Part shown: in pieces, positions 1 through 64,000 of the stretch
Numbering within the stretch: position 1 is the stretch's first letter
Layout: every line of letters begins with the position of its first letter
Virus record (IMG/VR): IMGVR_UViG_3300042562_001598
Coordinates: 186,001 to 250,000 of that record
Direction: 5' to 3' (one strand)
Length of the DNA stretch: 64,000 bases
Position numbers and translations under genes: made by a program
Notes under the pieces: model-generated
Databases searched by the model: none
What the model was told of the DNA's origin: nothing
Seen by the model: the letters and a program-made list of their open reading frames with translations, nothing else

Positions 1-188
1 ATTTTATATTCTTTGATAACCCATTTTTGACCTATTAATGTGGGTGCTGAAGTAGTCCCTCCACCACCTGGGGGTGGATTAACAATTGGGTTATTCCCAT
101 TACCATTAACATTATTATTATCGGTGGGAATTTCTTGAATATAACAAGAAGAAAGTAATAAAGTAGTTAAGATGATTAATTTTTTCAT
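1..188 (-). CDS. Lipoprotein, N-terminal part (runs off window)
   Basis: Manual translation MKKLIILTTLLLSSC-YIQEIPTDNNN...; lipobox LSSC; not in ORF track because truncated. Confidence 0.7.
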   Translation of the reverse strand, partial: MKKLIILTTLLLSSCYIQEIPTDNNNVNGNGNNPIVNPPPGGGGTTSAPTLIGQKWVIKEYK

Positions 189-242
189 ATCGTCTTTTTT
201 TACAAAGATAATCATATTTATATTATAAAAGAAACAATTTTT

Positions 243-1481
243 ATGAAATTAGTTGAAAATATTAAAATATCAAAAGAATTACAATATCATATTGATAATA
301 ACCTACCATTAAACGAGAATGTATTCAGACCAAACTCTGAAAAATATTTCCAATTGTTTAATGAAGTTAGAGAATTATTTAACGATGATAAAATTAGATT
401 GACCGAGGATGATATATTTTTGGTTGAAAGTGATTTGGGTAAAAAAGTAAAACTATCCAATGGTCAGACCGTATGGCTGGATGCCCCAATTGAGGAAGAA
501 TTAATTTCGGAAACAATAAAATTGGATATTAAAGTTGGCGATACTTTAATGGGTGGAAAATTTAAGAATAAAAAAGTTGTTGTAAAAACAATTGATAAAA
601 ATGAAAAGGGGGATATTACAATCAACGGAAAACCATTATTGAGGTTTAGAATGATTAATGAAGTTAGAGTTCCAAGGGACGAAAGAGTTGAATTATATAG
701 AGACGATAATATCCTTGTTATTGTTCCATTAACTCATAGAGCTTTAAGAAAATATGCAAACTCCTGTCAGTGGTGTATTAATTCAGATGTTTCAGAATGG
801 GAAGATTATCATAAAGGATTACACACAATTATCCTTCAAAGAAACCCTAAAGAAGTAAAAACCGGAATAACAGGAAATCCAACCGCTAGTGAAATATTAA
901 TGGGTCAAAGATGGGGTGAAGGTTATACTTTTGATGATATTCAAGATATTTTAGGATATGAATTTGAGAACGAACAACAAGCGGAAGAATATTTAATATC
1001 ACTAACTAAAGATATTGATAATTTCGCAACTAATGCTGTTTATTATTCACCTGGTTATGGAATTTATGATATGGAAGATAATCATATGGGTGATTATCAT
1101 TATGAAATTACCGATATACCAAATGTAACACCTGAAATTGTTAAACTAATTGATGAATACCTTGTTAATGAAGAAGTATTATCTGAAGCCGAATATAAAG
1201 GTAAAAATGTGGAACTAAACAAACCTACTAGAAGTTCTGGACCTAAAAAATATCAGGTATATGTTAAAAACCCATCAACCGGAAATATTAAAAAAGTAAG
1301 TTTTGGTGATGCAAAGGGGGGATTAACCGCTAAAGTATCAAACCCTAAAGCAAGAAAAGCATTTGCTGCTCGTCATAATTGTAAAGATAAAAAAGATAAA
1401 ACTAAAGCCGGATACTGGGCTTGTAGAGCAAATAGGTTCGCTAATCTGTGGGGTGGTAAAACTTATCCAGGGTTTTGGTAA
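243..1481 (+). CDS. Multi-module phage protein, probably virion-associated
   Basis: 412 aa; TATTTATA upstream; C-terminal basic module EAEYKGKNVELNKP...ARHNC...AGYWACR typical of T4-like phages; modules separated by [IL]xE sites. Confidence 0.6.
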   Translation: MKLVENIKISKELQYHIDNNLPLNENVFRPNSEKYFQLFNEVRELFNDDKIRLTEDDIFLVESDLGKKVKLSNGQTVWLDAPIEEELISETIKLDIKVGDTLMGGKFKNKKVVVKTIDKNEKGDITINGKPLLRFRMINEVRVPRDERVELYRDDNILVIVPLTHRALRKYANSCQWCINSDVSEWEDYHKGLHTIILQRNPKEVKTGITGNPTASEILMGQRWGEGYTFDDIQDILGYEFENEQQAEEYLISLTKDIDNFATNAVYYSPGYGIYDMEDNHMGDYHYEITDIPNVTPEIVKLIDEYLVNEEVLSEAEYKGKNVELNKPTRSSGPKKYQVYVKNPSTGNIKKVSFGDAKGGLTAKVSNPKARKAFAARHNCKDKKDKTKAGYWACRANRFANLWGGKTYPGFW

Positions 1482-1493
1482 AATAAATAAGAT

Positions 1494-1832
1494 ATGAAAA
1501 TTATAATTACAGAAAATAGGGTATTAAGTGTTGCGAAAAAAGAGCTAACTAAACACTTTGGTGATTTGACACCTGTTGAGGATAAAAGAAACCCTAATGT
1601 TGTTTTTTATACTGATAAAAACCGAAAAATTTATATTCAGTATATTGCACACTTCAAGAAAGCCGGTGTTAATGAAATTTATTCATTTTTAGAAGACATA
1701 TTTGGTTTTGATGAAGACCAAATAAATGAAATTATGACGGAATGGTTTCAAGAACAATATGGTTTAGATGTAAAAAGAACCATTCAGGCCAGTCGTGAAT
1801 TTTGGGGTTGGGATGGTATAACAAATAATTAA
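1494..1832 (+). CDS. Hypothetical protein with MKIIITE leader
   Basis: ORF track; N-terminus resembles the shared leader family. Confidence 0.6.
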   Translation: MKIIITENRVLSVAKKELTKHFGDLTPVEDKRNPNVVFYTDKNRKIYIQYIAHFKKAGVNEIYSFLEDIFGFDEDQINEIMTEWFQEQYGLDVKRTIQASREFWGWDGITNN

Positions 1833-1835
1833 GAT

Positions 1836-2108
1836 ATGGAAAATAATAAAAAAAACTTACCATTTACTGAAGTAAATGATGGAAATAAGAAAATAAGAAC
1901 CTTTTCAGCTAATGTTGAAGAAGGTGAGTTGCAATGGCATAGAGACCGGGAAGATAGATTAGTTGAAACTACTCATGAAACCAATTGGAAAATCCAATTT
2001 GATAATGAATTACCTAGAGACCTAAAAAGAGTAATAATCCCTGAAGGTGTTTATCATAGACTTATTAAAGGAACTGATGATTTAACAATATCAATTATCT
2101 ATATATAA
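1836..2108 (+). CDS. Small cupin-like protein
   Basis: WHRDREDR and IPEGVYHRLIKG cupin-type motifs. Confidence 0.55.
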   Translation: MENNKKNLPFTEVNDGNKKIRTFSANVEEGELQWHRDREDRLVETTHETNWKIQFDNELPRDLKRVIIPEGVYHRLIKGTDDLTISIIYI

Positions 2109-2111
2109 ACA

Positions 2112-2741
2112 TTACCCTTTGAACCTTCGGAGTAATTTAGATATTAATTCTCTAACCATTACACTTGATACCGTTAATAAACCAAACGAAGCCAATCTTA
2201 AAGCGACTTGTTTAATATCGTTATTATCGTAATTACCACTTTGAGCCATTTGATATAACATAGGAATTAATGGAATGATGAAGGTATAACTCATCATATT
2301 AGAGACTTTATGTAAAGTTAGATTTAAACTATCCATAAACTTTAAGAAAGTATCTTTTAATTCATCCCCCTTTTTAATTAAAGATTTGAAAGTATCATAA
2401 AGACCATTTTCTTTTATTTTACTAACAATTTTATTTAAAGCAGTCTTATTATCAAGATAATATGTTGCGATAATACCAGTTAATAACAAACTAATTTCAA
2501 CATCAGATAACGATGGGTCAATATGATTTAAGAAATCGTTAAGAGGACCAACCATACCACCAATACTCGCACCCCAAGTTATAGTAAATTTCAAGTCAAA
2601 CCCAATTTGGTCTGCCGATTTATTTAGAATGGTTTTAACAAATTCGTAGTTTTTTTTGATTGTATCACCAAAATCTCTATTAATAGATTCTAGTAAAATC
2701 ACCTTTTTTTGGTGTTCCGTGATTAATAAATTAACTTTCAT
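2112..2741 (-). CDS. Hypothetical membrane-associated protein
   Basis: Start moved to MKVNLLITE (2741); hydrophobic segments. Confidence 0.6.
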   Translation of the reverse strand: MKVNLLITEHQKKVILLESINRDFGDTIKKNYEFVKTILNKSADQIGFDLKFTITWGASIGGMVGPLNDFLNHIDPSLSDVEISLLLTGIIATYYLDNKTALNKIVSKIKENGLYDTFKSLIKKGDELKDTFLKFMDSLNLTLHKVSNMMSYTFIIPLIPMLYQMAQSGNYDNNDIKQVALRLASFGLLTVSSVMVRELISKLLRRFKG

Positions 2742-2791
2742 ATTTATAAATATTAACAATTTATGATATTTATAAATAAAAAGAAAAAAAA

Positions 2792-3031
2792 ATGATAAAT
2801 CCAAAACTAAAAATAGGCGACAGAGTTGTTTTGCTGGATATGGAAAACGAAGAGAATGTTACCCCTGGAACTTGGGGTACGGTAACAAGAATATCTCATG
2901 TATTCGGAACAACAGATTATGGTGTAAAATGGGATGATGGTGGTTCCTTAAACTTATTATCAGATGTTGATAAGTGGGATACCAATGAAAATAGAGTTAA
3001 TAACGGAAGAAAACCAATCAAGGGGGAATAA
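2792..3031 (+). CDS. Small SH3-like protein (DUF4314-like)
   Basis: KIGDRVVLLDM...PGTWGTV...VKWDDGGSLNLL pattern. Confidence 0.5.
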   Translation: MINPKLKIGDRVVLLDMENEENVTPGTWGTVTRISHVFGTTDYGVKWDDGGSLNLLSDVDKWDTNENRVNNGRKPIKGE

Positions 3032-3068
3032 TAACAATAACGCATATATTTATAACAAAACAAATATT

Positions 3069-3608
3069 ATGAACGCATATTTTTTTAACATGACAAATGA
3101 GGAAAGAGAAAACATCCTTGACCAACATAAAGAGATTTATGACGGATATGTAACAAATTACGCTCAACCTAAAGAGCAACCATTATATACTCAAGATTTC
3201 GCTAACGATAAAAATGGTATAACCATTAATAATAAAGGTGAAGTATCTGAATATAAACATATGAACATTAATGAAATGAGATATGATGGAAAAACTACCG
3301 GATTATTTGATGAGAATAATGCTCAAGTTGGTGCGGAACTTTTACCTGAACCTACATTTGAGGGTGAGTATAACGAATTAGATGAAGTTTTAGATTATAT
3401 TGGTGATGGTAAAGATGATTTAACTCACGGAACTATTGAAAATTCTGAAGATAATGACCTTGAAATTATAGAATTAGACCCTTCAGTTTTTGACGAAATG
3501 GATATTGAAGACTTCCAAGATGAGGTTGACGAGGATATCATTGACTCATTAAAAGAAAGTGTAAACGAATCATTAAGTATGTTCAAAAGATTTACAAAAT
3601 ATAATTAG
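3069..3608 (+). CDS. Acidic protein with EExxxILxxH leader
   Basis: Start moved to MNAYFFNMTNEERENILDQH after TATTTATA. Confidence 0.65.
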   Translation: MNAYFFNMTNEERENILDQHKEIYDGYVTNYAQPKEQPLYTQDFANDKNGITINNKGEVSEYKHMNINEMRYDGKTTGLFDENNAQVGAELLPEPTFEGEYNELDEVLDYIGDGKDDLTHGTIENSEDNDLEIIELDPSVFDEMDIEDFQDEVDEDIIDSLKESVNESLSMFKRFTKYN

Positions 3609-3614
3609 AATTTT

Positions 3615-3926
3615 ATGAGCACCGAAATTAATGAATTAGTCTCCTATTTTATCAACGAAGAAAATCAAACTTTAGAAGTTACTTTTAGATTTGATTCAGA
3701 TAACGAAGATGAAATAAGAACCGACCAAATTGATTTATCAGAATCAACAACATTTGGTTATAATTTAATACCAAATAATACAGATTTTTACAACGATAGA
3801 TATGATGATGAGGATGATGAATTTGAGGAATATTATGAAGTTGTTGATGAAGATGAAGTAATATCCTTCCTCAACGAATATTACCTAATATACCCAACCA
3901 AATTACCAAAATCAGAATTATTTTAA
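3615..3926 (+). CDS. Acidic hypothetical protein
   Basis: ORF track; followed by a terminator hairpin. Confidence 0.65.
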   Translation: MSTEINELVSYFINEENQTLEVTFRFDSDNEDEIRTDQIDLSESTTFGYNLIPNNTDFYNDRYDDEDDEFEEYYEVVDEDEVISFLNEYYLIYPTKLPKSELF

Positions 3927-3959
3927 TATAAAAAACCCCTCTTTAACAGAAGGGTTTTT

Positions 3960-4457
3960 TTATGGACCAACTCTAGTTAGATGGATTGTTATTAATTGAT
4001 TTGAACCAATATTACCATAAGGCCATAATCCAGTGTTTCTTAACACCAAACTCTCATGACCATCCTCAATCACTTTAAAGATTCTAACACCACCATTCAT
4101 CTCAATTTTAACATAACCCAAATCATAAACAGAATAATGATTAATGATGAAATACGGATATTGTTTTTCCCATACAACACGACCACCATTAATCATTGTA
4201 GGATTGAAATATACAAACATATAATCAAAACTCCATCTAGTGAAACCAACCTTTATTTGGTCTAATGGGAATGAATCATCCGTATTTGTATAAACATCAC
4301 CCGGGTAATAAACAAGACTGGTCTGTTGAGCGTTTTCCGTATTGGTCTTCGTTATCCTATCTATAATATATTCACCACTTAAACTAAGTGATGAGGGTTG
4401 TTGATATATTTCACAAGAAGATAGAAATAAACTCAAAATTATTATTATTCTTTTCAT
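3960..4457 (-). CDS. Lipoprotein (possibly lipocalin-like)
   Basis: Start MKRIIIILSLFLSSC with lipobox; TAnnTTTG-type promoter upstream on the minus strand. Confidence 0.65.
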   Translation of the reverse strand: MKRIIIILSLFLSSCEIYQQPSSLSLSGEYIIDRITKTNTENAQQTSLVYYPGDVYTNTDDSFPLDQIKVGFTRWSFDYMFVYFNPTMINGGRVVWEKQYPYFIINHYSVYDLGYVKIEMNGGVRIFKVIEDGHESLVLRNTGLWPYGNIGSNQLITIHLTRVGP

Positions 4458-4519
4458 TTTTACACTATTTATATTTACAAAGATATGAATTATTTTCATA
4501 TATCAAAATAATTATTATT

Positions 4520-4765
4520 ATGGGAACAGATATTGACTACATAATCTCTTTAATGAAAGAATTTACACCCAAAGCAACTACTGATGAATTGGGTGAACAA
4601 GAAGACACTACAACTACAAGTGATACTGGTGGCGAAAAACCAGATTACCCTACAATAACTAAATGGGAAACTGGTGTGGTTAGAGGACCCGCAAATCAAA
4701 TAGGAAATACTAAATGGTCTGATAGTGTTAAACCAGTCAGAGGTAAAGGTAATACTTTATTATAG
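4520..4765 (+). CDS. Hypothetical protein
   Basis: Start moved to MGTDID; internal repeat KW...RG. Confidence 0.55.
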   Translation: MGTDIDYIISLMKEFTPKATTDELGEQEDTTTTSDTGGEKPDYPTITKWETGVVRGPANQIGNTKWSDSVKPVRGKGNTLL

Positions 4766-4789
4766 GATAAAGATATTTATAATTATAAA

Positions 4790-5764
4790 ATGAAAAATAA
4801 TATGGAAAAATACGATTTAAACGAGGGAAATGAAGCTCTAAATAGAGTCCTTCTTATGATGAAATACGATAGTAAAAAAACATTAACTGAAAATAAAGTA
4901 ATTGTTAATGAACAAAGTCCATCAACAACCAAAACAGCCGAAAGTTACGCTAAATCTGAAGACGCTAAATTAGACGAAACTTTATCATCACCAAATCCAC
5001 CTAAAGGATGGTTGGAAATTAGTTATGATGAAATACAACGTTTAGTTTCAAATAATGAAGGTTTAGCGGATAATTTAGATGCTTCTTTATTAGGTAAAGG
5101 GTCAATTTTTGGTGGTTCTATGTCAATTGACGATATGTCTCAAGTGACTAAAACATTGAGAAGTGCTAAAAATACATTTTTTAGAACTCAAAAAATGGGA
5201 AGTGATGAATGGGTTTGTTATCCAATGATTGAAGGATTAAGAGCGCAATATGGTATAGAAGAAAGTGGTGAATCATTATATGGTGAGATAAGTGACCCTA
5301 GAGGTTCTAATTCAGCCGAAGTACAGAATTGGTCAACAAATACAATAAGGTTATTAGTGTCTTTATATAAACAATGGTTAACTGACATAAAACTAAAAAC
5401 ACCAACACCAACACCAACACCGACACCAAGTCCAACACCAAGTCCAACACCAAGTCCAACACCATTACCAAAAAAAAGTAAATATCGTGTTTGTGTAGGA
5501 ACTTACACGAAAGGTTGTAAATCACCAATTATTGCAAAGGTTCAAGGTTGTTTAGGTTTAGTCCCTGATGGTAAATTTGGACGTAATACAGATGCCGCTT
5601 TAAAAGCTAAAGGATTTGATATTGGTTTTACCGATAATGATGTTAAAAGAATTTGTAATACAAATGTTATTCCACCGAAGGAAGTACAACCACCAATAAA
5701 ACTATCTGATGAAGATACATTAGCGGATAATCAAGGTGACGCATCAGCAGAAAATGGTCTTTAA
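4790..5764 (+). CDS. Virion-type protein with Pro/Thr linker and peptidoglycan-binding-like domain
   Basis: TPTPTPSPTPSP linker; VQGCLGLVPDGKFGRNT resembles PG_binding_1. Confidence 0.6.
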   Translation: MKNNMEKYDLNEGNEALNRVLLMMKYDSKKTLTENKVIVNEQSPSTTKTAESYAKSEDAKLDETLSSPNPPKGWLEISYDEIQRLVSNNEGLADNLDASLLGKGSIFGGSMSIDDMSQVTKTLRSAKNTFFRTQKMGSDEWVCYPMIEGLRAQYGIEESGESLYGEISDPRGSNSAEVQNWSTNTIRLLVSLYKQWLTDIKLKTPTPTPTPTPSPTPSPTPSPTPLPKKSKYRVCVGTYTKGCKSPIIAKVQGCLGLVPDGKFGRNTDAALKAKGFDIGFTDNDVKRICNTNVIPPKEVQPPIKLSDEDTLADNQGDASAENGL

Positions 5765-5782
5765 CATTAAAAAAAATATAAT

Positions 5783-7414
5783 ATGAAAAATAAAATAATT
5801 TTAGAACAAGAACCTACAGGTAAACCACCTGTAACAACTACAACCATAGATTTAGGACAAGCATATAAATCAGGTTGTTTCACAATTTATAAATGGTTTA
5901 CTATTGACCCAGCGCCACAACCTAAAAAAACAAAAACAGGTCAATCTGTAATCTCTGGTAAAAACAATAAAGGTGAACAAATATTTTTTTACGAAAATGG
6001 TACCGTTAAAAATGTTATAACACAAAAACAATTAAATTGGTCTTGTAGTAATGTATCAACTGAATCTAATAGTATTTTATCAAATTTTGGTATTACTAAA
6101 AATGATAAAGAAAAAGTAAAACAATTTACACCAATATTACAAGGGTATATTAATAAAGGTGCGGTATCTGATGTATTTACACCATGGAATAATATGTTAT
6201 CTGTTAATTTTCCTGATGTTACAAAATTAACCCAATCAGGTGACATACCATTTAATTTACCACTTAATTTAGCGGATTTAGAAAGTAAATACAAACCAAT
6301 TCCTGGGTTAGATAAAACATATAACTGGAATAATGTTAAAATTTATTTACCTTACAAGGAAACGGAAAATTTAACAACACCAGGAAAAGTTAATTTAACT
6401 GTTGCTGATTGTCAGACAAAATTAAAAGAATATTTTATTTCCGCAATTCAAACTAATGCGGGTATTACTCAAGCTATGGATTCAACACAAAGTCTTAAAT
6501 ATCAAAATGATATTAGAAGATGTTGGGCGAATAACGCTTATAAGGATTTTAAAGGTATTACAAAAGATGATATCTCAAATTTAACTAGTCAATTAACACC
6601 TTTTGGATTCTTCGAAAGAAACCTTAGTTATAATAATATTAAAAAAATATTTAAAGGAGGAACAAAATATCTAACACCAAGAAACGCGTTTCCTTATATT
6701 TTTGATATTGAAGAAAGAATAAAAAAAGAATCAACAATAGATAATTTAGACTCATTAATTAAAGAAAATTTAATAATGTCTTTAAACGAAAAAAAGAAAA
6801 ATGTTTTAACTGAAAATACAATCCTTAAAAATAGAACCGAAATATTGTTAGAAGGTGGTATGCCAACAACAAAAGAAGGTCAAGAAAAATTAATTGACGA
6901 AATTATTAACGAAGCAATTTCATTAAACTCACAAGGTTATACTCAAGAATTAATTAATGAGAATTTTTGGGATGCAATTAAAGGTTTATTTGGAAGTCAT
7001 ATAGGTGGTGGTGTAGTTGAAATGTTTAAGGAGAAATTTATGAGATACCTTATCGGTAAATTGACCCCAATTGACCCTGATGGATGGGGTGCTGGAATAG
7101 TTGAGAAAGCTTTCGGTAATATCCCAGTATCAGATTATTTTAATGGTAAAATATTAGAATGTGATTATTTAACACATGTTATCGCAAAATCATTAGTTGA
7201 AGAAGTTGTCGCTAAAGCAGGTCAAAAAATGGGTGCTGAAAACGCAATATTTGATGTGTTAAGAAACTCTATAGTTAACCAACTTGATGATACAGATTTT
7301 GCTAAAAATATAGAACACGGTTTATCAAAAATAGTATGTCCAGCTATTCAAGGTATCTCAGGCAAAATGTCAACAGCCGTAGATAAAATGAAGGACAAAG
7401 CTTTGGCAGCTTAA
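5783..7414 (+). CDS. Large hypothetical protein, probably head-packaged
   Basis: 543 aa; MKNKIILEQ start; several [IL]xE sites. Confidence 0.6.
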   Translation: MKNKIILEQEPTGKPPVTTTTIDLGQAYKSGCFTIYKWFTIDPAPQPKKTKTGQSVISGKNNKGEQIFFYENGTVKNVITQKQLNWSCSNVSTESNSILSNFGITKNDKEKVKQFTPILQGYINKGAVSDVFTPWNNMLSVNFPDVTKLTQSGDIPFNLPLNLADLESKYKPIPGLDKTYNWNNVKIYLPYKETENLTTPGKVNLTVADCQTKLKEYFISAIQTNAGITQAMDSTQSLKYQNDIRRCWANNAYKDFKGITKDDISNLTSQLTPFGFFERNLSYNNIKKIFKGGTKYLTPRNAFPYIFDIEERIKKESTIDNLDSLIKENLIMSLNEKKKNVLTENTILKNRTEILLEGGMPTTKEGQEKLIDEIINEAISLNSQGYTQELINENFWDAIKGLFGSHIGGGVVEMFKEKFMRYLIGKLTPIDPDGWGAGIVEKAFGNIPVSDYFNGKILECDYLTHVIAKSLVEEVVAKAGQKMGAENAIFDVLRNSIVNQLDDTDFAKNIEHGLSKIVCPAIQGISGKMSTAVDKMKDKALAA

Positions 7415-7582
7415 AAGTACCTTTGGAGTAGTGTCCAAATGGAATAAACCTATCTAAAAGAAAGGAGGGGAAGTTCCAAATCTTGCAAAAAGATGTCATT
7501 TGACATCTTTTTGTGGTTAATACATTTTGATATATCAATTTTAATTTTATATATTTGTCCTATAATCTTAAAACAAATAATT

Positions 7583-7837
7583 ATGCCAGACTTTACAGCA
7601 GACATTGATATCTCACCAAGTGATTATATCTACGAATGTTCCGATTACGAAATAAAAGAACTAATAACAGAACTTAAAGAAAGCGGTTACTTAAAGGGGG
7701 GTATTACAGATACCGACGATGATAATATTATTGACGACGAATGGACAGAAATGATTAATAAAATCTATAAAAATAGATTATTACTATCCAACGAAGATGA
7801 GGAAATCATTAGAAATATTTCCAAAAAATTAATTTAA
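7583..7837 (+). CDS. Hypothetical protein
   Basis: Start moved to MPDFTAD after a TATATTTG promoter. Confidence 0.6.
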   Translation: MPDFTADIDISPSDYIYECSDYEIKELITELKESGYLKGGITDTDDDNIIDDEWTEMINKIYKNRLLLSNEDEEIIRNISKKLI

Positions 7838-7912
7838 TTGAAAAATATTTGACTTTAAGTGAATTTTACTTAATATCGTAATACTTATTATAAACAAAGT
7901 AAAAAACACAAA

Positions 7913-8035
7913 ATGAAAAATATTAATAAACATATGAATTTAGTATCCTGGAATCAACAATTTAATAATTGTTCGTATCCGAGTGTGCAAAATATTGATT
8001 CAGATGATTCATTGAGTGATTTAACAACAATCTAA
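7913..8035 (+). CDS. Putative leader peptide 1 (40 aa)
   Basis: MKNINKHMNLVSWNQQFNNCSYPSVQNIDSDDSLSDLTTI; A-rich start context; immediately upstream of a terminator and the tRNA array. Confidence 0.5.
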   Translation: MKNINKHMNLVSWNQQFNNCSYPSVQNIDSDDSLSDLTTI

Positions 8036-8054
8036 AAGTTAAACATAAAATATC

Positions 8055-8091
8055 AAAAATTCTGAATCTAAAAAGTTCAGAATTTTTTTTT
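8055..8091 (+). terminator. Intrinsic terminator / candidate attenuator
   Basis: AAAAATTCTGAA-loop-TTCAGAATTTTT followed by T-run. Confidence 0.75.
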
Positions 8092-8099
8092 ATAATAAA

Positions 8100-8131
8100 T
8101 TTGACACAGAACAAAAAATAGTATATCTTTG
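8100..8131 (+). promoter_or_regulatory. Bacteroidota sigma-A promoter (TTTG ... TAnnTTTG)
   Basis: TTTG at 8100, TATCTTTG at 8124-8131; same -7 motif at e.g. 12964, 13387, 14834, 21319. Confidence 0.75.
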
Positions 8132-8182
8132 TAGAGAATTAAAAAAGGGTGTTCATTGACATAACGGTAAACAAATTATAAA

Positions 8183-8270
8183 GGAGAATTGGCAGAGCGG
8201 TCGAATGCGGCAGTCTTGAAAACTGTTGTACTGAAAGGTACCGGGGGTTCGAATCCCTCATTCTCCGCCA
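8183..8270 (+). tRNA. tRNA-Ser(UGA)
   Basis: Canonical class II cloverleaf, CTTGAAA loop, encoded CCA. Confidence 0.95.
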
Positions 8271-8276
8271 TAGTAT

Positions 8277-8348
8277 TGGATTATAGTGTATCGGTTCGCA
8301 CATAACTCTTTGAAAGTTATAGGTCAAGTTCGACTCTTGATAATCCAA
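8277..8348 (+). tRNA. tRNA-Gln(UUG)
   Basis: TGGATTA/TAATCCA acceptor; loop CTTTGAA; TTCGACT T-loop. Confidence 0.85.
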
Positions 8349-8358
8349 CAAAATAATA

Positions 8359-8430
8359 CGGGGTGTATTCTCGGAGTGAGAAACCTGCCTTGGACGCAGG
8401 AAGCGGAAAGTGCGACTCTTTTCACCCCGA
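8359..8430 (+). tRNA. tRNA-Pro(UGG)
   Basis: CGGGGTG/CACCCCG; loop CTTGGAC; T-loop TGCGACT. Confidence 0.85.
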
Positions 8431-8504
8431 CGGAGTGGACTGTTACTAATTCATAGACTTGGCCTCAAGTGCATAGAATTAGAATTTCAGTCTGACTGAT
8501 AATT

Positions 8505-8575
8505 ACCCCCAAGGCTTTAAAGTGAAGCACGATACTTTTAATATCGGGAAGAAGGAGCATTACCTTCTGGGGGTA
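8505..8575 (+). tRNA. tRNA-Lys(UUU)
   Basis: ACCCCCA/TGGGGGT; loop CTTTTAA; atypical T-loop AGCATTA. Confidence 0.8.
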
Positions 8576-8636
8576 CAAGTGTTTTGGTTTAGAGATTATT
8601 CCGGGTATTGGCTTTAATAATACGAAAACTCTAATT

Positions 8637-8717
8637 GGGTCGCAAAAGTCGTTCGGATACGGCAGCTTGACTGTAAATCAAGTCCTCACGGGAGTGGTTC
8701 GAGTCCACTGTTATCCA
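8637..8717 (+). tRNA. tRNA-Tyr(GUA), imperfect acceptor stem
   Basis: GCTTGA-CTGTAAA-TCAAGT arm and good T-arm; acceptor pairing weak. Confidence 0.6.
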
Positions 8718-8773
8718 CTTTAGTTTATAGGTCGTACTGTCCTTGGGTTCTATAAAAATCCTAAAAAAGGTAA

Positions 8774-8846
8774 GGGTCTTTGGTATAGCTGGTGCGTACG
8801 TTAGTCTGAAGAACTAAAGGAACAGGTTCGATTCCTGTAGGACCCA
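8774..8846 (+). tRNA. tRNA-Phe(GAA)
   Basis: GGGTCTT/AGGACCC; loop CTGAAGA; TTCGATT. Confidence 0.9.
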
Positions 8847-8995
8847 CAAACAAGGTGACGCTACAGTCGTAAGATTCCGGAATCGAGAAGACAAAGAGCC
8901 TAAGTGTAAAGATGAGCTCCTACAGCCTTGGACTACTATTAAGGAATGATACGAGCCTCCAAAGTTCGAAAGGAGTCAGGTAGTAGTCAAAAATT

Positions 8996-9067
8996 GGACT
9001 TGTAGCTCAGTAGGAGAGCATTCGCCTGTTAAGCGAAGGGTCGGGATGGCAGAATTCCCCAAGTCCG
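8996..9067 (+). tRNA. tRNA-Asn(GUU)
   Basis: GGACTTG/CAAGTCC; loop CTGTTAA; atypical T-loop. Confidence 0.8.
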
Positions 9068-9143
9068 CGGAGTCCTGATATAACAGGAAACCCCCACTCC
9101 CATATGGCAGCCGGTCCGTTAAGCCGGTGAAGTGGGGTAATAT

Positions 9144-9215
9144 GGTGTTTCTAGCTTAATTGGTAAAGTGCTACACTGTGAATGTAGAGAACAGGGTTCG
9201 AAACCCGGAAACACA
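9144..9215 (+). tRNA. tRNA-His(GUG)
   Basis: G-1 plus GTGTTTC/GAAACAC; loop CTGTGAA. Confidence 0.88.
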
Positions 9216-9284
9216 CAAAAGGAACAGAATAATACCTGGACAGTCTTCAAGGAGACAGGGTAAAGTTTGGACAGCTCCTTAATT

Positions 9285-9355
9285 ACACAATACAGGCAAG
9301 GTGTCGGTCAAGTCTCCAAAACTTAGGCGGGTAAGTTCGATTCTTACATTGTGTG
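9285..9355 (+). tRNA. tRNA-Trp(CCA)
   Basis: ACACAAT/ATTGTGT; loop CTCCAAA; TTCGATT. Confidence 0.8.
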
Positions 9356-9392
9356 CAAAAAAGAAATGTTTAATTATTAATTATTAATTATT

Positions 9393-9899
9393 GTGAGTAA
9401 GTACCAGAAAACATTAGTTTTAGATTCCAGTTTTACCGCTAGAAGTATCATAACCACGGAGAGAGCTTTTGCTATTCATTATAAGGGAAACGCTGACGTA
9501 ATAAAAGAACACCCAGAAACATTTGGTTTAGTTAATCCAGACTTAAAGATTAAAAAACCATCAGTTATCAAAGTTTATAAATTTGTTAACCAAAACATCC
9601 AAAAAGTACCATTAAATAGAGACAATGTTTATCGTAGAGATAATCATCAGTGTGTTTATTGTGGATGTAATAATAGAAAGACCTTAACTTTAGACCATGT
9701 TTTACCCCAATCTAAGGGAGGAAAAGACACCTGGGACAACTTGGTTACCTGTTGTCTGAGATGTAACCGTGAGAAGTCTGATTTGACCCTGGAGGAGTAT
9801 GGTAAAGAAATACCCCAACCTAAACGACCCCACTTTTTAATGTTAATGAAACAATTGATGTATATTCCGGATGAGTGGAAACCTTATTTATTTTTTTAG
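9393..9899 (+). CDS. HNH endonuclease
   Basis: RDNHQCVYCG...TLDHVLPQSKGG...NLVTCCLRCNREK. Confidence 0.9.
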   Translation: MSKYQKTLVLDSSFTARSIITTERAFAIHYKGNADVIKEHPETFGLVNPDLKIKKPSVIKVYKFVNQNIQKVPLNRDNVYRRDNHQCVYCGCNNRKTLTLDHVLPQSKGGKDTWDNLVTCCLRCNREKSDLTLEEYGKEIPQPKRPHFLMLMKQLMYIPDEWKPYLFF

Positions 9900-9961
9900 T
9901 ATAAAATGTTTGGTGGATTGTAAAAAAGGTGTATCTTTGTAAAAATAAAAAGGTAGAAACT

Positions 9962-10198
9962 ATGGAACCAATAAAACAATTATTTTCAGATTTAAGTGAT
10001 GAAGAATTAATCTTAACAATTAAAGAGATTAAAGAATCGGATGTGACTGGATTATTTCCTGAAAACACAAATGTTAGAGCTTTATGTCAGGAATTGACTA
10101 AAATCACCAAGATGGATGTATCGTCACATTTATTGATGGTTAAAATCAATATTCTTAAAGAAGGGTCTTACAGATGGTTAAAAACAATTGAACAATAA
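9962..10198 (+). CDS. Hypothetical protein
   Basis: Start MEPIK after a TATCTTTG promoter. Confidence 0.6.
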   Translation: MEPIKQLFSDLSDEELILTIKEIKESDVTGLFPENTNVRALCQELTKITKMDVSSHLLMVKINILKEGSYRWLKTIEQ

Positions 10199-10211
10199 AA
10201 ACATAGAAATC

Positions 10212-10538
10212 ATGACATTAGAAAAAGAATTATTGGATTTTACTAACTGGTTGGTTGATAATAAATGGACCTTGGTTGGTAATGGTTTGTGTTTGAATAA
10301 CGACACTAAAAAACTTGTTTCAATTGGGGAATTGGTTCGTCAAAGTAATTCACTTAAAGATTATTACGAACAAGACTTCCAGGTGGGTGAAATTGTTAGA
10401 GAAAAGAACAGTGGTGACGAAGTTGAAATTAAAACCATTGAATATAATAAATTTGATAATGAATACCAATATTGGTATGAAGATGAAGATGGTGAGGAGT
10501 GGTATGGTTTCGCTGACGAGTTTGAGAAAATAAATTAA
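10212..10538 (+). CDS. Hypothetical protein
   Basis: ORF track; start moved to MTLEK. Confidence 0.6.
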   Translation: MTLEKELLDFTNWLVDNKWTLVGNGLCLNNDTKKLVSIGELVRQSNSLKDYYEQDFQVGEIVREKNSGDEVEIKTIEYNKFDNEYQYWYEDEDGEEWYGFADEFEKIN

Positions 10539-10597
10539 AATAAGTTTGGTATTAATAAAAAATTGATTTACATTTGCTAACACAAAACAGATAAACT

Positions 10598-10726
10598 ATG
10601 AAAACAAAGCCATCAATTACCAGTGTAGAGTTTAAGAATTTTTCAACAAGATTATGTAGAATGTATCCTGAGATAGGTTCAACATTTACAACTAAAGAAA
10701 TATACGACGAATATTTCGGTCGTTAA
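10598..10726 (+). CDS. Small hypothetical protein (42 aa)
   Basis: MKTKPSITSVEFKNFSTRLCRMYPEIGSTFTTKEIYDEYFGR after a TACATTTG promoter. Confidence 0.5.
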   Translation: MKTKPSITSVEFKNFSTRLCRMYPEIGSTFTTKEIYDEYFGR

Positions 10727-10735
10727 TTAGAATAA

Positions 10736-10807
10736 AGTCAGGTGGCTCATTGGTAAGAGCGACAGCCGAAATGGATGTGGGTACAGGTTCGATTCCTGTC
10801 CTGACAA
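10736..10807 (+). ncRNA. AGTCAGG-family tRNA-like RNA, copy 1
   Basis: AGTCAGG...ACAGG TTCGATT CCTGT CCTGACA; D-arm present; no 7-nt anticodon loop. Confidence 0.75.
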
Positions 10808-10823
10808 CAAATTTAGAAAATAT

Positions 10824-10930
10824 CCTTCTGTAGTTTAACAAGAGCAAAACACAGAGACGAATACATCTCCCTACGGTAACCATCCCAAGAATGTATTAAG
10901 AGTATGTGGGTTCAACTCCCACTGGAAGGG
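10824..10930 (+). ncRNA. tRNA-like RNA with enlarged core
   Basis: CCTTCTG/TGGAAGG acceptor, D-arm, GTGGG TTCAACT CCCAC T-arm; ~55-nt core. Confidence 0.65.
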
Positions 10931-10979
10931 CAAATCATAGGAGTAATTACCTTATGACTGAGAGATTCGAAGCTCTCGA

Positions 10980-11079
10980 TTGATTATGGTGTAAAGGCGC
11001 ACGGTAGAAGGTAGTAGGTCCGAATTATGCGAGACCGAGGGTGGAAACAGGATTAAGGTTCGAATCCTTATTAGTCAGC
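10980..11079 (+). ncRNA. tRNA-like RNA with enlarged core
   Basis: TTGATTA/TAGTCAG; TAAGG TTCGAAT CCTTA T-arm; no anticodon arm. Confidence 0.6.
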
Positions 11080-11086
11080 AAAATAA

Positions 11087-11204
11087 AGTCAGGTGGCGGA
11101 ATTGGTAGACGCAACATGGTATGGCAATACAGAGGGTGATAGTATAAGTCCTATCAGTGGTAAGTGACCTCTCTTATAACAGGTTCGAATCCTTGTCCTG
11201 ACTA
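11087..11204 (+). ncRNA. AGTCAGG-family tRNA-like RNA, copy 2
   Basis: Leu-type D-arm GGCGGAATTGGTAGACGC; ~65-nt two-hairpin core. Confidence 0.8.
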
Positions 11205-11229
11205 CAAATTTAAAATAAAAATAAAAATT

Positions 11230-11316
11230 ATGAAAAGAAAAGACGTTTACGTTTGTGTTTGTGATGGTAGTTGTACTAGTCCAGAGGATTGTTCACCAAT
11301 TAAGTCAAAACGATAA
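11230..11316 (+). CDS. Cys-rich micropeptide (28 aa)
   Basis: MKRKDVYVCVCDGSCTSPEDCSPIKSKR, A-rich start context. Confidence 0.45.
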   Translation: MKRKDVYVCVCDGSCTSPEDCSPIKSKR

Positions 11317-11323
11317 TAAAAAT

Positions 11324-11448
11324 AGTCAGGTGGCGGAAAACGAGGTATGCCAATAGGGTGTAGCCCGCAAGCAAGACGCTAATTGTAGTAAGTGTACTCA
11401 TACGACATATAATCGGTACACATACAGGTTGGAATCCTGTTCTGACTA
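11324..11448 (+). ncRNA. AGTCAGG-family tRNA-like RNA, copy 3
   Basis: Same ends; insertion in D-loop plus GTGTAC/GTACAC core hairpin. Confidence 0.75.
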
Positions 11449-11569
11449 ATAAATAGTAGAAACAACATCCCCCCAGTTTCTTGGTCTGTGCACGGATAGG
11501 ATTTGTAAGGGGGTTGAGATTGGATGACGTTTATCTTTTGTAATCCAACAATAAACAGAAAAAGATGTT

Positions 11570-11703
11570 AGTCAGGTGGCGAAAGGAGTGGGGTGTCCCT
11601 GCTCGTGGTAGACGCACACCTTTATGGTTAAAGCGGAGTGTGAAGTATAAACACACCATACAGTTAACAGTATGAATTACGGGTTCGAATCCTGTCCTGA
11701 CTA
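11570..11703 (+). ncRNA. AGTCAGG-family tRNA-like RNA, copy 4
   Basis: Same ends; hairpin inserted in D-loop; multi-hairpin core. Confidence 0.8.
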
Positions 11704-11782
11704 CGATTGCTGAGGAACGGTCCAGAGTAGTGGAATTATAGTTAAATTCAATACGTTGACAGCTTGGAAAGACAAGCAAAAC

Positions 11783-11884
11783 AGTCAGGTGGCAGAGTGG
11801 TTTAATGCTAACTAGGGAGAGTCTGAGGGTGGTAACCTAGTACCTATACCCATATGACCGCAGGTTCGAATCCTGTCCTGACTA
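11783..11884 (+). ncRNA. AGTCAGG-family tRNA-like RNA, copy 5
   Basis: Ser-type D-arm GGCAGAGTGGTTTAATGC; ACTAGG/CCTAGT stem with ~19-nt loop. Confidence 0.8.
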
Positions 11885-11893
11885 CAAATACAA

Positions 11894-12015
11894 GGTTCCT
11901 GAGATAAAGGATTAGCTTAGCACTAACTAACTAAATACTTAAACTCCAGCATAACGGTTTGCTACCCCAGTTAGTGATGGTGGTGGAAAGATAGGTTCAA
12001 CTCCTATAGGGACTA
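11894..12015 (+). ncRNA. tRNA-like RNA with long core
   Basis: GGTTCCT/AGGGACT; ATAGG TTCAACT CCTAT; CACTAACT/AGTTAGTG core stem. Confidence 0.6.
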
Positions 12016-12088
12016 CAAAGCTGACAACCTAGTGATTGATGTGTGAAGCTAACACATAAGTTGTTGACTGATGGAAAGACATCAAAAT

Positions 12089-12173
12089 AGTCAGGTGGTG
12101 AAATGGATAGACACTACCCTGTTTGGGGGAGAGGTGAAAGAAACTCGTACAGGTTCGAATCCTGTCCTGACTA
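12089..12173 (+). ncRNA. AGTCAGG-family tRNA-like RNA, copy 6
   Basis: Class-II-like shape but the anticodon arm has no canonical 7-nt loop. Confidence 0.8.
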
Positions 12174-12183
12174 CAAAATAATT

Positions 12184-12253
12184 GGTCTTGTTGGTCGAAG
12201 CGGCCGGTAAGTCTGCAAAACTTACGGAGGGGGTGCAATACCCTCCAAGACCT
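12184..12253 (+). tRNA. tRNA-Cys(GCA)
   Basis: GGTCTTG/CAAGACC, U73; loop CTGCAAA. Confidence 0.8.
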
Positions 12254-12321
12254 CAAAAGTTTAACAATTTGGTAGATACCGGTGATAATCACCGGTAAGT
12301 AAGGAAAATATAAATTAGAAA

Positions 12322-12517
12322 AGTTTAACACCTCGATGGTTGTCTGTAACCAACATATGAAACAGAATAGGCGTGTTGATAGTGGTAAGCCTCGCTAATT
12401 GTAACCGATTAAGTTCAAAGGAAGATAAGGACTAGTACGCCTGTGACGAACACGACGAATTCAGGATTTCCCATAGTAGCCCCGTTACAAACCAGAGTGC
12501 CGCAGAGGTGTTAAATT
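12322..12517 (+). ncRNA. Rod-shaped ~196-nt RNA, 6S-RNA-like architecture
   Basis: 13-bp terminal stem; TGGTT/AACCA and TGTAAC/GTTACA stems; central bubble; ATAGGCGT/ACGCCTGT closing stem. Confidence 0.5.
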
Positions 12518-12538
12518 TTTTTTAATATATTTATCAAT

Positions 12539-12922
12539 ATGAAAAAATTTGTAATTACAGAAGAAGAAAAAGACGATATATTAAACCAACATAACGAAAT
12601 GATGGATAAACCAAAACTTCCGGAAAATAGAAGAATGTTAGATTTGGATATAACTCCAATGAGTTTAAAAAAATTTAAGTCTCAAGGTCTTACACCATAT
12701 TACTATGATGGTGATACTGATATTATTGAAATGAAAGGTCCAATTAAAGGTAAAGTATATAATACAAAACCAAAAGAAGTTTTCTTATTAACATCTGATG
12801 AATATGATAAGATTAAACAATTATCAGATAAAATTAAGGAAATGATTGAACTTAAATTATACACTATTAAACTATATAAGGAATACCTCCCATCTAGTTT
12901 AATTAAAATTGTGGAAAAATAA
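12539..12922 (+). CDS. Leader-family cargo protein
   Basis: MKKFVITEEEKDDILNQH leader; TATTTAT upstream. Confidence 0.7.
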   Translation: MKKFVITEEEKDDILNQHNEMMDKPKLPENRRMLDLDITPMSLKKFKSQGLTPYYYDGDTDIIEMKGPIKGKVYNTKPKEVFLLTSDEYDKIKQLSDKIKEMIELKLYTIKLYKEYLPSSLIKIVEK

Positions 12923-12983
12923 AAAAAATATTCTAAAAAGTTTGTGGATATTAGAAAAAGAGTTATCTTTGTCAAAGAAAATA

Positions 12984-13115
12984 AGTCTTAGCCGAAAAGA
13001 CTGAGCACAAAACTAGAGTTTGTGTAGGAATACATCTAAAGATGGTGGCTAAGTGGGTCTCTTGGATACACCCGACCAAGCGTAAGGCGACAACACGTTA
13101 GGGAAAGCTGTCGTA
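12984..13115 (+). ncRNA. Unknown structured RNA with its own promoter and terminator
   Basis: TATCTTTG at 12964; several hairpins; terminator AACCCCCAA/TTGGGGGTTTT at ~13121-13146. Confidence 0.55.
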
Positions 13116-13220
13116 ATACTAACCCCCAACTATAATTGGGGGTTTTATAAAAAAAATTAAAAATACTTTACACTTTAGTGAATTAGTATATATTTATTAG
13201 AAATAACAATAAAACAACAA

Positions 13221-13295
13221 ATGAAAAATCTAAACATATCACTTACAATAGCGGCAACTGAGGGTAGAGATACAACTTGGATGTTGATGGTATGA
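13221..13295 (+). CDS. Putative leader peptide 2 (24 aa)
   Basis: MKNLNISLTIAATEGRDTTWMLMV followed by terminator 13318-13354, upstream of the second tRNA cluster. Confidence 0.5.
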   Translation: MKNLNISLTIAATEGRDTTWMLMV

Positions 13296-13415
13296 AATAT
13301 ATTTAACTAAAAATATTAAAAAATCCATCTTCAAAAAAAAGGTGGATTTTTTTTTATGTGTTGTTGTTATAATCAAATATTATCCTTATCTTTGTTAAAA
13401 GAAATTATAAAAAAT

Positions 13416-13592
13416 ATGAAAGATACAAAAACTAACCAGGAGGTTACATTAAACGAAGAATTGGTGATGGAGTATTCACCAATATTAGGAACAACATACA
13501 CATTAAAACCAGTTGAGTGGGATGAAGACCACGCGTTTAGTTTAGTTCTAAATGATATCCTTGATGATTTGGATATTGATGAGTTAAAATAG
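13416..13592 (+). CDS. Small hypothetical protein
   Basis: Start moved to MKDTK after TATCTTTG. Confidence 0.5.
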   Translation: MKDTKTNQEVTLNEELVMEYSPILGTTYTLKPVEWDEDHAFSLVLNDILDDLDIDELK

Positions 13593-13601
13593 TAATACAA
13601 T

Positions 13602-13673
13602 GGCCCGGTCGTCTAAAAGTTAGGACCTCACATTTTCATCGTGAAAACCGGGGAGCGTTACCCCGTCGGGCTA
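13602..13673 (+). tRNA. tRNA-Glu(UUC)
   Basis: GGCCCGG/TCGGGCT; loop TTTTCAT; T-loop AGCGTTA. Confidence 0.8.
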
Positions 13674-13696
13674 CGAAAGATATAAAATAAATTCAC

Positions 13697-13776
13697 GCGG
13701 TTGTGAAAGATATAGGTGAATGTCGGGTTCGATTCCCGGCAACCAGGACGGTTCGACTCCGCTGGTGCTGGCCGCA
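13697..13776 (+). ncRNA. Double-T-arm tRNA-like RNA
   Basis: Two tandem TTCGA(T/C)T hairpins closed by GCGGTT/GGCCGC. Confidence 0.55.
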
Positions 13777-13807
13777 ATATACTATTTCATTTTTTATATC
13801 TTTAATT

Positions 13808-13879
13808 GGGGCTATCGTATAAAAGCTATTACAATGGTTTTGCAAATCATAGAACACGGAGCGTTACCGTGTAGCTCCA
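13808..13879 (+). tRNA. tRNA-Ala(UGC)
   Basis: GGGGCTA/TAGCTCC with G3:U70; loop TTTGCAA; T-loop AGCGTTA. Confidence 0.88.
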
Positions 13880-13946
13880 CAAAAAAAACAAAAATAAGTT
13901 TGATTATTAAAATAATATAACTTAAATTTGTAGAGAATAAAAACAA

Positions 13947-14017
13947 AGTCTAGTAGTGAAAAAGAATCATCCAACACTGTCACTGTTGAGTAGCCGGAGC
14001 ATTACCGGTCTAGACTG
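13947..14017 (+). tRNA. tRNA-Asp(GUC)
   Basis: AGTCTAG/CTAGACT, G73; loop CTGTCAC; T-loop AGCATTA. Confidence 0.82.
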
Positions 14018-14034
14018 CAAAATAAATAATACAT

Positions 14035-14105
14035 CGCGGGAAGCTAAGTAGCAGTCGGGTCTCATAAGCCATGATGTGTAGTAGGAGCGTTACCTTCTCC
14101 CGCAA
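14035..14105 (+). tRNA. tRNA-fMet(CAU), divergent
   Basis: C1:A72 mismatch; loop CTCATAA; weak anticodon stem; T-loop AGCGTTA. Confidence 0.65.
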
Positions 14106-14127
14106 CTAATTTAATAAATAATTAACT

Positions 14128-14301
14128 ATGGCTACAGCACCGCAAAAATCAAGAAAACAAAGAGCTTTAAGTGTTCTTGAAACACAATTAAGTAATTCAG
14201 TTAAAACTGAAAAAGGAACAACAGATGTTAAAATTCCTCTAACTGAAGCAGATGTTAAGAGAATTAAAAAAGAAATTGAAATCTTAAAAACAAGAGTTTA
14301 A
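14128..14301 (+). CDS. Small basic protein (57 aa)
   Basis: MATAPQKSRKQRALSVLE...VKRIKKEIEILKTRV; phage-like codon usage. Confidence 0.6.
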   Translation: MATAPQKSRKQRALSVLETQLSNSVKTEKGTTDVKIPLTEADVKRIKKEIEILKTRV

Positions 14302-14310
14302 TTTAGTTCC

Positions 14311-14382
14311 GCGGGTGTCGTATAATGGTCATTACAATTGACTTCCAATCAATAGACGAGATTTCGATTATCTCCATCCGCT
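14311..14382 (+). tRNA. tRNA-Gly(UCC)
   Basis: GCGGGTG/CATCCGC, U73; loop CTTCCAA. Confidence 0.88.
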
Positions 14383-14570
14383 CTTTCTCAGAGAATTACG
14401 ACGAAAACTGGGTTTTAGCCCCTGTTATAACACCACCAAGATACTCTAGCAATTCCGGATTAGTTAGGTTGCGGTGATAAGGAAATAAGTCGGGTATAGC
14501 TAACCAAAAAGACGAAAACCTTGTAGTGGATTATGGTGACGCTCCATAGCAGTAAATCTCTTATTATAAT

Positions 14571-14640
14571 AATTGGGTAGCTCAGTGGATAGAGCAGTCA
14601 ATATATTGATGTGCCGGTGGTTTGATTCCACCCCCAATTA
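14571..14640 (+). ncRNA. tRNA-like RNA with collapsed anticodon loop
   Basis: AATTGGG/CCCAATT; canonical D-arm; GTCAA-TATA-TTGAT arm with a 4-nt loop. Confidence 0.65.
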
Positions 14641-14644
14641 TAAC

Positions 14645-14719
14645 ACCCCCATGGGCAAACTGGTAAAGTCGCTTCACTTAGGATGAAGAGTTCTGTGAGT
14701 TCAACTCTCACTGGGGGTA
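14645..14719 (+). tRNA. tRNA-Leu(UAG) with short variable arm
   Basis: ACCCCCA/TGGGGGT; loop CTTAGGA; TTCAACT. Confidence 0.8.
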
Positions 14720-14723
14720 CAAA

Positions 14724-14793
14724 TTAGAATTAGCTTATAGTAAAGCGGCAGGAGTTTAACTTACTGCATAACGGATTCCAACACCGGTTCTAA
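14724..14793 (+). ncRNA. Degenerate tRNA-like element
   Basis: TTAGAAT/GTTCTAA acceptor and D-arm; irregular anticodon and T arms. Confidence 0.4.
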
Positions 14794-15376
14794 TTTTTTA
14801 TAAAATAAAATAGGTTTATAAGTATAGATTTTATATATTTGTTAAAATAAACATAACCCAGTAGATAGGTCCGCCAAGAAAGTCTTTAAACAACGTGGGA
14901 ACTGCGGCTCTCCCAATGTGGCTGGAATGTTTTAATAAAAGGCTGAACATCGAACCTTTGTAATAGACTATAAAAGGTCTTTAAGACGTAGTATTGTAAT
15001 AAATATTATGCTTTACATAAAGATATCAACAGAGATGTTGAATGCGTTGTTCCCTTGAGAAAGGAAAATAGAGTGGCTACAAGGTTGTTGCAACAACTAG
15101 TAAAGACTAACGCAAATGAGCTCTCAGCAAGCAACCTGTTTGGGTTCATCCAGCAGCTGCGTGACCCTACTCTTATACAAGCTCCGTAACTGATAACTCG
15201 GCAAGCTATAAGAAAGGGTGCTAAATAAAAACTACTTGAGTAAGTGGGGGTGGTCAATCAACAACCCATTGAAGTTTCAGGTGAATATATAGACAGGATT
15301 GGTGAGTCTATATAAGTAAGTAACAAGTTAATGTGTTTTTAGAAAGATTGAATAGTTTTTAACATTGGCGAAAAAT

Positions 15377-15460
15377 AGTCAGGTGACGTAATGTAAACGT
15401 TATGGTGCAAGTCCATTTCAACTCAAGTGAGTAATATAGGTGCGAATCCTGTTCTGACTA
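15377..15460 (+). ncRNA. AGTCAGG-family tRNA-like RNA, copy 7
   Basis: Same acceptor; core contains a second T-loop-like hairpin ATGG-TGCAAGT-CCAT. Confidence 0.75.
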
Positions 15461-15676
15461 CAATGAGTAAGAGATACTCAGAAGTCTTTAATCCAAGACT
15501 TTTTAACAATGGATTGGGTAATGAATTGGACATCCTCAAAGCCAATTCCTTGGGTGAAAGACAGGTAGTAGCGTCTCCAAGTAAACTTGACTTTTTTGTT
15601 TGGGTAAGACCGTCTTCGTTTTTGAAAGGATAAAACGAGTAATATCTACACCGAAATATCTCATCGGTGGTTTTTT

Positions 15677-15748
15677 GGTCTCGTAGCTCAAAGGTGGAGC
15701 AGTTCGCTCATAACGAAAAGGATGGGATATCGTAATTCCCCGAGACCA
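15677..15748 (+). tRNA. tRNA(CAU): elongator Met or Ile2
   Basis: GGTCTCG/CGAGACC; loop CTCATAA; atypical T-loop ATCGTAA. Confidence 0.8.
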
Positions 15749-15872
15749 CAAATTATCCCCCCTTTGTGTTCTATCACATCGGCCAACCTCCAGGGAAACT
15801 TGGGGGTTTTTTTAAAAAATATTATGTGAAACTTAAATATAATTTATTTATATTTGTAAAAAGAAAATAAGT

Positions 15873-16124
15873 ATGGGAGTAAATAGAGAAAAATTGGCAG
15901 ATAACCTATATGAGTTACAATACCAATTAAAGATGTCAAAAGATAAGGAGTTGATATATAAAGATATTTTATCTAATATTGAGGGGTCATTGGTTGAGTT
16001 ATTTCAACGAGAGACGGAGAATGAAAGGTTTAACCTGGGTGATGAGATTAACTTCCGGGAGAGTATGGTTAACCTAAAAAGTTCGTTAGACGAGTATAAA
16101 AGATTATATAAATTAAGATTTTAA
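15873..16124 (+). CDS. Hypothetical protein
   Basis: ORF track; TATATTTG promoter. Confidence 0.65.
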   Translation: MGVNREKLADNLYELQYQLKMSKDKELIYKDILSNIEGSLVELFQRETENERFNLGDEINFRESMVNLKSSLDEYKRLYKLRF

Positions 16125-16125
16125 T

Positions 16126-16344
16126 ATGGACGACAAAGTATACAATCCTTCAACCTATCCATTGGTGGAGACTGCAATAACTAATAGAATAATTATTAAA
16201 GACCCGGGTAAGGAGATGAGGGATGATTTTGCTGGTCAGGCAATGATGGCGTTAATTAATAATTTGGGTAGTAGTGATTATGTGGAGACAGCTAAAATAG
16301 CGTATAAGTATGCTGACGCAATGATGAAAGTAAGAAATAAATAA
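16126..16344 (+). CDS. Small phage protein (RDxFAxxAM...AYxxADAM family)
   Basis: Motif widespread in phage small proteins. Confidence 0.65.
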   Translation: MDDKVYNPSTYPLVETAITNRIIIKDPGKEMRDDFAGQAMMALINNLGSSDYVETAKIAYKYADAMMKVRNK

Positions 16345-16356
16345 ATAATAAATAAA

Positions 16357-16809
16357 ATGAAAAGAAGAATTTACCTAGATGATATCCGTACACCAGTTGA
16401 GGACAATTGGATTGTTGTAAGAGATTATAATGAATTTGTTAAAAAAGTTATGGAGATTGGCGTTAAGAACATTGATTTCATTTCTTTGGACCACGATTTG
16501 GGGGATACTGCTATGGCGGAATATTACAACAATGTATCTAAAAATTATGTTTTAGACTACAATAACATTGATGAGAAAACTGGTTATGACGCCGCTAAAT
16601 GGTTGGTTAATGAGTTTTATTCAGTTAATGAAGATAGAATTAATATGACTAGTGAACAAAAAAGAAAATCTGATTTTATTTTCCCAACTGTTTATGTGCA
16701 TTCAGCAAATCCGGTCGGAGCTCACAATATCTGTGGTTATGTTAACAATTTCTATAAAAACGAAAAACAGAAAGAAACTTGTATTAGAGTGAATATTCCA
16801 ATTAAATAA
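16357..16809 (+). CDS. Cyclic-phosphate-processing receiver (cREC) domain protein
   Basis: IYLDDIR, ISLDHDLG, TGYD, VHSANPVG motifs. Confidence 0.75.
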   Translation: MKRRIYLDDIRTPVEDNWIVVRDYNEFVKKVMEIGVKNIDFISLDHDLGDTAMAEYYNNVSKNYVLDYNNIDEKTGYDAAKWLVNEFYSVNEDRINMTSEQKRKSDFIFPTVYVHSANPVGAHNICGYVNNFYKNEKQKETCIRVNIPIK

Positions 16810-16891
16810 AAAGTTTTTCACTTTCTGTTTGGTAGATTAAAAGTTTTATTGTAGTTTTGTCATATCAAAATAACAATAAAACTTTTTTATT

Positions 16892-17263
16892 ATGAAATCA
16901 CGTAGCAAAACATTAGGATTACACGAATGGTCAAAAGAAGATACAATCGTAACATTGTATTACACAAAATACGGAACATATGGTTTGTATTTGAAAGATG
17001 AGAGTTCGTTAGCAAAATGGATTGGAACTTCACTTGGTTCCTTGAAGATGCAATCTGGAAACTTTAGAGGGTTAATGGGTGAGACTGAAAGAGCCTTGAG
17101 TGATTACTCTAAATTACAAGCGGAAGTTTATAATGAGTATGGTGATATGACTAAAATACAATTGATGAAAGTTGTTAAGTCAATCATTGACCAGGACGCT
17201 TATGAGAGAAACGCGATTTTAATTAAAATGGGTAAAGACCCTAAAAAAATGGTGAAAGCATGA
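16892..17263 (+). CDS. Hypothetical protein
   Basis: ORF track. Confidence 0.65.
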   Translation: MKSRSKTLGLHEWSKEDTIVTLYYTKYGTYGLYLKDESSLAKWIGTSLGSLKMQSGNFRGLMGETERALSDYSKLQAEVYNEYGDMTKIQLMKVVKSIIDQDAYERNAILIKMGKDPKKMVKA

Positions 17264-17640
17264 AAATCAGAATCAACAATATTGAATGTAGAGAATATAG
17301 TGCAACCAAAGTTGACAAACTCTTTTATGAGATAGTTAAATGGGATACTAATGTCTACTACGGTAAAGAAGATGAATATCGGACAAATGGTTATGAAGAT
17401 GAATTTGATAGTGGTTTTTTAACAAAAAATGGTCATAGTATTCAAAAGACATTTTTTACAACTAAAGAGTGTTGTTATACCGTCGCCACTTTGGAATTGA
17501 ATTACGGTGAACCTGATGTTAATCTGAAGAGTGTTGGGTCTAGATTATTAGACCTTAAAGGGTCTGAAATAAAAGACTTTTTTAAGGTGTATGAATTAGC
17601 AAATAAAAAAATAAATAAAAAACATTTCAAAAGAAAATGA
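17260..17640 (+). CDS. Hypothetical protein
   Basis: ORF track; ATGA overlap with previous gene. Confidence 0.65.
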   Translation: MKIRINNIECREYSATKVDKLFYEIVKWDTNVYYGKEDEYRTNGYEDEFDSGFLTKNGHSIQKTFFTTKECCYTVATLELNYGEPDVNLKSVGSRLLDLKGSEIKDFFKVYELANKKINKKHFKRK

Positions 17641-17804
17641 AAGCTAAAGACCAAGCAAAAGAATTAGTTGAAAAATTTACAACCAAGGAAGATGCTTTGA
17701 ATGCTATTGACCTTCTTAAAGAATTTATTGTAAAATACGATAACCATTTAGAGGATTTTTTATTTTGGGAGAAAGTTGAGAAAAAAATTAAGAAATCATG
17801 TTAG
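17637..17804 (+). CDS. Small hypothetical protein (55 aa)
   Basis: MKAKDQAKELVEKF...; ATGA overlap, fills the gap to the ligase. Confidence 0.55.
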   Translation: MKAKDQAKELVEKFTTKEDALNAIDLLKEFIVKYDNHLEDFLFWEKVEKKIKKSC

Positions 17805-18832
17805 AGATATTAAATAAGTATTATTTGGATGGCCTGTTGTATAAACAGGTTCATCCTGTTTTACCATTAACCATATGGAATTATTCAGAAAAATGTCAGT
17901 ATGAGGAGAAATGGGATTCTGTGTCTTTGATGTGCCGTGGACTTGTAACCGATAACGAAGGTAATATTGTTGCAAGACCTTTCAGAAAATTTTTTAATAT
18001 TGAGGAAGAAAAACATACTCCAACACAAGATTTTGAGGTCTACGCTAAAATGGACGGTTCCTTAATAATTTCATTTTATTATAATGGTGAGTTGGTTGTT
18101 GCTAGTCGTGGTTCATTTACTTCTGACCAAGCTATTGCAGCTAAAAAACTATTATCTGAAAAATACAACCCAAACAATGGTATGTTACCAGGTTATACTT
18201 ATCTATTTGAATTCATCGCACCATGGAATAGAATTGTTGTTGATTATGGTGATGTTGAAAAACTAATTGTATTGGGTGTTATTGAAACTGAAACCGGAAA
18301 GGAAGTTGAGTTTTCAGAAATGGAAAATGAGGGGTTTGAGATTGTAAAAAAATACGATGGTATAAAAGACTACTCAATCTTAAAATCTATCATTAAAGAT
18401 AACGAGGAAGGTTTTGTTGTTAGATTTTCAAATGGAGATAGAATGAAGATAAAAGGAACCGAGTATTTACGTCTTCATAAAATCATGACCAATGTATCAA
18501 CCACCGGGATATGGGAAATGTTAAAAAACGGTGATGACGTTACAGAGATATTAAAAGATGTTCCGGATGAGTTTTACAGAAAAATAAAATTATATGTTAA
18601 AGAATTAAAATATTTTTATTATTCAATGAAGGACAATGTTGGTAAAAAATTTGACTATTTTATGTATGGGAAATACAACGATAAAGACCCTATAGAAAAT
18701 AAAAAAGTTTACGCTGAATGGGTCTTAACTCAACCTAAACACTTACAACCTATTTTATTTAAGATGTTTGATAAGAAAGATTACTCAGAAATAATCTGGA
18801 AATTAATTAAACCTAAATTCAGAAAATTATAG
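17798..18832 (+). CDS. T4 Rnl1-like RNA ligase
   Basis: CRGL, RPFRKFFN, motif I KMDGSL, motif IV EGFVV, motif V MKIK. Confidence 0.9.
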   Translation: MLEILNKYYLDGLLYKQVHPVLPLTIWNYSEKCQYEEKWDSVSLMCRGLVTDNEGNIVARPFRKFFNIEEEKHTPTQDFEVYAKMDGSLIISFYYNGELVVASRGSFTSDQAIAAKKLLSEKYNPNNGMLPGYTYLFEFIAPWNRIVVDYGDVEKLIVLGVIETETGKEVEFSEMENEGFEIVKKYDGIKDYSILKSIIKDNEEGFVVRFSNGDRMKIKGTEYLRLHKIMTNVSTTGIWEMLKNGDDVTEILKDVPDEFYRKIKLYVKELKYFYYSMKDNVGKKFDYFMYGKYNDKDPIENKKVYAEWVLTQPKHLQPILFKMFDKKDYSEIIWKLIKPKFRKL

Positions 18833-18930
18833 TATTTACTATTTACTTTTGTAAAAATCCGATGTAATTATCGGATTTTTTTTTATTTCAGATATTTATA
18901 GTAAAATAACCTTATTAATATTTATAACAT

Positions 18931-19542
18931 ATGGATTCATCTGTCATTGTCGCATTTATATCTGGGGTCGTAGGGCCAGTTCTTCTTTTATTCATTAAAA
19001 ATAAATTTGAAGAACGAAAACAAAATACGGACATCATTAAAGACGCCTTAGCTGTAAGTGAATGTGTTGAATCTAAATTAGACGCTATTAAAGAAGATTA
19101 TAAAGCCGACAGAGTATGGATAACCCAATTTCATAATGGGGGTCACTTCTACCCAACAGGTAAATCAATCGCGAAATTTACTATGTTATATGAGGTTGTT
19201 GAAGCTGGTACAACTTCAATCCAATCAAATTTTCAAAGTATTCCGGTTAATCTATTTAGTAAATCTATTAATAGATTATTATCTAATGATGTTATTGAAA
19301 TATATGACTATAAAGATAAAGAGACTCCAACTTACGGTCTTGAATATATTGCAAATGAAAATAGTTGTAAGTCAGGTTATTTATTTGCAATAAAAAATAT
19401 TGATGGTAAATTTGTGGGTATTTTAGGTGTTGATTATACAAAGAAAAAAAATAAACTGACACCAAATGATATTATTCATTTACAAGTGTCGGCGACATTA
19501 TTAGGTGGTGTTTTAATGACTCACTTATGTCAAAATAGTTAA
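18931..19542 (+). CDS. Single-TM + GAF-like protein, candidate T4 T-type holin
   Basis: N-terminal TM helix; GAF-like body; adjacent to a muramyl peptidase. Confidence 0.5.
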   Translation: MDSSVIVAFISGVVGPVLLLFIKNKFEERKQNTDIIKDALAVSECVESKLDAIKEDYKADRVWITQFHNGGHFYPTGKSIAKFTMLYEVVEAGTTSIQSNFQSIPVNLFSKSINRLLSNDVIEIYDYKDKETPTYGLEYIANENSCKSGYLFAIKNIDGKFVGILGVDYTKKKNKLTPNDIIHLQVSATLLGGVLMTHLCQNS

Positions 19543-19545
19543 ATT

Positions 19546-20091
19546 ATGATAAAATTAATAACACTCCTTGAAATGACCGCTGACGATTTTAAAAAACAAT
19601 TAGTTAGTGTTGGTCATACCGAAAAGAATGGTAGTCAATTAACCAATGGTGGTGATTTAGACCCAAAATTTTTAGACATTGTTTCCGCATTTTTAACTGA
19701 ATGGGATGGTTTAGTTGGTAAAACTAGTTGTAGGTTAAAGTTTACGGCAGGTCATGATATCTCTCATAAAACAAGCAATCCAAAAAGTGCTCATAATACA
19801 GGTAATGGTATTGATTTTACTTTAGATTCTAGTTGTCATCCTAAACTTATACAACTTCTTACAACCTATAAATCAAAATATCCGGGTTTTAGTTTTTTAG
19901 ATGAATATACAAATCCAACCAAACATTCGTCAGGACCTCACTTTCACATTCAATATGGAACAGGTTCCGCTACCGCGACGACACCAGCAACAGGTACAAC
20001 AACAACCACTACTACAGGTGGTGTGGATGCAAAAACTATGGCTAAAAATTTCTTAGGTAATGTTATTTCAAATTTTGGTATCGGTAAATAA
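19546..20091 (+). CDS. Peptidase M15-like endolysin / virion hydrolase
   Basis: SAHNTGNGIDF and HFHI zinc motifs; Thr-rich tail. Confidence 0.7.
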   Translation: MIKLITLLEMTADDFKKQLVSVGHTEKNGSQLTNGGDLDPKFLDIVSAFLTEWDGLVGKTSCRLKFTAGHDISHKTSNPKSAHNTGNGIDFTLDSSCHPKLIQLLTTYKSKYPGFSFLDEYTNPTKHSSGPHFHIQYGTGSATATTPATGTTTTTTTGGVDAKTMAKNFLGNVISNFGIGK

Positions 20092-20110
20092 AAAATAATA
20101 ATAAAAAAAT

Positions 20111-20647
20111 ATGGTAAATTTTATAAATCCCCAACCAAAATCGAGTAGTTCCATAATTGTTGCACCTTACCCTGGTGAGGTTATTGAAGTTGACCCATCA
20201 GTATGTGATGGTAATATAAAAATAAAACATAACATTAATGGTGTTAGTTATATTTCAGAATTTTGTAATGTAGAGAGAATTAGTGTTCGTGTTGGTGAAT
20301 CTGTTAGACAAAAGGAAAAAATAGGTAATTTGGGTTATAAATCGTTAAAATCTTGGGTGTATGATAACCATGGTAAAAAATACTCAATGACACACTTTAT
20401 TAATGATACTGAAAAAGATAAAGAGTCAAAAGTAACAACTACAAAAAAAGAAAAAAAACAACCTATAAATTATGATACAAAATATTCTGGGTTAGCTAAA
20501 TTACCGATTGATGTTCTTTTATCACCACTTTCATTAATGAAGGATGTTATGTCTTACAAGACCGATAAACAAAAACAAAAGGAAAAGGAAAAAGAAGAAC
20601 AAAATTTAAACGAAGAAATTAATAGAATAAAAGAATTATTAAAATAA
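20111..20647 (+). CDS. M23-fold protein lacking the HxH motif
   Basis: VAPYPGEV...IKIKH...VRVGESVRQKEKIG; C-terminal LNEEINRIKELLK. Confidence 0.55.
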   Translation: MVNFINPQPKSSSSIIVAPYPGEVIEVDPSVCDGNIKIKHNINGVSYISEFCNVERISVRVGESVRQKEKIGNLGYKSLKSWVYDNHGKKYSMTHFINDTEKDKESKVTTTKKEKKQPINYDTKYSGLAKLPIDVLLSPLSLMKDVMSYKTDKQKQKEKEKEEQNLNEEINRIKELLK

Positions 20648-20679
20648 AAAACCCCCAAGTTAATGGGGGTTTTTAGTTA

Positions 20680-20889
20680 TTATTGTTTTGCAACTTCTTT
20701 AACTGGTTCAACAACTTTAGTTGTGTCAGCTTTAGTAGAGTCAGCTTTAACTTCAACTTTTGTTGAATCAACAACAACTGCTGTAGAATCGGTAACAACT
20801 GCTTCAACATTTCCTTCAGTTTCATTGTGTTTGCAAGATGCGAACGTCAAGGCAGCTACTGCCAACATAGATAAAATTACTTTTTTCAT
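20680..20889 (-). CDS. Small Bacteroidota-type lipoprotein
   Basis: MKKVILSMLAVAALTFASC lipobox; DST/DTT repeats. Confidence 0.8.
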   Translation of the reverse strand: MKKVILSMLAVAALTFASCKHNETEGNVEAVVTDSTAVVVDSTKVEVKADSTKADTTKVVEPVKEVAKQ

Positions 20890-20982
20890 AAAAATTTGTT
20901 TTAGTTTATTATTTATAGATAATTAATAGGTATAAAAGATTTGAATGTCAAGTCGGGTAATAAAAATAAAAATATTGTAAGT

Positions 20983-21207
20983 ATGACAGTTGCTGAACTA
21001 ATAATAAAATTAAATACCATTGAGAATCAAAACGCTCCTGTTTTTGTGAAAGGTTATGAAGATGGGTTAGATGATATTACTTTTGATAATAAATTACATA
21101 ATGTATTATTAAATGTGAATAGTGAATGGTATTATGGTAAACACGAATTAACTTACACTAATAATAGTAAAACTCATAAAATTGTTGAAGGGGTGATAAT
21201 TTCTTAA
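20983..21207 (+). CDS. Small phage protein
   Basis: MTVAELIIKL...VKGYEDG pattern. Confidence 0.6.
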   Translation: MTVAELIIKLNTIENQNAPVFVKGYEDGLDDITFDNKLHNVLLNVNSEWYYGKHELTYTNNSKTHKIVEGVIIS

Positions 21208-21334
21208 AAACCATTTGACAAACCAAAAGTCATGACCTATACTTTTTAAGAGTTTAATAAAAATGTTATTAAATGAAAAAAAAATACAAAATATAGTTTA
21301 CAACTGAAAAAGAATAACTATCTTTGTAAAACAA

Positions 21335-22210
21335 ATCGGGAATAACCGATATCGTTCTTTGAGAAAACAGATTATCCATTATAATACTTCGGTATTGTAA
21401 AAAACGATAATGGGCGGCTTATAGTCCTTATATAAATTGATGAAAATCAATATAAAGTGAATCTGTTGTGTTAACAGATTTGCGGTTTCAGAAATGGAAC
21501 TCAAGTAAGCAAGCAGGATACTATATAATCTTGATTACCGAGGCCAACGGTGTAGGGAAAGTGATTATATAACTGGGTGATGTGGGTCATCTGGTTGAGG
21601 GGGGAACTCTAATAGGAATAACCTGTAGGATTTGTGCAAAAAATATGATTATCCAATTATATTATTGCGACTTCCAAAATTAAAGGAAACTTAAAACCGA
21701 AAGGTATGACAACAAACAGGTGGTGCTGAAATTGTCCTTGATACTTATCTACCAAGGTAAATATCTCGAAGTAGTCTTGAAATTTGAGAGTAGGGATACT
21801 CTAAGATGAAGTTAAGTATTCTGATGTCCAAAAGATATCGGAGCTTGGGGTAAACCACTTCGTCTATTCATCCACAACACAATACCTTATACTTTATTTA
21901 AGTAAAACTAAAAAAATGTAAGCAAAAGTGTTTACCACTATGAAACGGAAGTTGCCCACATATTCACTGGCTGTCAGTGGAACGTAATAACCGCAAGTTT
22001 GACCGTATTTTTATGAAAAATCTCTAAGCCGTCGGAAGCTGAATCAGGACGCAATCTTGATGAGACAGGAGTAGTAAGAGAGTAGTTTCATAGTTAAGGG
22101 GTGATTGGTCTAACCAATCGGCAATGAGAAATACTAATCAAAAGTTAGTGGAAAAGTAGGGAAACCATAATCCTATGAAAGGTTCTTAAAATTAAAGTTT
22201 ATTCTCAGCT
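21335..22210 (+). ncRNA. Giant structured ncRNA (~870 nt), candidate GOLLD-class
   Basis: ORF-free; own TATCTTTG promoter and terminator (~22238-22274); many hairpins with UUCG/GNRA loops; family identity not verified. Confidence 0.7.
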
Positions 22211-22285
22211 TTTTTTATTTTTTATCAAAACATACAGAAAATCCTTTAACAAAATAATGTTAAAGGATTTTTTTGTTAATTGATA

Positions 22286-22293
22286 TATTTATA
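22286..22293 (+). promoter_or_regulatory. Phage late-promoter motif TATTTAT(A), representative copy
   Basis: Found shortly upstream of >15 structural/leader genes (e.g. 243, 4790, 18931, 26412, 34004, 39933, 41822, 44264, 49297). Confidence 0.7.
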
Positions 22294-22306
22294 ATAAAAA
22301 ACTAAT

Positions 22307-22717
22307 ATGAAAAATTTATTTAATGACATTTCTCAAGAAGAGAAAAATAGAATCCTTGAGATGCACTCGGGTAAAAAAAATGTGATATCTGAACAAGAAA
22401 TTGGTGGTTACAAAGAAGGACCTGGTGACCCTCAAGGTGATGAACTTGACCACTATAATAAAATTGTAAAACCAAAATTGTTAGCTGTAGGTTTTAAAGA
22501 TGAATATGATAAAAATTTAAAACAATTTGGCACGGAGAATTCTTTAACTTATGGTGGACACAATAACGGTGTTAATGTCCTATGGGATAGAATAAAAGGG
22601 GTTTATCATGTGTGGGCCGGAAATGATAAGGGAAAACGACAATTCCAACTTGGTCCAAATGACCCAAAAGTTGTCGCTAATAAAGTTGTTCAGTACGCTT
22701 TATCATTAAAGAGATAA
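22307..22717 (+). CDS. Leader-family cargo protein
   Basis: MKNLFNDISQEEKNRILEMHSGKKNVISEQ leader identical to that of 26412. Confidence 0.75.
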   Translation: MKNLFNDISQEEKNRILEMHSGKKNVISEQEIGGYKEGPGDPQGDELDHYNKIVKPKLLAVGFKDEYDKNLKQFGTENSLTYGGHNNGVNVLWDRIKGVYHVWAGNDKGKRQFQLGPNDPKVVANKVVQYALSLKR

Positions 22718-22788
22718 TAAATGACAAATAAACCACCAATTATGGTGGTTTTTTTTGTTTTTATAATATTTTTATTTACATTTGTTCT

Positions 22789-23241
22789 ATGAAAAAAGAA
22801 ATCAACATAGTCAATAAGAAAGCGAAACACGAATACGAGTTTTTACAGACTTACGTATGCGGCGTTAAGCTAATCGGTTGTGAAGTAAAATCAATACGCC
22901 TAGGTAAGGTTTCCATATCCGAGGGGTATTGTTACTTCAACAATAACGAATTATTCATTAAAGGAATGAACATATCTGATTATGGTTACGGCACAGTCCA
23001 TGATAACACCTCAGATAGAAAGTTATTATTAAAACGGAAAGAGTTAAACAAATTAGAAAAAGAACTCGTAAAAGGCCTTACAATCGTTCCTTACAGGGTC
23101 TTTACAAATGAGAGAGGATTGATTAAAATAGAGATATCCCTATCTCGTGGTAAAAAGAACTACGATAAAAGAAATGACCTAAAGTCCAGGGATATTGATA
23201 GAGATAGTAAAAGAGAAATTAGTGGTCGGTTCACAAAATAA
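22789..23241 (+). CDS. smpB: SsrA-binding protein
   Basis: NKKAKHEY, GVKLIGCEVKSIR, RKLLL, RGKKNYDKR. Confidence 0.95.
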   Translation: MKKEINIVNKKAKHEYEFLQTYVCGVKLIGCEVKSIRLGKVSISEGYCYFNNNELFIKGMNISDYGYGTVHDNTSDRKLLLKRKELNKLEKELVKGLTIVPYRVFTNERGLIKIEISLSRGKKNYDKRNDLKSRDIDRDSKREISGRFTK

Positions 23242-23265
23242 ATAAATTAAAAAAAAATTAAAATT

Positions 23266-23571
23266 ATGGTAGATTTAATGTCATTAGCGTTAGGGGTAGT
23301 TGCAGTTCTTATTGTATTGGGGGTTGTGATTATGTTTTATGCTGTCAATCAAGTTTTTTTACTTAAAAAAAAGTTTGGTTATTTAGAAAAAGAAACACAA
23401 GATAATTATAACTTCTTACATAGAAGGATTAACGAATCAGAAATAAGTTCAGAACAAATGGTTATGCGGTCACACAATCATATTGATGAGGTTGAAAAAC
23501 AATTAATAAGTATGATTGACTCCAGGTTGGATAAACTGGAAAATAAAATAATCCAAAAACAAGTATTATAA
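23266..23571 (+). CDS. Membrane-anchored coiled-coil protein
   Basis: N-terminal TM; IDSRLDKLENK. Confidence 0.6.
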   Translation: MVDLMSLALGVVAVLIVLGVVIMFYAVNQVFLLKKKFGYLEKETQDNYNFLHRRINESEISSEQMVMRSHNHIDEVEKQLISMIDSRLDKLENKIIQKQVL

Positions 23572-23676
23572 ATAAACGAACCGACCATTAATTACACCCC
23601 TCTTCACCGGAGGGGTTTTTTATTACCCATACTTAAGTATTAACCAAAAAAAAATGAGACCCGAAGGTCTCATTGC

Positions 23677-24063
23677 TGGTGGAGATGCCGGGATTTGAAC
23701 CCGGGTCTTGCCCATCCTAAAGATTAAGGACTACACGCTTAGGTCAACATTTTTCTAATGTTCCGAAAATAGTTAGTTCGTTCTTCACCATTGTAAACTA
23801 ACAACCAATGGATGACTCGATTTCGGGTTCAGTCATTTTTCCACCTTTGTAAGACCTTATGTTCCTGGGTTATATGGTTACCGACCCGTTGTTGTTCAAC
23901 TAATTAAGCTGTAACAACTTCTTCAGAGCGGATTAATCCTACTGCTGAAAGTTTTGCGATTGTTTCGCCGTTTGAATTTTGTGACCATAGATTTAAGTGA
24001 TAGGAAACTTCTCACTGCGTGCCCCCAATAAATAGCAATGCCAATCAATACCATTTCATCCCC
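23677..24063 (-). ncRNA. ssrA: tmRNA
   Basis: GGGGATG/CATCTCC-ACCA with G3:U70; T-arm GGTTCAAATCC; tag ORF GETIAKLSAVGLIRSEEVVTA* at 23969-23904. Confidence 0.92.
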
Positions 24064-24144
24064 CATTGTTTTATTATACTACAAATATATATGATTATTT
24101 ATTAATAATCAAATATAGAGTATATTTATTAATAAATATTTTTT

Positions 24145-25500
24145 ATGGCTGATATAGATAATAGTAAAAACAACGCATACGAAGGAACTCGTATTATTGT
24201 AAATACTGAAGACTTAATGTTTTTGGAGGTTTTAGCTCCGGATTCTTTAGGTTATTTTGGACTTGATTGGGTTAAGAACCGATATGATAGATTTAGAGAT
24301 GGTAATTTATATTTAATTGTTGATAAGAGAGAACTCCCTGTAAATGTTAAAGTATTATATACTGACACTGATGGTGAATTTTTCGGATATTATCAATCTG
24401 GGGATACTATAAAGTATTCTGAACTACTTTTAGAGTATCCTGAGTTAGTGGACCAAATAACAGCTTTAGAACCGGTGAGTGAAATATATGACGCATTACT
24501 TTCAATCTCTGAAGGACAGGAATTATCAAAATACAACCTTAGAAATATTGATGACTTAGTTAGTGATTTCAAATTTAACAAACGAAGTCCAAGGGCTAGT
24601 TCTGTTATGTTATCATTTGATGATGTTGATGATATTCTTGGGATATTTGATGTTAGTGAGGACGATAAGTGGTTTGTGGGAGCTGTAACATCTTATGATA
24701 GTTATGAATTTGAGTATTGGGATAATGTTCATGATGATTGGTTACAAGGGTATGGTTTAGACCATTTTAGTGGTGTCGAAAACGAAACTAGAATTGATAA
24801 TATTTTAAAAGTTATATTACCTGGTCATAGTATAAATACGAATGATGATGAGGAACGACAATTAATTTGCAATACTTTAGAGACTTTTTTCCCAAGTGAA
24901 ATTGAGGATGTTTTAGATACCTATATTCGTGAACAAAATTATTGTAAAACAAGAGGAACCTTAAAGGAAATAGAATCAGATGTTTCTAATTTATTTGAAC
25001 CATATAACATATTCAAAGTAGGTGAAGGGTATAATTATGTTACAAGTGTTAAAACTTTATTAAGTCTATATGAAAATGTGGGTTCTAAAAAATATACATT
25101 AAAAGAACTTTTAGCTGAAATTAATAAAGATACTGAAGTTGGTGGTTGGGCTGAATACATGTATGAAACAGAATGTGATGAGTTTGACCAAGTAACTATG
25201 GATAGAACTGTAAGTCAGGCTTTAGATTCTATGGAAGAAGGTTTAGAGGATTCTGATAAGTTTGAGGATATTGAGGAATTTAAAAAAATGGCGGATTTTA
25301 TTTTATCAAAATATGATTTAAATAGAAATTATGAAACACCTAAAGATAGTAATATCAGATTTACCATACATCAACTAGACCCCTCCGATAATTCTGTATT
25401 GGTTACGGTTAAAAACCTTGAGAAAAGAACTTCAGAAAAAAGAAGATTAGATTTGGAAGGGTTTAATAATTTATTAACTCAACAAGAATTATTTCAATAA
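24145..25500 (+). CDS. Acidic hypothetical protein
   Basis: 451-aa ORF. Confidence 0.7.
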   Translation: MADIDNSKNNAYEGTRIIVNTEDLMFLEVLAPDSLGYFGLDWVKNRYDRFRDGNLYLIVDKRELPVNVKVLYTDTDGEFFGYYQSGDTIKYSELLLEYPELVDQITALEPVSEIYDALLSISEGQELSKYNLRNIDDLVSDFKFNKRSPRASSVMLSFDDVDDILGIFDVSEDDKWFVGAVTSYDSYEFEYWDNVHDDWLQGYGLDHFSGVENETRIDNILKVILPGHSINTNDDEERQLICNTLETFFPSEIEDVLDTYIREQNYCKTRGTLKEIESDVSNLFEPYNIFKVGEGYNYVTSVKTLLSLYENVGSKKYTLKELLAEINKDTEVGGWAEYMYETECDEFDQVTMDRTVSQALDSMEEGLEDSDKFEDIEEFKKMADFILSKYDLNRNYETPKDSNIRFTIHQLDPSDNSVLVTVKNLEKRTSEKRRLDLEGFNNLLTQQELFQ

Positions 25501-25540
25501 AGATAGTGACGATTAAATTTCTTTTTATTATCTTTGTTTT

Positions 25541-26359
25541 ATGGAAAGAAATTATCAACTATTGAAAGATGTTTTATCGGTTCCGACTAAAACATATAAT
25601 GAAGGATTAATGGTGGAATTCATAACCAATTGGTTATCGGAGAATAACATCCCCTTCTATATTGACGAGTATCAAAATATTTACGCTACAAAACAAACTT
25701 TTGAGGTGGAATATTTCCCTTGTGTTATTGCACATACGGATACCGTTCATAACATTGACACTATCAATGTAAGAGAAGAAAATCTTAAAAACGCACAAGG
25801 TGAAATAAAACCTGCGTTAAAGGCTTATAATGATTTGGGTAATCCAACTGGTATTGGTGGTGATGATAAATGTGGCGTTTATGCTTGTCTTGAATTACTA
25901 AAAGAATTACCAAATCTAAAAGCTGGATTTTTCGTATCTGAAGAAACTGGATGTCACGGTTCTAAAAACGCGGACCCTGAATTTTTTAAGAATGTGGGGT
26001 ATGCTATTCAATTTGACGCTCCGGAGAACTGGATGGTTTCAGAATATTGTATGGGTGTTAAGTTATTTGATAGAGAGAGTGATTTCTTCAAGTCTTGTGA
26101 TTTTGTTATAAACGAAAACTTTAATGGTCGTCAATTATACCAAGCACATCCTTATACAGATGTTTATAAATTAAAACAGATTTTTAATTTTTCTTGTATT
26201 AATTTCTCAATCGGGTATTACGATTATCATACAAAATATGAATATGTAATTATTGAAGATGTTTATAGTGGTATTAAAACCGGGAAAGAAATGATTGAAA
26301 AACTAGGATATCAAAAATATACCTTAGAATACGAACAATCAACATATAACTTTTATTAA
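25541..26359 (+). CDS. M20/M28-family zinc peptidase
   Basis: AHTDTV, GGDDKCG, SEETG, terminal YH. Confidence 0.85.
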   Translation: MERNYQLLKDVLSVPTKTYNEGLMVEFITNWLSENNIPFYIDEYQNIYATKQTFEVEYFPCVIAHTDTVHNIDTINVREENLKNAQGEIKPALKAYNDLGNPTGIGGDDKCGVYACLELLKELPNLKAGFFVSEETGCHGSKNADPEFFKNVGYAIQFDAPENWMVSEYCMGVKLFDRESDFFKSCDFVINENFNGRQLYQAHPYTDVYKLKQIFNFSCINFSIGYYDYHTKYEYVIIEDVYSGIKTGKEMIEKLGYQKYTLEYEQSTYNFY

Positions 26360-26411
26360 GAGACTTCGGTCTCTTTTTTTTTTTGTGATATATTTATAAT
26401 AAAAAACTAAT

Positions 26412-27113
26412 ATGAAAAATTTATTTAATGACATTTCTCAAGAAGAGAAAAATAGAATACTTGAGATGCACTCAGGTAAAAAGAATGTAATTTCTGAACA
26501 AAATAGTCAACAAGTTTATAAAGAAATTGCGGATTATTTATATAATTCTATGAAAGGGTTAAGTTCCTCTGAGGATTCAGAAAATGTTGAAACAATTATA
26601 CTTAATAGAATAAAAAATAAAAATGATTGGGAAGGAGTTAAAAAGGCTTTTGGGGTAAAAGACGGTGAAAATTTGGAACAGTGGTTAAAAGGTGAACTTA
26701 GACTTGATTATAATGAAATAATGGGAATGATAAATCGAAATGACGGTAATTTTAAGAAAGAAGATTCAATGTATAATCCGGGGTCTAAAATTAGTTTAAT
26801 TACTAATAGACAGTTTCTTATGTCAAGAGCATATCAATATGCAAGTATTATGGGTGACAAAAAAGAATTAGAATTGGATATTAATAACGCAATAATTATT
26901 CGTAGAGATAAAGATGGGATAGTTATTAAAACTGATTATGTTGATTATTACCCAATTCCTGAATATACAAGAGGAAAATCTACACCAAAACAAGAAAGAT
27001 TAACAAAACCTTGTATAAAAATCCCTTTTAAAGATGTAATTGAATGGAGAGATGGTACTTTACAAATTAGATGGTTTTCTGATTTTGTTAAAAGTAGGGT
27101 AGTACCTTGTTAA
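26412..27113 (+). CDS. Leader-family cargo protein
   Basis: First 30 aa identical to 22307; unrelated thereafter. Confidence 0.75.
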   Translation: MKNLFNDISQEEKNRILEMHSGKKNVISEQNSQQVYKEIADYLYNSMKGLSSSEDSENVETIILNRIKNKNDWEGVKKAFGVKDGENLEQWLKGELRLDYNEIMGMINRNDGNFKKEDSMYNPGSKISLITNRQFLMSRAYQYASIMGDKKELELDINNAIIIRRDKDGIVIKTDYVDYYPIPEYTRGKSTPKQERLTKPCIKIPFKDVIEWRDGTLQIRWFSDFVKSRVVPC

Positions 27114-27142
27114 ATTCTAAATTAATATAAAAAAAAAGAGGA

Positions 27143-27655
27143 CTATTTGTCCTCTTTCCTTTTTCTTGTTTTCTTAGATGTCTCTTGGAGACTTAACTTC
27201 TTTTTCTACTGAAACAAGGGTATATAACACACCTTCCACCATATTTCCTTTGATAATCTCTTCGGATACAAAATCCTCAATCTTATCTTGGATTGTTCTT
27301 TTGATTGGTATAGCTTCGTAAGTCTCGTCAAATCCAACATCGGAAATCAAATGTAAAATAGTTTCATCAAATGTGATGTTATAGTTCAAACCAACTAATC
27401 TTTTTGATAACTTATCTAATTCCAATGTTACAATTTTTTTAACATCTTCCTTCACCAACGAATTAAAGATAACAACCTCATCAATTCTATTTAAGAATTC
27501 CGGAGTAAAGAATTTTTTAAGTTCTTTTTTAAGAATTTCTCGTTTGTATTCTTCTTCAGCATAAGAGTTATTACCGGTTTTAAATCCCACACCTGAACCA
27601 AAGTCTTGTAATTTTTTAACCCCCACATTTGATGTCATAATGATGACACAATTTT
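27143..27655 (-). pseudogene. 3' fragment of a second, divergent clpC allele
   Basis: NCVIIMTSN...PEFLNRIDE; GAR motif changed to EAI; frameshift separates the basic tail LQETSKKTRKRKEDK*. Confidence 0.8.
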
Positions 27656-27850
27656 TAATTTTTCTTGTATTAATTTCTCAATTGGGTATTATGATTATCA
27701 CACAAAATATGAATATGTAATTATTGAGGATGTTTATAGTGGTATTAAAACCGGGAAAGAAATGATTGAAAAACTAGGATATCAAAAATATACCTTGGAA
27801 TATGAACAACCAATTTATAACCTTTATTAAGAGACTTCGGTCTCTTTTTT
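27651..27850 (+). repeat. Duplicate of the peptidase 3' end plus terminator (26180-26379)
   Basis: ~200-bp near-identical direct repeat, including AAGAGACTTCGGTCTCTT. Confidence 0.9.
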
Positions 27851-27881
27851 ATTTATTGGTATTTATTAATAAAATGTTATT

Positions 27882-28274
27882 ATGAAAAAATTAATAATTA
27901 CTGAAGAAGAAAAAAATAGAATACTTAATCTTCATTTAAACGAACAAAGTAAAGAAAATTCCGCAGTTAAATTTATAAAAAATTTATTGGTAACAAATCC
28001 AAATTTATTTAATGGTAAAAAACCTTTAAGTTTATTAGAAAAACCATTGAATGATTTTAACTCAAAAAACCCTTCCGATAGATTAGATATACCATCATTA
28101 GTAAAACAGTTGTCGGTTAATAATTCACCTTTTAAAATGACCACATTCAACATTCAAACCTATGAACCAAAACGCATTACTAGGTTAGATTATGACTTAA
28201 ACAACATTGGTTTTACCTTAACAAAAAATGAAATTGATAACTCAATACAGGGTGGTGTTAAATTAAAATTTTAA
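27882..28274 (+). CDS. Leader-family cargo protein
   Basis: MKKLIITEEEKNRILNLHLNEQ. Confidence 0.75.
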   Translation: MKKLIITEEEKNRILNLHLNEQSKENSAVKFIKNLLVTNPNLFNGKKPLSLLEKPLNDFNSKNPSDRLDIPSLVKQLSVNNSPFKMTTFNIQTYEPKRITRLDYDLNNIGFTLTKNEIDNSIQGGVKLKF

Positions 28275-28325
28275 GAGACTTCTGTCTTTTTTTTTATTTT
28301 AAGTATTTATTACTAAAACACTATT

Positions 28326-29144
28326 ATGAAAAACTTATTTATACTAACCGAAGAAGAAAAAAATAGAATTTTAAATCTTCATGAAAGTGCCACAAAACGA
28401 CATTATTTAGTTGAACAAGAAATAAAACAAGGACCTGAAGGTGACCCATATCAATATAAAAAAATTGGTGACGAATATTTTTACGCTAAGAAAAATGACG
28501 ACAATTGGACTAAAGTTAATAACCCTAAAGGTATTACAGATATCAAAAATACTATTTTTAATTCATCAATAAATAAATTAACAACTCAAAAACCTGAAGC
28601 TTATTTATTATTTGATGGTACTAATTTAAATTGGATTGAGAATGGTAAAGTTATTAAACGATGGTCAGCAATTTCAGGAAGAACTAAATTTAATACTTTT
28701 GGTGATAAAAATTTGGAGAAATTAGTTAAAAAATATGGGGCTAATAGGATGGAATTTATGAAAATTAAAGACCAAGGTCCTATACCTGTTGGTGAATATT
28801 CTATAGGTCAAGTACAAAAACGAACAAATGGTGACGCTCAAAGATTTATACAAGGTAAAACGGATAAAGAGTTACAACGTATTATGTTACAAAATGTTAA
28901 ACACGATTGGAATTTAGGAACAGAAACTGATATGGTTGCTTGGGGTAATTACAGATTACCAATAACTAAAGTTGGTGAAACTGAAACTTTTGGTAGAGGT
29001 AGTTTTTACATTCATGGTGGTGGTATTCCAGGTTCTATTGGTTGTATTGATTTATTAACTCAAATGGATGATTTCGCAAACTATTTCACAAATTGGAAGA
29101 ATAAAACAAAAAAAAATAAATTAAAATTAGTTGTTAAGTATTAA
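28326..29144 (+). CDS. Leader-family protein with Tlde1/DUF2778 L,D-transpeptidase-like domain
   Basis: Leader ...EEKNRILNLHESATKRHYLVEQ; GPIPVGEY; RGSFYIHGGG..GSIGCI. Confidence 0.75.
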   Translation: MKNLFILTEEEKNRILNLHESATKRHYLVEQEIKQGPEGDPYQYKKIGDEYFYAKKNDDNWTKVNNPKGITDIKNTIFNSSINKLTTQKPEAYLLFDGTNLNWIENGKVIKRWSAISGRTKFNTFGDKNLEKLVKKYGANRMEFMKIKDQGPIPVGEYSIGQVQKRTNGDAQRFIQGKTDKELQRIMLQNVKHDWNLGTETDMVAWGNYRLPITKVGETETFGRGSFYIHGGGIPGSIGCIDLLTQMDDFANYFTNWKNKTKKNKLKLVVKY

Positions 29145-29551
29145 TTTTACTAATAAATAAATAAATAAATAAATAAAAATGAAAAAAGTAGTTAAATTAA
29201 CTGAAAGAGAATTAAATAATCTTATTAGGAGAATGATTAACGAAGATATGGAATCTTCTTTAGAATCAAAAGGTGGTAAATGGTTAAGTGTTAAAAACAA
29301 AATACCCGCAAACCCACCTAAAATGTCTCTTGGTGCTTTAAAAGAAAGATTGGGTAATGACGGATATTCTAATGATAATAGTGATGAACCTTTAGCAAAC
29401 ATTCAAGTTTTTGTTCATGGAGCAAAAAACCCTGGTGAGAACATTCCGATGAGATTATTATTCCGTAACCCAACAGACCCAACAGACAGAAAATGGTATG
29501 AACTAGTTGCTTAATAAAAAAAAAATAAATTAAAATTAGTTGTTAAGTATT
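29108..29551 (+). repeat. 35-bp direct repeats (29108-29142, 29517-29551) flanking one gene
   Basis: A9-TAAATTAAAATTAGTTGTTAAGTATT occurs at both positions. Confidence 0.85.
29179..29514 (+). CDS. Cargo protein with MKKVVKLTE leader
   Basis: MKKVVKLTERELNNLIRRMINE. Confidence 0.7.
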   Translation: MKKVVKLTERELNNLIRRMINEDMESSLESKGGKWLSVKNKIPANPPKMSLGALKERLGNDGYSNDNSDEPLANIQVFVHGAKNPGENIPMRLLFRNPTDPTDRKWYELVA

Positions 29552-29583
29552 GATATTTTTTTATATTTTTGTAAAAAAAAGAT

Positions 29584-30090
29584 ATGAAACTAATAACATT
29601 ATTACTCGTAATTACAACATCACTTTATGGTCAGTCAAAAATAGAGATTGCTAAAGAATTACAAAAACAATATAACCCCCCTAATAAGAATTATGTTGTT
29701 TTTATTGATTACTCAAAACCAATTTCAGAAAAAAGATTATACGTGATTGATATGAAAACATCAGAAACAATTTTAACCACTAAAGTTGCTCACGGAATAA
29801 ATAGTGGTAAAGAATACGCTACTGAATTTAGTAACACTGATAAAAGTTTAAAAAGTAGTTTAGGTGTTTATGTTACTCAAGAAACATATTATGGTTACTT
29901 TGGTTACTCTTTAAGAATTAATGGTTTAGATAAAACCAATTCTAATGCGAGACAAAGAAATATTATATTTCATTCTAACACAAAAATGAGTAAAAAATGG
30001 TCTTGGGGTTGTTTCTCAACAGATGAAAAAACTAACAAAAAACTAATTAATATAATAAAAAATGGGTGTTTAGTTTATGTTTATAAATAA
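29584..30090 (+). CDS. Secreted murein L,D-transpeptidase (YkuD_2-like)
   Basis: Signal peptide; IDYSKP, VAHG, SSLG, IIFH...SWGCF. Confidence 0.85.
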   Translation: MKLITLLLVITTSLYGQSKIEIAKELQKQYNPPNKNYVVFIDYSKPISEKRLYVIDMKTSETILTTKVAHGINSGKEYATEFSNTDKSLKSSLGVYVTQETYYGYFGYSLRINGLDKTNSNARQRNIIFHSNTKMSKKWSWGCFSTDEKTNKKLINIIKNGCLVYVYK

Positions 30091-30101
30091 AAAAAAGGGG
30101 A

Positions 30102-32153
30102 TTATTCGTCCCCTTTTTTCTTTCTACCTCTTTTCAAAGGTTCTTTATTTTTAGTTATAATAACTTCTTTATCTACAACATCAACCACACTTGAGTCCCC
30201 CTCGTTAATTTCACCTTTCAAAATCTCTTCAGAGATGAAGTCTTCAATTTTATCTTGAATAGCTCTTTTAATAGGTCTTGCTCCATAGTTTTCATCATAA
30301 CCAACATCAGATATCAATTCAGTTACTTTATCGGTATAACTAAAGTTATATTTGATTTTAGCAAGACGACCCATTAGTTTATCTAATTCTAAAGTAACAA
30401 TCTTTTTAACATTCTCTTTATCTAAAGATTTAAACATAATAACATCATCAATTCTGTTTAAGAATTCAGGCGCGAAGAATTTTTTAAGTTCAGCTTTAAG
30501 GATATCGTTTTTAAGTTCTTGTTCAATATATTCGTTACCACCATTTTTAAATCCAACACCAGTTCCGAAGTCTTGTAATTTTTTAACACCTAAATTAGAT
30601 GTCATAATGATAAGACAGTTTTTAAAGTTAATTTTTTTACCTAAAGAGTCAGTTAAGTGACCTTCATCTAACATTTGTAAAAGTGTTGAGAAGATATTTT
30701 TATCCGCTTTTTCAATCTCATCAAATAAGATAACAGAGTAAGGTTTATTTTTAACTTCATTAGTTAAGAATCCACCTTCTTCGTGGGCAACATAACCTGG
30801 AGGAGAACCTATAAGTCTTGAGATTGTATGTTTTTCTTGATATTCTGACATATCAATTCTAATCATATTTTCTTCACTACCAAAAATTTCTTTTGCTAAT
30901 TGTTTTGCTAAATAAGTTTTTCCTACTCCGGTAGAACCTAAAAAGATGAATGAACCAATTGGACGATTTGGGTCTTTAATACCTAATCTATTTCTTCTGA
31001 TAGCTTTTGCGATTTTAACCACGGCTTCAGGTTGACCAACAACTTTATCAGCTAAAGCTTGTTCTAAATTAACTAATGCTTTAGTATCGTCAATTGATAA
31101 TTTTGATACAGGTATTTTAGTCATATTAGATACAACTTCATATACTAGTTCTTCAGGAATTTCTCTTTTATGAGCTTGTAATTCCGCTTCAAATTTTATT
31201 TTTTCATCCTCTAATTTTGATAGAATTCGTTTTTCTTTATCTCTAAGATTAGCCGCTTCTTCATAGTTTTGTTTTTTAACTACCTCAATTTTTTCCAATT
31301 TAATATCTGACGCTTGTTGTTTTAATTTTTCAATTATTTCAGGCATCTTAATATCAACTTGACTTCTCGCACCAACTTCGTCTAAAATATCAAAAGCTTT
31401 ATCCGGGAATTCTCTGTCGGTAATGTATCTATCCGCTAAATCAACACAAATTTCTAAAATAGAATCAGTGTAATTTACTTTATGATATGATTCATATTTT
31501 TCTTTAGCGTTTTTCAAGATGATTAATGTTTCTTCTTTTGTTGCAGAATCAACAATAACCTTTTGAAATCTTCTTTCTAATGCTCCGTCTTTTTCAAAGT
31601 TTTTTCTATATTCATCTAAAGTTGTTGCTCCAACACATTGGATTTCACCTCTTGCTAAAGCTGGCTTAAAGATGTTTGACGCATCCATTGACCCGGATGA
31701 ATTTCCCGCACCAACAATGGTGTGAATCTCATCAATGAATACAATTATGTTTGGAGAGTTTTGTAACTCCTCAATAATAACTTTCATTCTTTCTTCAAAT
31801 TGTCCACGGTATTTTGTTCCTGCAACAATGGATGTCATATCTAAAGATACGATTCTTTTATCCATTAAGTTTCTTGGACAATCCCCATTATATATTTTAA
31901 TTGCAAGACCTTCAACGATTGCAGTTTTACCACAACCAGGTTCACCTAATATAATAGGATTATTTTTCTTTCTACGAGAAAGAATTTGAGCAATCCTAGT
32001 GATTTCTCTTTCACGACCAACTACAGGGTCTAATTTACCTTCTTCAGCTAACTTTATTAAGTCTCTACTAAAGTTATCTAATACAGGTGTTGTTGATTCT
32101 GAGATGGAATTTGATTTTTTTCCTTTTTCGTCATTATCTGAAAATTCTATCAT
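30102..32153 (-). CDS. clpC: ClpC-like AAA+ unfoldase lacking the N-terminal Clp-repeat domain
   Basis: Walker A motifs GEPGCGKT and GSTGVGKT; FIDEIH; UVR M-domain QNYEEAANLRD; GARP. Confidence 0.92.
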   Translation of the reverse strand: MIEFSDNDEKGKKSNSISESTTPVLDNFSRDLIKLAEEGKLDPVVGREREITRIAQILSRRKKNNPIILGEPGCGKTAIVEGLAIKIYNGDCPRNLMDKRIVSLDMTSIVAGTKYRGQFEERMKVIIEELQNSPNIIVFIDEIHTIVGAGNSSGSMDASNIFKPALARGEIQCVGATTLDEYRKNFEKDGALERRFQKVIVDSATKEETLIILKNAKEKYESYHKVNYTDSILEICVDLADRYITDREFPDKAFDILDEVGARSQVDIKMPEIIEKLKQQASDIKLEKIEVVKKQNYEEAANLRDKEKRILSKLEDEKIKFEAELQAHKREIPEELVYEVVSNMTKIPVSKLSIDDTKALVNLEQALADKVVGQPEAVVKIAKAIRRNRLGIKDPNRPIGSFIFLGSTGVGKTYLAKQLAKEIFGSEENMIRIDMSEYQEKHTISRLIGSPPGYVAHEEGGFLTNEVKNKPYSVILFDEIEKADKNIFSTLLQMLDEGHLTDSLGKKINFKNCLIIMTSNLGVKKLQDFGTGVGFKNGGNEYIEQELKNDILKAELKKFFAPEFLNRIDDVIMFKSLDKENVKKIVTLELDKLMGRLAKIKYNFSYTDKVTELISDVGYDENYGARPIKRAIQDKIEDFISEEILKGEINEGDSSVVDVVDKEVIITKNKEPLKRGRKKKGDE

Positions 32154-32353
32154 ATTATTATTATTATTTTGTTTTGTTAATGATATCAATAATTATAACA
32201 AAAATTATTCTATGAATCAATATTGACAATTTGTCAGTATATTTTTTTATAAAATGTCAAATTGTCATATAAATAAGTCATTTTACTATAAATTTGACTT
32301 TGGTATAAAATTAGTTATAATTATTTCAAATAAAAAATTAAAACAAAAAAATT

Positions 32354-32821
32354 ATGTTTAGAAACACAAAAAACCCGTTCGTATTATTAAATGATTTTAC
32401 TACACCTTTTGGTTCTTTTGACCCATTCACGGTATTACTAGGAGATGTTAAGACTGAAAAAGGTCAAGACGAGAATGGTCAATGGACTTCTCAGACTTAC
32501 ACATCTGAAAATGGTGTTGTTACAGTAAAAAACTTCACTAGAACTTCTAAAAGTCCTAAAAGTAAAACAACTACTAATACAACAACAACTAACACAACAA
32601 CTAACACTACTGAGTTAACAACTTTACAAAATGAGTTAACAACAGCTATTGAGACTCAAAACTTTGAACGTGCAGTTGAATTAAGAGACCAAATTAAAAA
32701 ATTGGAATCTAATCAAGAAAAAATTGAAACTCTAACTTTAGAATTAGAAACTTCAATTAAAGAACAAAACTTTGAGAAATCAATTAAGTTGAGAGACCAA
32801 ATTAATAAGTTGACTAAGTAA
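32354..32821 (+). CDS. Double UVR-motif protein, candidate ClpC adaptor
   Basis: AIETQNFERAVELRDQI and SIKEQNFEKSIKLRDQI. Confidence 0.75.
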   Translation: MFRNTKNPFVLLNDFTTPFGSFDPFTVLLGDVKTEKGQDENGQWTSQTYTSENGVVTVKNFTRTSKSPKSKTTTNTTTTNTTTNTTELTTLQNELTTAIETQNFERAVELRDQIKKLESNQEKIETLTLELETSIKEQNFEKSIKLRDQINKLTK

Positions 32822-32901
32822 TTTACTAAACCCCACCTTTGAGTGGGGTTTTTTATTTATTAAAATTACTGAATAGTTATTATTATAAAAAAAATTATAT
32901 T

Positions 32902-33144
32902 ATGGGAATTAAAAAAGAAATTATTGAAGGTACTAAAATTATTAATGAAATTGAATCAAGTAATTTAGTTAAAACTATCTATGATGTTGAGAGTCAAAAA
33001 TTAATAGCGGAATTCAAAAATGGGTTTAAATATGAGTATGATGAAGTGCCTCACAAAACATATACTCAATTTAGGATGTCAGAATCTCAAGGAAAATTCT
33101 TCAACACTAACATCTCAAAGACTTTTAAGTATAAAAAATTATAA
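32902..33144 (+). CDS. KTSC domain protein
   Basis: SSNL...YD...L..EFKNG..YEY..VP...SQGKFFN. Confidence 0.85.
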   Translation: MGIKKEIIEGTKIINEIESSNLVKTIYDVESQKLIAEFKNGFKYEYDEVPHKTYTQFRMSESQGKFFNTNISKTFKYKKL

Positions 33145-33175
33145 ATTTTTCTAAAAAATTGGATATTTATCTTTA

Positions 33176-33946
33176 ATGGATAATAATATTAAAAATATTT
33201 TACAAAGTTTTCACTTACAAGACACCTTAAACCCTAAAATATGGGTTATGTCTGAAGATGATGAAATTGGTAATATGAATCCTAAAGTTAGGACTCGTTT
33301 ACTTGACATTGCCTACGACTTTATTGATTTCTTAGGTGTGGATGTTATTGTGTCGGATGTTGTTATGACAGGTTCATTATCAAATTATAATTGGTCAAAA
33401 TACTCTGATGTTGATTTACACATCATTGCTGATTTTAATCAATTCAAGGAATCTGAATTACCTTTATATAAAGACTTATTTATATTAAAAAAAACAATAT
33501 ATAATGATAACCATGATATTACTATTTATGGTTATGATGTTGAACTATATGTTCAAGATGAAAATGAAGCTCACTTTAGTAGTGGTGAATACTCTATTCT
33601 ATTTGATGAATGGAAATCAAAACCTAAAAAAGAGAATGTTGATATTGACACCGAATTAATTAAAACAAAAGCTAAAAAATGGATGGATTCTATTGATGCT
33701 ATAATAGAACAATCAAAAGATGAATCTTTAGAAGAGTCTAAATTATTAATAGGTAAGTATAAGGATAAGTTAAAGAAATATAGAACAAGTGGGTTAGAAA
33801 AAGACGGAGAATATTCTAATGAAAATTTAGTATTTAAGGTTTTAAGGAGAAATGGGTATGTTCAAAAGTTATTTGATTTCTTAAATAAAAACACAGATAA
33901 AATCCTCTCGCTTGACGAAAAAATAAAAAATACATCAGAAAAGTAA
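33176..33946 (+). CDS. Pol-beta-superfamily nucleotidyltransferase
   Basis: TGSLSNYNWSKYSDVDLH; third acid in VELYV. Confidence 0.75.
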   Translation: MDNNIKNILQSFHLQDTLNPKIWVMSEDDEIGNMNPKVRTRLLDIAYDFIDFLGVDVIVSDVVMTGSLSNYNWSKYSDVDLHIIADFNQFKESELPLYKDLFILKKTIYNDNHDITIYGYDVELYVQDENEAHFSSGEYSILFDEWKSKPKKENVDIDTELIKTKAKKWMDSIDAIIEQSKDESLEESKLLIGKYKDKLKKYRTSGLEKDGEYSNENLVFKVLRRNGYVQKLFDFLNKNTDKILSLDEKIKNTSEK

Positions 33947-34003
33947 TATTTTTAATTCTGACTATATTTATATATAAAATTAATTCAAAACAAAAATAAA
34001 AAA

Positions 34004-35374
34004 ATGGGAAATAATTTAAGACCAATTGGTAGTGAAAAATTGCAAGGTATGGAGAAAATCAACCGTATGCTTGAAATTGCTAGATATAAAGAATCAACAC
34101 CTAATCCTATCAATGAGGATAAGTCAGTAGAATACACTAAAACTTTATCTGATGGTAACAATTACCAAATCATTAAAGAAAAAAGTGGTTATGTTCTAAA
34201 AAGAACATTATTGGAATCAGATGGTAATTCTGATTATTTAGAACCAATGAGAAATAGAAAATATTACCCATCATATTCTCAAGCATTAAAAAGATTAAAT
34301 CTTATTGCTAAAGAAGTTAATGTTAATGAAGGTGTTGAAAGTAATACATCTTTATTTAATGAAAGTCAATCTGACGCTACAAAATATATTTTGAAAATGT
34401 CAGCTAACGAACAAGCCCCTGTTGCGGGACAAGTACCTGCTCCAGCACCAGCCCCCGCGGCTGCACCGGCTCCTGCCCCAGTTGCTGCACCAGCACCAGC
34501 TCCGGAAGAAGAATTAGATTTAGATTTTGATATGGAGGATACTGAAGGTGAAGAGGATGATAATGAACCAGTATCAATAAAAGTTATTCAGAAATTAACT
34601 GGAAAATTAGCTCAAAAATTAAGAGCTTTTGACGAGGCTAATGAAGAAGAACCAATGTCATCTAAAGATATTAAGTATGTTGTTAATTCTATTTTATCAG
34701 CAATTGATGTTGAAGCGTTAGATGAGGAAGATAAAGACGATATCTTAAGTAAATTAGAAGGTATTGAGGACGAATCTGAATTTGGTGGTGAAGAAGATTT
34801 TGATGGACTATCTGACGAAGATGGTTTAGAAGATGAAGAATTAGAAACTGAATTACCTGAAGGTGAAATGGGAGAAGCTTTTGATAGCGAAGAAATGACA
34901 ATGTTTGATGATTTTAGTGAAGATGATTATGAAGAAATTTCTGACCTTAAAAGTCATATGTCTGGAAACAGAATGAACCCAAGAGCTGACAGAGAGTATC
35001 TTGATTTAAGTGATAACGATGAAGATTCTGATAGAACTAAAAAACATTTTGGTCTTGAACCTCGTCACAGAAAAAATATGGGAGATATGTTTGAAGGTAT
35101 TTTTTCTGAATCTAAAGTTGATAAAATATTAGAAAGATATTTTGAGACTGAAAAAACTGAAAATACTAAAAAAACTCCTATCACTGAAAATAGAAAAGTT
35201 ATTGTTAACAGAATTAAAAATTTATCTGAAAGTATTTCACAAGAAGTAGCTTCAACTAAGTTTACGAGAAATAACCCAACCGCTAAATTAATTGGTAAAA
35301 CAACTAAAAACTTTTTAGTATTTGAAAATAATAATACAAAAGTAAGAATCTCTACTAAAGGTGAAATTCTATGA
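34004..35374 (+). CDS. Acidic prohead-core-like protein
   Basis: 456 aa; Pro/Ala linker; many [IL]xE sites; late promoter. Confidence 0.55.
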   Translation: MGNNLRPIGSEKLQGMEKINRMLEIARYKESTPNPINEDKSVEYTKTLSDGNNYQIIKEKSGYVLKRTLLESDGNSDYLEPMRNRKYYPSYSQALKRLNLIAKEVNVNEGVESNTSLFNESQSDATKYILKMSANEQAPVAGQVPAPAPAPAAAPAPAPVAAPAPAPEEELDLDFDMEDTEGEEDDNEPVSIKVIQKLTGKLAQKLRAFDEANEEEPMSSKDIKYVVNSILSAIDVEALDEEDKDDILSKLEGIEDESEFGGEEDFDGLSDEDGLEDEELETELPEGEMGEAFDSEEMTMFDDFSEDDYEEISDLKSHMSGNRMNPRADREYLDLSDNDEDSDRTKKHFGLEPRHRKNMGDMFEGIFSESKVDKILERYFETEKTENTKKTPITENRKVIVNRIKNLSESISQEVASTKFTRNNPTAKLIGKTTKNFLVFENNNTKVRISTKGEIL

Positions 35375-35781
35375 ATCATTTAATTTACGTAAATGAATTA
35401 GGACCAAATTATAAAGGCGATAACATTTACGAATTTATTTTTTCGGATACTATAGATAATATCTGGGGCGAAAATTGGGAATCAAAACCATCTAATGGTT
35501 ACCCTTTACCCCCAGATTTAGAATTTGTTAAAAAAGTGGGTGTATTGAAAAATGACCTAATAACAATGTCAGTAATTCAGAATTCTGATTATTTCTCAAT
35601 GATGGATTGTCTTGATGGTGTTGTAGCTTTAGCTTGGGAAAACGAATCGGATTATGTTGATTTTAGTCATAAAAAAAGATTAGTGTTCTTATTCGGTGAT
35701 ACTGAAGAATCTGTTAAAGATAAACTATACGAACGAGATATCGTTTTAGAAATTGAAAAAAAAACAATATATGAAAATTAA
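35371..35781 (+). CDS. Hypothetical protein
   Basis: ORF track; overlapping operon. Confidence 0.7.
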   Translation: MNHLIYVNELGPNYKGDNIYEFIFSDTIDNIWGENWESKPSNGYPLPPDLEFVKKVGVLKNDLITMSVIQNSDYFSMMDCLDGVVALAWENESDYVDFSHKKRLVFLFGDTEESVKDKLYERDIVLEIEKKTIYEN

Positions 35782-36736
35782 TCACAAATTATTAAAATTG
35801 GTTGAGTATGGTATGAAAACTACCACTCTAACTTCCTTGACTGAATCTCAAGTGAATAATCTATATAATAGATTAGTAGAAGGTAAAAAAGAAACTAAAG
35901 AAGCTACAACAACTAATCTTAACGCTAAAGAAACAACTTATAGTTCTGGTGAAGTTGGAGCTATGAAAACCAAAGGACTTGGTGTTAATGTTAAAAATGG
36001 TGAAGTTAGACCAACTGGTGACGGAGGTCTTAAAGTTATCACTAAAGAAGGTGAAATGACTGAAAAAGCCGAATCTAAACAACAACAAAAATTTATGGGT
36101 TTAGCTTTGTCAGTTAAACGAGGTGACACGCCTAAAGGTGAAGTGTCTAAAAAAGTTAAAGAGACAGCTAAAAAAATGTCTGAAAAAGATTTAGAAGATT
36201 TTGCATCTACAGAACATAAAGGTTTACCTAAAAAAGTTAAAAAAGAAGAAACTAAAGAAAGTTTTGGATTTGGTGATTATGGTAAAAAATTAGCATCTGC
36301 TGCTGCTGGTGCAACTAAAAAGAATTTAGGTCAAATAAGTCCTAGTGTATCTATTGGTGAATCTAAAGAAGCTATTATAGAAAGAAAAATTATTCAATTG
36401 GTTGAGAAACACCTTACACCAAAAATGACTAAACAAGACTTCTTAAATTTAGTTAAAGAACAAGGAACTAAAGAAGCCCCTGTTAAGACTCCTGTTAAGA
36501 CACCAACAAAACCAAAAAAAGATAATCCTTATCAACCAAAACATAAACCAGCTCCTAAAGCTGAAGTTAAAGAACAAGGAACTAAAGAAGCTCCGGTGAA
36601 AACTCCGGTAAAAACTCCTACAAGACCAAAACCGTTTAATCCTTATCAGCCAAAGCATAAACCAGCTCCTAAAGCTGAAAATAAAGATTTACCTGAATGG
36701 TTATCTTTCACATCATTAGGTCTTAAATTAAAATAA
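35771..36736 (+). CDS. Basic internal-head-type protein with tandem 38-aa repeat
   Basis: KAESKQQQKFMG...DFASTEHKGLP module; 2x VKEQGTKEAPVKTP...PKHKPAPKAE. Confidence 0.6.
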   Translation: MKINHKLLKLVEYGMKTTTLTSLTESQVNNLYNRLVEGKKETKEATTTNLNAKETTYSSGEVGAMKTKGLGVNVKNGEVRPTGDGGLKVITKEGEMTEKAESKQQQKFMGLALSVKRGDTPKGEVSKKVKETAKKMSEKDLEDFASTEHKGLPKKVKKEETKESFGFGDYGKKLASAAAGATKKNLGQISPSVSIGESKEAIIERKIIQLVEKHLTPKMTKQDFLNLVKEQGTKEAPVKTPVKTPTKPKKDNPYQPKHKPAPKAEVKEQGTKEAPVKTPVKTPTRPKPFNPYQPKHKPAPKAENKDLPEWLSFTSLGLKLK

Positions 36737-36741
36737 TAGTT

Positions 36742-38079
36742 ATGAGTTTAAATTCTAAAATAGAACAAATATTAAAAGCGAAAACTAAACTTGAAACTAA
36801 ATTAATTCAAGAAGGTTTAACTAAAAAAGAACATAGTGTTTTGAATGAAATCAATTCTACTATGAAAGAACAGATAGATTACGAAGGTCCTGAAAGAATG
36901 GAACCGGGTATTGAGAGAAAGATTACATCAAAAGAAACTCCTTTTGCTGGACATCCTGCAATTCCTGAAGGTGACAAAGATTTTATTGAAACTATTTCAT
37001 CTAAAAGATTTAAGGATTCTGTAGCTAAAGTTAGAAGATTTTTAGGTGACACAACACCTATCCAAGGTCGTAATCCAATGATGGGTTTAATGTCTATGGT
37101 TATGAGAGGCTTACAACAGACTATGTCTATAGAGTCTCAAAACAAGGAAACTCTTGAGAATTTGGCGGTTGAGTTAGTTAAAAAAGAATTAGGAATACCT
37201 GAAGGTTCATTACAATTTGACGCCCAATTAGTTCATAGACCTATGGGTGCCGCTGAAGGTATGAGAGGTGAAGCTGAAGAACCTAGTGAAGAAGAAGTTA
37301 AAGACGCTTTTGCTAAAGCTGAAGAACACCAAGAAGAATTGGCGGATTTCGCGGATGAATTTGAGAAATTTAATTTAGAAAAAGCTAAAAGAAGACTTAT
37401 CAACTCATTAATACAAGGTGCTGCTTTTAAAGGTGGTCATATGTATGTTTTACTTAATGATGAGTTAAATGCAATTAACCCTAACTTAATGAATTTATAT
37501 GGTGTTAATCAATCATTGATGGAACACTTATATTGGTTATACCCAGATATGGAACAAATGGCAGGTTCTGGTGGTGGTCAAATGGGACAATCAGAAGTTG
37601 ATAATGAAACAGACCCACCTACAGTTGTTGCTCGCGCCGCTACTTTCCCTTTATTGGTTCACGAATTAGTTAAAGGTGTTTATGAAGTATTTGGAACTCA
37701 CGGATTACCGGATGACCCAAGACAAGCTGAAATGGTTATGGGTGCTGAAGATACTTTACCCGCAGAAATTTGGGATTCTAGATTAGGTCCTATATTTTGG
37801 GAAAAATTTACAGATGCTTACCCTGACAAATTATTTGATGAGGATAAAAAACATTTACAACATTATCTTTTTGTTAGGTTCTCAAGATTAGATGCTGCGG
37901 AATTTATGAAAATTGCAAAATTAATCTTAAAAGGTGACCCACAAGGAAGTAAATTTATTGATAGAATGGTTAATGAAATCATTGAGGATTTGAAAAAACA
38001 AGAATACGAAGATAAGGATAATGATGATTACGATGATGATGATTTGAATGATATTGATTTGTCAGCACTTGGTTTTTAA
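36742..38079 (+). CDS. Conserved-looking hypothetical protein upstream of terminase
   Basis: 445 aa; HELVKG motif. Confidence 0.65.
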   Translation: MSLNSKIEQILKAKTKLETKLIQEGLTKKEHSVLNEINSTMKEQIDYEGPERMEPGIERKITSKETPFAGHPAIPEGDKDFIETISSKRFKDSVAKVRRFLGDTTPIQGRNPMMGLMSMVMRGLQQTMSIESQNKETLENLAVELVKKELGIPEGSLQFDAQLVHRPMGAAEGMRGEAEEPSEEEVKDAFAKAEEHQEELADFADEFEKFNLEKAKRRLINSLIQGAAFKGGHMYVLLNDELNAINPNLMNLYGVNQSLMEHLYWLYPDMEQMAGSGGGQMGQSEVDNETDPPTVVARAATFPLLVHELVKGVYEVFGTHGLPDDPRQAEMVMGAEDTLPAEIWDSRLGPIFWEKFTDAYPDKLFDEDKKHLQHYLFVRFSRLDAAEFMKIAKLILKGDPQGSKFIDRMVNEIIEDLKKQEYEDKDNDDYDDDDLNDIDLSALGF

Positions 38080-38096
38080 AAAATTAAATTAACATT

Positions 38097-39869
38097 ATGG
38101 CAAACCTAACAAAAGAACAAGTATTAATTGAATATGTAAGATGTCATAAAGATATTGAATACGCGTTAAGAACTTATTTACAGACATACGATAATACAGT
38201 ATCAAAATATGTTCCTTTAGAATTATACCCTGACCAATTATCATTACTTAATGATTATGAGGATTATAATGAAAATATTGCATTGAAATACAGACAAGCG
38301 GGGGTATCAACAGTTACCGCCGCTTGGGCTTCAATGAAACTATCCTTCGCAAAAAAAACAAAACCTGAAAAAGTACTTATTATTGCCAATAAATTAGATA
38401 CATCTTTAGAGATGGCTAATAAAATTAGAGCGTTTGTAGCTCAATGGCCTAGTTGGGTTGGTATTGACTTTTCAGTAGAAAAAAATTCACAAAAACATTA
38501 CAAATTAAATAATGGTAGTGAGGTTAAAGCTGTAGCGACATCCAAGGATGCACTGCGTGGTTTTACCCCCACTATACTTGTATTTGATGAGGCTGCGTTT
38601 ATTGACGCTGATAGTGATTTCTGGGCTGCGTGTATGGCATCCCTTTCCACTGGGGGTAAAGTAATAGTTGTTTCAACTCCCAATGGATTTGACCCTATTT
38701 ATTACGAAATATACGACCAAGCCTTACGAGGAATGAATGACTTTAAGATATCAGAGATGTTTTGGTATCGTGACCCTCGTTATACTAAAGATTTATATTT
38801 GGTTAAAACACATGATACCATTCATTATCTTTTAAATAAAGAGGATTACAATAAAAATGAACTTATTAGTTGGGCTCATATCCCAGCGGACCAAAGGGAT
38901 TATGTGGAATTAAAATCAATGATGGATAATGGTTATAAACCATGTTCAAGTTGGTTTGAGAGTATGGTTAAGAAATTAAAATATGATAAGAGAAAAGTAT
39001 CACAAGAGTTAGAATGTAACTTTTTAGGTTCTGGTGATAATGTATTTGATTCTAATTTAATGCAGAACATTCACGAGAATATGATTACTGAACCTAGTAA
39101 TAAAATGATGGCTAACGCATTATGGTTATGGAAAGAACCGGTGATAGGTCATAAATACATTATGGGTGTGGATGTCAGTCGTGGAGATAGTGAGGATTTT
39201 AGTTCTTTTCAGATAATTGATTTTGATGAAAGAGAACAAGTTGCTGAATATGTTGGGAAAGTTCCCCCCGATGTTATGGCGGAGATTGCATATAAGTGGG
39301 CTAATATGTATTCAGCTTATGTGGTTATAGATATTACTGGGGGTATGGGGGTTTCAACTGCGAGAAAGATGCAGGAGATGGGTTATAAGGATTTATATAT
39401 TGATGGTGTTGACACCACTAATAAATGGGCTTACAATCCTAAATCGGCAGAAAAAATACCTGGAATAAATTTTAACAATAAAAGGGTTCAAATTATTGCG
39501 TCATACGAAGAAGTATTGCGTCATAAGTTCAGAATATATAGTTCAAGACTATACAATGAAATGAATTCCTTTATATATATTAATGGTCGTCCTGACCACC
39601 AAAGAGGTCACCATGACGATTTAATTATGTCAATTGCGATGGCAACTTATGTTGCTGAATCATCATTTAGTAATTTAACTAAAGTTACTGAACATACAAA
39701 AGCGATGATTGATTCATGGTCTGTAAATAATAATACTGACATAAATAAATCTTTAGAGTTTAACCCTGTAATACCAAATTATACAGATAGACAAGGTCAA
39801 TTTAATGGTGGTAATATAGCTAAAGAAGACTATAACAAATACGGGTGGTTATTTGGAGGTATGAGATAA
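38097..39869 (+). CDS. Terminase large subunit (T4 gp17-like)
   Basis: KYRQAGVST, FDEAAF, VSTPNG, QELEC, GVDVSRG, HDDLIM. Confidence 0.95.
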   Translation: MANLTKEQVLIEYVRCHKDIEYALRTYLQTYDNTVSKYVPLELYPDQLSLLNDYEDYNENIALKYRQAGVSTVTAAWASMKLSFAKKTKPEKVLIIANKLDTSLEMANKIRAFVAQWPSWVGIDFSVEKNSQKHYKLNNGSEVKAVATSKDALRGFTPTILVFDEAAFIDADSDFWAACMASLSTGGKVIVVSTPNGFDPIYYEIYDQALRGMNDFKISEMFWYRDPRYTKDLYLVKTHDTIHYLLNKEDYNKNELISWAHIPADQRDYVELKSMMDNGYKPCSSWFESMVKKLKYDKRKVSQELECNFLGSGDNVFDSNLMQNIHENMITEPSNKMMANALWLWKEPVIGHKYIMGVDVSRGDSEDFSSFQIIDFDEREQVAEYVGKVPPDVMAEIAYKWANMYSAYVVIDITGGMGVSTARKMQEMGYKDLYIDGVDTTNKWAYNPKSAEKIPGINFNNKRVQIIASYEEVLRHKFRIYSSRLYNEMNSFIYINGRPDHQRGHHDDLIMSIAMATYVAESSFSNLTKVTEHTKAMIDSWSVNNNTDINKSLEFNPVIPNYTDRQGQFNGGNIAKEDYNKYGWLFGGMR

Positions 39870-39932
39870 AAATATTTCTCAATTACCATATAGGACTATT
39901 TATATGGGAAGAAAATAAGTTATATTAAGAAT

Positions 39933-41798
39933 ATGGAAAATAATCAAAACAATCAAAATAATTTAACTGTTTGGCAAAGATTATCAAAAGCGTTTGGTCC
40001 TAATTCATTATTGAATCAAGACTATCCGACTTATAAAGTTGATAAAAAAGAGTTGTTAAAAACAACTTCTAAAGCTGAATACGAAAAAGAAAAGTTACAG
40101 GCTCAACAAACTTATTACTTAGGTAATCAGTGGACTAAAATTGAAAGTAACTTATATACTCAAGCGGTTTATTATGAACCAACTCGTTTAGCATCATTTT
40201 ATGATTATGAAAGTATGGAGTACACACCTGAAATTTCTGCAGCATTAGACATTTATGGTGAGGAATCAACAACGGTTGACCAAAATGGTCATATGTTACA
40301 AGTATTTTCTGAATCAAAACGAATCAAATCAATCTTAACGGATTTATTCAACAACGCTTTAGATATTAATACAAATTTACCTATGTGGACAAGAAATACT
40401 TGTAAATATGGGGATAATTTCGTTTACCTAAAATTAGATGGTGAAAAAGGTATTGTTGGTGCTATGCAACTTCCTAATATTGAAATAGAACGATTAGAGA
40501 GAGGTATGGCAGCTAAATCCGCTAATGTTGAGGAATTACCTGAAAATAGAGGGTTAAGGTTCAAGTGGAAATCTAAAGATATGGAATTTAACACTTGGGA
40601 GATTGCTCACTTTAGATTATTAGGTGATGATAGAAAATTACCTTATGGTACTTCTATGTTGGAGAAAGCGAGAAGAATTTGGAAACAATTATTACTATCT
40701 GAAGACGCGATGTTAATTTATAGAACATCAAGAGCACCTGAGAGAAGAGTATTTAAAGTTTTCGTTGGTAATATGGATGATAAAGATGTTGAACCATATG
40801 TACAACGTGTTGCGAATAAATTCAAAAGAAGTCAGGTTGTTGATTCAAGTTCAGGAAATGTTGATATGAGATTTAATCAAATGGCTGTTGACCAAGATTA
40901 TTTCATCCCTGTTCGTGACCAAGCGGCTGCTTCACCTATTGAGACTTTACCCGGTGCTCAAAACTTAGCTGAAATCGCGGATATTGAGTATATTCAAAAG
41001 AAATTATTAACGGCTCTTAGAGTCCCTAAAGCCTTTTTAGGGTTTGAAGAACCTGTTGGTGGTGGTAAAGATTTATCGTTAATGGATATTCGTTTCGCAA
41101 GAACAATTAATAGAATACAAAATTGTATGATTGCCGAATTAAATAAAATTGCAATTATTCATTTATTTTTATTAGGTTTTGAAGATGAGTTATCTAATTT
41201 TACATTAGGTTTAACTAACCCATCAAGTCAAGCGGATTTATTAAAAATTGACATATTCAAAGAAAAATTGTTGGCTTATAAAGATGCTGTAGCACCTATT
41301 GAGGGTATTGCTCCGGTTTCTGTATCTTGGGCTAAAAAACATATCCTAGGATTTTCTGATGAAGAAATTAAACTTGATTTACAACAACAACGTATTGAGA
41401 AAGCGGCCGGTGCTGAATTAACTAATACCGCAACAGTTATTACTCATACAGGTATCTTTGATAATATTGATAAGTTATATGGTAATAAACCTGGAGCTCC
41501 ACAAGCTGCCGGTGCAACACCACCAGCAGAACCTGGAAGTGAAGGTGGCGGAGAAGATTTTGGTGCGTTAGGCGGAGCCCCTGAGATGGGTGGTGAAGAA
41601 TTAGGTGGAACTCCACCTCCAGGACCTGAAGCAGGTGGTGAAGCTGGGGTAACACCAGAATCATTTAAGAAAACCAACCATAACATTTTATTAGAAAATG
41701 AAGGGCTATTTAATGACGATTCTTACATCAATTTATCTAAAGGTGAAAATTATTTAGGAGAAATTGAAGACCAATTGGATAAACTTCTGAATGGTTAG
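39933..41798 (+). CDS. Portal protein (T4 gp20-like)
   Basis: EDAMLIYRTSRAPERRVF, DYFIP, IETLPG, ALRVP. Confidence 0.95.
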   Translation: MENNQNNQNNLTVWQRLSKAFGPNSLLNQDYPTYKVDKKELLKTTSKAEYEKEKLQAQQTYYLGNQWTKIESNLYTQAVYYEPTRLASFYDYESMEYTPEISAALDIYGEESTTVDQNGHMLQVFSESKRIKSILTDLFNNALDINTNLPMWTRNTCKYGDNFVYLKLDGEKGIVGAMQLPNIEIERLERGMAAKSANVEELPENRGLRFKWKSKDMEFNTWEIAHFRLLGDDRKLPYGTSMLEKARRIWKQLLLSEDAMLIYRTSRAPERRVFKVFVGNMDDKDVEPYVQRVANKFKRSQVVDSSSGNVDMRFNQMAVDQDYFIPVRDQAAASPIETLPGAQNLAEIADIEYIQKKLLTALRVPKAFLGFEEPVGGGKDLSLMDIRFARTINRIQNCMIAELNKIAIIHLFLLGFEDELSNFTLGLTNPSSQADLLKIDIFKEKLLAYKDAVAPIEGIAPVSVSWAKKHILGFSDEEIKLDLQQQRIEKAAGAELTNTATVITHTGIFDNIDKLYGNKPGAPQAAGATPPAEPGSEGGGEDFGALGGAPEMGGEELGGTPPPGPEAGGEAGVTPESFKKTNHNILLENEGLFNDDSYINLSKGENYLGEIEDQLDKLLNG

Positions 41799-41821
41799 AT
41801 ATTTATATATAAAAAAGTAAA

Positions 41822-42541
41822 ATGATAAAGTTCGGTATATTAAAATCACAGGTTGAGAATGTATTATTAGAATCATATAAAAATGATACATTTAAAAAAG
41901 AAGTACAAAATTTTAAGAAACTTGTATTAGAAAATAAAAATATTAATAAAATATTTTATCTATATGATGATTTAACCTCTAACAAGGGGTTAAATGAATC
42001 TATAGTTAATGAATACATCACTGAATGTATTTCAATTTATGAAAATACAATTAATAAAATTACACCATCCGATATTGATAAATTAAAGAAATGGGTTGGT
42101 AATAATAAAACAGAAAATATATATGAATCTGTTGACAATTTATTTTCAAAAGATGTTCTTATGATTGAGTCAAGAATTCAATCTAAAAAAGTTATTTCAG
42201 AAACTTTAAAAGTATCCCCTAAACAAATTCAGGAAAATGTTAACATACCTTTAGGTTCAATGGTTAATATTGCAAATAAAACTATTAACACATTTATTGA
42301 AAATTTAGAGGAGTCAGATAAAAAAGAATTAAAAACTTTATTATCAACAGATGATGAAGAATTAAAATTAAAGTATGATTCAATTAAAGAAACTATCATC
42401 ACAAAATTAACTAAAATGAAAGGCGATGAACTAGATGTTTCAACTAACAATACAATCAACGAAACAATTGATAGAGTTGTTTCAGAAAAATATGATAAAT
42501 TAAATTATGTTAAACTTAAAACTTTAAACGAAAATTTATAA
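41822..42541 (+). CDS. Head-module hypothetical protein
   Basis: Between portal and protease; late promoter. Confidence 0.65.
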   Translation: MIKFGILKSQVENVLLESYKNDTFKKEVQNFKKLVLENKNINKIFYLYDDLTSNKGLNESIVNEYITECISIYENTINKITPSDIDKLKKWVGNNKTENIYESVDNLFSKDVLMIESRIQSKKVISETLKVSPKQIQENVNIPLGSMVNIANKTINTFIENLEESDKKELKTLLSTDDEELKLKYDSIKETIITKLTKMKGDELDVSTNNTINETIDRVVSEKYDKLNYVKLKTLNENL

Positions 42542-42667
42542 ATCAATCTATAAGTTTAAAATCAACCCCTCCGATAACGAGGGGTTTTTTATTACCTATA
42601 TATTTTTTTGACAATAAGGTATTATTTACTTACTTTTTTAAAAAATAAACTAAAAATATGTACATTA

Positions 42668-43138
42668 ATGAAAAAAGGAAAAACATCACAGATTGATGGA
42701 TTTGATAATGCAAAAATAACTTACGGAACAGTAGATTCTGTAAATCTAAAATCAATTTATCTTAACATACAAACTTGGGTTGAACCAATAACCGAAGTTG
42801 AAGATTGGAATAGAATAGTTTTAAACTTAAGTAGAAACATTAAACACTCCATTTACGAGGTTATGAATGAAGATGTATTCACAAAAACTTTTATAGTTGA
42901 TTTAGATTTGAGGTCAAGTGGATTATCAATATTAAAGAAATCATTTATGAATTTAGAAATTAATTTTTATCTTAACGATAGTGAAATTGATTTTAAAGAT
43001 GAAAAAATAAGAAAAACATTGTCAAAAATAACATACGAAATATTCAAAGAGAATTTTAAAGATAATAAATATTTTAATTTTTATTTAACTAAAACATCTA
43101 AATTATGTGATAATATGTTAGAAATAGAAAATTCTTAA
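42668..43138 (+). CDS. Hypothetical protein
   Basis: Start moved to MKKGK. Confidence 0.65.
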   Translation: MKKGKTSQIDGFDNAKITYGTVDSVNLKSIYLNIQTWVEPITEVEDWNRIVLNLSRNIKHSIYEVMNEDVFTKTFIVDLDLRSSGLSILKKSFMNLEINFYLNDSEIDFKDEKIRKTLSKITYEIFKENFKDNKYFNFYLTKTSKLCDNMLEIENS

Positions 43139-43162
43139 TATTTATTAATAAAAACATTTATT

Positions 43163-43897
43163 ATGAGTAATATAGAAATTAATAAAACTAATGTCCTTAA
43201 TAAAAAATTAATTCTAATTGAATACGATGCGGGTTATATTTCACCAAAAGATGAGTATAATTCTAAAATAATTAAAGAGTCTGATGGTATGTTAGACCAT
43301 TCAAAACCTTTTGAATTTTACGCTGTATTACAAAAATACGATACCCCTAATAGAAATGGTAGAGTATACCCTAAAAGACTATTAGAAAGAGAAGCTCAGA
43401 ATTATAGAAAAATGATTGAGAAAGGAACTGCGTTATCAGAATTAAACCATCCTGAATCATCATTAATTGACTTAGATAGAGTATCACATTTAATTACTGA
43501 TGTATGGTGGGAAGGACCTGCGTTAATCGGTAAAATAAAACTATTAACAACACCAGGTTACCACGAAAGAGGTATTGTATCATCTAAAGGTGATTTGGCT
43601 GCCAATTATTTAAGACAAGGGGTTACTTTAGGTATCTCATCAAGAGGTGTAGGTTCGCTTAAAAAAGTGGGTGAACAAAATGAAGTTCAAGACGACTTTG
43701 AACTAATTTGTTTTGACTTAGTTTCATCACCATCAACACCGGGGGCGTATCTATACCATAACGAAGGTGATAGACAGAAATATGATGAAAACCTTGACGA
43801 AGAAAAAAAGACAACTATAGAGCGACAAGTCGGAAGTAATGGTAATAAATCACTTGACTTAATGAAAAAATTAAACGATTATTTAGGAAACAAATAA
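43163..43897 (+). CDS. Prohead core protease (T4 gp21-like)
   Basis: NRNGRVYP, ELNHP, GISSRGVGS, DLVSSPS. Confidence 0.95.
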   Translation: MSNIEINKTNVLNKKLILIEYDAGYISPKDEYNSKIIKESDGMLDHSKPFEFYAVLQKYDTPNRNGRVYPKRLLEREAQNYRKMIEKGTALSELNHPESSLIDLDRVSHLITDVWWEGPALIGKIKLLTTPGYHERGIVSSKGDLAANYLRQGVTLGISSRGVGSLKKVGEQNEVQDDFELICFDLVSSPSTPGAYLYHNEGDRQKYDENLDEEKKTTIERQVGSNGNKSLDLMKKLNDYLGNK

Positions 43898-43909
43898 ATA
43901 AAATATAAT

Positions 43910-44119
43910 ATGGACGAAAAGTACTTTGTTGCAAAAATCGCAATTGATTCAATTGATAATGAATCAGGTAAATTAAAAAAACTTAGAGAAGAAAAATTAG
44001 TTAGGGGTTATAATCCAACTGATGTTGAATCTAAAGTAACCAAAATCTATGAAAACTATAACCTTGCTTGGAGAATTACAGGAATTGTTGAAAGTAAAAT
44101 TGACGAGGTAATAGAATAA
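43910..44119 (+). CDS. Small hypothetical protein
   Basis: ORF track. Confidence 0.6.
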   Translation: MDEKYFVAKIAIDSIDNESGKLKKLREEKLVRGYNPTDVESKVTKIYENYNLAWRITGIVESKIDEVIE

Positions 44120-44263
44120 TTATCAATTAAAATTAAATTAAAAGAGGACTTATTAAGTCCTCTTTTTTTGTTTATATAAAAAAATATTCATTTTTAATAC
44201 AAAAAAAGTGATTTTTTTTAACTTTTTCTTTTTTCTCAATATTTATAATAAATAAAAACAATA

Positions 44264-45631
44264 ATGGCAAAAGAAAAATCTTTAGTTGAGGACGCAATCA
44301 TCCAAATGAGAAATTTGGAAGAAGCTGTTGCGGAAAATGCAAAAGGAATACTTGCTTCTACAATGAAGGAAGAAATCAAAGAACTAGTAAAAGAATCTCT
44401 GACCGAACAAGAAGACGAGATTGACACAGATGTTGAAATGGATTTACCTACGGATGACGAAGGTGATGAAATGGATATTGATAATATTGACGATATGGAA
44501 GACGAAGAAGACTTTGATGAGTTTGGTGATGACGAAGACGTTATTGACCTAACTGATATTGAAGACGATTCTGAAATCTTACGTGTATTTAGTTTATTAG
44601 GACCTGAAGATAATGTTATAGTTAAGAAAGACGAGACTGGTAACATTAGCTTAAAAGATGGTGATAAAGAATACATGATTGTTGGTGAAAACGAAGACGA
44701 AGATGCTGACATGGAAATGTTTGAAGGTTTCGGAGAATTTGAAGACGACGAAGAACAAGAAGAAGACGAACTTTACGAAGAAGATGAATTTTCAAATGAA
44801 GATGAATCTATTGACGATATCGTTTCTAAAGTATTTGGAGAAGGTCAAGACTTTGAGGATAATGAACTTGAAGAAAATGATGAAGAAGTTGTTTACGAAA
44901 TTGAAATGGACGACGAAGATTTAATGGATGAAGAAGATGAATATCTTGAGGAATCTAAATCAACAATTAAACCTAAAGGTGTTGGTATGGGTAAACCAAA
45001 ATTCTCTTATAATTCTAAACCAAATCAAGGAAAAGGTTTCAACACTAAAATGAAAGAAGCCCCTAAATCTGTTGGAACTGGAAAAGCGAAATTTGAATTT
45101 AAAGAAGACGAAGATTTTGAAAAAATAGAAACTAAAGAAGCTGCTCGCACTATCGGAAATGGTTCTAAATCAGGTCGTGGTCTTAGAAAAGGTATTACTC
45201 CTAATAGAAACTTGGAATTCCCTATTAAAGAAAATACTGACGCTAAAGAACTACAAATCCTTAGAGAAAAAAACGAAGAGTATAGAAAAGCTTTAAATAT
45301 TTTCAGAAATAAATTAAATGAGGTTGCTGTTTTTAACTCAAACTTAGCTTACGCTACTCGTTTATTTACTGAATGTACTACTTCAAAACAAGAAAAAATA
45401 AACATATTGAAAAGATTTGATGGTGTTGAAACGATTAAAGAATCTAAAAACTTATATCAAAGTCTTAAAAATGAATTGTCAGTTAAATCTGGTAAACCAA
45501 TCAATGAATCTATTGAGTCTAAATTAGACAAAACACATTCAACTGGTTCTGCCGTTAATTTAATTGAATCAAAAACTTACGAAAATCCACAATTCCTTAG
45601 AATGAAAGATTTGATGAGTAAATTAAAATAA
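44264..45631 (+). CDS. Prohead scaffold/core protein (gp22-like)
   Basis: Very acidic, coiled-coil; directly upstream of the major capsid gene. Confidence 0.75.
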   Translation: MAKEKSLVEDAIIQMRNLEEAVAENAKGILASTMKEEIKELVKESLTEQEDEIDTDVEMDLPTDDEGDEMDIDNIDDMEDEEDFDEFGDDEDVIDLTDIEDDSEILRVFSLLGPEDNVIVKKDETGNISLKDGDKEYMIVGENEDEDADMEMFEGFGEFEDDEEQEEDELYEEDEFSNEDESIDDIVSKVFGEGQDFEDNELEENDEEVVYEIEMDDEDLMDEEDEYLEESKSTIKPKGVGMGKPKFSYNSKPNQGKGFNTKMKEAPKSVGTGKAKFEFKEDEDFEKIETKEAARTIGNGSKSGRGLRKGITPNRNLEFPIKENTDAKELQILREKNEEYRKALNIFRNKLNEVAVFNSNLAYATRLFTECTTSKQEKINILKRFDGVETIKESKNLYQSLKNELSVKSGKPINESIESKLDKTHSTGSAVNLIESKTYENPQFLRMKDLMSKLK

Positions 45632-45662
45632 AAAATAAACATAAAATTAAACAAAAACAAAA

Positions 45663-47507
45663 ATGGGAGCATTATTAGAATCAGGTCTTGTTGGTAACAT
45701 CGGACTAAAACACCTTAAAGTTATCAAAGAAGATACTATTAACAAATGGGATAAATTAGGATTCCTAGAAGGTCTTAAAGGACACTTAAGAGAAAACGTA
45801 GCTCAATTATATGAGAACCAAGCGTCTTTCTTGATTAACGAAGCTACTTCAGAAGGTTCATCAGGTTCATTTGAAACTGTTGTATTCCCTATCGTAAGAA
45901 GAGTTTTCTCAAAATTATTGGCGAATGAAATCGTATCTGTACAAGCAATGAACTTACCAATTGGTAAATTGTTCTTCTTCGTACCTAAAATTCAAGGTTA
46001 CAATGGTGGTGTTGAAGGTCAACAATCAGGTGACCACTACGCACCAATAGGTTCTCCAGGAAACTACTCAGGTAGTACAGAAGCTGGATATACAGGTGCT
46101 GGAGCTTACGCTAAAAATCTTTATGATTTGTTTTATGAAGGTACTGAACCAGGATTGAACCCAGGTGGTTTATTTGATTACTCTAAAGGTAGATGGTCAG
46201 CTATTACTTCTACAGTAGCTATTCAACAATGGTCTAATGGTAATTTAGTTGACGCTGTAATTTCTGGTACTTCAACAAGTGCTGGTGTTATTGCTGGAGG
46301 TAATACAAGAAAAGTAATTGTAAAACTTTGTGGTTTCCAAGATACTGGAGCTGGTAAATTAATTGGACCTGATGGAAATGAAATGGACACAGAAACTTTC
46401 TTGTCTGATTTAATTATCTACACTGGTTCTGGTTTAACAGTTGCCGCTGGTAGTCCATGTACAGTTTCAACAGGAGCTTTATTGTATAGAGTTGTTACTC
46501 AACAATATGGTCAAGGTATCGTAAATGGTGCTTCAGGAACTAGAACTCAAACTTCTTGGCCAACAAACAACGGTGGTTCATTCCAAAGTCCATGTAACGC
46601 TAACGGATGTATCTTCTTAGAAGTTGATTTGTCTTGTCCAGCTTGTGCTGATTGTGGTTCTGATTCATTAGATGGATACACTGGAACAACTATTTCTACA
46701 GGTTTAACTTCATCATCTTTCAACGCTGCTTGGAGACGTTACGAAGAATTAGAATTTGAAGATAAAATCGGTGAGGTTTCATTTGATTTAGAGTCTGTTA
46801 CTGTATCTGTTACAGAAAGAAAATTAAGAGCACAATGGTCTCCTGAGTTAGCTCAAGACGTTGCAGCTTTCCATAACATTGATGCTGAAGCAGAATTAAC
46901 TGCTTTGTTATCTGAACAAGTTGCGGCAGAGATTGACCGTGAAATCTTAAGAGATTTACGTAAAGGTGCTGCTTGGACTTTGAGATGGGATTACAATGGA
47001 TGGAGAAGAGTAGGAGCTACAACTTCTTATACACAAAAAGACTGGAACCAAACTTTGATTACAGCTATTAACCAATTGTCAGCACAAATTCACAAATCTA
47101 CTTTAAGAGGTGGTGCTAACTGGATTGTAGTTTCTTCTGAGGTTTCTGCTATCTTTGATGACTTAGAGTACTTCCACGTATCTAACGCTTCAGCTGAACA
47201 AGACCAATATAACATGGGTATTGAAAGAGTTGGAACATTAGCTGGTCGTTACCAAGTTTACCGTGACCCTTACTTCCCAGCTAACCAAGTGTTAATTGGA
47301 CATAAAGGTACTTCATTGTTAGACACAGGTTATATCTACGCACCATACGTGCCGTTGCAATTAACTCCAACAATGTATAACCCTTTTAACTTTACTCCAA
47401 TAAAAGGAATAATGACAAGGTATGCTAAAAAAATGGTAAACAACCGCTTTTACGCCCGAATTACTGTTGATGGTGTTAGAACATTTGATATTAAAGAATT
47501 AAGATAA
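45663..47507 (+). CDS. Major capsid protein (T4 gp23-like)
   Basis: RKLRAQWSPELAQD...IDAEAEL, EIDREI, YAPYVPL, GIMTRY. Confidence 0.96.
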   Translation: MGALLESGLVGNIGLKHLKVIKEDTINKWDKLGFLEGLKGHLRENVAQLYENQASFLINEATSEGSSGSFETVVFPIVRRVFSKLLANEIVSVQAMNLPIGKLFFFVPKIQGYNGGVEGQQSGDHYAPIGSPGNYSGSTEAGYTGAGAYAKNLYDLFYEGTEPGLNPGGLFDYSKGRWSAITSTVAIQQWSNGNLVDAVISGTSTSAGVIAGGNTRKVIVKLCGFQDTGAGKLIGPDGNEMDTETFLSDLIIYTGSGLTVAAGSPCTVSTGALLYRVVTQQYGQGIVNGASGTRTQTSWPTNNGGSFQSPCNANGCIFLEVDLSCPACADCGSDSLDGYTGTTISTGLTSSSFNAAWRRYEELEFEDKIGEVSFDLESVTVSVTERKLRAQWSPELAQDVAAFHNIDAEAELTALLSEQVAAEIDREILRDLRKGAAWTLRWDYNGWRRVGATTSYTQKDWNQTLITAINQLSAQIHKSTLRGGANWIVVSSEVSAIFDDLEYFHVSNASAEQDQYNMGIERVGTLAGRYQVYRDPYFPANQVLIGHKGTSLLDTGYIYAPYVPLQLTPTMYNPFNFTPIKGIMTRYAKKMVNNRFYARITVDGVRTFDIKELR

Positions 47508-47558
47508 TCAAATATACTTAATTAAAACTAAAGGGACAAGAAATTGTCCCTTTTTTTT

Positions 47559-49178
47559 TTATAATAAAATTTCATATTTTAAATTACCGGTATCCCATAT
47601 TTTATCGTAACCTAATTCAGACATTATTTGAGATTCTGTTTTATTTTTATCATAACCTAACTTAACTAATCTATCTTTTCTATAGTTAAACCTATGTTCT
47701 CTAACATCATATTTTTTAGTATAACTATAATTAGGTTTTGTTTCCCCAATATAATTAAACCCTGTTTTAGAATAAAAACAAAATTCATCTGAAGGTGACC
47801 AATTTCTGTTAGAATATGTTATAATTTTTTTAGGTGAATATTCCTTTATAAAATGTTTTAATAATTTTGTAAATCCACCAACTACATTTACGGAACAATA
47901 ACGATATAATTCATATTCATCTATAGTTTTATTTTTATTACCTAAAATTTTTCTTAATGAACCAAATGACATAACGGCAACAATAATATCATTATGTTTT
48001 AGACCAAAGTATATTGTTGATTTATCATTACCTTGTAAATGGTTAGTCTTAAGAAAATTACTTTTTTCATCACTACTTATAGTTGTTATTTCACAATTTC
48101 TCGCATAAATTTTAGTATTATTTTTCTTCAATAAATTAGTAATTCTATTTTTTACTATATTTTTCTTTGTTAACCATTCGTCAGAAAAAATATGAATTAA
48201 TTGAATGTTTTTTTCAAGACATTTTAATGTTTTATCTATATGATAATTTTTATGTTTCCCCCTATTTTCTGAGTGCCAATATAATCCATTATATTCTATA
48301 GCTATATTATAATCAGGAAAATACAAATCTAATTCAACACCATTTAATTGTTTCTTATCACAAACTTTAACATCAACACCTAATGATTTAACATATTCCT
48401 CAATTTCTTTTTCAGATTTACTTCTGTAGTAAAAATTAGTTTCACATTTTAATAAATTAGATACAAATGTGTCTTTTGTTTTTTTAGAAATTAAAGAGTT
48501 TTCGCCAAATTTATTTTTATATTCCTCGGTTGTTATATTATGTGATGACAAATGAGTGTTAGATAACATTTTAAATTGTTCGTCACATAATTCACAAGTG
48601 ACATAATTATCTGTTTCATTAAATAACACATCTCTGTCAATAGAATTTGATAACGTTGTGAATAGTTTAAGTTCTGAAGGGAATTTTAACACATAATCAC
48701 TAATTGAGTTGTGTGCGTTTTCAATATGTTTAGATAACGCCCCGGATTTATTAACAATATCTTTGGTGACCCATCCACATTCTAAACATTTTATTGTTGT
48801 TGATTCCGGTTTAGTGATTAAATTAAAGTAAGTAAAATGCCAATAATTCCCAGTATCCGTTAAATACATTCTTCTTTTGAATGAAGATGGGATAACTTCA
48901 TTAGGGTAACATTTTTTAATATGATTAGTTACTCCACCACTTTTATTTTCAATGTCATCATATTCTTTACCACAACACTTACAAGATAGTATAATATTTT
49001 TATTATCTAACTCAATCTTTTTGACCTGTTTATGTTTGATTTGACCACCTTTAGTTTTTAATGGTATGTTATTACTTAATAAAATTTTTTTAATTTTAAG
49101 TTTACCAACCTTAAATTCTTTAGCCAAGGTCTCAATAGAGACATTATCTTTATACTTTTCAATTATTATATCTTCCAT
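47559..49178 (-). CDS. Free-standing homing endonuclease (zinc fingers + PD-(D/E)xK/Vsr-like domain)
   Basis: Three CxxC...H fingers; ELDLYFPDYNIAIEYNGLYWH; convergent with the capsid gene. Confidence 0.8.
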   Translation of the reverse strand: MEDIIIEKYKDNVSIETLAKEFKVGKLKIKKILLSNNIPLKTKGGQIKHKQVKKIELDNKNIILSCKCCGKEYDDIENKSGGVTNHIKKCYPNEVIPSSFKRRMYLTDTGNYWHFTYFNLITKPESTTIKCLECGWVTKDIVNKSGALSKHIENAHNSISDYVLKFPSELKLFTTLSNSIDRDVLFNETDNYVTCELCDEQFKMLSNTHLSSHNITTEEYKNKFGENSLISKKTKDTFVSNLLKCETNFYYRSKSEKEIEEYVKSLGVDVKVCDKKQLNGVELDLYFPDYNIAIEYNGLYWHSENRGKHKNYHIDKTLKCLEKNIQLIHIFSDEWLTKKNIVKNRITNLLKKNNTKIYARNCEITTISSDEKSNFLKTNHLQGNDKSTIYFGLKHNDIIVAVMSFGSLRKILGNKNKTIDEYELYRYCSVNVVGGFTKLLKHFIKEYSPKKIITYSNRNWSPSDEFCFYSKTGFNYIGETKPNYSYTKKYDVREHRFNYRKDRLVKLGYDKNKTESQIMSELGYDKIWDTGNLKYEILL

Positions 49179-49296
49179 AAATATAATTATACCTAAAAAA
49201 GGAATGGAGTCAATTTTTTTAACAAAAATATATTTTTTTATTATTTGTATAATAAATTATTATAAACTTTGTGATATTTATTAATAAAAAGATTAT

Positions 49297-49890
49297 ATGA
49301 AAAATTTATATTCCTTAAATGATGAGGAAAAACAGAGAATATTAAATCTTCACGAGAATGCAACAAAACGTCAATATTTGGGAGAACAATTAACTGATGA
49401 AACTGGTAAATATACTCCAGTATATAAACCTGAAGTTGGTCCTGATACTCAAGTAGATGCTAGTAAGAAATTTACCCCAGCGGCAATGGCTTGTATTAAA
49501 CAATTTGGTGAATATAAACCGGCTAAAACACCTGGTTTTGTTCAGGTTGAAACAGATAAAGCCACTGTATTCTTTAGTAAAGATTATGAAGTTAGATATC
49601 GACCAACCGGTGGTGAAATTATAAAGGGTCAATGGTCTTGTATGAGTAATGTTTTTAATATTAATCTAAACGATGATTCAACTTGGTCAAGGGCTCAAGG
49701 TGGTTGGAAGAATCCGACAATTAATACTAAACCTCAAGTTAAAATAAATCCGGTTTTACAACAAACAATGACGATTAATAAACAAATTCAACAAAAACTT
49801 GGATTAAAACAAACAGGTAAATTAACTCATAATGAATTGGAAGTTCTAATTAAAACATTAACACCTAACGCTACACCAACTCAACAATAA
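49297..49890 (+). CDS. Leader-family cargo protein
   Basis: MKNLYSLNDEEKQRILNLHENATKRQYLGEQ; C-terminal PG-binding-like IQQKLGLKQTG. Confidence 0.75.
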   Translation: MKNLYSLNDEEKQRILNLHENATKRQYLGEQLTDETGKYTPVYKPEVGPDTQVDASKKFTPAAMACIKQFGEYKPAKTPGFVQVETDKATVFFSKDYEVRYRPTGGEIIKGQWSCMSNVFNINLNDDSTWSRAQGGWKNPTINTKPQVKINPVLQQTMTINKQIQQKLGLKQTGKLTHNELEVLIKTLTPNATPTQQ

Positions 49891-49904
49891 AAATAAGAAA
49901 CAAA

Positions 49905-50273
49905 ATGAACAGAAGTTATAGTAAAATTAGACATATTCAAGAAATAAATGTGTTACTTGAAAAAAAATTATTATCTGAACAAACAGGAATTGGATATGGT
50001 AATGAACCAGCGCCAATTGCTGGTGTTACAGACACAGCAACAACACCTGCTGTGACAACAACACCTACTGCAACAACACCTGCCACCACAACAACACAAT
50101 CTACTGAAACACAAACTAAAGAGGTTCAAGGAAAAGAAAAAACGGCAGAATTAGTTGGTACTTTACAAGAATTATTAAAAAACACATATAAACAAAATAT
50201 TGTGGCGGATAAAAAATACGGGTCAAAAACAGCTCAAGCTATTCTTAACACTTTAAAGACATTAAAAAAATAA
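49905..50273 (+). CDS. Thr-rich protein with PG-binding-like tail
   Basis: LLSEQ site; TTP repeats; LQELL...ADKKYGSKT. Confidence 0.65.
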   Translation: MNRSYSKIRHIQEINVLLEKKLLSEQTGIGYGNEPAPIAGVTDTATTPAVTTTPTATTPATTTTQSTETQTKEVQGKEKTAELVGTLQELLKNTYKQNIVADKKYGSKTAQAILNTLKTLKK

Positions 50274-50278
50274 AGAGA

Positions 50279-50500
50279 CTATTCGGTCTCTTTTTTTGTT
50301 ATAGTTCTAATTGCTCTAGATATTACCTCACATTCCCCCAATGAATACATCCCACTACTATATCCGTATTTAACGGCTTGAATTAGGAAGTAGGTTGCGT
50401 TATCTTTATCCATTGTGTTTAGAATGGTATCTAAATGTTCTTCATTATACAGAGGTATAGTTTCAAATAATTTACCAAAAAGTTCTTGTTCTTGTTCCAT
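50279..50500 (-). CDS. Small hypothetical protein
   Basis: Start moved to MEQEQE. Confidence 0.55.
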   Translation of the reverse strand: MEQEQELFGKLFETIPLYNEEHLDTILNTMDKDNATYFLIQAVKYGYSSGMYSLGECEVISRAIRTITKKETE

Positions 50501-50533
50501 AATATAATTTAATAGTATATTTATAATTATACT

Positions 50534-50950
50534 ATGAAAAATAATAAAATACATATTTCAGAAGCGACAAGTACTTCATCTGGAAGTAGGGGTTCTTATA
50601 ACGCTCCATTATCAATTGGTATTAGATTGTTTAATAAACAGGCTATGCAACCATATTATGTACCAACATCAGAGTATGATGACGCTATGTTGACATATGA
50701 TAGTTATGATGGTGAGATGAGTACACCGAAGAAGGTTATTAATAAAATTGAGAAATTGGCTCGTAAGATTGCGAAGAAGGTTAAAGATAATCCGGTATTA
50801 AATGATGATGATGGTGATATTTTAAATAATAAACTTGGTAAAGTTAATGAGTGGATTGAAATAAGAAGTTTTAACGAAGGAAAACACGAAACCCGTAATC
50901 TACAACAAATAATAAAAGATACTCTATTACAAGAAAGAAAAAACCCCTAA
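50534..50950 (+). CDS. Hypothetical protein
   Basis: ISEA site near N-terminus; late promoter. Confidence 0.6.
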   Translation: MKNNKIHISEATSTSSGSRGSYNAPLSIGIRLFNKQAMQPYYVPTSEYDDAMLTYDSYDGEMSTPKKVINKIEKLARKIAKKVKDNPVLNDDDGDILNNKLGKVNEWIEIRSFNEGKHETRNLQQIIKDTLLQERKNP

Positions 50951-51399
50951 TCTTCAACGACAGGGGTTTTTTGTTTTGGTTTCGGATTCATCTTACTTAA
51001 AATGTTATCTAAAGAATGTTTTATTTGAGATTTCATTTGGTTTTTTAGTTCTTGTCTGAGACTTTCAGTTTTGTTATCATACATAGTTGTCATTTTTCTC
51101 CAATCTCTATCGGTTAATAAAATGTTACTATAATAAAAAACATGATTGATAACACTAATTTTTTTATTATCAAGAATTACGAATATTCCTAGTTTACTAT
51201 TTTTAATATATCTTTCTTCCGATAATGGAGCGATAAAGAACTCAGACTTTGGATGTTTGATTGCGTTACGACAAATAGCAACACAGGTTTTAGTGTCCGC
51301 TAAAATACCTGGGTCAACAACATCATACATATGTTTTAACTTTAATAGTCTTTTTTTAACTATATCTCGTTTGATTAATTTTTTAATATATTGTATCAT
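50947..51399 (-). CDS. Hypothetical protein
   Basis: ORF track; TATCTTTG promoter on the minus strand. Confidence 0.65.
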   Translation of the reverse strand: MIQYIKKLIKRDIVKKRLLKLKHMYDVVDPGILADTKTCVAICRNAIKHPKSEFFIAPLSEERYIKNSKLGIFVILDNKKISVINHVFYYSNILLTDRDWRKMTTMYDNKTESLRQELKNQMKSQIKHSLDNILSKMNPKPKQKTPVVED

Positions 51400-51498
51400 G
51401 GCGGGTGGGGTTTAATTACCATACAAAGATAGAGAATATAACCCATAAAAAAAAGGGAAATTATCCCTTTCTTCTATATTGTAATAAAATAATTTTAA

Positions 51499-51663
51499 TT
51501 AAGAATTTAATCCATTTCCACCAATAGTAACCGCATTCATTTGAACAACAGTTCCCCCAGTTGTGTTAGAGTATCCCGGATGTGGTGGTACGATAATTTG
51601 TAAATTCTTATCACAGTCTATTTGACATATAACTGTTTCTGTGTTTGCACTAATTTCACCCAT
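51499..51663 (-). CDS. Small protein (54 aa)
   Basis: MGEISANTETVICQIDC...PPHPGYSN...QMNAVTIGGNGLNS. Confidence 0.6.
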   Translation of the reverse strand: MGEISANTETVICQIDCDKNLQIIVPPHPGYSNTTGGTVVQMNAVTIGGNGLNS

Positions 51664-51684
51664 TTTGTTTTTATTTATAAATAT

Positions 51685-53160
51685 TTAGTAATCTGAATTT
51701 TTGATGTTTACAATCTGAAATTTAATCTGTCTTTTGTATGTGTTAATTTCACCACTACTTTCAACTTTGATATCCACATAATATTCATTAGGTATTTTAT
51801 CTCTAGTATCAAATATAAAATTATATTCATCAGCGGTACGGTTTAGTTTTGTCCAATCTTGAACCTGAACTTCAACTTGACCTTCTCTAACATATACTCT
51901 ATAATATGCACGGATATTTGGTAATAATTTTTGAGTGGTATAAGCTTGTTTAATAACAACCCCCACTTTTCTAACATCCGTATTATAAATTTTTTCATCT
52001 TGTTTAATACCATAAAAATCAAATCCATATAATTTTGGGTCAACAGATGATGTACCAATTTGGATTGAATGTTTTAGTGGGTATATTGTAAAGTTATTTA
52101 TCACATTAGGTAATGAAAACCCATTTAAAGTTAATCCAGACCAAATGTCTGAAAAAGTACAAGGAGTTTTATAACCAATAAGTGGTGGTATGGTGATTTC
52201 ATACACACCTTTTGTTCTTCGGCAAGAAGTTAAACCGGTTAAACCAGGTATTAAAGTTCCGCTAGAATCTGATATGCTAACAGTCGGGTTAGTATCCAAA
52301 TTAATAGGATTCCCATTATCGTATAGGTATAAATATAGTTTATTTATTTTACCTAATGTAAATGAATTTCTATCATCCTCAATTAGGTCATTGTAATTAG
52401 TTTCTAAAAATGGTTCGTAAAAAGTTTGAGTATGTCTAGTAAAAAACTGAACTTCATAATTTTCCGTTAAACCTGTTAAATTTTCAACTTGTGGTTTAAA
52501 TGCGATACCCCATCCTGAAATATTAGGTAAAGTTCCATTTAACACATTATTAATTTCTTGGGTCATATCAAAACTAATGTTTTCATTACCAAACTCAAAA
52601 TGTTGTGTACCAACAATTGTTAAACCCGAATAAGGAACCACCCCAATATTTTTATTATTATAAATCCCGGGTGTAGTCCAAGAGTTTATTGTTGTTGTTG
52701 CGGACCAATTTGAAGGTCTTGTTGAATAATTTTTATCAATAGTTATTTCGTATTTTAAATCCGCGTAATCATAACCAACACCTTCATCCCACAATTGGGG
52801 GGTTGTAACAACATTATTTATATAAGGAATTCTAAATAATATTAAATCAAATGATGTTGCTCTCATTCGTTGTTGAGAAGTGGTTGTGTTTAAACTTTCA
52901 ATATCAAATGTTGAGGTATTAAACATTCTCAAGGTATGTTTTATATTGTTAGTACATCCCGTGGTTATTGTTCCATCTGAAATTTTTTGTTTTAATAAAT
53001 CTAAATCTAAATTAAAAATAAAGCGACTATACCCATTTGGATATTGGGTTGTCGCTGTTGAACCATAAAATAATTCTGTAACCGGATTTCTCCCTGTATT
53101 ACATAAACTATTTGATATAAGAGTATTGTTCCTATTAAAGTATGAATTGTTAATTGACAT
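51685..53160 (-). CDS. Probable baseplate/tail structural protein
   Basis: Beta-rich; WDEGVG and FFTRHT..YEP motifs; position. Confidence 0.55.
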   Translation of the reverse strand: MSINNSYFNRNNTLISNSLCNTGRNPVTELFYGSTATTQYPNGYSRFIFNLDLDLLKQKISDGTITTGCTNNIKHTLRMFNTSTFDIESLNTTTSQQRMRATSFDLILFRIPYINNVVTTPQLWDEGVGYDYADLKYEITIDKNYSTRPSNWSATTTINSWTTPGIYNNKNIGVVPYSGLTIVGTQHFEFGNENISFDMTQEINNVLNGTLPNISGWGIAFKPQVENLTGLTENYEVQFFTRHTQTFYEPFLETNYNDLIEDDRNSFTLGKINKLYLYLYDNGNPINLDTNPTVSISDSSGTLIPGLTGLTSCRRTKGVYEITIPPLIGYKTPCTFSDIWSGLTLNGFSLPNVINNFTIYPLKHSIQIGTSSVDPKLYGFDFYGIKQDEKIYNTDVRKVGVVIKQAYTTQKLLPNIRAYYRVYVREGQVEVQVQDWTKLNRTADEYNFIFDTRDKIPNEYYVDIKVESSGEINTYKRQIKFQIVNIKNSDY

Positions 53161-53183
53161 AAATATCTTTTAACAATAAATAG

Positions 53184-54734
53184 TTAGTTTATACGAATAT
53201 TGTTATTTAATATTGAATTTTCCGCGTTAGCTAATATTTGTTGTATTTCAGCACTTGTTTGACCATTACCTGAAGCTACAGGAACTGGTGGCATTGTCGC
53301 TATAGGATGGACATGACCAGTTACAAACGAAAACATTTTTCTAAGTAATTTCATTAATTCATCACCTCTAACCGTTGGATAGGTTTTATTATAAACACTA
53401 TTCTCATCTCCAATAAATTTATCTTGGGGAATACCATACAAAGTATTGTTAATATCTATAGGACCTTTTGGACCAGTAGAATCATGTGAAAATAGATAAA
53501 TTTTTTGGCCACCTAAAACACTATATGTTATATCTTCATCTATAAATTCTGATGGTATTACAGTGTCGGTTTTTAATTCTGATTGAGACCCTATTACAGG
53601 TTTTGAATTTTTATTTTCCCAAACTAAAAAAAAACCGGAATTTTTATCCGCTTGAGATAATTTTATTTTTTCAATAAATCCACTAAAATTACTAGACTCA
53701 TTGATATCATAATTAGAGTTTTGAAAATTAACGCCTTTTTCATAAGTTAATTTTGATGGTGTGACAATAAAAGGAAATACATCTTTTGTGTAATTATTAG
53801 CGTTATTAAATGTAAAACCGGTTATATCCATAAACCCATTAAAAACACCAGATGTAAATTTATTAACTAAAGATACTACATCATCAAAGGAATAACCATT
53901 AAATTTAAGTTCCTCTAAAGGACCTGTGTAATCACTACCAAAATCTAATTTAGTTATAGTGTCTGCGTTAAAATTACTAGTGTTAACTCTTTCACTTGGA
54001 ATAACATTATAAAGCCCCACAGAACCATTAAACATCTGTTGAGTGTTTTCTAAATTATCAATATTCCAAATAACAATTTTCTTAACCACTTTAACTACCT
54101 CAACTAAATAGTTTTGACTTTCAGAAGATTGGTTAATTTTTTGTTGTGTGTAATTTGTTAATTGTAAAAAAGACCTTTTATTATTCCCAATAGGGAATTC
54201 ATCTTTGTTTAATGTTTTTGTTTTACCAGCTCTAATTAAAACTTCATTATTTTTGACAATAACATCAGCAGTTCCTCTACCCAATAATGAATTATCTCCA
54301 GGTTCTGGAAAAACACCATAACTAGAAATATTTCTATATTGACCAAATTTGTCCTTAAGAGACATACCTTGTTTAATTCTATCCCCAGACGCTAAAAATT
54401 TCTTAGCACCTTGATAATATTCAAAAGGTGTTGTCATAGGTGATGAAAATGGTCCTTGGATATAAAATTGACTACCGAATGGGAAATCTTTATTCTGATA
54501 TATTATATGAACATATTCATCTTTTAATGGGGTTTGATTAATATAAAAAGGTAATAATGGTAAAAACACTAAAGGGTCTCTAGATGTCCAAGAATCAATA
54601 TCTTCATTCCAATTAGGGACGGACGCTAAAATATCCTTATAATTTTTAGTTTCAGGTATAACTCTCAAACGACCCAACATCATTGGGTCTTGATTATCAA
54701 TAACATGTCCAGGAAAAATTATTTGATTATCCAT
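53184..54734 (-). CDS. Baseplate hub/central spike (gp5/VgrG-like)
   Basis: N-terminal [15 protein letters not shown]-fold; C-terminal HVH apex motif. Confidence 0.7.
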
Positions 54735-54945
54735 TTTGTTTCGTTCTATTTTCGTATTCTTTTAAAATTAAATTATAAGTTATTTCTAACTTATCTAAAT
54801 GATGCGTTAAATTAACTAAACTATCTTTAGTTAATTTAAAGTCCTGTTGAATAAAGTCCATTACAAAAATTAAATCTTTATTAGATGAAGATTTATAGTC
54901 TTTAATAATATTAATAACTTTTTCAGTTTGTTCTTGTTTTACCAT
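54727..54945 (-). CDS. Small hypothetical protein
   Basis: ORF track. Confidence 0.6.
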
Positions 54946-54947
54946 AA

Positions 54948-56840
54948 TTATAATTTTTTACCGTAAGCACTTGTAGGCATAGTTCCCGCTGGTGTCACAG
55001 ATAATACACCTAAAGCTATTTGTACTTTTCCATTTTCGGCTTCTTCTTTAGCCATTGCTTTCATTTGAGCGAATTTACTCAATACGTCCAAATTAGGACT
55101 ACCATCAGGCATTGAACCTGTGGGTACTCCCATTTTTTGTAATTCCTCTATCGTTCCCATAAAAGCTCTTGATTCAGAATAACCATCAAGTAACTGTGTT
55201 GCGAATAATAAAGGTAACGGTATGTCAAAACCGGGGGTTGTTAATAAATTTAACAGACCTAATAATTCATCAATTACACTTTTACATTTTCGCCAATCAC
55301 TAATGAACTTTGCAACAAGAAGTAATAACGATATTAACTTTAATATTATTATTAATCGTTTGTCCATTTTTTCTCTAATAATATCAGTAATAATTACTTG
55401 TAATAATCTTTGAATATCTTTTTTTATTAGATTAAATAATTCCTCAACAAATAAAGCTCCAATTTTGGATATTAAGTTTATTGCAAATTTTTTAAACTGT
55501 TTAATAAATTCAACAAATGAATTTATGATATCAGAAATATTTTGACCTAAAGCTTTTAACATTGTAAAAATAGGTAAAAGTATTTTTGGTGATAATAAAG
55601 CGGATATTAAACCTTGAGCAATTAATTTAACAAAATTTAAATCTACAGCGGCTTGAGCATTAATTGTAAGACCCCATTCTGGGTTATTAGCTAAAACATT
55701 AGTTAAATTATCCGCGGCGTCAACAAAATCTTCGTCTTTAACGAATTTTAAATTACTTAATTCACTTAAGATTGTATCATAATCAACAGGGACTTTAATG
55801 TCATCACAACCCTCAAATTCAATAACACCATTTTTAATATTTGTTACTCTTTGGTCTATTTTTCTTAAATCAACATCCGTAAATTCAAAAAAAGATTCAT
55901 CAATACCATCAAGTTCAGCTAATTTAGCAATACCACTTACATCAATTTCATTTCTCCCGTCAAAACAAAGTCCTAAAATTCTTTGAATTAAAATATCTAA
56001 TTTTGTTTGATTTTCAACATCTCCAAATCCAGCACTCGCTTTCATAGAAACAGCTCCAGACAACGCTTCCATAATATTAGTCATAATATTATTAGCGTCA
56101 ACAACTTTAATAGTTTTGTAATAGTCAGACATAAATTGACCAACTTTATTAACACCATTAACCCTATTAACTAAATCAACTTTATACCAAGGTCCTGTTT
56201 CACCAGCAGGAGTAGTTTCAACATATTGGATGTTAAATAAATCCTGTCCTGATAAACCTTTATAGTTTTTACCAGTATAATCAACATTATAAGGTTGACC
56301 AGATTGTATTCTTTGATATAACTCCCTGTTCATTGCGAAAGGGTATGTTTGTACATTTATCTGATTTTTTTCATATAAAACATCTCCAGGACTTTCAGTC
56401 GGTTTTTTTTTAAGAAGATTTCCTAAATCAATAGAACTTACTTTAATATAGTGTGTTCCTCCAGCGTATAATTGTTGTTGGTCACAACCAACAGCGTTTA
56501 ACGATTCTTTTATTACAATACTAGATATTTTAGGTTCAATATTTTGTAGTGCTTTAATTAATAGTCTTTTAACATATTTTGTGGTATTACTACCCTGACT
56601 AGAACTAGCTTGATTAATATCTAAAAGTTTTTCAAATTGGGTTTTAATTCCTTTTTGATAACTTTTAGTTTTATCTTTAATTTTATTTAATTGGTCAGTA
56701 ACTTCTTTTTTATTTTTTTCAATAGAATCACCAATACCTTTTTTAGTGTCACTATATTGAGACTTTAACTCACCATAAGCTTTACTCGCTTCAATTTTAC
56801 TTTGAGCTTTATTAAAGTCGTAGTTTATATCAAATCCCAT
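54948..56840 (-). CDS. Large hypothetical protein (baseplate region)
   Basis: 630-aa ORF. Confidence 0.65.
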   Translation of the reverse strand: MGFDINYDFNKAQSKIEASKAYGELKSQYSDTKKGIGDSIEKNKKEVTDQLNKIKDKTKSYQKGIKTQFEKLLDINQASSSQGSNTTKYVKRLLIKALQNIEPKISSIVIKESLNAVGCDQQQLYAGGTHYIKVSSIDLGNLLKKKPTESPGDVLYEKNQINVQTYPFAMNRELYQRIQSGQPYNVDYTGKNYKGLSGQDLFNIQYVETTPAGETGPWYKVDLVNRVNGVNKVGQFMSDYYKTIKVVDANNIMTNIMEALSGAVSMKASAGFGDVENQTKLDILIQRILGLCFDGRNEIDVSGIAKLAELDGIDESFFEFTDVDLRKIDQRVTNIKNGVIEFEGCDDIKVPVDYDTILSELSNLKFVKDEDFVDAADNLTNVLANNPEWGLTINAQAAVDLNFVKLIAQGLISALLSPKILLPIFTMLKALGQNISDIINSFVEFIKQFKKFAINLISKIGALFVEELFNLIKKDIQRLLQVIITDIIREKMDKRLIIILKLISLLLLVAKFISDWRKCKSVIDELLGLLNLLTTPGFDIPLPLLFATQLLDGYSESRAFMGTIEELQKMGVPTGSMPDGSPNLDVLSKFAQMKAMAKEEAENGKVQIALGVLSVTPAGTMPTSAYGKKL

Positions 56841-56843
56841 ATA

Positions 56844-57221
56844 TTATTGTTTTTTAATTTTATATATGTCATCAGAATTTGAAACATCCTTATCTATTAA
56901 ATTTTTAAGAGTTTCGTCATCAACACCCAAATCCAAGATAGAAAAACTTTCTTGATTATTATTAGATTTTTCCCACATACTAGACTGTAGTTTAGATAAT
57001 GTTAATTTTTTTTCAACACAATCATTGATGATTTTTTGTTGTTTCTCAATGACAGGACCAATAAGAGTCATATCTTCAGGGTCCTTCATCATTGTCAACA
57101 TTTTATTTTGAATTCTAATCGCGGTATTTCTTTGTTCAACAAGTTCATTGTAAATCTCTTGCATAAGAGATAACATAGAATCTTTAGTTAAATTAATTTC
57201 TTTTTTTTTCGGTCTTCCCAT
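56844..57221 (-). CDS. Hypothetical coiled-coil protein
   Basis: ORF track. Confidence 0.65.
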   Translation of the reverse strand: MGRPKKKEINLTKDSMLSLMQEIYNELVEQRNTAIRIQNKMLTMMKDPEDMTLIGPVIEKQQKIINDCVEKKLTLSKLQSSMWEKSNNNQESFSILDLGVDDETLKNLIDKDVSNSDDIYKIKKQ

Positions 57222-57276
57222 AATATATAATTACTTACTACTTAATTTATTTTTTAATAATTAAAATTAATTCGTT

Positions 57277-58026
57277 TTATTTAACCATATTTTGAATTAA
57301 ATCATAATACATATATTTGTATCGTTTCATCGAACCTCTTACCTCTTTGGTTGTTAAATTTGTCATTTCTCTTAATGACAATAAAATAATATTTTTATTA
57401 AATTTATTATTATCATTACCAATAAATATTTGTTCATAGTTACCAAAAATATCATATAAAGCTTGACCTAACTTAACTTCATTTTCTGTTAAGTTATTGT
57501 TTTTAAGTGTTGTATCTAACTCTAATAAGAATTTTGCAATAACATTTCCGGAATCTAAAGAATCGTTCTCAATACTATATGAAAACATTTCATCATTTTC
57601 TATACTTGATGAAATGTCCTCATAAGAAATTTTTCTATTAGTCTCCTTTTGGTCTTTAATAATTTGTCCCATTAAGTAATTCTTACAAATGGTTCCAAAA
57701 TAAGAATACGCCTTTTTTTCCTTGTCCGGTTTAAACTTATCTATTTTAGTCATTAAAAACGAGTGAGTATCTACATGAATATCATTGAAATCCATATCTT
57801 TTCTGTATAATTTGTATCGTCTAATAATTGACGATATCATCTTATCTAAAGGTTTTTTTAAAAAATCGTTATAAATTTTATTTTTTTCTTCATATGTTTT
57901 AGCATTTAGAAAATCTATAACTGCCAACTCTTCCCTAATATCAAAATAGTTAGTTTGAGTTGGCTTTCTACCTTTCTTTTTTAACTCAACAATTGTTATA
58001 CCTGTCAAATTAATTTCAAGATTCAT
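57277..58026 (-). CDS. Phage sigma factor (gp55-like late sigma)
   Basis: Region-2-like KIDKFKPDKEKKAYSYFGTICKNYL. Confidence 0.65.
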   Translation of the reverse strand: MNLEINLTGITIVELKKKGRKPTQTNYFDIREELAVIDFLNAKTYEEKNKIYNDFLKKPLDKMISSIIRRYKLYRKDMDFNDIHVDTHSFLMTKIDKFKPDKEKKAYSYFGTICKNYLMGQIIKDQKETNRKISYEDISSSIENDEMFSYSIENDSLDSGNVIAKFLLELDTTLKNNNLTENEVKLGQALYDIFGNYEQIFIGNDNNKFNKNIILLSLREMTNLTTKEVRGSMKRYKYMYYDLIQNMVK

Positions 58027-58838
58027 TAAACTTCTTGTGGTTCGTAACTTAACGACCTGTCATTTGTGAAGAAGTATTCTTTTTTGGCTGAATCAATCCA
58101 AAATTTAACTTCGTCATTGGTTAATGTGGTTTCACCATTTTTATAATTCCAAAAAATAGAACCTTGTCTTAAATTAACATGCTTGTATCCAATTCTTGGG
58201 ATAGACATAATCTTAACAGCATTATGTGTTAATCTCAATAAAAATTCATATCCAAAAGTTAATTTAAAAGATGATTTTAATTTTCCAAATTCAAGGAAAG
58301 TTTCTTTCTTAATTACCATTCCAGATGTTTGGAAATTTTGATAATCGTGTAAAGTTTCATTAGTTAAAATACCCATTTCAGATGTAAAGTTAGCTGCGAA
58401 TGTTGCTTCATTTGTAAATCCAGCAAAAACACCTTTCTCGTCCGTATCAATTACAACTGGTAAAAATACAGATACTTCAGGGTAAGCTTCGGAATATTTA
58501 ACAACATTTTTAACCCAAATATTTGAATATTCATCATCAAATTCAAACAATGTAACCCATTTAGAGGTTGCTAAACTAACTCCGTGGTTAATTTGGTCAG
58601 CATAATTAGGTTCATTAGTCCATTCATGTTTAACAACATTTAAATCACCAAAATTAAAATTATTAAGGTAATCGACTAAATAAGTTTCATTAGTATGAAC
58701 AATAACAAGTTCGTTTATCGCAACTTTTTGAGTTTTTAATGACTCAATACATTTTTCAAAGTAATCTACAAATCCAATAGTTTTACCTGATTTTATTGGT
58801 AATATAACCGAAATACTAAAAGTGTTTTTATTTTCCAT
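58026..58838 (-). CDS. Glycosyltransferase family 2
   Basis: ISVILP, NHGVSLATSKWVTLFEFDD. Confidence 0.8.
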   Translation of the reverse strand: MENKNTFSISVILPIKSGKTIGFVDYFEKCIESLKTQKVAINELVIVHTNETYLVDYLNNFNFGDLNVVKHEWTNEPNYADQINHGVSLATSKWVTLFEFDDEYSNIWVKNVVKYSEAYPEVSVFLPVVIDTDEKGVFAGFTNEATFAANFTSEMGILTNETLHDYQNFQTSGMVIKKETFLEFGKLKSSFKLTFGYEFLLRLTHNAVKIMSIPRIGYKHVNLRQGSIFWNYKNGETTLTNDEVKFWIDSAKKEYFFTNDRSLSYEPQEV

Positions 58839-58839
58839 A

Positions 58840-59901
58840 TTATTCTTCAATTGTGTTTAGTTTAGGTAATTGTTCTTCAAATGAGTTTAATCTTGTTGAA
58901 ATATAACCCTCAAATAAAGTAACCACTTGTTTATTAAAATTTTCAGTTGTTGGTAAATTCTCAACAGTTTTTAACATTTCAGTTTCCAACTCTTCATTTA
59001 CATTATCTTCTAACCAATTTTGTAAAAAGTCAGCAATATAATCAACCATTTGATTTTTATTATTAATCCAAACTCCGTTAGTTTCTGTCATCCATTCCGG
59101 TACTAAATTAGGTGCTAAACCTAAAACAGGAACATTTGATTTCATTGATTCTAATGGGTAAGTACCATAACCACTTGTTTCATCAATCCATACAGATAAG
59201 AAACATTCGTTAAGAGCTCCAGCAAATTCTTTTTCAGATAAACCTCTCATATCTCTAAAAGTTATCCATCTATATTGTGGAAATTTAATATAAAAAGCTT
59301 TAATTACATTAATAGAATCTCTTTGTTCTCTTGAATGAATAGCAATCATTGGTTTTGCAGGTAGAGTATGTGGTTTGAAACTGTCAGAAATAACAGGTTC
59401 TAAAATATCAAAAGAAACATTTCTCATAACATTCTCAATAAATTCTTTTTGTTTTGCGGATGTTGTAATACATTTAAAGAAACCTAATTGAGACCATGTT
59501 TGTCCTGGTTGTAATGTTTCTAAAATATGGTCGTAAGCTTGACATAATACAATTTTACCACAAGGTAATTTTGAAATTTGTTCCATTATAAAACCATAAA
59601 GTTCAGGTAAAACAATAAAATCTTCCGGAGAAACTTCCAAGTTTTGTCCTTCAATTGCTGTATGAGGTAGTTCCATATACTCAGTTCCTAACCATTCACC
59701 AACACCTACATAATCCGGTTTTTCGTGCAACATAATAGGGTTGTAACCATTATTTTTTAACGCCATAGCTAATTTGTAGATATAGGTTAAAGACGCTTTT
59801 GCGTTTCCTTTAGTGTCTTGAACTAGAAGATAAATCCTTGATTTCTTATTCTTCATGTTTTCAATTGACAATTCTAATTTTGAAATTTGTTCTTGTGTCA
59901 T
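58840..59901 (-). CDS. GT-B glycosyltransferase-like protein
   Basis: VLPELY; SGYGTYPLESMKSNVPV. Confidence 0.65.
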   Translation of the reverse strand: MTQEQISKLELSIENMKNKKSRIYLLVQDTKGNAKASLTYIYKLAMALKNNGYNPIMLHEKPDYVGVGEWLGTEYMELPHTAIEGQNLEVSPEDFIVLPELYGFIMEQISKLPCGKIVLCQAYDHILETLQPGQTWSQLGFFKCITTSAKQKEFIENVMRNVSFDILEPVISDSFKPHTLPAKPMIAIHSREQRDSINVIKAFYIKFPQYRWITFRDMRGLSEKEFAGALNECFLSVWIDETSGYGTYPLESMKSNVPVLGLAPNLVPEWMTETNGVWINNKNQMVDYIADFLQNWLEDNVNEELETEMLKTVENLPTTENFNKQVVTLFEGYISTRLNSFEEQLPKLNTIEE

Positions 59902-59907
59902 TTTTAG

Positions 59908-60180
59908 TTAATATTTATTTATTAATTTTTTATTTAATAGTGTGTTAAACGCTAACTTGAAGGGAATAGATAATTCATTACTTTTAACACCTAAATTTTC
60001 GTCAATCTCATCACTTTCAGTCATGATTACCTCTAACATTAATTTTACCGTTTCATATTTGATAATACTAATATGATTAACATCCGTATCTCCAGTAAAT
60101 TTTACGTCTTGTTTAACCTGTAAATATTCATCAACTTTATCTAAATCAATAAAATAATGTTCGTTTAAAATTTTTAACAT
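59908..60180 (-). CDS. Hypothetical protein
   Basis: ORF track. Confidence 0.65.
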   Translation of the reverse strand: MLKILNEHYFIDLDKVDEYLQVKQDVKFTGDTDVNHISIIKYETVKLMLEVIMTESDEIDENLGVKSNELSIPFKLAFNTLLNKKLINKY

Positions 60181-60776
60181 TTTGTTATTTCTTTAATTTT
60201 TTCACTCAATTCAATTATTGAAGTTATTGTATGAGTGGAGTTTATTTCCTTATTATATTCTGTCTCAAATTTTATGACTTTTTTATTTTCAGGATATTCT
60301 AATAATAAGTCAGGATTTGATGTAAGTAAAACATCAATTTCATCCCACATAGAATTAATTGTTAAATTACTGTAAAATTTTACTTTTTCTAATTGACACC
60401 CAAATTTAGATAAGAAAAACAACGATGCAGGTTTAGATTTTCCTATCTCATCCGAAACAACACAAAAGTCGTGTTCGTCTCTTAATTGGACATAAATATC
60501 ATTTAAGGTGTTAAATGTTGCGTATTCTGTTGATTGTGAATGGCCAAATATTTCCATAGGGAATTCTTCATATAAGAATGAATATAACTCATCATCATCA
60601 ACAAAAGTAAAATGATTTTGTAAATTTAACGAATTCACTGGGGTTGTTATTTCATACTTAAAAGTGTCTGAATCTTCAAGGCCTTCAGTCTTATCAATCA
60701 TAAATTTTTGATAAGTTTGCTCAATCTTATCTAAAGTATTTCGTAATACTCCATTAATTTCAATACCTATTCTCAT
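60174..60776 (-). CDS. HAD/5'-nucleotidase-fold protein with degenerate active site
   Basis: RIGIEINGVLR in place of xxxxDxDGVL. Confidence 0.6.
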   Translation of the reverse strand: MRIGIEINGVLRNTLDKIEQTYQKFMIDKTEGLEDSDTFKYEITTPVNSLNLQNHFTFVDDDELYSFLYEEFPMEIFGHSQSTEYATFNTLNDIYVQLRDEHDFCVVSDEIGKSKPASLFFLSKFGCQLEKVKFYSNLTINSMWDEIDVLLTSNPDLLLEYPENKKVIKFETEYNKEINSTHTITSIIELSEKIKEITKC

Positions 60777-60903
60777 TGTTAATTTTTTATATTTAATGAA
60801 TAAATGAATAGTTTTTTTAATAAAATTTTCAGATATTAATGTTAATATAATAAAAAAACCCCATAAATCAAGTAGCTATGGGGTTTTAAATAATAAAAAT
60901 ATT

Positions 60904-61644
60904 TTATTGTTCTTCGTATTTTGTTAATATTTTACTGATTAATGGGTTTCTAACGATATCTTTTTTATCTTTGAACTCAAAAACTGCGATTGAATCGTTA
61001 TCTCTAAATTTATCAATTGCGTCCCATAAACCACTTTGTTTTTTATCTCTATACTTATCGGATTGTTCAATATCTCCGGAGATAAAAAATTTACTATTGT
61101 AACCAATTCTAGTTAATAATAATTTCATTTGACTTGGTGACGCATTTTGACCTTCTTCAAATAATAGTATTGAATTATCAATATTCATTCCTCTCATAAA
61201 TGCTAAAGCAAAAACTTCAATAACTTCAATCTCTTTAAGTTTTTCTCTATTTTCCTTTCCAATGATTTTATTTAATAAATAATATGATGGGAAAATATAA
61301 GGGTCCAATTTTTCTTCAACATTACCAGGAAGACTTCCTAATTTTTCTTCTGCTTCTACAGCTGGTCTAACAATGATAATTTTTTCATAAGGACTCGTTG
61401 GGTCGGCAATCAAATCAACGGCTGCCTTCATAGTTATATAACTTTTTCCAACACCGGCTGGACCTGAACATATTGTTATTTCATTCTCTATTAATGTTTC
61501 ATAATATCGTTTTTGATTTTCAGTTAAAAACTTGTCTTTAGTTCTTCGTTTTATTATTTGAGCAATCAATTCTTTTTTGTTAACAATTTTTTTAGGTTCA
61601 TCATTTGATGGTCCTTGTTGAGTCGGCTTTTTAGCTCTTGTCAT
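60904..61644 (-). CDS. phoH: PhoH-family ATPase
   Basis: GPAGVGKS, RPAVE, LPG, MRG, EEGQN, LTRIG, SGD, VRNP. Confidence 0.93.
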   Translation of the reverse strand: MTRAKKPTQQGPSNDEPKKIVNKKELIAQIIKRRTKDKFLTENQKRYYETLIENEITICSGPAGVGKSYITMKAAVDLIADPTSPYEKIIIVRPAVEAEEKLGSLPGNVEEKLDPYIFPSYYLLNKIIGKENREKLKEIEVIEVFALAFMRGMNIDNSILLFEEGQNASPSQMKLLLTRIGYNSKFFISGDIEQSDKYRDKKQSGLWDAIDKFRDNDSIAVFEFKDKKDIVRNPLISKILTKYEEQ

Positions 61645-61654
61645 AATTTTTAGT

Positions 61655-62641
61655 TTAAGTTTTATAAACATTCAACCAATACTCTACCATTTCATCTAAC
61701 ATACTCTCAAAAGTATAATCGTGAGACCATCCGGTCGTATTGATTAATTTGGTTGAATCGCCTTTAAGATTATGAAGTTCTTCAGGTCTTAAAAACTTTT
61801 CATCTTGTTTAACATAAATAGTCCAATCTAAATTTAATTTATTAAAAACATACTCACATAAATCTTTTACTGAATGAGAAATACCTGTTGAACATACATA
61901 ATCGTCAGGTTTATCCAATTGTAGAATTTCCCACATCGCTTTAACATAGTCCTTCGCATGACCCCAATCTCTGGTTGCATCTAAATTACCTAATTTTAAT
62001 TCATTAGATAATCCGAGTTTAATTTTTACCGCTTCCTTACATACTTTATTTGTAACAAAATTCGTACCTCTTCTTGGTGATTCGTGATTAAATAATATCC
62101 CGTTTGAGATAAACATTCCGTAGGAATTTCTATAGTTTCTACAAATGTTATAACTAAAAACCTTTGCACAACCATAAGGCGATACTGGATTAAGGGGTGT
62201 TGTTTCTCTTTGGAAACCGTCAGAATCTATTGAATTACCGAACATCTCTGAAGATGAGGCTTGGTATATCTTCGTATTTGGTTTAATTAATTTAACGGCT
62301 TCTAATATATTTAGGGTTCCAATTCCTGTGACATTAGCGGTATATAATGGCTGGTCAAATGAAATTCTAACATGTGATTGAGCAGCTAGATTATATATTT
62401 CATCGGGTTGTGATTCTTGTATTACACGTATTAATGATGCTAAATCTGTTAAATCAGCATAGTGTAACTTAAGTTTATCATAAACATTATTTAATCTTGA
62501 AGTCTGATTTTCAGAAACAGAATTTCGTTTTAATGTTCCGTGAACTTCATATCCTTTCTCAAGTAATAATTCAGATAGGTAGGACCCATCTTGACCATTA
62601 ATCCCAAATATTAGGGCGATTTTATTTTCGTATATTTTCAT
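61655..62641 (-). CDS. gmd: GDP-mannose 4,6-dehydratase
   Basis: GINGQDGSYL, LAAQSHV, QASSSEMFG, YGCAK, NHESPRRG. Confidence 0.96.
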   Translation of the reverse strand: MKIYENKIALIFGINGQDGSYLSELLLEKGYEVHGTLKRNSVSENQTSRLNNVYDKLKLHYADLTDLASLIRVIQESQPDEIYNLAAQSHVRISFDQPLYTANVTGIGTLNILEAVKLIKPNTKIYQASSSEMFGNSIDSDGFQRETTPLNPVSPYGCAKVFSYNICRNYRNSYGMFISNGILFNHESPRRGTNFVTNKVCKEAVKIKLGLSNELKLGNLDATRDWGHAKDYVKAMWEILQLDKPDDYVCSTGISHSVKDLCEYVFNKLNLDWTIYVKQDEKFLRPEELHNLKGDSTKLINTTGWSHDYTFESMLDEMVEYWLNVYKT

Positions 62642-63524
62642 AATTTTGATTAAACCAATTAATTGTTTCTTTTACCCCTTCTTCTATTGGTGTGAATTTG
62701 AAATCCGGTAAATAAGATTTTAATTTACTATTATCTGAAGGTTTTCTAAATTGACCATCAGGTTTTGTATCATCAAAAATAACTTTACCCTTAAAATTAA
62801 ATTCTTTTACCAATAAATCAACTAAATTAATAATACTTATTTCTTGAGAAGGACTAAAGATTATTGGTTCAGATTCATTATAATTTTCTACAGCCCATTC
62901 CGATAAACGAGCAACATCTTTAGAAAAAATAAACTCCCTTAACGGTTTTCCTGAACCCCAAACTGTAAAATCTGAATTATTTTTTTTAGCTAAATATATT
63001 TTATGGATTAACATCGGTATAACGTGACCATGTTCTAATGAAAAGTTATCATTAGGGCCATAAATATTAGTAGGTATAACAGAAGTATAGTTAAGACCAT
63101 ATTGTTCTCTATATGCTCTTATTTGAACGTCAGCCATTCTTTTAGCATAAGCATAAGGGTAATTAGAAAAGTGTGGTTCACCTAAATGAATTTTATCTTC
63201 AGTTAATGGATAACTAACATTATCAGGGAATACGCATGTAGATAAAAAACAAACCAAATTTTTAACATTTGATTTTCTTGCCGATTCAATAACATTAGTG
63301 TTAATCATTATGTTATCGTAAAAATATTCACCTTTATAATTCATATTACCACCAACACCACCAACTTTACCAGCACAATGAATAACATGTGTAGGTTTTT
63401 CCGTGTTGAACATTCCAAGAGTATCGGAGGGGTTTATTAGATTAATTTCACGACCGATTTTAATATCTGATATTATTGATGACCCAACTAACCCATTTGA
63501 ACCTGTAACCAAAAGTTTTTTCAT
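62622..63524 (-). CDS. fcl: GDP-L-fucose synthase
   Basis: GSNGLVG, AGKVGG, STCVFP, YAYAK, WGSGKPLREF. Confidence 0.95.
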   Translation of the reverse strand: MKKLLVTGSNGLVGSSIISDIKIGREINLINPSDTLGMFNTEKPTHVIHCAGKVGGVGGNMNYKGEYFYDNIMINTNVIESARKSNVKNLVCFLSTCVFPDNVSYPLTEDKIHLGEPHFSNYPYAYAKRMADVQIRAYREQYGLNYTSVIPTNIYGPNDNFSLEHGHVIPMLIHKIYLAKKNNSDFTVWGSGKPLREFIFSKDVARLSEWAVENYNESEPIIFSPSQEISIINLVDLLVKEFNFKGKVIFDDTKPDGQFRKPSDNSKLKSYLPDFKFTPIEEGVKETINWFNQNYENIRK

Positions 63525-63530
63525 ATTATT

Positions 63531-64000
63531 TTATTTATAAATTTCATAAAATTTATTAACAGAATTCAGAACATTTTCACATTTAATAACTTCATAAGTT
63601 ATTATTTTACCATATTTTAATTTTTTAATATGGTTAGAAAAGTTAATATGAAAATTAAAATTTTTAATTATTTCTAATTTATTTTCCGATATATGAATAT
63701 GGTTAATGTATGTATAATATTTTTCAAAATCAATTATTGGGTCAGAATTCTCTAAAATAATATTATGAGTATCAATCATAGTTTTTATATTATTTAGTTT
63801 ATTTTTAGTAATAAACTCAACAATTTCAGATACTGTGAAAAAATAGTCTCCACCATATATTTTTGAATTAGGTTCTATTGAGATTTGTATCCCAGTTCCT
63901 TCCAAAATAAGGTCTAATTCTTTAAAAACTTTAGTTAAATGTTCTTCCCATCCTTCATATTTTTTTCTAAGTCCAGGTGACCCAAAAACTAAAATTTTTG
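63531..64000 (-). CDS. Sugar-phosphate isomerase/epimerase (xylose-isomerase-like TIM barrel), 5'-truncated by window
   Basis: LVFGSP, IEPN, MIDTHN, HIHISE, YE motifs; frame stays open to the window edge. Confidence 0.75.
   Translation of the reverse strand, partial: KILVFGSPGLRKKYEGWEEHLTKVFKELDLILEGTGIQISIEPNSKIYGGDYFFTVSEIVEFITKNKLNNIKTMIDTHNIILENSDPIIDFEKYYTYINHIHISENKLEIIKNFNFHINFSNHIKKLKYGKIITYEVIKCENVLNSVNKFYEIYK

What the first reader, a model, noticed from the sequence alone, without database searches (positions are those of the whole stretch)
7848..8163. Leader peptide + terminator/antiterminator in front of tRNA array 1
Seen: a 40-codon ORF with codons uncommon in this genome (TCC, TCG, CCG, GTG) ends 20 nt before a strong terminator. 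GATTCAGA (7997-8004) inside the ORF is the exact complement of the terminator's 5' side TCTGAATC (8061-8068). Established: this is the geometry of ribosome-mediated attenuation. Inference: ribosome stalling on a depleted or cleaved host tRNA pool switches on read-through into the phage tRNA array. Caveat: a host-type promoter downstream of the terminator can drive the array independently.
Basis: partly seen in the sequence, partly recalled or inferred. Interest (0 to 1): 0.7.

Follow-up and report, generated by a model that had tools for sequence, protein, structure and literature searches.

The report
Leader-peptide attenuator before phage tRNA array
A 40-codon mini-gene and an RNA switch sit in front of a giant phage's tRNA genes, and the mini-gene contains one codon for nearly every tRNA encoded behind it, so the phage probably uses it to sense which tRNAs are short and transcribe more of them.

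Summary

The window is part of a 282-kb, 30% GC jumbo phage from lake water. Its host is probably a Bacteroidota.

Between 7838 and 8182 lie, in order:
- a promoter;
- a 40-codon ORF (7913-8035);
- an AU-rich intrinsic terminator (8055-8091);
- a second promoter;
- tRNA-Ser(UGA), the first gene of a tRNA array.

I found 35 distinct versions of this leader in phage and metagenome contigs, 29 of them IMG/VR, each directly upstream of a tRNA array.

- **Translation:** the ORF keeps its frame, with excess synonymous changes and avoided stops.
- **Terminator:** the stem shows one compensatory change.
- **Antiterminator:** the proposed pairing (7997-8003 with 8062-8068) holds in 35/35 sequences, with two stacked compensatory changes. 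This is the only such stacked pair in the alignment.
- **Codon content:** the first 23-24 codons, upstream of the antiterminator strand, contain a cognate codon for every tRNA of the downstream array. The best case is 15 of 15 (P about 3e-7).
- **Replicate:** a paralogous 24-codon leader with its own terminator (13221-13352) precedes the second array and carries that array's codons.

Ribosome dependence is inferred, not shown. A promoter after the terminator can also drive the array.

The parts
7848..7878 (+). P1, promoter-like site of Bacteroidota type: TTTG (7848-7851), 19 nt, TAATATCG (7871-7878). In clades B and C the second element is the consensus TAAGTTTG or TAACTTTG.
   Evidence: Read. 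The TTTG-N18-21-TAnnTTTG motif is enriched in the window, 13 found against 4.1 expected. Genes lack a Shine-Dalgarno sequence and have A-rich leaders.
7913..8035 (+). Leader ORF 1, 40 codons: MKNINKHMNLVSWNQQFNNCSYPSVQNIDSDDSLSDLTTI.
   Evidence: 36-41 codons in 35 distinct sequences. Parsimony counts in codons 1-32 are 41 synonymous, 73 non-synonymous and 1 stop, against 26, 80 and 8.8 expected.
7916..7984 (+). Proposed sensor zone, codons 2-24. It is the most conserved part of the peptide. TGT TCG TAT CCG (7970-7981) is invariant even at synonymous sites. The zone contains a cognate codon for each array-1 tRNA.
7949..7981 (+). Conserved hairpin H1 inside the ORF. Inner stem 7956-7962 with 7967-7973. 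All changes keep the pairing through G-U; there is no double compensatory change.
7935..7939 (+). Region 1 (UGAAU), which can pair with region 2 (AUUCA). This is a weak anti-antiterminator: the duplex energy is -5.5 kcal/mol, and 33 of 35 sequences keep the end pair.
7997..8004 (+). Region 2, the 5' strand of the antiterminator (GATTCAGA; conserved core 7997-8003). It lies in codons 29-31.
8061..8068 (+). Region 3 (TCTGAATC), the upper part of the terminator's 5' arm plus the first loop base. It pairs either with region 2 or with the 3' arm.
8055..8091 (+). Intrinsic terminator: stem 8055-8067 with 8075-8087, loop 8068-8074, run of nine T at 8083-8091.
   Evidence: The stem is paired in 35/35 sequences, with the compensatory change U-A to C-G at 8061:8081.
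8100..8131 (+). P2, promoter-like site: TTTG, 20 nt, TATCTTTG. Conserved in most relatives as TTTG-N19-TACCTTTG, absent in L031 and L041.
8150..8172 (+). Conserved motif (GTTCATTGACATAACGGTAAAC; GTTATTTGAAATATTGGTAAG in relatives) just upstream of the first tRNA. Role unknown.
8183..9355 (+). tRNA array 1: Ser(UGA), Gln(UUG), Pro(UGG), Lys(UUU, found at relaxed threshold only), Tyr(GUA), Phe(GAA), Asn(GUU, found by Rfam only), His(GUG), and a possible Trp(CCA)-like gene at 9284-9355.
13221..13295 (+). Leader ORF 2, 24 codons: MKNLNISLTIAATEGRDTTWMLMV. Its promoter and 5' UTR are paralogous to those of leader 1. GAUGG (13286-13290) is complementary to CCAUC in the terminator's 5' arm.
13318..13361 (+). 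Terminator of leader 2: a 14-bp hairpin plus a T run. It is followed by a TATCTTTG promoter-like site, a small ORF, and array 2 (Glu, Ala, Asp, Gly, Leu, Met ...).

Best explanation
This is a ribosome-mediated transcription attenuator that controls read-through from promoter P1 into the phage's first tRNA array.

The proposed mechanism:
1. RNA made from P1 carries a 40-codon leader ORF.
2. Codons 2-24 contain at least one codon for each tRNA species encoded downstream. They include the rare, invariant TCG and CCG, which Ser(UGA) and Pro(UGG) read by U:G wobble.
3. If any of these codons is decoded slowly because its tRNA is scarce, the ribosome lingers upstream of 7997. The segment 7997-8003 then stays free to pair with 8062-8068 as soon as that emerges. 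The terminator hairpin cannot form, and RNA polymerase runs into the array.
4. If decoding is fast, the ribosome covers or has just unwound 7997-8003 while the terminator is being made. The hairpin forms and the transcript ends at the U run.

The result is negative feedback: poor supply of the phage's own tRNA set leads to more array transcription.

Shown by sequence comparison: the parts, their conservation, the covariation, selection on the frame, and the codon-to-tRNA match. Inferred: ribosome stalling sets the switch, the direction of the response, and the physiological trigger. A second, paralogous leader at 13221-13352 does the same for the second array. In the window, promoter P2 gives the array a separate, presumably unregulated input.
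For: **Family**
- 35 distinct leader sequences come from 29 IMG/VR contigs of 43-322 kb plus metagenome contigs.
- In every locus that holds enough downstream DNA, a tRNA array starts about 220-320 nt after the ATG.

**Translation**
- Codons 1-32 show 41 synonymous, 73 non-synonymous and 1 stop change, against 26, 80 and 8.8 expected.
- P for the synonymous excess is below 0.0002, and P for stop avoidance is 0.001.
- The ATG is invariant, indels come in threes, and the start has the A-rich context of the genome's genes.

**Terminator**
- 11-12 pairs are kept in 35/35 sequences, with U-A changed to C-G at 8061:8081.

**Antiterminator**
- The 7-bp core is paired in 35/35 sequences.
- 7997:8068 switches between G-C and A-U, and 7998:8067 between A-U and G-C.
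- These four positions are 4 of only 6-7 fixed differences between clade B and its relatives across 373 nt.
- They form the only stacked covarying pair among 4,560 column pairs tested.
- RNAalifold predicts this helix once the 3' arm is removed.
- The two conformations differ by about 3 kcal/mol, -32.6 against -29.9.

**Geometry**
- The spacing ATG to CCG to region 2 is fixed in all 35 sequences. Stop codon position and loop length vary.

**Codon content**
- Every array tRNA has a cognate codon early in the leader: 9/9 within 23 codons in the window, 13/13 in L031, and 15/15 within 24 codons in L041.
- For L041, 0 of 20,292 real 27-codon windows do as well. The analytic P is 3e-7.
- TGT TCG TAT CCG was identical in all 29 contigs found by an independent N-terminal pattern.

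**Specificity**
- Leader 1 carries array-1 codons and leader 2 carries array-2 codons (Fisher P from 5e-5 to 0.03).
- In L031 and L041 the array order is swapped, yet leader 1 still matches the array behind it. These two also have no P2.

**Leader 2 family**
- It occurs in 77 IMG/VR contigs.
- The peptide order is shuffled but the composition is kept.
- The stop codon abuts region 2', as in the trp leader.
- An 8-9 bp antiterminator is present in 28 of 32 sequences with the CCATCTCC arm.

**Published support**
- Modelling shows that rare regulatory codons raise the sensitivity of attenuation (PMC1183508).
Against: - There is no experimental or transcript-end evidence. The only RNA-library hit is an assembled contig that spans the terminator, which could equally be DNA.
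- In leader 1 the stop codon lies 17-32 nt beyond region 2. A terminating ribosome would therefore not mask region 2 as it does in the trp leader, and termination must rely on timing.
- The 1:2 pairing is weak (5 bp, -5.5 kcal/mol) and shows no clear covariation.
- Each tRNA is represented by only one or a few codons, not by runs, so sensitivity may be low.
- P2 directly after the terminator limits the regulatory range in the window.
- The antiterminator covariation stems from what is probably one evolutionary event. Template-switch mutation between inverted repeats could mimic compensation.
- Leader codons do not track every gain or loss of tRNAs among relatives. For example, the window keeps Val and Ile codons in its sensor zone, and no Val or Ile tRNA was confidently identified in its genome.
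- The window's own leader 2 has only a 5-bp antiterminator.
Confidence: 0.68

Rival explanations
1. The ORF encodes a functional 40-residue phage protein, for example an early host-takeover or anti-defence peptide. The hairpin is simply its transcription terminator, and the tRNA array is driven by P2 alone. The complementarity to the terminator arm would then be incidental or serve mRNA stability.
For: The peptide is conserved and under frame selection. Gene callers predict it in many metagenomes. P2 is a good promoter in most relatives. Cassettes of promoter, small ORF and terminator are common in phage early regions (general knowledge).
Against: - It does not explain the stacked compensatory changes between the ORF and the terminator arm.
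- It does not explain the invariance of the rare codons TCG and CCG at synonymous sites.
- It does not explain the 15/15 match of codons to downstream tRNAs.
- In the paralogous leader 2 the residue order is shuffled while the composition is kept.
- P2 is absent in L031 and L041.
- The peptide has no Pfam or PHROG family.
Confidence: 0.1
2. The leader encodes a sequence-specific arrest peptide of the TnaC, SecM or Erm-leader type. The nascent chain (W13 ... C-S-Y-P23) stalls the ribosome in response to a small molecule or a translation factor rather than to tRNA supply. The stalled ribosome frees the antiterminator.
For: The amino-acid sequence of codons 5-23 is very strongly conserved, with an invariant Trp and a Pro ten residues later. 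A stall at codon 23-24 would place the ribosome's leading edge just short of 7997, by my estimate from published footprint sizes.
Against: The codon-to-tRNA match explains the same conservation and also predicts the content of leader 2. Leader 2 has a different and shuffled sequence but the same architecture. Positions 2-4, 10-12, 14 and 18 vary. No known arrest motif was identified, but there was no tool to test for one.
Confidence: 0.1
3. The switch between terminator and antiterminator is real but is set without the ribosome. A phage or host RNA-binding protein, or direct binding of uncharged tRNA in the manner of a T-box, would set it. The ORF would then be a by-product.
For: The RNA pairing is the best-supported part. 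Protein- and tRNA-controlled antiterminators are well known (general knowledge).
Against: Rfam found no T-box or any other known leader family between 7838 and 8182 at E up to 1. The ORF shows selection on its frame. Its codon content tracks the array. No repeated protein-binding motif was seen.
Confidence: 0.07

Closest known systems
Leader-peptide transcription attenuators of amino-acid operons (trpL, hisL, leuL, thrL, ilvL, pheL)
   Same: Both have a short translated leader ORF, an intrinsic terminator, and a mutually exclusive antiterminator whose 5' strand lies in or next to the ORF. Both have regulatory codons placed so that a stalled ribosome leaves that strand free, and both use rare regulatory codons (PMC1183508). 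In leader 2 the stop codon abuts the antiterminator strand, as in the trp leader.
   Different: - The regulated genes are tRNA genes of a virus, not biosynthetic enzymes.
- The regulatory codons are not a run for one amino acid. They are a near-minimal set with one or a few codons for up to 15 different tRNAs.
- In leader 1 the stop codon lies 17-32 nt beyond the antiterminator strand.
- The host lineage is Bacteroidota.
- Rfam leader families gave no match.
pheM leader of the pheST operon (attenuation of an aminoacyl-tRNA synthetase gene)
   Same: Leader-peptide attenuation is applied to a component of the translation apparatus, giving feedback from decoding speed to decoding capacity (general knowledge).
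   Different: It senses one amino acid (Phe), controls a protein gene, and is chromosomal.
T-box riboswitches
   Same: The logic is the same: low supply of a usable tRNA switches an antiterminator on and raises expression of genes that restore tRNA function.
   Different: A T-box binds uncharged tRNA directly through a specifier codon and the T-box sequence, without translation. No such elements are present here. T-boxes occur mainly in Firmicutes.
Arrest peptides coupled to termination control (TnaC, SecM, Erm leaders)
   Same: Both have a short conserved leader peptide whose stalled ribosome changes downstream RNA fate. Both have a conserved Trp and Pro.
   Different: Those depend on the peptide sequence and a ligand. 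Here codon content matches the downstream tRNAs, and the paralogous leader has a different, shuffled sequence.

Membership tests
Ribosome-mediated (leader-peptide) transcription attenuator | Short leader ORF with a start codon and translation signals, and evidence that it is translated | tested here: met
   The ATG is invariant and the leader is A-rich like the genome's genes. The ORF has 36-41 codons in all 35 distinct sequences. There is an excess of synonymous changes and avoidance of stops. This is evolutionary evidence only.
Ribosome-mediated (leader-peptide) transcription attenuator | Intrinsic terminator between the leader ORF and the regulated genes | tested here: met
   The hairpin plus nine U has z = -4.8. 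It is conserved in 35/35 sequences with one compensatory pair.
Ribosome-mediated (leader-peptide) transcription attenuator | Antiterminator pairing that excludes the terminator, with its 5' strand in or next to the ORF | tested here: met
   7997-8003 pairs with 8062-8068 in 35/35 sequences. Two stacked double compensatory changes occur there, the only such case among 4,560 column pairs. The pairing is predicted once the 3' arm is absent.
Ribosome-mediated (leader-peptide) transcription attenuator | Regulatory codons related to the product of the regulated genes, placed upstream of the antiterminator strand | tested here: met
   Codons 2-24 cover 9/9 array tRNAs in the window and up to 15/15 in L041 (P = 3e-7). 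Leader 1 and leader 2 each match their own array.
Ribosome-mediated (leader-peptide) transcription attenuator | Anti-antiterminator (1:2) pairing and/or a stop codon placed so that a terminating ribosome masks region 2 | tested here: inconclusive
   The 1:2 pairing is only 5 bp (-5.5 kcal/mol) and shows no clear covariation. In leader 1 the stop is 17-32 nt past region 2. In leader 2 the stop abuts region 2'.
Ribosome-mediated (leader-peptide) transcription attenuator | Read-through depends on translation of the leader and rises when the cognate charged tRNA is scarce | not testable with these tools
   This needs reporters, Term-seq or ribosome profiling. The RNA-library contig spanning the terminator is not decisive.
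Rfam leader families (Trp, His, Leu, Thr, Phe leaders and others) | Match to the family covariance model | tested here: not met
   cmscan of 7000-17000 at E up to 1 found only tRNAs and chance plastid motifs. Nothing matched in 7838-8182.
T-box riboswitch | Specifier loop, T-box sequence, match to the Rfam T-box model | tested here: not met
   There was no T-box hit.
Arrest peptides (TnaC, SecM type) | Stalling depends on the nascent peptide sequence in the exit tunnel | not testable with these tools
   W13 and P23 are invariant. The same conservation is explained by codon content, and leader 2 has a shuffled sequence.

The most novel reading that the evidence does not exclude
Jumbo phages of freshwater Bacteroidota carry multiplexed tRNA-supply sensors. 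Each sensor is a leader peptide whose codons form a near-minimal 'pangram' of one tRNA array, coupled to a terminator-antiterminator switch. A shortage of any single phage-supplied tRNA would then raise transcription of that whole array. The shortage could come from codon-usage mismatch, from host shut-off, or from tRNA-cleaving defence systems. Two paralogous sensors divide the phage's tRNA repertoire between them. This would be the first attenuator known to control tRNA genes, and the first leader peptide known to sense many tRNAs at once.
Probability: 0.6. Interest if true: 0.9.

Novelty: new variant of a known kind. Interest (0 to 1): 0.85.

Why it matters
**What is new.** How phages regulate their tRNA genes is largely unknown. 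Why phages carry these genes is debated: codon compensation, replacement of degraded host tRNAs, or escape from anticodon nucleases (PMC10264068, PMC11555353, PMC12409363). A leader that reads out decoding of exactly the codons served by the phage's own tRNAs would show that the phage measures tRNA sufficiency and responds to it.

**Wider consequences.**
- It would extend leader-peptide attenuation from amino-acid operons to RNA genes and to viruses.
- It would introduce a new sensor design, with many different single codons instead of a run of one.
- It gives a sequence signature (short ORF, then terminator, then tRNA array, with matching codon content) that can be searched for in other phages, plasmids and tRNA array units.

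**Practical use.** It also offers a compact, testable part for synthetic feedback control of tRNA supply.

Tried and rejected
- **Public phage records:** DNA and protein searches gave nothing. The genome is an uncultivated IMG/VR record, and the only close hit was a fragment identical over the whole compared stretch.
- **Relatives of a virus record:** these cannot be drawn by the genome search.
- **PHROGs:** no family for the 40-aa peptide or for the neighbouring 543-aa protein, and only a marginal hit (E = 0.006) for the small upstream protein. Only the HNH endonuclease was recognised.
- **Sigma-70 consensus scan:** not informative, 46 sites against 46 expected. I first read the TTGAC motifs as -35 boxes. 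I dropped that once relatives showed TTTG...TAnnTTTG, the Bacteroidota consensus.
- **N-terminal pattern search:** it also picked up 10 contigs carrying an unrelated 75-aa protein with HMNVDFWRQQF, which I discarded.
- **RNA evidence:** one metatranscriptome holds a 1.2-kb contig of a 95%-identical relative that runs from the upstream gene through the terminator to the first bases of tRNA-Ser. Contigs have no depth profile or strand, DNA carry-over cannot be excluded, and the contig end coincides with a tRNA-Ser allele polymorphism. It therefore says nothing about termination.
- **Strict co-variation between leader codons and array content:** within leader 1 this is not seen. The leader is nearly constant while arrays gain and lose members. 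Within leader 2 it is only anecdotal, for example the Tyr codon with tRNA-Tyr in one subfamily.
- **The count of structure pairs:** not used, to avoid typing long structure strings. The same counts were made in Python.
Full report
**What the window is.** The window is bases 186001-250000 of a 282-kb IMG/VR virus record with 30% G+C. Its genes have no Shine-Dalgarno sequence, only A-rich leaders. The motif TTTG-N18-21-TAnnTTTG, which I know as the Bacteroidota promoter consensus, occurs 13 times against 4.1 expected, and no shuffle reaches 13. It clusters in the tRNA region. Holders of the sequence are lake-water metagenomes, and one relative's contig was binned into a Bacteroidetes MAG. The element is therefore a jumbo phage of a freshwater Bacteroidota. 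The host assignment is an inference.

**Checking the observation.** The 345-nt gap between the gene ending at 7837 and tRNA-Ser(UGA) at 8183 contains, in order:
- P1: TTTG 7848-7851, 19 nt, TAATATCG 7871-7878.
- An A-rich 5' UTR.
- A 40-codon ORF at 7913-8035.
- A hairpin, 8055-8067 paired with 8075-8087, running into nine T (8083-8091).
- P2: TTTG 8100-8103, 20 nt, TATCTTTG 8124-8131.
- A conserved motif at 8150-8172.

Details of these features:
- GATTCAGA (7997-8004) is the exact complement of TCTGAATC (8061-8068).
- The hairpin folds at -11.2 kcal/mol, z = -4.8.
- Without its 3' arm, the minimum-energy structure contains the proposed pairing.
- TCC, TCG, CCG and GTG are rare codons in this genome.
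- On its own the 8-nt complementarity is only marginal, P = 0.03-0.06 against random genome segments or shuffles.
- Rfam finds no known RNA family in the leader.

**Relatives.**
- The peptide has near-identical and diverged homologues in metagenomes.
- Homologues of the neighbouring 543-aa protein at 48-67% identity sit on contigs that all carry a 40-codon ORF at the same place. At 40% identity (L018) the ORF has 41 codons. The most distant contig fetched (L019, 34%) ends before this region.
- Degenerate searches found 29 IMG/VR contigs of 43-322 kb, plus further metagenome contigs.
- A second search used only an N-terminal peptide pattern. It recovered the same 29 contigs plus an unrelated protein. 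The codons TGT TCG TAT CCG are therefore invariant without selection by my query.
- Thirty-five distinct leader sequences were aligned as A4. They form three groups. Clade A is the window's group. Clade B is a large clade. Group C is paraphyletic and includes L018.
- In every locus with enough downstream DNA, a tRNA array starts about 220-320 nt after the ATG.

**The ORF is translated (evolutionary evidence).**
- All 35 sequences keep an ORF of 36-41 codons from the same ATG.
- Parsimony counts on a maximum-likelihood tree for codons 1-32 give 41 synonymous, 73 non-synonymous and 1 stop-creating change.
- The same mutation spectrum placed at random would give 26, 80 and 8.8. None of 5,000 simulations reaches 41 synonymous changes, and P for so few stops is 0.001.
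- Constraint is uneven. Codons 5-9 and 13-23 are almost invariant, and the C-terminal third is free.

**Terminator and antiterminator.**
- The terminator stem is paired in 35/35 sequences, with one double compensatory change (8061:8081, U-A to C-G) and several G-U-compatible changes.
7997:8068 is G-C in 15 sequences and A-U in 20. 7998:8067 is A-U in 15 and G-C in 20.
- Clade B differs from everything else at only six positions in 373 nt. Four of the six are these two pairs.
- Among 4,560 pairs of variable ungapped columns, only 13 covary perfectly. Most of those follow the deep split between clade A and the rest. The only stacked antiparallel pair is 7997:8068 plus 7998:8067.
- The helix was named before any relative was seen, so this is a fair test. 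The pairing is under selection.
- RNAalifold predicts the terminator on full-length leaders, and predicts the 2:3 helix when the 3' arm is removed.
- Duplex energies are -10.8 kcal/mol for 2:3, -12.5 for 3:4 and -5.5 for 1:2. The best terminator and antiterminator conformations of the whole leader differ by about 3 kcal/mol.
- Two caveats apply. The covariation is probably one event, and template switching between inverted repeats can produce such changes without selection.

**Geometry.** The distance from the ATG through CCG (codon 23) to region 2 is identical in all 35 sequences. The stop codon lies 17-32 nt after region 2, and the loop between regions 2 and 3 varies from 56 to 66 nt. By usual footprint sizes (my knowledge), a ribosome with its A site at or before codon 23-24 would end just short of 7997. 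This is where the invariant block of the peptide stops.

**Codon content, the new observation.**

*The window:*
- Array 1 is Ser(UGA), Gln(UUG), Pro(UGG), Lys(UUU), Tyr(GUA), Phe(GAA), Asn(GUU), His(GUG) and a Trp(CCA)-like gene.
- Three of these nine rest on relaxed or Rfam-only calls.
- All nine have a cognate codon within the first 23 codons. Coverage has P = 9e-4. None of 100,000 real 23-codon windows matches both the coverage and the number of cognate codons.

*Relatives with larger arrays:*
- L031 covers 13 of 13 array tRNAs.
- L043 covers 14 of 14.
- L041 covers 15 of 15 within 24 codons, including AGU for Ser(GCU) and CGU for Arg(ACG).
- None of 20,292 real windows does as well as L041. 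The analytic probability of covering all 15 is 3e-7.

*Further points:*
- The family members are not independent, so this counts as one very improbable design rather than many.
- The C-terminal tail is rich in Asp, Leu and Thr, for which array 1 encodes no tRNA.
- In L031 and L041 the arrays are in the opposite order. The Glu/Ala/Gly/Asp/Arg/Thr array lies upstream of leader 1, yet leader 1 still matches the array behind it.
- In those two contigs only about 40 nt without a promoter motif separate the terminator from the first tRNA.
- Published modelling shows that rare regulatory codons raise the sensitivity of attenuation (PMC1183508). That fits the invariant TCG and CCG.

**A second module.**
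- Upstream of the second array lies a 24-codon ORF (13221-13295, MKNLNISLTIAATEGRDTTWMLMV).
- Its promoter and 5' UTR are 74% identical to those of leader 1. This is the only such similarity in the genome.
- It is followed by a 14-bp terminator at 13318-13352.
- Its codons are those of array 2: Ala, Thr, Glu, Gly, Arg(AGA), Asp, Leu and Met.
- Leader 1 against leader 2 by array 1 against array 2 gives Fisher P from 5e-5 to 0.03, depending on genome and zone definition.
- This family occurs in 77 IMG/VR contigs with 33 distinct leader peptides of 22-24 residues.
- The central residues are shuffled between subfamilies (TIAGTEGRDTT, GGTEADTLTRT, GGTDRTEATTP, TTGAEGRNPR, GGLAIAEDRSY) while the composition is kept. 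Downstream tRNAs are mostly fully covered.
- Here the stop codon directly follows the antiterminator strand, as in the trp leader.
- Sequences with the arm CCATCTCC have GGAGATGG upstream in 28 of 32 cases, giving 8-9 bp. The window's own copy has only 5 bp.

**Interpretation.** The best explanation is a ribosome-mediated attenuator that gives feedback from decoding of the array's codons to array transcription. Still inferred are ribosome dependence, the sign of the response and the trigger.

Weak points:
- the weak 1:2 pairing;
- single rather than repeated codons;
- in E. coli a ribosome at a stop codon represses a terminator only within about 27-30 nt (PMC4824070). The 19-33 nt spacing here may therefore add a direct ribosome effect.

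**Rivals.** The rivals are a functional micro-protein, an arrest peptide, and a ribosome-independent switch. Each explains only part of the data.

**Novelty.** Five full-text searches found no description of leader-peptide control of phage tRNA genes. Recent work on phage tRNAs concerns evasion of tRNA-targeting defences (PMC10264068, PMC11555353, PMC12409363). The mechanism class is known. The target (viral tRNA arrays) and the many-codon sensor are new.

Noticed in passing
window 13221-13361, and L031, L036, L056, L069-L139: A second, paralogous module of leader peptide plus terminator lies in front of the second tRNA array. It occurs in 77 IMG/VR contigs. The peptide order is shuffled between subfamilies while the composition is kept.
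   Followed up: partly
window 8150-8172; L041 3377-3399: A conserved motif (GTT[AC]TTTGA[AC]ATATTGGTAAG; GTTCATTGACATAACGGTAAAC in the window) lies 10-25 nt upstream of the first tRNA in all clades, including contigs without P2. It may be a pre-tRNA processing signal or an unusual promoter.
   Followed up: no
A4 columns about 68-83 (clades B and C; absent in the window's clade); e.g. L041 3162-3173: A small 5'-UTR hairpin, GGUA-GAGA/GAAA-UACC, sits upstream of the leader ATG. L018 shows a compensatory change (GGUG...CACC). It is deleted in clade A.
   Followed up: no
window 8505-8576, 8996-9067, 9284-9355, 13602-13673, 13808-13879, 13947-14018, 14571-14640: Several tRNA genes are missed by default ARAGORN or by Rfam: Lys(UUU), Asn(GUU) with an odd T arm, a Trp(CCA)-like gene scoring only as tRNA-Sec-like, Glu, Ala, Asp, and one with an unreadable anticodon loop. 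The window's tRNA count is therefore about 20, not 13.
   Followed up: partly
window 9393-9899 and the same place in relatives: An HNH endonuclease gene is embedded in the tRNA region and is conserved in position in most relatives.
   Followed up: no
window 8183-8270 versus L006, L007, L013, L017: Relatives whose leader is 97-99% identical to the window carry a clearly different tRNA-Ser(UGA) allele immediately downstream. This mosaic junction lies exactly at the tRNA start and also breaks metagenome assemblies there.
   Followed up: no
window 5783-7414: The 543-aa protein upstream has diverged to 48-67% identity in relatives whose leader region stays 97-99% identical. It is a fast-evolving gene next to a very conserved regulatory block. 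It has no family in PHROGs.
   Followed up: no
window 8100, 9909, 10545, 12941, 13899, 16828: Bacteroidota-type promoter motifs, often TATCTTTG, recur between sub-arrays of tRNAs. The tRNA region therefore has many internal promoters.
   Followed up: partly
L059-L068: An unrelated protein of about 75 aa in other viral contigs contains HMNVDFWRQQF, which resembles the leader's HMNVVIWKQQF. This is probably a coincidence of the search pattern.
   Followed up: no

What the first reader, a model, noticed from the sequence alone, without database searches (positions are those of the whole stretch)
21335..22210. ~870-nt stand-alone, highly structured ncRNA
Seen: an ORF-free, GC-richer unit with its own promoter and terminator and many hairpins (TATAATAC-TTCG-GTATTGTA, ATTGAT-GAAA-ATCAAT, AATCTGTT/AACAGATT, ACC-GAAA-GGT, AGAGTA/TACTCT, TCTGATGTC/GATATCGGA, TTCACTG/CAGTGGAA, GATTGG/CCAATC). 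Established: GOLLD RNAs are about 800 nt, phage-associated, often near tRNAs and of unknown function. Inference: a GOLLD member or a new giant RNA class.
Basis: partly seen in the sequence, partly recalled or inferred. Interest (0 to 1): 0.7.

Follow-up and report, generated by a model that had tools for sequence, protein, structure and literature searches.

The report
GOLLD RNA of a lake jumbo phage
The ORF-free structured stretch is a full-length GOLLD RNA, a known family of giant phage non-coding RNAs that build RNA-only nanocages and whose function is unknown; here it is a stand-alone gene in a 282-kb freshwater phage, so it is a new member of a known family and not a new class.

Summary
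Rfam's GOLLD model (RF02032) matches window 21804-22211 (+) end to end at 273 bits against a cut-off of 150 (E 7e-77).

The upstream half (21412-21803) is the GOLLD 5' domain. It aligns with 28 non-redundant relatives from viral contigs and huge phages. Of its 129 predicted pairs, 97 show compensatory changes and 97.7% of cells are paired, against about 40% when partners are slid. It lines up by eye with the 5' domain of GOLLD env-38, whose cryo-EM structure is a 14-mer nanocage.

The sequence determinants of all ten published inter-subunit bridges are present. The J13/15-L20 contact covaries perfectly across the 29 sequences.

The unit runs from about 21331 to 22216 (about 886 nt). It has a Bacteroidota-type promoter (TATCTTTG, 21319-21326), a conserved 5' leader outside the solved construct, and a terminator hairpin at 22239-22270.

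Lake metatranscriptomes cover 21452-22223 at word depths of hundreds to thousands, and the flanking ORFs at about zero.

The host is a 282-kb phage. Its 13 tRNAs, GOLLD and a tmRNA all lie within 16 kb. The biological function remains unknown.

The parts
21297..21326 (+). Putative promoter of Bacteroidota sigma-A type: a weak -33 element, TTTACA (21297-21302), and a -7 box, TATCTTTG (21319-21326). The predicted start is near 21331.
   Evidence: TTTG-N17-22-TAnnTTTG occurs upstream of 15 of 29 relatives, against 3.3% of random 190-nt segments of the same loci. The -7 box sits at an identical offset in 9 sequences. That this motif is a Bacteroidota promoter is established knowledge and was not tested here. 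A rival sigma-70-like site lies at 21215-21243, scoring 11 of 12.
21331..21411 (+). 5' leader. It comprises hairpin 21335-21350; the near-invariant single-stranded GUUCUUUGA at 21354-21362; and a long hairpin at 21371-21411, closed by AUUAUC/GAUAAU, whose apical part is 21380-21399 (UUCG loop).
   Evidence: The motif is conserved in nearly all 29 aligned sequences. The leader lies upstream of the first residue of the env-38 cryo-EM construct, judged by eye against Suppl. Table 4 of PMC12286853. The pairing comes from the MFE fold. Its role is unknown.
21412..21803 (+). GOLLD 5' domain core, which forms the cap of the half-shell in the env-38 structure. It includes:
- L3 GAAA hairpin, 21436-21451
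- hairpin 21460-21480
- GAGG..AAC, 21540-21548
- GGAA tetraloop, about 21603-21606
- L10 loop UUAUCCAAU, 21649-21657
- P11a/L11a ACC-GAAA-GGU, 21696-21705
- CAG-GUGGUG-CUG hairpin, 21717-21728
- CUACCAAGG, 21749-21757
- P12/L12 AGAGUA-GGGA-UACUCU, 21787-21802
   Evidence: RNAalifold on 29 sequences predicts 129 pairs, 97 with compensatory changes, and a covariation term of -38 kcal/mol. The domain shows blastn similarity to huge phages LR756502 and LR745206, which also carry GOLLD 3' domains.
21804..21866 (+). P13/P14 hairpin with the conserved CAAAA loop (21829-21833). This is the start of the Rfam GOLLD model.
   Evidence: Infernal alignment, model positions 1-62. The helix covaries in A3. 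The loop is invariant in the 29 sequences.
21867..21919 (+). AU-rich, G-poor linker (J13/15), which is interior and disordered in the env-38 cage. It holds a conserved AUCCACAACACAA (21870-21882) and a small hairpin, UACUU-UAUUU-AAGUA (21890-21904). No tRNA is embedded.
   Evidence: Linker comparison across 29 sequences. ARAGORN and Rfam find no tRNA here. The linker's location in the cage is taken from PMC12286853.
21920..22211 (+). Remainder of the conserved GOLLD 3' domain. It includes:
- J13/15 GC, 21922-21923
- 10-bp pseudoknot, 21937-21946 with 22085-22094
- hairpin 21963-21982
- L20 CCGCAAG, 21991-21997
- L21a loop UCGG, 22032-22035
- L21b loop, GC at 22051-22052
- hairpin 22103-22119
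- CAAAAG loop hairpin, 22133-22149
- GGGAAACCAUAAUCC, 22159-22173
- L27 UUAUUCUCAGC, 22199-22209
   Evidence: Rfam RF02032 match at 273.3 bits, E 7e-77, full model length.
22210..22279 (+). 3' end region: a T7 run (22210-22216) right after the last GOLLD helix, then an intrinsic-terminator hairpin, AAAUCCUUUAAC/GUUAAAGGAUUU (22239-22270), followed by a T run (22268-22274).
   Evidence: Terminator scan and coordinates. RNA contigs reach 22223, and in one relative at least 19 nt further. Depth falls to near zero (at most 2.5) in 22219-22319 and is zero beyond 22320.

Best explanation
This is a full-length GOLLD RNA gene of about 886 nt (roughly 21331-22216, + strand) in a 282-kb freshwater jumbo phage.

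Shown here:
- It matches the GOLLD covariance model end to end.
- Its 5' half is a conserved, covarying GOLLD 5' domain of the same type as env-38.
- It is ORF-free.
- RNA of this clade is abundant in lake metatranscriptomes, while RNA of the neighbouring genes is not.

Inferred mechanism:
- It is transcribed as a stand-alone unit from a Bacteroidota-type promoter (-7 box 21319-21326) and ends at the T run or terminator at 22210-22279.
- It folds into two domains joined by an unstructured AU-rich linker.
- Like env-38, it self-assembles without protein into a D7 14-mer nanocage. The 5' domains form the caps, the 3' domains form the rings, and the linkers face inward.
- The contacts holding the cage together are L3 GAAA, the L10-L12 kissing loops, GUGGUG-ACCA, L14 CAAAA, J13/15-L20, the self-kissing L21a and L21b loops, and the CAAAAG loop.

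The biological role is not established for any GOLLD. The most likely reading is a lytic-cycle RNA compartment or scaffold tied to the phage's translation-RNA set (tRNAs, tmRNA, ribosomes). This part is inference from gene context only.
For: Identity:
- Rfam GOLLD match at 273.3 bits against a gathering score of 150, E 7e-77, model 1-416 of 416. It is the only GOLLD in the 282-kb genome.
- All 28 relatives collected through 5'-domain motifs also pass the GOLLD cut-off, at 243-334 bits.

5' domain:
- 129 consensus pairs, 97 with compensatory changes.
- 97.7% of cells are paired, against 38-43% with slid partners and 76.7 +/- 0.5% in partner shuffles.
- 97 compensatory pairs, against 30-41 with slid partners and 66 +/- 3 in shuffles.
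- Reverse-strand consensus energy is -25 kcal/mol, against -138 on the + strand.

Cage contacts:
- The env-38 residues are listed in Suppl. Table 2 of PMC12286853, and the env-38 sequence is in Table 4.
- The corresponding motifs are all present in the window.
- The J13/15-L20 dinucleotides covary without exception in 29 sequences, as GC/GC, UC/GA or GG/CC. env-38 has GA/UC.
- L21a switches between CG-core loops (UCGA, UCGG) and GC-core loops, and the L21b GC is invariant. Both agree with the published B8 and B9 self-kissing loops.
- Both P11a and P21b are present. Their absence distinguishes the 12-mer Sag GOLLD (PMC12990946).

Expression:
- Word depth is mostly tens to thousands over 21452-22223 in four lake metatranscriptomes, patchier in the 3' part in two of them. 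Depth is zero or near zero over the flanking ORFs at 20300-21400 and 22320-23300.
- One 696-nt contig (21481-22125, 97% identical) spans both domains.

Phage context:
- Terminase, portal and major head protein are present.
- All 13 ARAGORN tRNAs of the genome, GOLLD and a tmRNA lie within 16 kb.
Against: - No oligomer was or could be tested here. Stoichiometry differs among GOLLDs: 10-, 12- and 14-mers are reported.
- The mapping of bridge residues onto the window was done by eye against a sequence printed in a supplement, whose numbering is uncertain by 1-2 nt.
- In the other sub-clade (L011 and relatives) I could not find L10-L12 complementarity, so the cap contacts are not uniform.
- The RNA contigs are Logan unitigs, mostly from relatives at 90-99% identity. 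They carry no strand information and do not define the ends.
- The 5' leader and 21412-21451 are uncovered.
- The promoter assignment rests on motif conservation and on an inferred Bacteroidota host. The only other host clue is a terminase 28% identical to that of a Flavobacterium phage.
- Nothing here bears directly on function.
Confidence: 0.85

Rival explanations
1. It is a GOLLD member that assembles into a different oligomer (10- or 12-mer, as reported for Streptococcus agalactiae GOLLD), or into no closed cage, because its cap contacts and extra 5' leader differ from env-38.
For: Stoichiometry varies with secondary-structure elements within the family (PMC12990946). The window has an 81-nt leader that is absent from the solved construct. 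L10-L12 complementarity varies among relatives.
Against: The window has the elements whose absence marks the 12-mer form: P11a at 21696-21705, and both the L21a and L21b hairpins. The determinants of all ten env-38 bridges are present.
Confidence: 0.12
2. These are two separate RNAs. Only 21804-22211 is the GOLLD RNA, and 21335-21803 is an independent structured RNA or a processed-off precursor part.
For: The Rfam model covers only the 3' half. The RNA contigs are fragmented, and depth differs several-fold along the unit.
Against: The 5' half is alignable by eye to residues 1-420 of env-38, which are part of the same chain in the solved structure. In about 55 viral loci the 5' and 3' halves always occur together, in the same order and spacing. 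A 696-nt RNA contig bridges them. No promoter or terminator motif lies between them.
Confidence: 0.03
3. It is a new giant RNA class unrelated to GOLLD, or a long cis-regulatory leader of the downstream ORF 22307-22717.
For: None beyond its size and its position upstream of a same-strand ORF.
Against: There is a full-length GOLLD model match. A terminator hairpin and T runs separate it from the ORF. RNA depth is zero over the ORF. Relatives have different downstream neighbours: tRNA, convergent tmRNA, or other ORFs.
Confidence: 0.01

Closest known systems
GOLLD RNA env-38 (marine metagenome; cryo-EM 14-mer, PDB 9MEE; Kretsch et al. 2025, PMC12286853)
   Same: The two-domain architecture is the same, with an alignable 5' domain. 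The first conserved motif of the window, GGGCGGCUUAUAGUCC, corresponds to the env-38 start AUGGCCGCUAUGGUCG. They also share the L3 GAAA, L11a GAAA, GUGGUG/ACCA loops, L12 GGGAUA loop, L14 CAAAA, both L21a and L21b hairpins, and an AU-rich interior linker.
   Different: The window has a conserved 81-nt 5' leader that is not in the construct. Its J13/15-L20 pair is GC/GC, against GA/UC in env-38. Its L21a core is CG (UCGG), against GC. It stands alone behind its own promoter, 5.6 kb from the nearest tRNA-CAT, whereas env-38 lies directly downstream of a Met-tRNA. It comes from freshwater, and env-38 from a marine sample.
GOLLD RNAs of uncultured huge phages LR756502 (642 kb) and LR745206 (635 kb), and of about 55 IMG/VR contigs
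   Same: They have the same full-length architecture and are 55-73% identical over about 950 nt. All pass the Rfam GOLLD cut-off.
   Different: Many relatives are fused to a tRNA with a CAT anticodon or sit inside 20-25-gene tRNA arrays. The window's copy is detached from the tRNAs.
Streptococcus agalactiae GOLLD (12-mer; 3' domain alone mainly a 10-mer; PDB 9L0R and 9LMF as listed in PMC12990946)
   Same: It has the same conserved 3' domain and the same family of contacts: L14-P21, L15/J13-15 with L20, and L21 with L21.
   Different: Sag GOLLD lacks P9, P11a-c and P21b. The window has P11a and P21b, so it resembles env-38 more closely.
ROOL RNA (RF03087)
   Same: It is also a large phage- or prophage-associated RNA found near tRNA islands, and it forms an RNA-only nanocage.
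   Different: Its sequence and fold are unrelated, and it forms an 8-mer. No Rfam ROOL match reaches the gathering score in the window.

Membership tests
GOLLD RNA (Rfam RF02032) | Match to the family covariance model at or above the curated gathering score | tested here: met
   273.3 bits against 150, E 7e-77, model positions 1-416 of 416, window 21804-22211 +. Reproduced on the whole genome.
GOLLD RNA (Rfam RF02032) | Conserved 3'-domain helices and the long-range pseudoknot are base-paired in this sequence | tested here: met
   The Infernal alignment shows only about ten non-canonical positions. The pseudoknot ACUAUGAAAC (21937-21946) with GUUUCAUAGU (22085-22094) forms 10 perfect pairs.
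GOLLD RNA (Rfam RF02032) | Large size (about 800 nt or more), with a less conserved 5' domain joined to the 3' domain by a variable linker | tested here: met
   The ORF-free unit is about 886 nt. The 5' domain is supported by 97 compensatory pairs in 29 sequences. The linker is 53 nt and G-poor.
GOLLD RNA (Rfam RF02032) | Covarying J13/15-L20 contact (reported in 2009 and shown to be intermolecular bridge B7 in 2025) | tested here: met
   The window has GC (21922-21923) and GC (21993-21994). All 29 sequences are complementary, in three variants. The feature definition is from PMC12286853.
GOLLD RNA (Rfam RF02032) | Located in a phage or prophage, typically near tRNA genes | tested here: met
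   The record is a 282-kb virus with terminase, portal and major head protein. A 13-tRNA island lies 5.6 kb upstream and a tmRNA 1.5 kb downstream. Relatives are adjacent to tRNA-CAT or inside tRNA arrays.
GOLLD RNA (Rfam RF02032) | Expressed as a long RNA, with expression rising during phage lysis | tested here: inconclusive
   RNA of this clade is abundant in lake metatranscriptomes, and flanking genes are silent. The contigs are short, carry no strand information and come mostly from relatives. The ends and the timing in the infection cycle cannot be read from them.
GOLLD RNA (Rfam RF02032) | Protein-free homo-oligomeric nanocage (14-mer for the env-38 type) | not testable with these tools
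   Only the sequence determinants of the ten bridges could be checked. All are present, by eye against Suppl. Tables 2 and 4 of PMC12286853.
ROOL, OLE, HEARO and raiA large RNAs | Match to the respective Rfam covariance model at the gathering score | tested here: not met
   The window-wide cmscan at gathering thresholds lists only GOLLD, tmRNA and tRNAs.

The most novel reading that the evidence does not exclude
In a clade of freshwater, probably Bacteroidota-infecting, large phages, GOLLD is functionally coupled to the phage's own translation-rescue and initiation RNAs.

Observations behind this:
- GOLLD lies tail-to-tail with a phage tmRNA in the window and its four closest relatives (gaps from 113 nt to 2.4 kb). 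In a fifth locus (L044) it lies directly behind a tmRNA.
- It is fused to or near a tRNA with a CAT anticodon in about half of the relatives.
- It carries a conserved 5' leader (GUUCUUUGA) outside the solved structure, which could control processing or cage assembly.

If real, the cage would act on tmRNA, initiator tRNA or ribosomes during infection.
Probability: 0.12. Interest if true: 0.65.

Novelty: new member of a known kind. Interest (0 to 1): 0.3.

Why it matters
GOLLD has been known since 2009 and its nanocage structure since 2025, but its function is still unknown. This copy adds no new principle. It is a clean, stand-alone transcription unit with a recognisable promoter and terminator, in a nearly complete 282-kb phage genome that recurs in many lake metagenomes and metatranscriptomes.

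With its roughly 55 relatives it gives three things:
- A full-length 5'+3' alignment with strong covariation.
- Independent confirmation, from sequences that I gathered for this report, of the intermolecular contacts seen by cryo-EM.
- Two context clues that could guide functional work: a recurrent neighbouring phage tmRNA, and a conserved leader missing from the solved constructs.

Tried and rejected
- Motif scan 1. A scan of viral contigs with the 15-mer GGCGGCTTATAGTCC gave 26 loci, about half of them unrelated GC-rich chance hits. I filtered them with an nhmmer profile.
- Motif scan 2.
- env-38 locus. I tried to fetch env-38 as a locus, to map cryo-EM residue numbers by computation. A 24-mer from its printed sequence has no exact match in viral contigs or metagenome contigs. 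The mapping was therefore done by eye, and the printed sequence and table numbering disagree by 1-2 nt in places.
- Pair-counting tool. I did not use the count of structure pairs, because it would have needed a 656-character typed structure. The same measures and controls were computed in a script.
- Leader pairing. I tested whether the leader motif GUUCUUUGA pairs with the GAAG at 21770-21773, as the single-sequence MFE fold suggests. This is rejected: that GAAG belongs to a helix with clear covariation to 21687-21690, and a U-to-A change in L117 and L098 is not compensated.
- Leader motif elsewhere. I tested whether the motif is a genome-wide signal. It is not enriched in the window: 25 matches with up to one mismatch, against 30 +/- 6 expected.
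- Swapped loops. I considered that L21a and L21b are swapped relative to env-38. This is rejected after comparing the 29 sequences: L21a simply alternates between CG and GC cores, as published.
- tmRNA detection. ARAGORN does not call the window's tmRNA, but Rfam does.
- Literature. A search for a reported GOLLD function, or a GOLLD-tmRNA link, found none in the held library.

Full report
**What is there**

Window 21208-22306 has no ORF longer than 41 aa. It is richer in G+C (0.34-0.37) than its flanks (0.23-0.26) and than the genome average of 0.302.

A window-wide cmscan against Rfam 15 at gathering thresholds gives one strong match here. It is GOLLD (RF02032) at 21804-22211 on the + strand, 273.3 bits against a cut-off of 150, E 7e-77, covering model positions 1-416 of 416. 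No other large-RNA family (ROOL, OLE, HEARO, raiA) reaches its threshold.

The window is part of a 282,192-bp virus record judged 96% complete, and this is its only GOLLD. PHROG matches to large terminase, portal and major head protein confirm a tailed phage.

**The 5' half**

The Rfam model covers only the conserved 3' domain, so the 5' half needed its own test. The stretch 21412-21677 has blastn similarity to two uncultured huge phages, LR756502 and LR745206. Both carry a full GOLLD 3' domain immediately downstream, at 275 and 287 bits.

Two motif scans of IMG/VR contigs were filtered with an nhmmer profile. They yielded about 55 loci in which the 5' and 3' halves occur together in the same order. 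Twenty-eight of these are non-redundant at 95% identity, and they are 55-73% identical to the window. All 28 pass the Rfam GOLLD cut-off, at 243-334 bits.

RNAalifold on the 5' part (window 21330-21872 plus the 28 relatives) predicts 129 pairs. Of these, 97 have at least one sequence with both sides changed and the pair kept. The covariation term is -38 kcal/mol.

Controls from my own script:

| Measure | Observed | Partners slid 1-3 columns | 200 partner shuffles |
|---|---|---|---|
| Cells forming standard pairs | 97.7% | 38-43% | 76.7 +/- 0.5% |
| Pairs with compensatory changes | 97 | 30-41 | 66 +/- 3 |

The reverse-complement alignment folds to -25 kcal/mol, against -138 on the + strand. 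The single-sequence MFE z-score is -3.4 on + and -1.9 on -. The 5' half is therefore a conserved structured RNA on the + strand.

The eighth (21380-21399) lies in a variable leader where many relatives also have UUCG-capped hairpins.

**Relation to the solved structure**

Kretsch et al. 2025 (PMC12286853) showed that GOLLD env-38 forms a protein-free D7 14-mer cage. Its 5' domain (residues 1-420) forms the caps, its 3' domain (421-833) forms the rings, and a disordered linker (497-538) points inward.

The env-38 sequence printed in their Supplementary Table 4 lines up by eye with the window from GGGCGGC (21412) onward. Their Supplementary Table 2 lists the residues of ten inter-subunit bridges. 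The mapping below was done by eye, and the printed numbering is uncertain by 1-2 nt. All ten sets of sequence determinants are present in the window.

| Bridge | Determinant in the window | Coordinates |
|---|---|---|
| B1 | L3 GAAA loop | 21442-21445 |
| B2 | GAGG..AAC | 21540-21548 |
| B3 | GGAA tetraloop | about 21603-21606 |
| B4 | L10 UAUCC, complementary over 5 bp to L12 GGAUA | 21650-21654 and 21794-21798 |
| B5 | GUGGUG loop and ACCA | 21720-21725 and 21751-21754 |
| B6 | L14 CAAAA | 21829-21833 |
| B7 | J13/15 GC and L20 GC | 21922-21923 and 21993-21994 |
| B8 | L21a UCGG, self-complementary with G-U pairs and a CG core | 22032-22035 |
| B9 | L21b GC | 22051-22052 |
| B10 | CAAAAG loop | 22139-22144 |

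B7 is the most informative. Across my 29 sequences the two dinucleotides are complementary without exception, as GC/GC, UC/GA or GG/CC. env-38 has GA/UC.

L21a alternates between CG-core and GC-core loops, and the L21b GC is invariant. This matches what the paper reports for bridges B8 and B9.

A 2026 review (PMC12990946) notes that the 12-mer Streptococcus agalactiae GOLLD lacks P9, P11a-c and P21b. The window has P11a (ACC-GAAA-GGU, 21696-21705) and both L21 hairpins, so it is of the env-38 type. Assembly into a 14-mer is thus the best inference, but it was not and could not be tested here.

**Boundaries and transcription**

Upstream of the conserved core lies an 81-nt leader (21331-21411). 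This leader lies upstream of the first residue of the env-38 construct.

Immediately upstream is TATCTTTG (21319-21326), preceded by TTTACA (21297-21302). Stand-alone relatives share TTTGAC-N19-21-TAnnTTTG at the same place. The strict pattern occurs in 15 of 29 upstream regions, against 3.3% of random segments of the same loci. The -7 box sits at an identical offset in nine sequences. From established knowledge, this is the Bacteroidota sigma-A promoter consensus. It predicts a start near 21331 and a Bacteroidota host. The nearest cultured terminase, from a Flavobacterium phage at 28% identity, is weakly consistent with that host.

A sigma-70-like TTGACA-17-TATACT at 21215-21243 is a rival start site that I cannot exclude.

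In other relatives the same promoter type precedes a tRNA with a CAT anticodon that abuts GOLLD. This implies co-transcription there.

At the 3' end, a T7 run (22210-22216) follows the last helix. A strong hairpin (22239-22270) with a T run follows that.

**Expression**

The DNA recurs in many lake and freshwater metagenomes. In four metatranscriptome runs, Logan contigs cover 21452-22223 at word depths mostly in the tens to thousands, and coverage is patchier in the 3' part in two of the runs. The flanking ORFs (20300-21400 and 22320-23300) have zero or near-zero depth. This argues against DNA carry-over.

One 696-nt contig (21481-22125, 97% identical) bridges both domains. Some pieces are identical to the window or differ by a single letter.

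There are limits to this evidence. Most contigs come from relatives, they carry no strand information, and they do not define the ends. The leader and 21412-21451 are uncovered, apart from one low-depth contig of a relative (depth 26, against 823 for the core) that also contains upstream sequence. Whether the leader is retained in the mature RNA is therefore open.

**Context**

All 13 ARAGORN tRNAs of the genome lie at window 8183-15749. GOLLD follows 5.6 kb downstream. A tmRNA (Rfam, 83 bits) lies at 23677-24063 on the opposite strand. All recognisable structured-RNA genes of a 282-kb genome thus sit within 16 kb.

The convergent GOLLD-tmRNA arrangement recurs in the four closest relatives, with gaps from 113 nt to 2.4 kb. 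A fifth locus, L044, has a tmRNA directly upstream of GOLLD on the same strand. I found no paper in the held library that links GOLLD with phage tmRNA.

**Verdict**

This is a full-length GOLLD RNA of the env-38 architectural type, and so a new member of a known family. The identity rests on direct tests. The nanocage mechanism is inferred from conserved contact determinants. The biological function is unknown, as for all GOLLDs.

The modest points of interest are these:
- the stand-alone promoter-terminator unit;
- the conserved leader outside the solved construct;
- independent covariation support for the cryo-EM bridges;
- the recurrent tmRNA neighbour.

Noticed in passing
window 23677-24063 (-); L080 5596-5982; L069 287-696; L119 6818-7202; L072 3921-4312; L044 8589-8940: A phage-encoded tmRNA (Rfam, 83 bits; not called by ARAGORN) lies tail-to-tail with GOLLD, 1.46 kb away. 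The same convergent arrangement occurs in the four closest GOLLD relatives, with gaps from 113 nt to 2.4 kb. In L044 a tmRNA lies directly upstream of GOLLD on the same strand, with the ARAGORN tag ANVDYSTEYYAVAA*. The six tmRNAs align well at the tRNA-like ends, but the window's tag region differs from the others.
   Followed up: partly
window 21354-21362 (and leader 21331-21411): The near-invariant GUUCUUUGA lies in a 5' leader shared by almost all 29 full-length relatives and falls outside the env-38 cryo-EM construct. No conserved pairing partner was found, and the motif is not enriched elsewhere in the window. A very similar AGTTCTTTGAT lies a few nucleotides upstream of the tmRNA 5' end in L119 and L072 (alignment A4).
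   Followed up: partly
window 21870-21904: The 'disordered' interior linker is not featureless. It begins with a conserved AUC(C/U)AC(A/G)ACAC motif (21870-21882) and contains a small hairpin whose stem sequence varies between relatives while the pairing is kept (21890-21904). Some other GOLLDs carry an embedded tRNA at this position.
   Followed up: partly
window 8183-15749: All 13 ARAGORN tRNAs of the 282-kb genome sit in one 7.6-kb island (Rfam lists 13 tRNA matches there). The island includes unusual anticodons, Phe-AAA (10736-10808) and Pro-GGG (12089-12174), and one gene with an undetermined anticodon (14570-14641).
   Followed up: no
L003, L005, L011, L026, L027, L054 (adjacent); L008, L059, L063, L065, L095, L121 (about 180-330 nt away); L044 and L123 (downstream): About half of the GOLLD relatives have a tRNA with a CAT anticodon next to GOLLD on the same strand, usually upstream. 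Where the two abut, the Bacteroidota-type promoter motif lies in front of the tRNA, which suggests a tRNA-GOLLD co-transcript. Three loci (L035, L105, L123) place GOLLD inside arrays of 20-25 tRNA genes, and a fourth (L097) inside an array of 14.
   Followed up: partly
window 21370-21378 and 21647-21655: The 9-mer GATTATCCA occurs twice, once in the leader and once in the L10 loop region. The L10 UAUCC is complementary to the L12 loop. Most relatives of the window's clade also have (U/C)AUCC in the leader. This could be chance, a duplication, or a competitor for the L12 kissing loop.
   Followed up: no
window 30102-32189 (-): A 695-aa ORF matches PHROG 4871, 'ATP-dependent protease', at E 3e-236, with AAA+ ATPase-type secondary hits. 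It is a large FtsH/Lon-like protease gene in a phage genome.
   Followed up: no
L123 9263-9325 (-): There is an Rfam 'freshwater-1' sRNA match (72.4 bits, gathering score 72) inside the tRNA array of a GOLLD-bearing viral contig.
   Followed up: no
window 21215-21243 and 21246-21293: A near-consensus sigma-70-like promoter (TTGACA-17-TATACT, 11 of 12) lies 90 nt upstream of the Bacteroidota-type box. One metatranscriptome run (X15) shows low depth (38-76) over 21246-21293 at 80% likeness. The sequence is AT-rich and of low complexity, so this may be spurious.
   Followed up: no

Follow-up and report, generated by a model that had tools for sequence, protein, structure and literature searches.

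A conserved N-terminal leader on unrelated proteins of an uncultured T4-like lake phage and its probable relation to capsid targeting

Leader family and its boundary

The source phage is uncultured and known only from lake metagenomes (lake water). Its 282-kb genome is T4-like and a leader of approximately 30 residues was common to 11 of its genes. The consensus start is MK-NLFI-x-EEEKNRILNLH...YL-x-E-Q. Seven of the genes lie in the window (the whole 64-kb stretch of DNA analysed) and four outside it. The window members have their ATG at 3069, 12539, 22307, 26412, 27882, 28326 and 49297. These are the seven ORFs on which an earlier note, made from the sequence alone, had seen one shared leader, and all were recovered by a leader HMM at E 2e-9 to 9e-18 when every stop-to-stop ORF of the whole genome was searched. 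For 3069 the likely start is the ATG inside ORF 2964-3608, as a promoter motif lies 15 nt upstream of it. Iterating the HMM, a scan which the earlier note had proposed, added four genes at genome positions 103992, 108281, 173080, and 175483, and in public data the leader profile matched 1,452 protein clusters. The features are listed in Table 1.

Table 1. Positions of leader genes, DNA repeats and head genes in the window; a slash marks the presumed cut.
Feature	Position	Strand	Details
Divergent leader of gene 3069-3608	3069..3176	+	36 aa, P-K-E/Q end; HMM E 5e-16; TATTTA 3047-3053
Leader of gene 12539-12922, within tRNA cluster	12539..12625	+	29 aa, L-P-E/N end; HMM E 5e-16
TATTTAT 22286-22292 and leader 22307-22393 of gene 22307-22717	22286..22393	+	29 aa, I-S-E/Q; HMM E 3e-16
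212-nt direct repeats, 93% identical	26180-26391 and 27651-27862	+	flank 1,471-bp cassette (span 26180..27862)
Cassette of gene 26412-27113: hairpin 26358-26375, TATTTAT 26391-26397, leader 26412-26498	26358..26498	+	
Cassette of gene 27882-28274: hairpin 27829-27846, TATTTAT 27860-27866	27829..27944	+	
Short leader of gene 27882-28274	27882-27944	+	21 aa, L-N-E/Q end; HMM E 2e-9
Degenerate hairpin 28271-28299 and TATTTAT 28304-28310, upstream of gene 28326-29144	28271..28415	+	
Full leader of gene 28326-29144	28326-28415	+	30 aa, L-V-E/Q end; HMM E 9e-18
Predicted L,D-transpeptidase fold cargo (YkuD / Tlde1 domain) of gene 28326	28416..29144	+	Pfam
Second-class ('B') leader MKKVVKLTERELNNLIRRMINE/ of gene 29179-29514	29179..29244	+	class-B HMM E 1.4e-6
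Pair of small genes between portal gene and protease gene: 41822-42541, 42668-43138	41822..43138	+	position only
Prohead protease, T4 gp21 family, Peptidase_S77	43163..43897	+	Pfam 4e-24
Acidic scaffold-like protein at T4 gp22 position	44264..45631	+	synteny with T4
Predicted propeptide of major capsid protein gene 45663-47507	45663..45842	+	alignment with T4 gp23
TATTTAT 49275-49281 and leader 49297-49386 of gene 49297-49890	49275..49386	+	30 aa, L-G-E/Q; HMM E 3e-17

The leaders in this genome ranged from 21 to 36 residues. The short leaders (27882, genome 108281 and 173080) had no middle segment and retained [LI]-x-E-Q. Leader copies varied at synonymous sites while the peptide was retained. 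By inspection the hydrophobic stretch was only 4-5 residues long and was followed by an acidic EEEK run. A Sec or lipoprotein signal peptide, in which a hydrophobic core of ~10-15 residues is expected after a basic N-terminus, was rejected on this inspection. Neither Pfam nor PHROG gave a family match in the leader part of these proteins.

The end of similarity was marked by [LI]-x-E-Q in 8 of the 11 genes. It had been claimed that similarity ends exactly at this motif, and the claim failed for 12539 (L-P-E-N), 3069 (P-K-E-Q), and genome 175483, which is without the motif. L/I-x-E stood at the leader end in nine of the 11, followed by Q in eight and N in one. Across 60 cargo families the information content was 2-4 bits per position through E-Q and less than 1.1 bit from the following residue. 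L/I at position -2 and E at position 0 were present in 60/60 families, a count made partly circular by the anchor regex. The distance from H to E was 11 in 244 of 255 leader sequences. Q followed the presumed cut in 58 of the 60 families. T4 ipI, ipII, ipIII, and gp23 have A after the cut, as does the phage's own predicted capsid site, so L-x-E-Q could instead be a structural or binding motif. Genome-wide, [LI]-x-E-Q was observed 22 times in the first 45 residues compared to 10.6 expected. Without the leader family the count was 14 compared to 10.6, an excess too weak for any claim of further hidden tags.

TATTTA(T) was found upstream of the ATG in all 11 leader genes, which extended the earlier observation of a late motif. 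The distance from motif end to ATG was 14-19 nt in 10 genes and 4 nt at 12539. TATTTAT at 14-17 nt was also present ahead of the genes for protease, scaffold and core, and ahead of several very large genes. In relatives several leader genes directly followed another gene and had no promoter of their own.

Looser variants of the leader had also been listed. Those at 1494, 2741(-), 4790, and 49905 and a C-terminal form at 20111 gave no leader HMM score even at E 10, and 29179 matched the class-B leader instead. ORFs 4790 and 49905 have in common only an N-terminal segment, [IVL]-x-E-Q and an S/T/P-rich linker. The start of 1494 is the generic MKIIITEN N-terminus. Such MK-hydrophobic-ITE starts, covering the first 7-8 residues, are carried by ~20 ORFs, most of them without a promoter motif at 8-22 nt.

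Cargo proteins and head genes

The 11 cargo parts were mutually unrelated (best pairwise BLASTP E 0.14), in agreement with the earlier note. Eight of the 11 were basic compared to 33% of similar-sized proteins genome-wide. The recognisable cargo domains were PG_binding_1, LysM, YkuD/Tlde1, and TseH. All are peptidoglycan-directed, and the suggestion of possible anti-defence cargo found no support. A wall domain was absent from ~84% of representative cargo. Glycine-zipper-like stretches were present in some cargo, e.g. P0147 and P0187. No PHROG match was obtained for five of the six leader-bearing window proteins scanned. Gene 28326 matched two PHROG families of unknown function by its cargo part only. 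The cargo of 49297 gave weak leads to PG_binding_1 in the ESM Atlas (score 0.71).

The cargo of 28326 is a predicted L,D-transpeptidase/Tlde1 domain with catalytic His...Cys. Pfam reported Tlde1_dom at 4.7e-8 (33.9 bits, curated cut-off 30.1) and YkuD at 8.9e-7 (30 bits, curated cut-off 23.4). H230...C240 was invariant in a sequence alignment. An AlphaFold2 model of gene 28326 built from 10 sequences had a pLDDT of 58, with the leader below 40. This was too poor to judge docking or the relation of leader to cargo.

Relatives of the YkuD/Tlde1 cargo bore three leader types, namely class-A, class-B, and short T4-CTS-like leaders such as MKILNFxxFLLE/A. All three terminate in [LI]-x-E. The class-B HMM was built independently from metagenomic YkuD relatives. 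[LI]-x-E was located within residues 8-30 in 60 of 67 non-class-A relatives (90%) compared to 7% of control windows. The sequences counted here are related to one another and do not represent independent events.

A leaderless candidate endolysin (PG_binding_1 and Glyco_hydro_19) with the promoter motif was encoded on the minus strand at genome 178770-179561. The leader proteins are therefore not simply a lysis enzyme, and a role as the main lysis enzyme of the phage was rejected.

The gp21 homologue reported at 43163 was confirmed, with matches to PHROG head maturation protease (3e-45) and PDB 5JBL (3.5e-16) in addition to Pfam. His96 and Ser160 were conserved and aligned with T4 ELNHP and SSRG. 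The N-terminal L-I-L-I-E of the protease aligned with T4 L-L-I-E. The scaffold-like protein contained 13 [LI]-x-E sites, including S-L-T-E-Q, with TATTTAT 17 nt upstream. The capsid site ...SFLINE60/A aligned with ...SFLTE/A of T4 gp23 and this region was identical in relatives. The genes at 41822 and 42668 are putative T4 gp67/gp68-like prohead-core genes, assigned by position; the pair gave no family match. Eleven [LI]-x-E sites were counted in the 41822 gene, which is also preceded by the promoter motif. The leader genes lie next to head genes rather than tail genes. Gene 49297-49890 is directly downstream of the capsid gene and a leader gene likewise adjoins the capsid gene in relative G001.

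Distribution and comparison with known systems

Among the 150 best of the 1,452 clusters, nearly all matched the leader from residue 1. Relatives carried 5-7 leader genes each. The S77 protease was encoded in seven of eight searchable virus records carrying the leader. The exact pattern for the core EEEKNRILNLHE, searched as a degenerate DNA pattern, was present at 32 viral loci and absent from 185,579 prokaryote genomes. In a tblastn search of 50,697 phage records no match to the 34-aa leader was obtained, with low-complexity masking a possible cause. In Flavobacterium phage immuto, the nearest cultured T4-like phage, the protease was present and no leader match was found.

The leader is probably a capsid-targeting propeptide, the counterpart of the T4 capsid-targeting sequence (CTS), in uncultured freshwater T4-like jumbo phages. 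The cleavable N-terminal tag put forward in the earlier note gained comparative support as the best-supported explanation. That a single tag can serve diverse cargo was already known from T-even phages (PMC3012670, PMC9026906), and the system most likely represents a new form of this known principle. A repertoire larger than that of T4 had also been proposed. This is correct for one genome (11 compared to 3, and more if class B is counted), but across the T-even phages 10 or more internal proteins are already known (PMC12373910).

As in T4, a short N-terminal tag ending in L/I-x-E, the motif of the gp21-family prohead protease, stands on unrelated proteins. Both have several tagged genes per genome at variable loci, mostly basic cargo, and the head-gene order portal, core, protease, scaffold, capsid. 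T4 ipII and ipIII start with MKTYQEFIAE/A (T4 record NC_000866). The leader, at 21-36 residues, is two to three times longer than the T4 tag (10-19 residues) and has no detectable homology to this sequence or to the T4 form MKTFKEF...ITE, sharing only the MK start and hydrophobic character. The presumed cut is followed by Q here and by A in T4. The identifiable cargo is peptidoglycan-directed, in contrast to the inhibitor of type IV restriction carried by T4.

The cleavage motif in the ejection and inner-body proteins of the giant phages phiKZ, 201phi2-1, and SPN3US, which also bear propeptides, is (S/A/G)-x-E. Their propeptides are heterogeneous, compared to one conserved tag here, and the capsid and protease lineages differ. 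In jumbo phages a gp21-related protease processes many head-internal proteins after glutamate and some of these are ejected (PMC9026906, PMC5694885).

Type VI effectors with marker domains of MIX or FIX type resemble the leader proteins in having an N-terminal loading module and polymorphic C-terminal domains which attack the envelope. The Tlde1 and TseH families are common to type VI effectors and leader cargo, and in both systems delivery would be by a contractile machine or alongside one. Unlike type VI systems, the element is viral and has no type VI apparatus, and the leader is much shorter with a protease-motif end. MuF polymorphic toxins and the Dar proteins of phage P1 are carried in the head and injected, and combine a conserved packaging part with variable effectors. 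Unlike the leader, that packaging part is either of large domain size or reliant on helper proteins. No MuF (phage head morphogenesis) domain was found by Pfam in the window proteins and 105 representatives.

If the capsid-targeting reading is true, the T4 principle would reach a large group of environmental jumbo phages, beyond a few E. coli phages. The tag would be longer and highly conserved, and cell-wall-directed enzymes and binding modules would replace restriction inhibitors as cargo. Leader, L-x-E, and linker in succession would give a rule for finding virion-delivered proteins in metagenomes. Over 1,400 protein clusters whose function is unknown would qualify as candidates for virion delivery, and phage-injected proteins would be tied to type VI secretion effector families.

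Proposed route and alternative explanations

We infer the following route of docking, cleavage, packaging, and ejection. The TATTTAT promoters would start late transcription of the leader genes. The leader, with its hydrophobic start and subsequent helix, would dock the protein on the scaffold or core of the assembling prohead. The S77 prohead protease would then cleave after L-x-E and release the cargo within the head. At infection the cargo would exit together with the DNA. Since those cargo proteins that can be identified bind or remodel peptidoglycan, they would probably act in the periplasm and on the cell wall of the host. The internal proteins of T4 work in the cytoplasm. Unlike them, cargo directed at peptidoglycan has to reach the periplasm, and this counts against a head route. 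We know of no case of periplasmic release of T4-type head proteins.

A broader reading can be held tentatively, at somewhat less than even odds. In it the freshwater jumbo phages would operate a polymorphic-effector system. At least three interchangeable classes of tag, each with the prohead-protease motif at its end, would load a very large and fast-shuffling repertoire, over 1,400 clusters for one tag, for delivery to the host envelope at infection. Phage heads would then carry type-VI-style periplasmic effectors (Tlde1 and TseH homologues, peptidoglycan-binding modules). Cargo of this class and scale is not known to have been described for T4-type internal proteins.

For lysis factors, five to 11 tagged paralogues in a genome, each with unrelated cargo, would be unusual. 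This argues against a module which never enters the virion, such as an N-terminal helix by which late cytoplasmic proteins, including post-holin lysis accessories, would oligomerise, be stabilised or regulated, or bind partners. The leaderless endolysin candidate and the large share of cargo without a wall domain point the same way, and such a module would account neither for the invariant motif of protease type where leader and cargo meet nor for the close association with phages that encode S77. Although the late-type promoters and cell-wall domains suit such a module, MK-hydrophobic-ITE N-termini are common in the genome outside the family, and packaging is itself deduced, we consider it unlikely.

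The periplasm could also be reached through the contractile tail. The leader would then be an uncleaved loading tag for another virion part, such as the tail tube lumen, the baseplate hub or spike, or an external decoration. A tail route suits periplasmic delivery better than a head route, Tlde1 and TseH are named after type VI effectors acting in the periplasm, and the glycine-zipper-like stretches and the type VI effector layout of conserved N-terminal module and polymorphic C-termini are consistent with it. It explains neither the [LI]-x-E end of three unrelated leader types on one cargo nor the retention of [LI]-x-E in shortened leaders, and the neighbours of the leader genes are head genes. 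To our knowledge there is no phage precedent for a tag of this kind. We regard a tail route as quite improbable.

It is very unlikely that terminator, promoter, and 5' coding segment are a nucleic-acid-level cassette kept for expression or recombination with a functionless peptide, since the peptide is kept through synonymous differences, the amino-acid pattern and residue-exact boundary are conserved across the 1,452 clusters, several leader genes of relatives are without their own promoter, and recombination accounts for the spread of the tag and not for its retention. The DNA repeats are in its favour. The combination of hairpin, TATTTAT, and leader is repeated as a DNA cassette in this genome and also in its relatives, and the hairpin of 26358-26375 is AAGAGAC-TTCG-GTCTCTT, of terminator type. 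A 128-nt repeat (22269-22396 and 26374-26501, 93% identical) ends at the Q codon of the leader. The 1,471-bp cassette between the 212-nt repeats comprises gene 26412 and the reverse gene 27174-27638. Lake metagenome contigs accumulated on leader segments and ended at the segment edges. Contig joints between leader copies had short sides and are possible assembly or cross-genome artefacts. The only trusted joint, with sides of 159 and 524 nt, was that of a cassette-less variant in which a lake-metagenome contig links 26179 directly to 27651.

Leader family and cargo

The leader, an N-terminal segment of about 30 residues (MK-NLFI-x-EEEKNRILNLH...YL-x-E-Q), was directly visible in the translated ORFs which the earlier note had listed as carrying it on unrelated cargo. 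A leader HMM was built from seven leaders and run against all stop-to-stop ORFs of the genome, as that note had proposed. The seven source leaders were recovered at E 2e-9 to 9e-18. The first pass added genome 103992 (E 4e-7), with weaker matches at genome 175420 and 108200. One iteration gave 11 members, four of them outside the window, and the next-best match had an E-value of 0.6. Pairwise BLASTP among the 11 cargo parts, the remainders of these proteins, found no similarity (best E 0.14), which agrees with the cargo being unrelated. Shortened leaders (27882, genome 108281 and genome 173080) had lost the ESATKRHY segment and kept [LI]-x-E-Q.

Residues 1-40 of gene 28326, used in a word-seeded search, retrieved 248 proteins, near-identical over the first ~31 residues and completely divergent thereafter. 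Against 1.84 billion representative proteins the leader profile matched 1,452 clusters (E ≤ 1e-3), and nearly all of the best 150 were matched from residue 1. Cargo families were defined by BLASTP and one representative was taken from each of the 60. Positions up to and including L(-2), E(0) and Q(+1) carried approximately 1.5-4.3 bits of information each, most of them 2-4; from +2 on, values were 0.3-1.1 bits. The conserved His and the Glu were 11 residues apart in 244 of 255 sequences. When EEEKNRILNLHE was turned into a degenerate DNA pattern, 32 loci in IMG/VR matched it and none in 185,579 prokaryote genomes. No family matched the leader region in Pfam and PHROG scans. Relatives encoded 5-7 leader genes each. 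In a 292-kb relative three leader genes lay between 451-aa and 272-aa genes and a ClpB-like gene; their cargo was unlike that of this phage, indicating a hypervariable locus.

The cargo of gene 28326 has a YkuD/Tlde1 L,D-transpeptidase fold with the invariant His...Cys, and that of genome 103992 is PG_binding_1. Domains in 105 representatives were PG_binding_1 (11), LysM (3), TseH (2), YkuD/Tlde1 (1) and PG_binding_3 (1), plus three weak singletons; the remainder had no match. Nothing resembling the anti-defence proteins suggested previously was seen among the cargo examined. Cargo pI exceeded 8 in 8/11 compared to 33% of the similar-sized proteins of the genome. A leaderless PG_binding_1 and Glyco_hydro_19 protein, likely the endolysin, is encoded separately.

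A small module, (Q)G-x-x-GDPY-x-Y-K...G-x-Y-x-F...W, directly followed the leader in many cargo proteins (metagenomic cargo P0001-P0120 and window 28416-28520); through it, 163 of the 243 cargo sequences fall into a single BLAST component. Pfam matched no family to this region of gene 28326, in whose predicted structure residues 31-80 were modelled best (mean pLDDT 72-85 per 10-residue block). Host-like protein-quality-control genes surround the leader cluster (22789-23241, 27174-27638 (-) and 30102-32153 (-)). One of these ORFs appears SmpB-like from the beginning of its sequence, and in a relative a 144-aa gene in the equivalent region has Pfam SmpB. Also nearby are a fragment similar to the C-terminal end of a Lon-type ATP-dependent protease and a gene of 683 aa; in a relative, the syntenic counterpart of this gene has matches to ClpB-type AAA+ domains.

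Positions of head genes and leader genes (window positions unless marked genome)
Feature	Position	Assignment
Large terminase	38097	T4-type head module
Portal	39933	T4-type head module
S77 prohead protease	43163	T4-type head module
Acidic scaffold-like gene	44264	T4-type head module
Major capsid protein	45663	T4-type head module
Leader genes in window (n = 7)	ATG 3069, 12539, 22307, 26412, 27882, 28326, 49297	Leader HMM
Class B genes	29179; genome 151394, 152366, 152698, 155609(-), 101242	MKKVI-x-LTE-x-DL-x-RLIKKVI-x-E

Head module, protease and probable role of the leader

The virus record is 282,192 bp with a G+C content of 30%, and the window (bases 186001-250000) contains a T4-type head module, in the same order as T4 genes 20, 67, 68, 21, 22 and 23. 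Its DNA was found in at least 24 metagenome runs (lake water or freshwater), indicating an uncultured phage. The nearest records were three virus genomes of 176-309 kb (capsid proteins 80-82% identical) and the nearest cultured phage was Flavobacterium phage immuto (capsid identity ~40%). The 614-aa major capsid protein (45663-47507) matched T4 gp23 and PHROG capsid profiles at its two ends only; residues ~105-365 make up a G/S/T/C-rich insertion that T4 gp23 lacks. A 539-aa ORF, 47559-49178 (-), separates the capsid gene from leader gene 49297, in the position and orientation of the T4 homing endonuclease segD; it gave a ROS/MucR zinc-finger match along with weak matches of restriction-endonuclease type.

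The protease aligned with T4 gp21, as had been claimed. Its His (ELNHP) and Ser (SSRG) are retained, and so is the N-terminal L-I-E, which in T4 is a candidate site of autocleavage (PMC9026906). S77 protease was encoded in 7/8 searchable leader-carrying virus records; the remaining record is a 40-kb fragment with an estimated completeness of 14%. In the scaffold-like protein there are 13 [LI]-x-E sites. The capsid N-terminus (...ASFLINE60|ATSEG) aligned opposite the T4 gp23 propeptide (...GSFLTE|AEIGG), which in T4 is cut after Glu65; two further [LI]-x-E sites lie just upstream of the predicted capsid site.

The YkuD/Tlde1 part alone (residues 95-272) retrieved 90 relatives. The main leader (class A) was present on 16, a second leader of ~22 residues (class B, MKKIIKLTESDLxxIVKKVLxE|) on 36, and short leaders (11-16 residues; examples are MKILNFSQFLLE|A and MRILNFADFFFE|A) on nine. 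Short leaders resemble T4 ipII/ipIII (MKTYQEFIAE|A) and ipI (MKTFKEF...ITE|A) as given in the T4 record, and one such gene adjoins a T4 gp13-type neck gene. An [LI]-x-E starting in residues 8-30 occurred in 60 of 67 non-class-A relatives compared to 7% of 734 control windows from the same proteins, although these sequences are related and the count is not a probability. On a single cargo, three leaders that do not resemble one another converge on a common junction motif.

The leader is probably a capsid-targeting propeptide which the prohead protease would remove, as with T4 internal proteins (PMC9026906, PMC3012670, PMC12373910). This tag exceeds those of the T4 proteins in length and has no sequence relationship to them, and its cargo is directed at the cell wall. 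Among the main weaknesses of this propeptide reading, the residue after the predicted leader cut is almost always Q, in contrast to A at the T4 sites read and at the capsid site predicted for this phage, and a head-packaged protein would need to act in the periplasm. A helper helix outside the virion is an unlikely alternative explanation of the leader, and a tag for loading onto the tail or spike, in the manner of type VI effectors, is slightly less likely again. The principle of one capsid-targeting tag on diverse cargo is already known for T-even phages (PMC9026906, PMC3012670). In the literature searched, no description was found of the present tag or of its scale, of a second and third class of leader on one cargo, or of the peptidoglycan-directed and type-VI-like cargo.

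Promoter motif and DNA-level modularity

TATTTA(T) was upstream of 11/11 leader genes, in agreement with the earlier note; its end lay 14-19 nt from the ATG in ten of them and 4 nt from it in gene 12539. The genome-wide spacing of TATTTAT to ORF starts peaked at 14-16 nt. The motif is also found upstream of gene 41822, the protease and scaffold-like genes and several genes that are 1,600-2,100 codons long, a pattern that would be expected of a late or structural promoter. Spacing to ATG across the genome fell into two classes, 14-17 nt and 4-5 nt, and the latter may represent leaderless transcripts.

A hairpin (AAGAGAC-TTCG-GTCTCTT) with a T run precedes three leader copies; hairpin, promoter and leader form a recurring cassette in this genome and relatives. 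Genes 22307 and 26412 have in common a 128-nt repeat whose end coincides with the Q30 codon. Direct repeats of 212 nt (26180-26391 and 27651-27862, 93% identical) flank a 1,471-bp segment with gene 26412, and a contig from one lake metagenome lacks exactly this segment, indicating a presence/absence polymorphism in a natural population. Contig depth in four lake runs peaked on three leader segments, and many contigs continued into unlike sequence at the segment edges, suggesting that many other genes in those communities share leader DNA. This modularity explains the spread of the tag and not its retention. A purely nucleic-acid cassette is very improbable, as the leader copies differ at synonymous sites, which places the constraint on the peptide.

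Leader gene 12539 lies inside a cluster of 13 tRNA genes (8183-15749), one of which was called with an abnormal anticodon loop; the G+C content of this region is raised (35-38%). In T4, ipI likewise adjoins the tRNA cluster.

Other N-terminal motifs

The looser variants proposed at 1494, 2741(-), 4790 and 49905, and a C-terminal form at 20111, were not matched by the leader HMM on genome ORFs. Gene 1494 is one of ~20 ORFs with a generic MKIIITEN start, and most of these do not appear among the genes listed as having the promoter motif at a spacing of 8-22 nt. Genes 4790 and 49905 share only a layout of N-terminal segment, [IVL]-x-E-Q and S/T/P-rich linker. Gene 29179 does bear a leader, of class B rather than the main type: a class-B profile built from metagenomic proteins only matched it at E 1.4e-6, plus four to five genes outside the window. 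The promoter motif was on the out-of-window members and absent at 29179. The cargo of genome 151394 appears thioredoxin-like (WCGPC).

A third N-terminal motif, MNLNENI-x-RIK-x-MMG, was on four genes (genome 125081, 125873, 145136 and 146083) and at the start of a gene in an unrelated 124-kb contig (L051:11484); a similar string is at the C-terminus of gene 20111 (20111-20647). Genome 133,772-160,900 contains ~50 tandem small ORFs of 52-95 aa on both strands. These start MKTK-x-x-LGKSV, continue with degenerate 'xSVxxSV' repeats and are a very large paralogous family.
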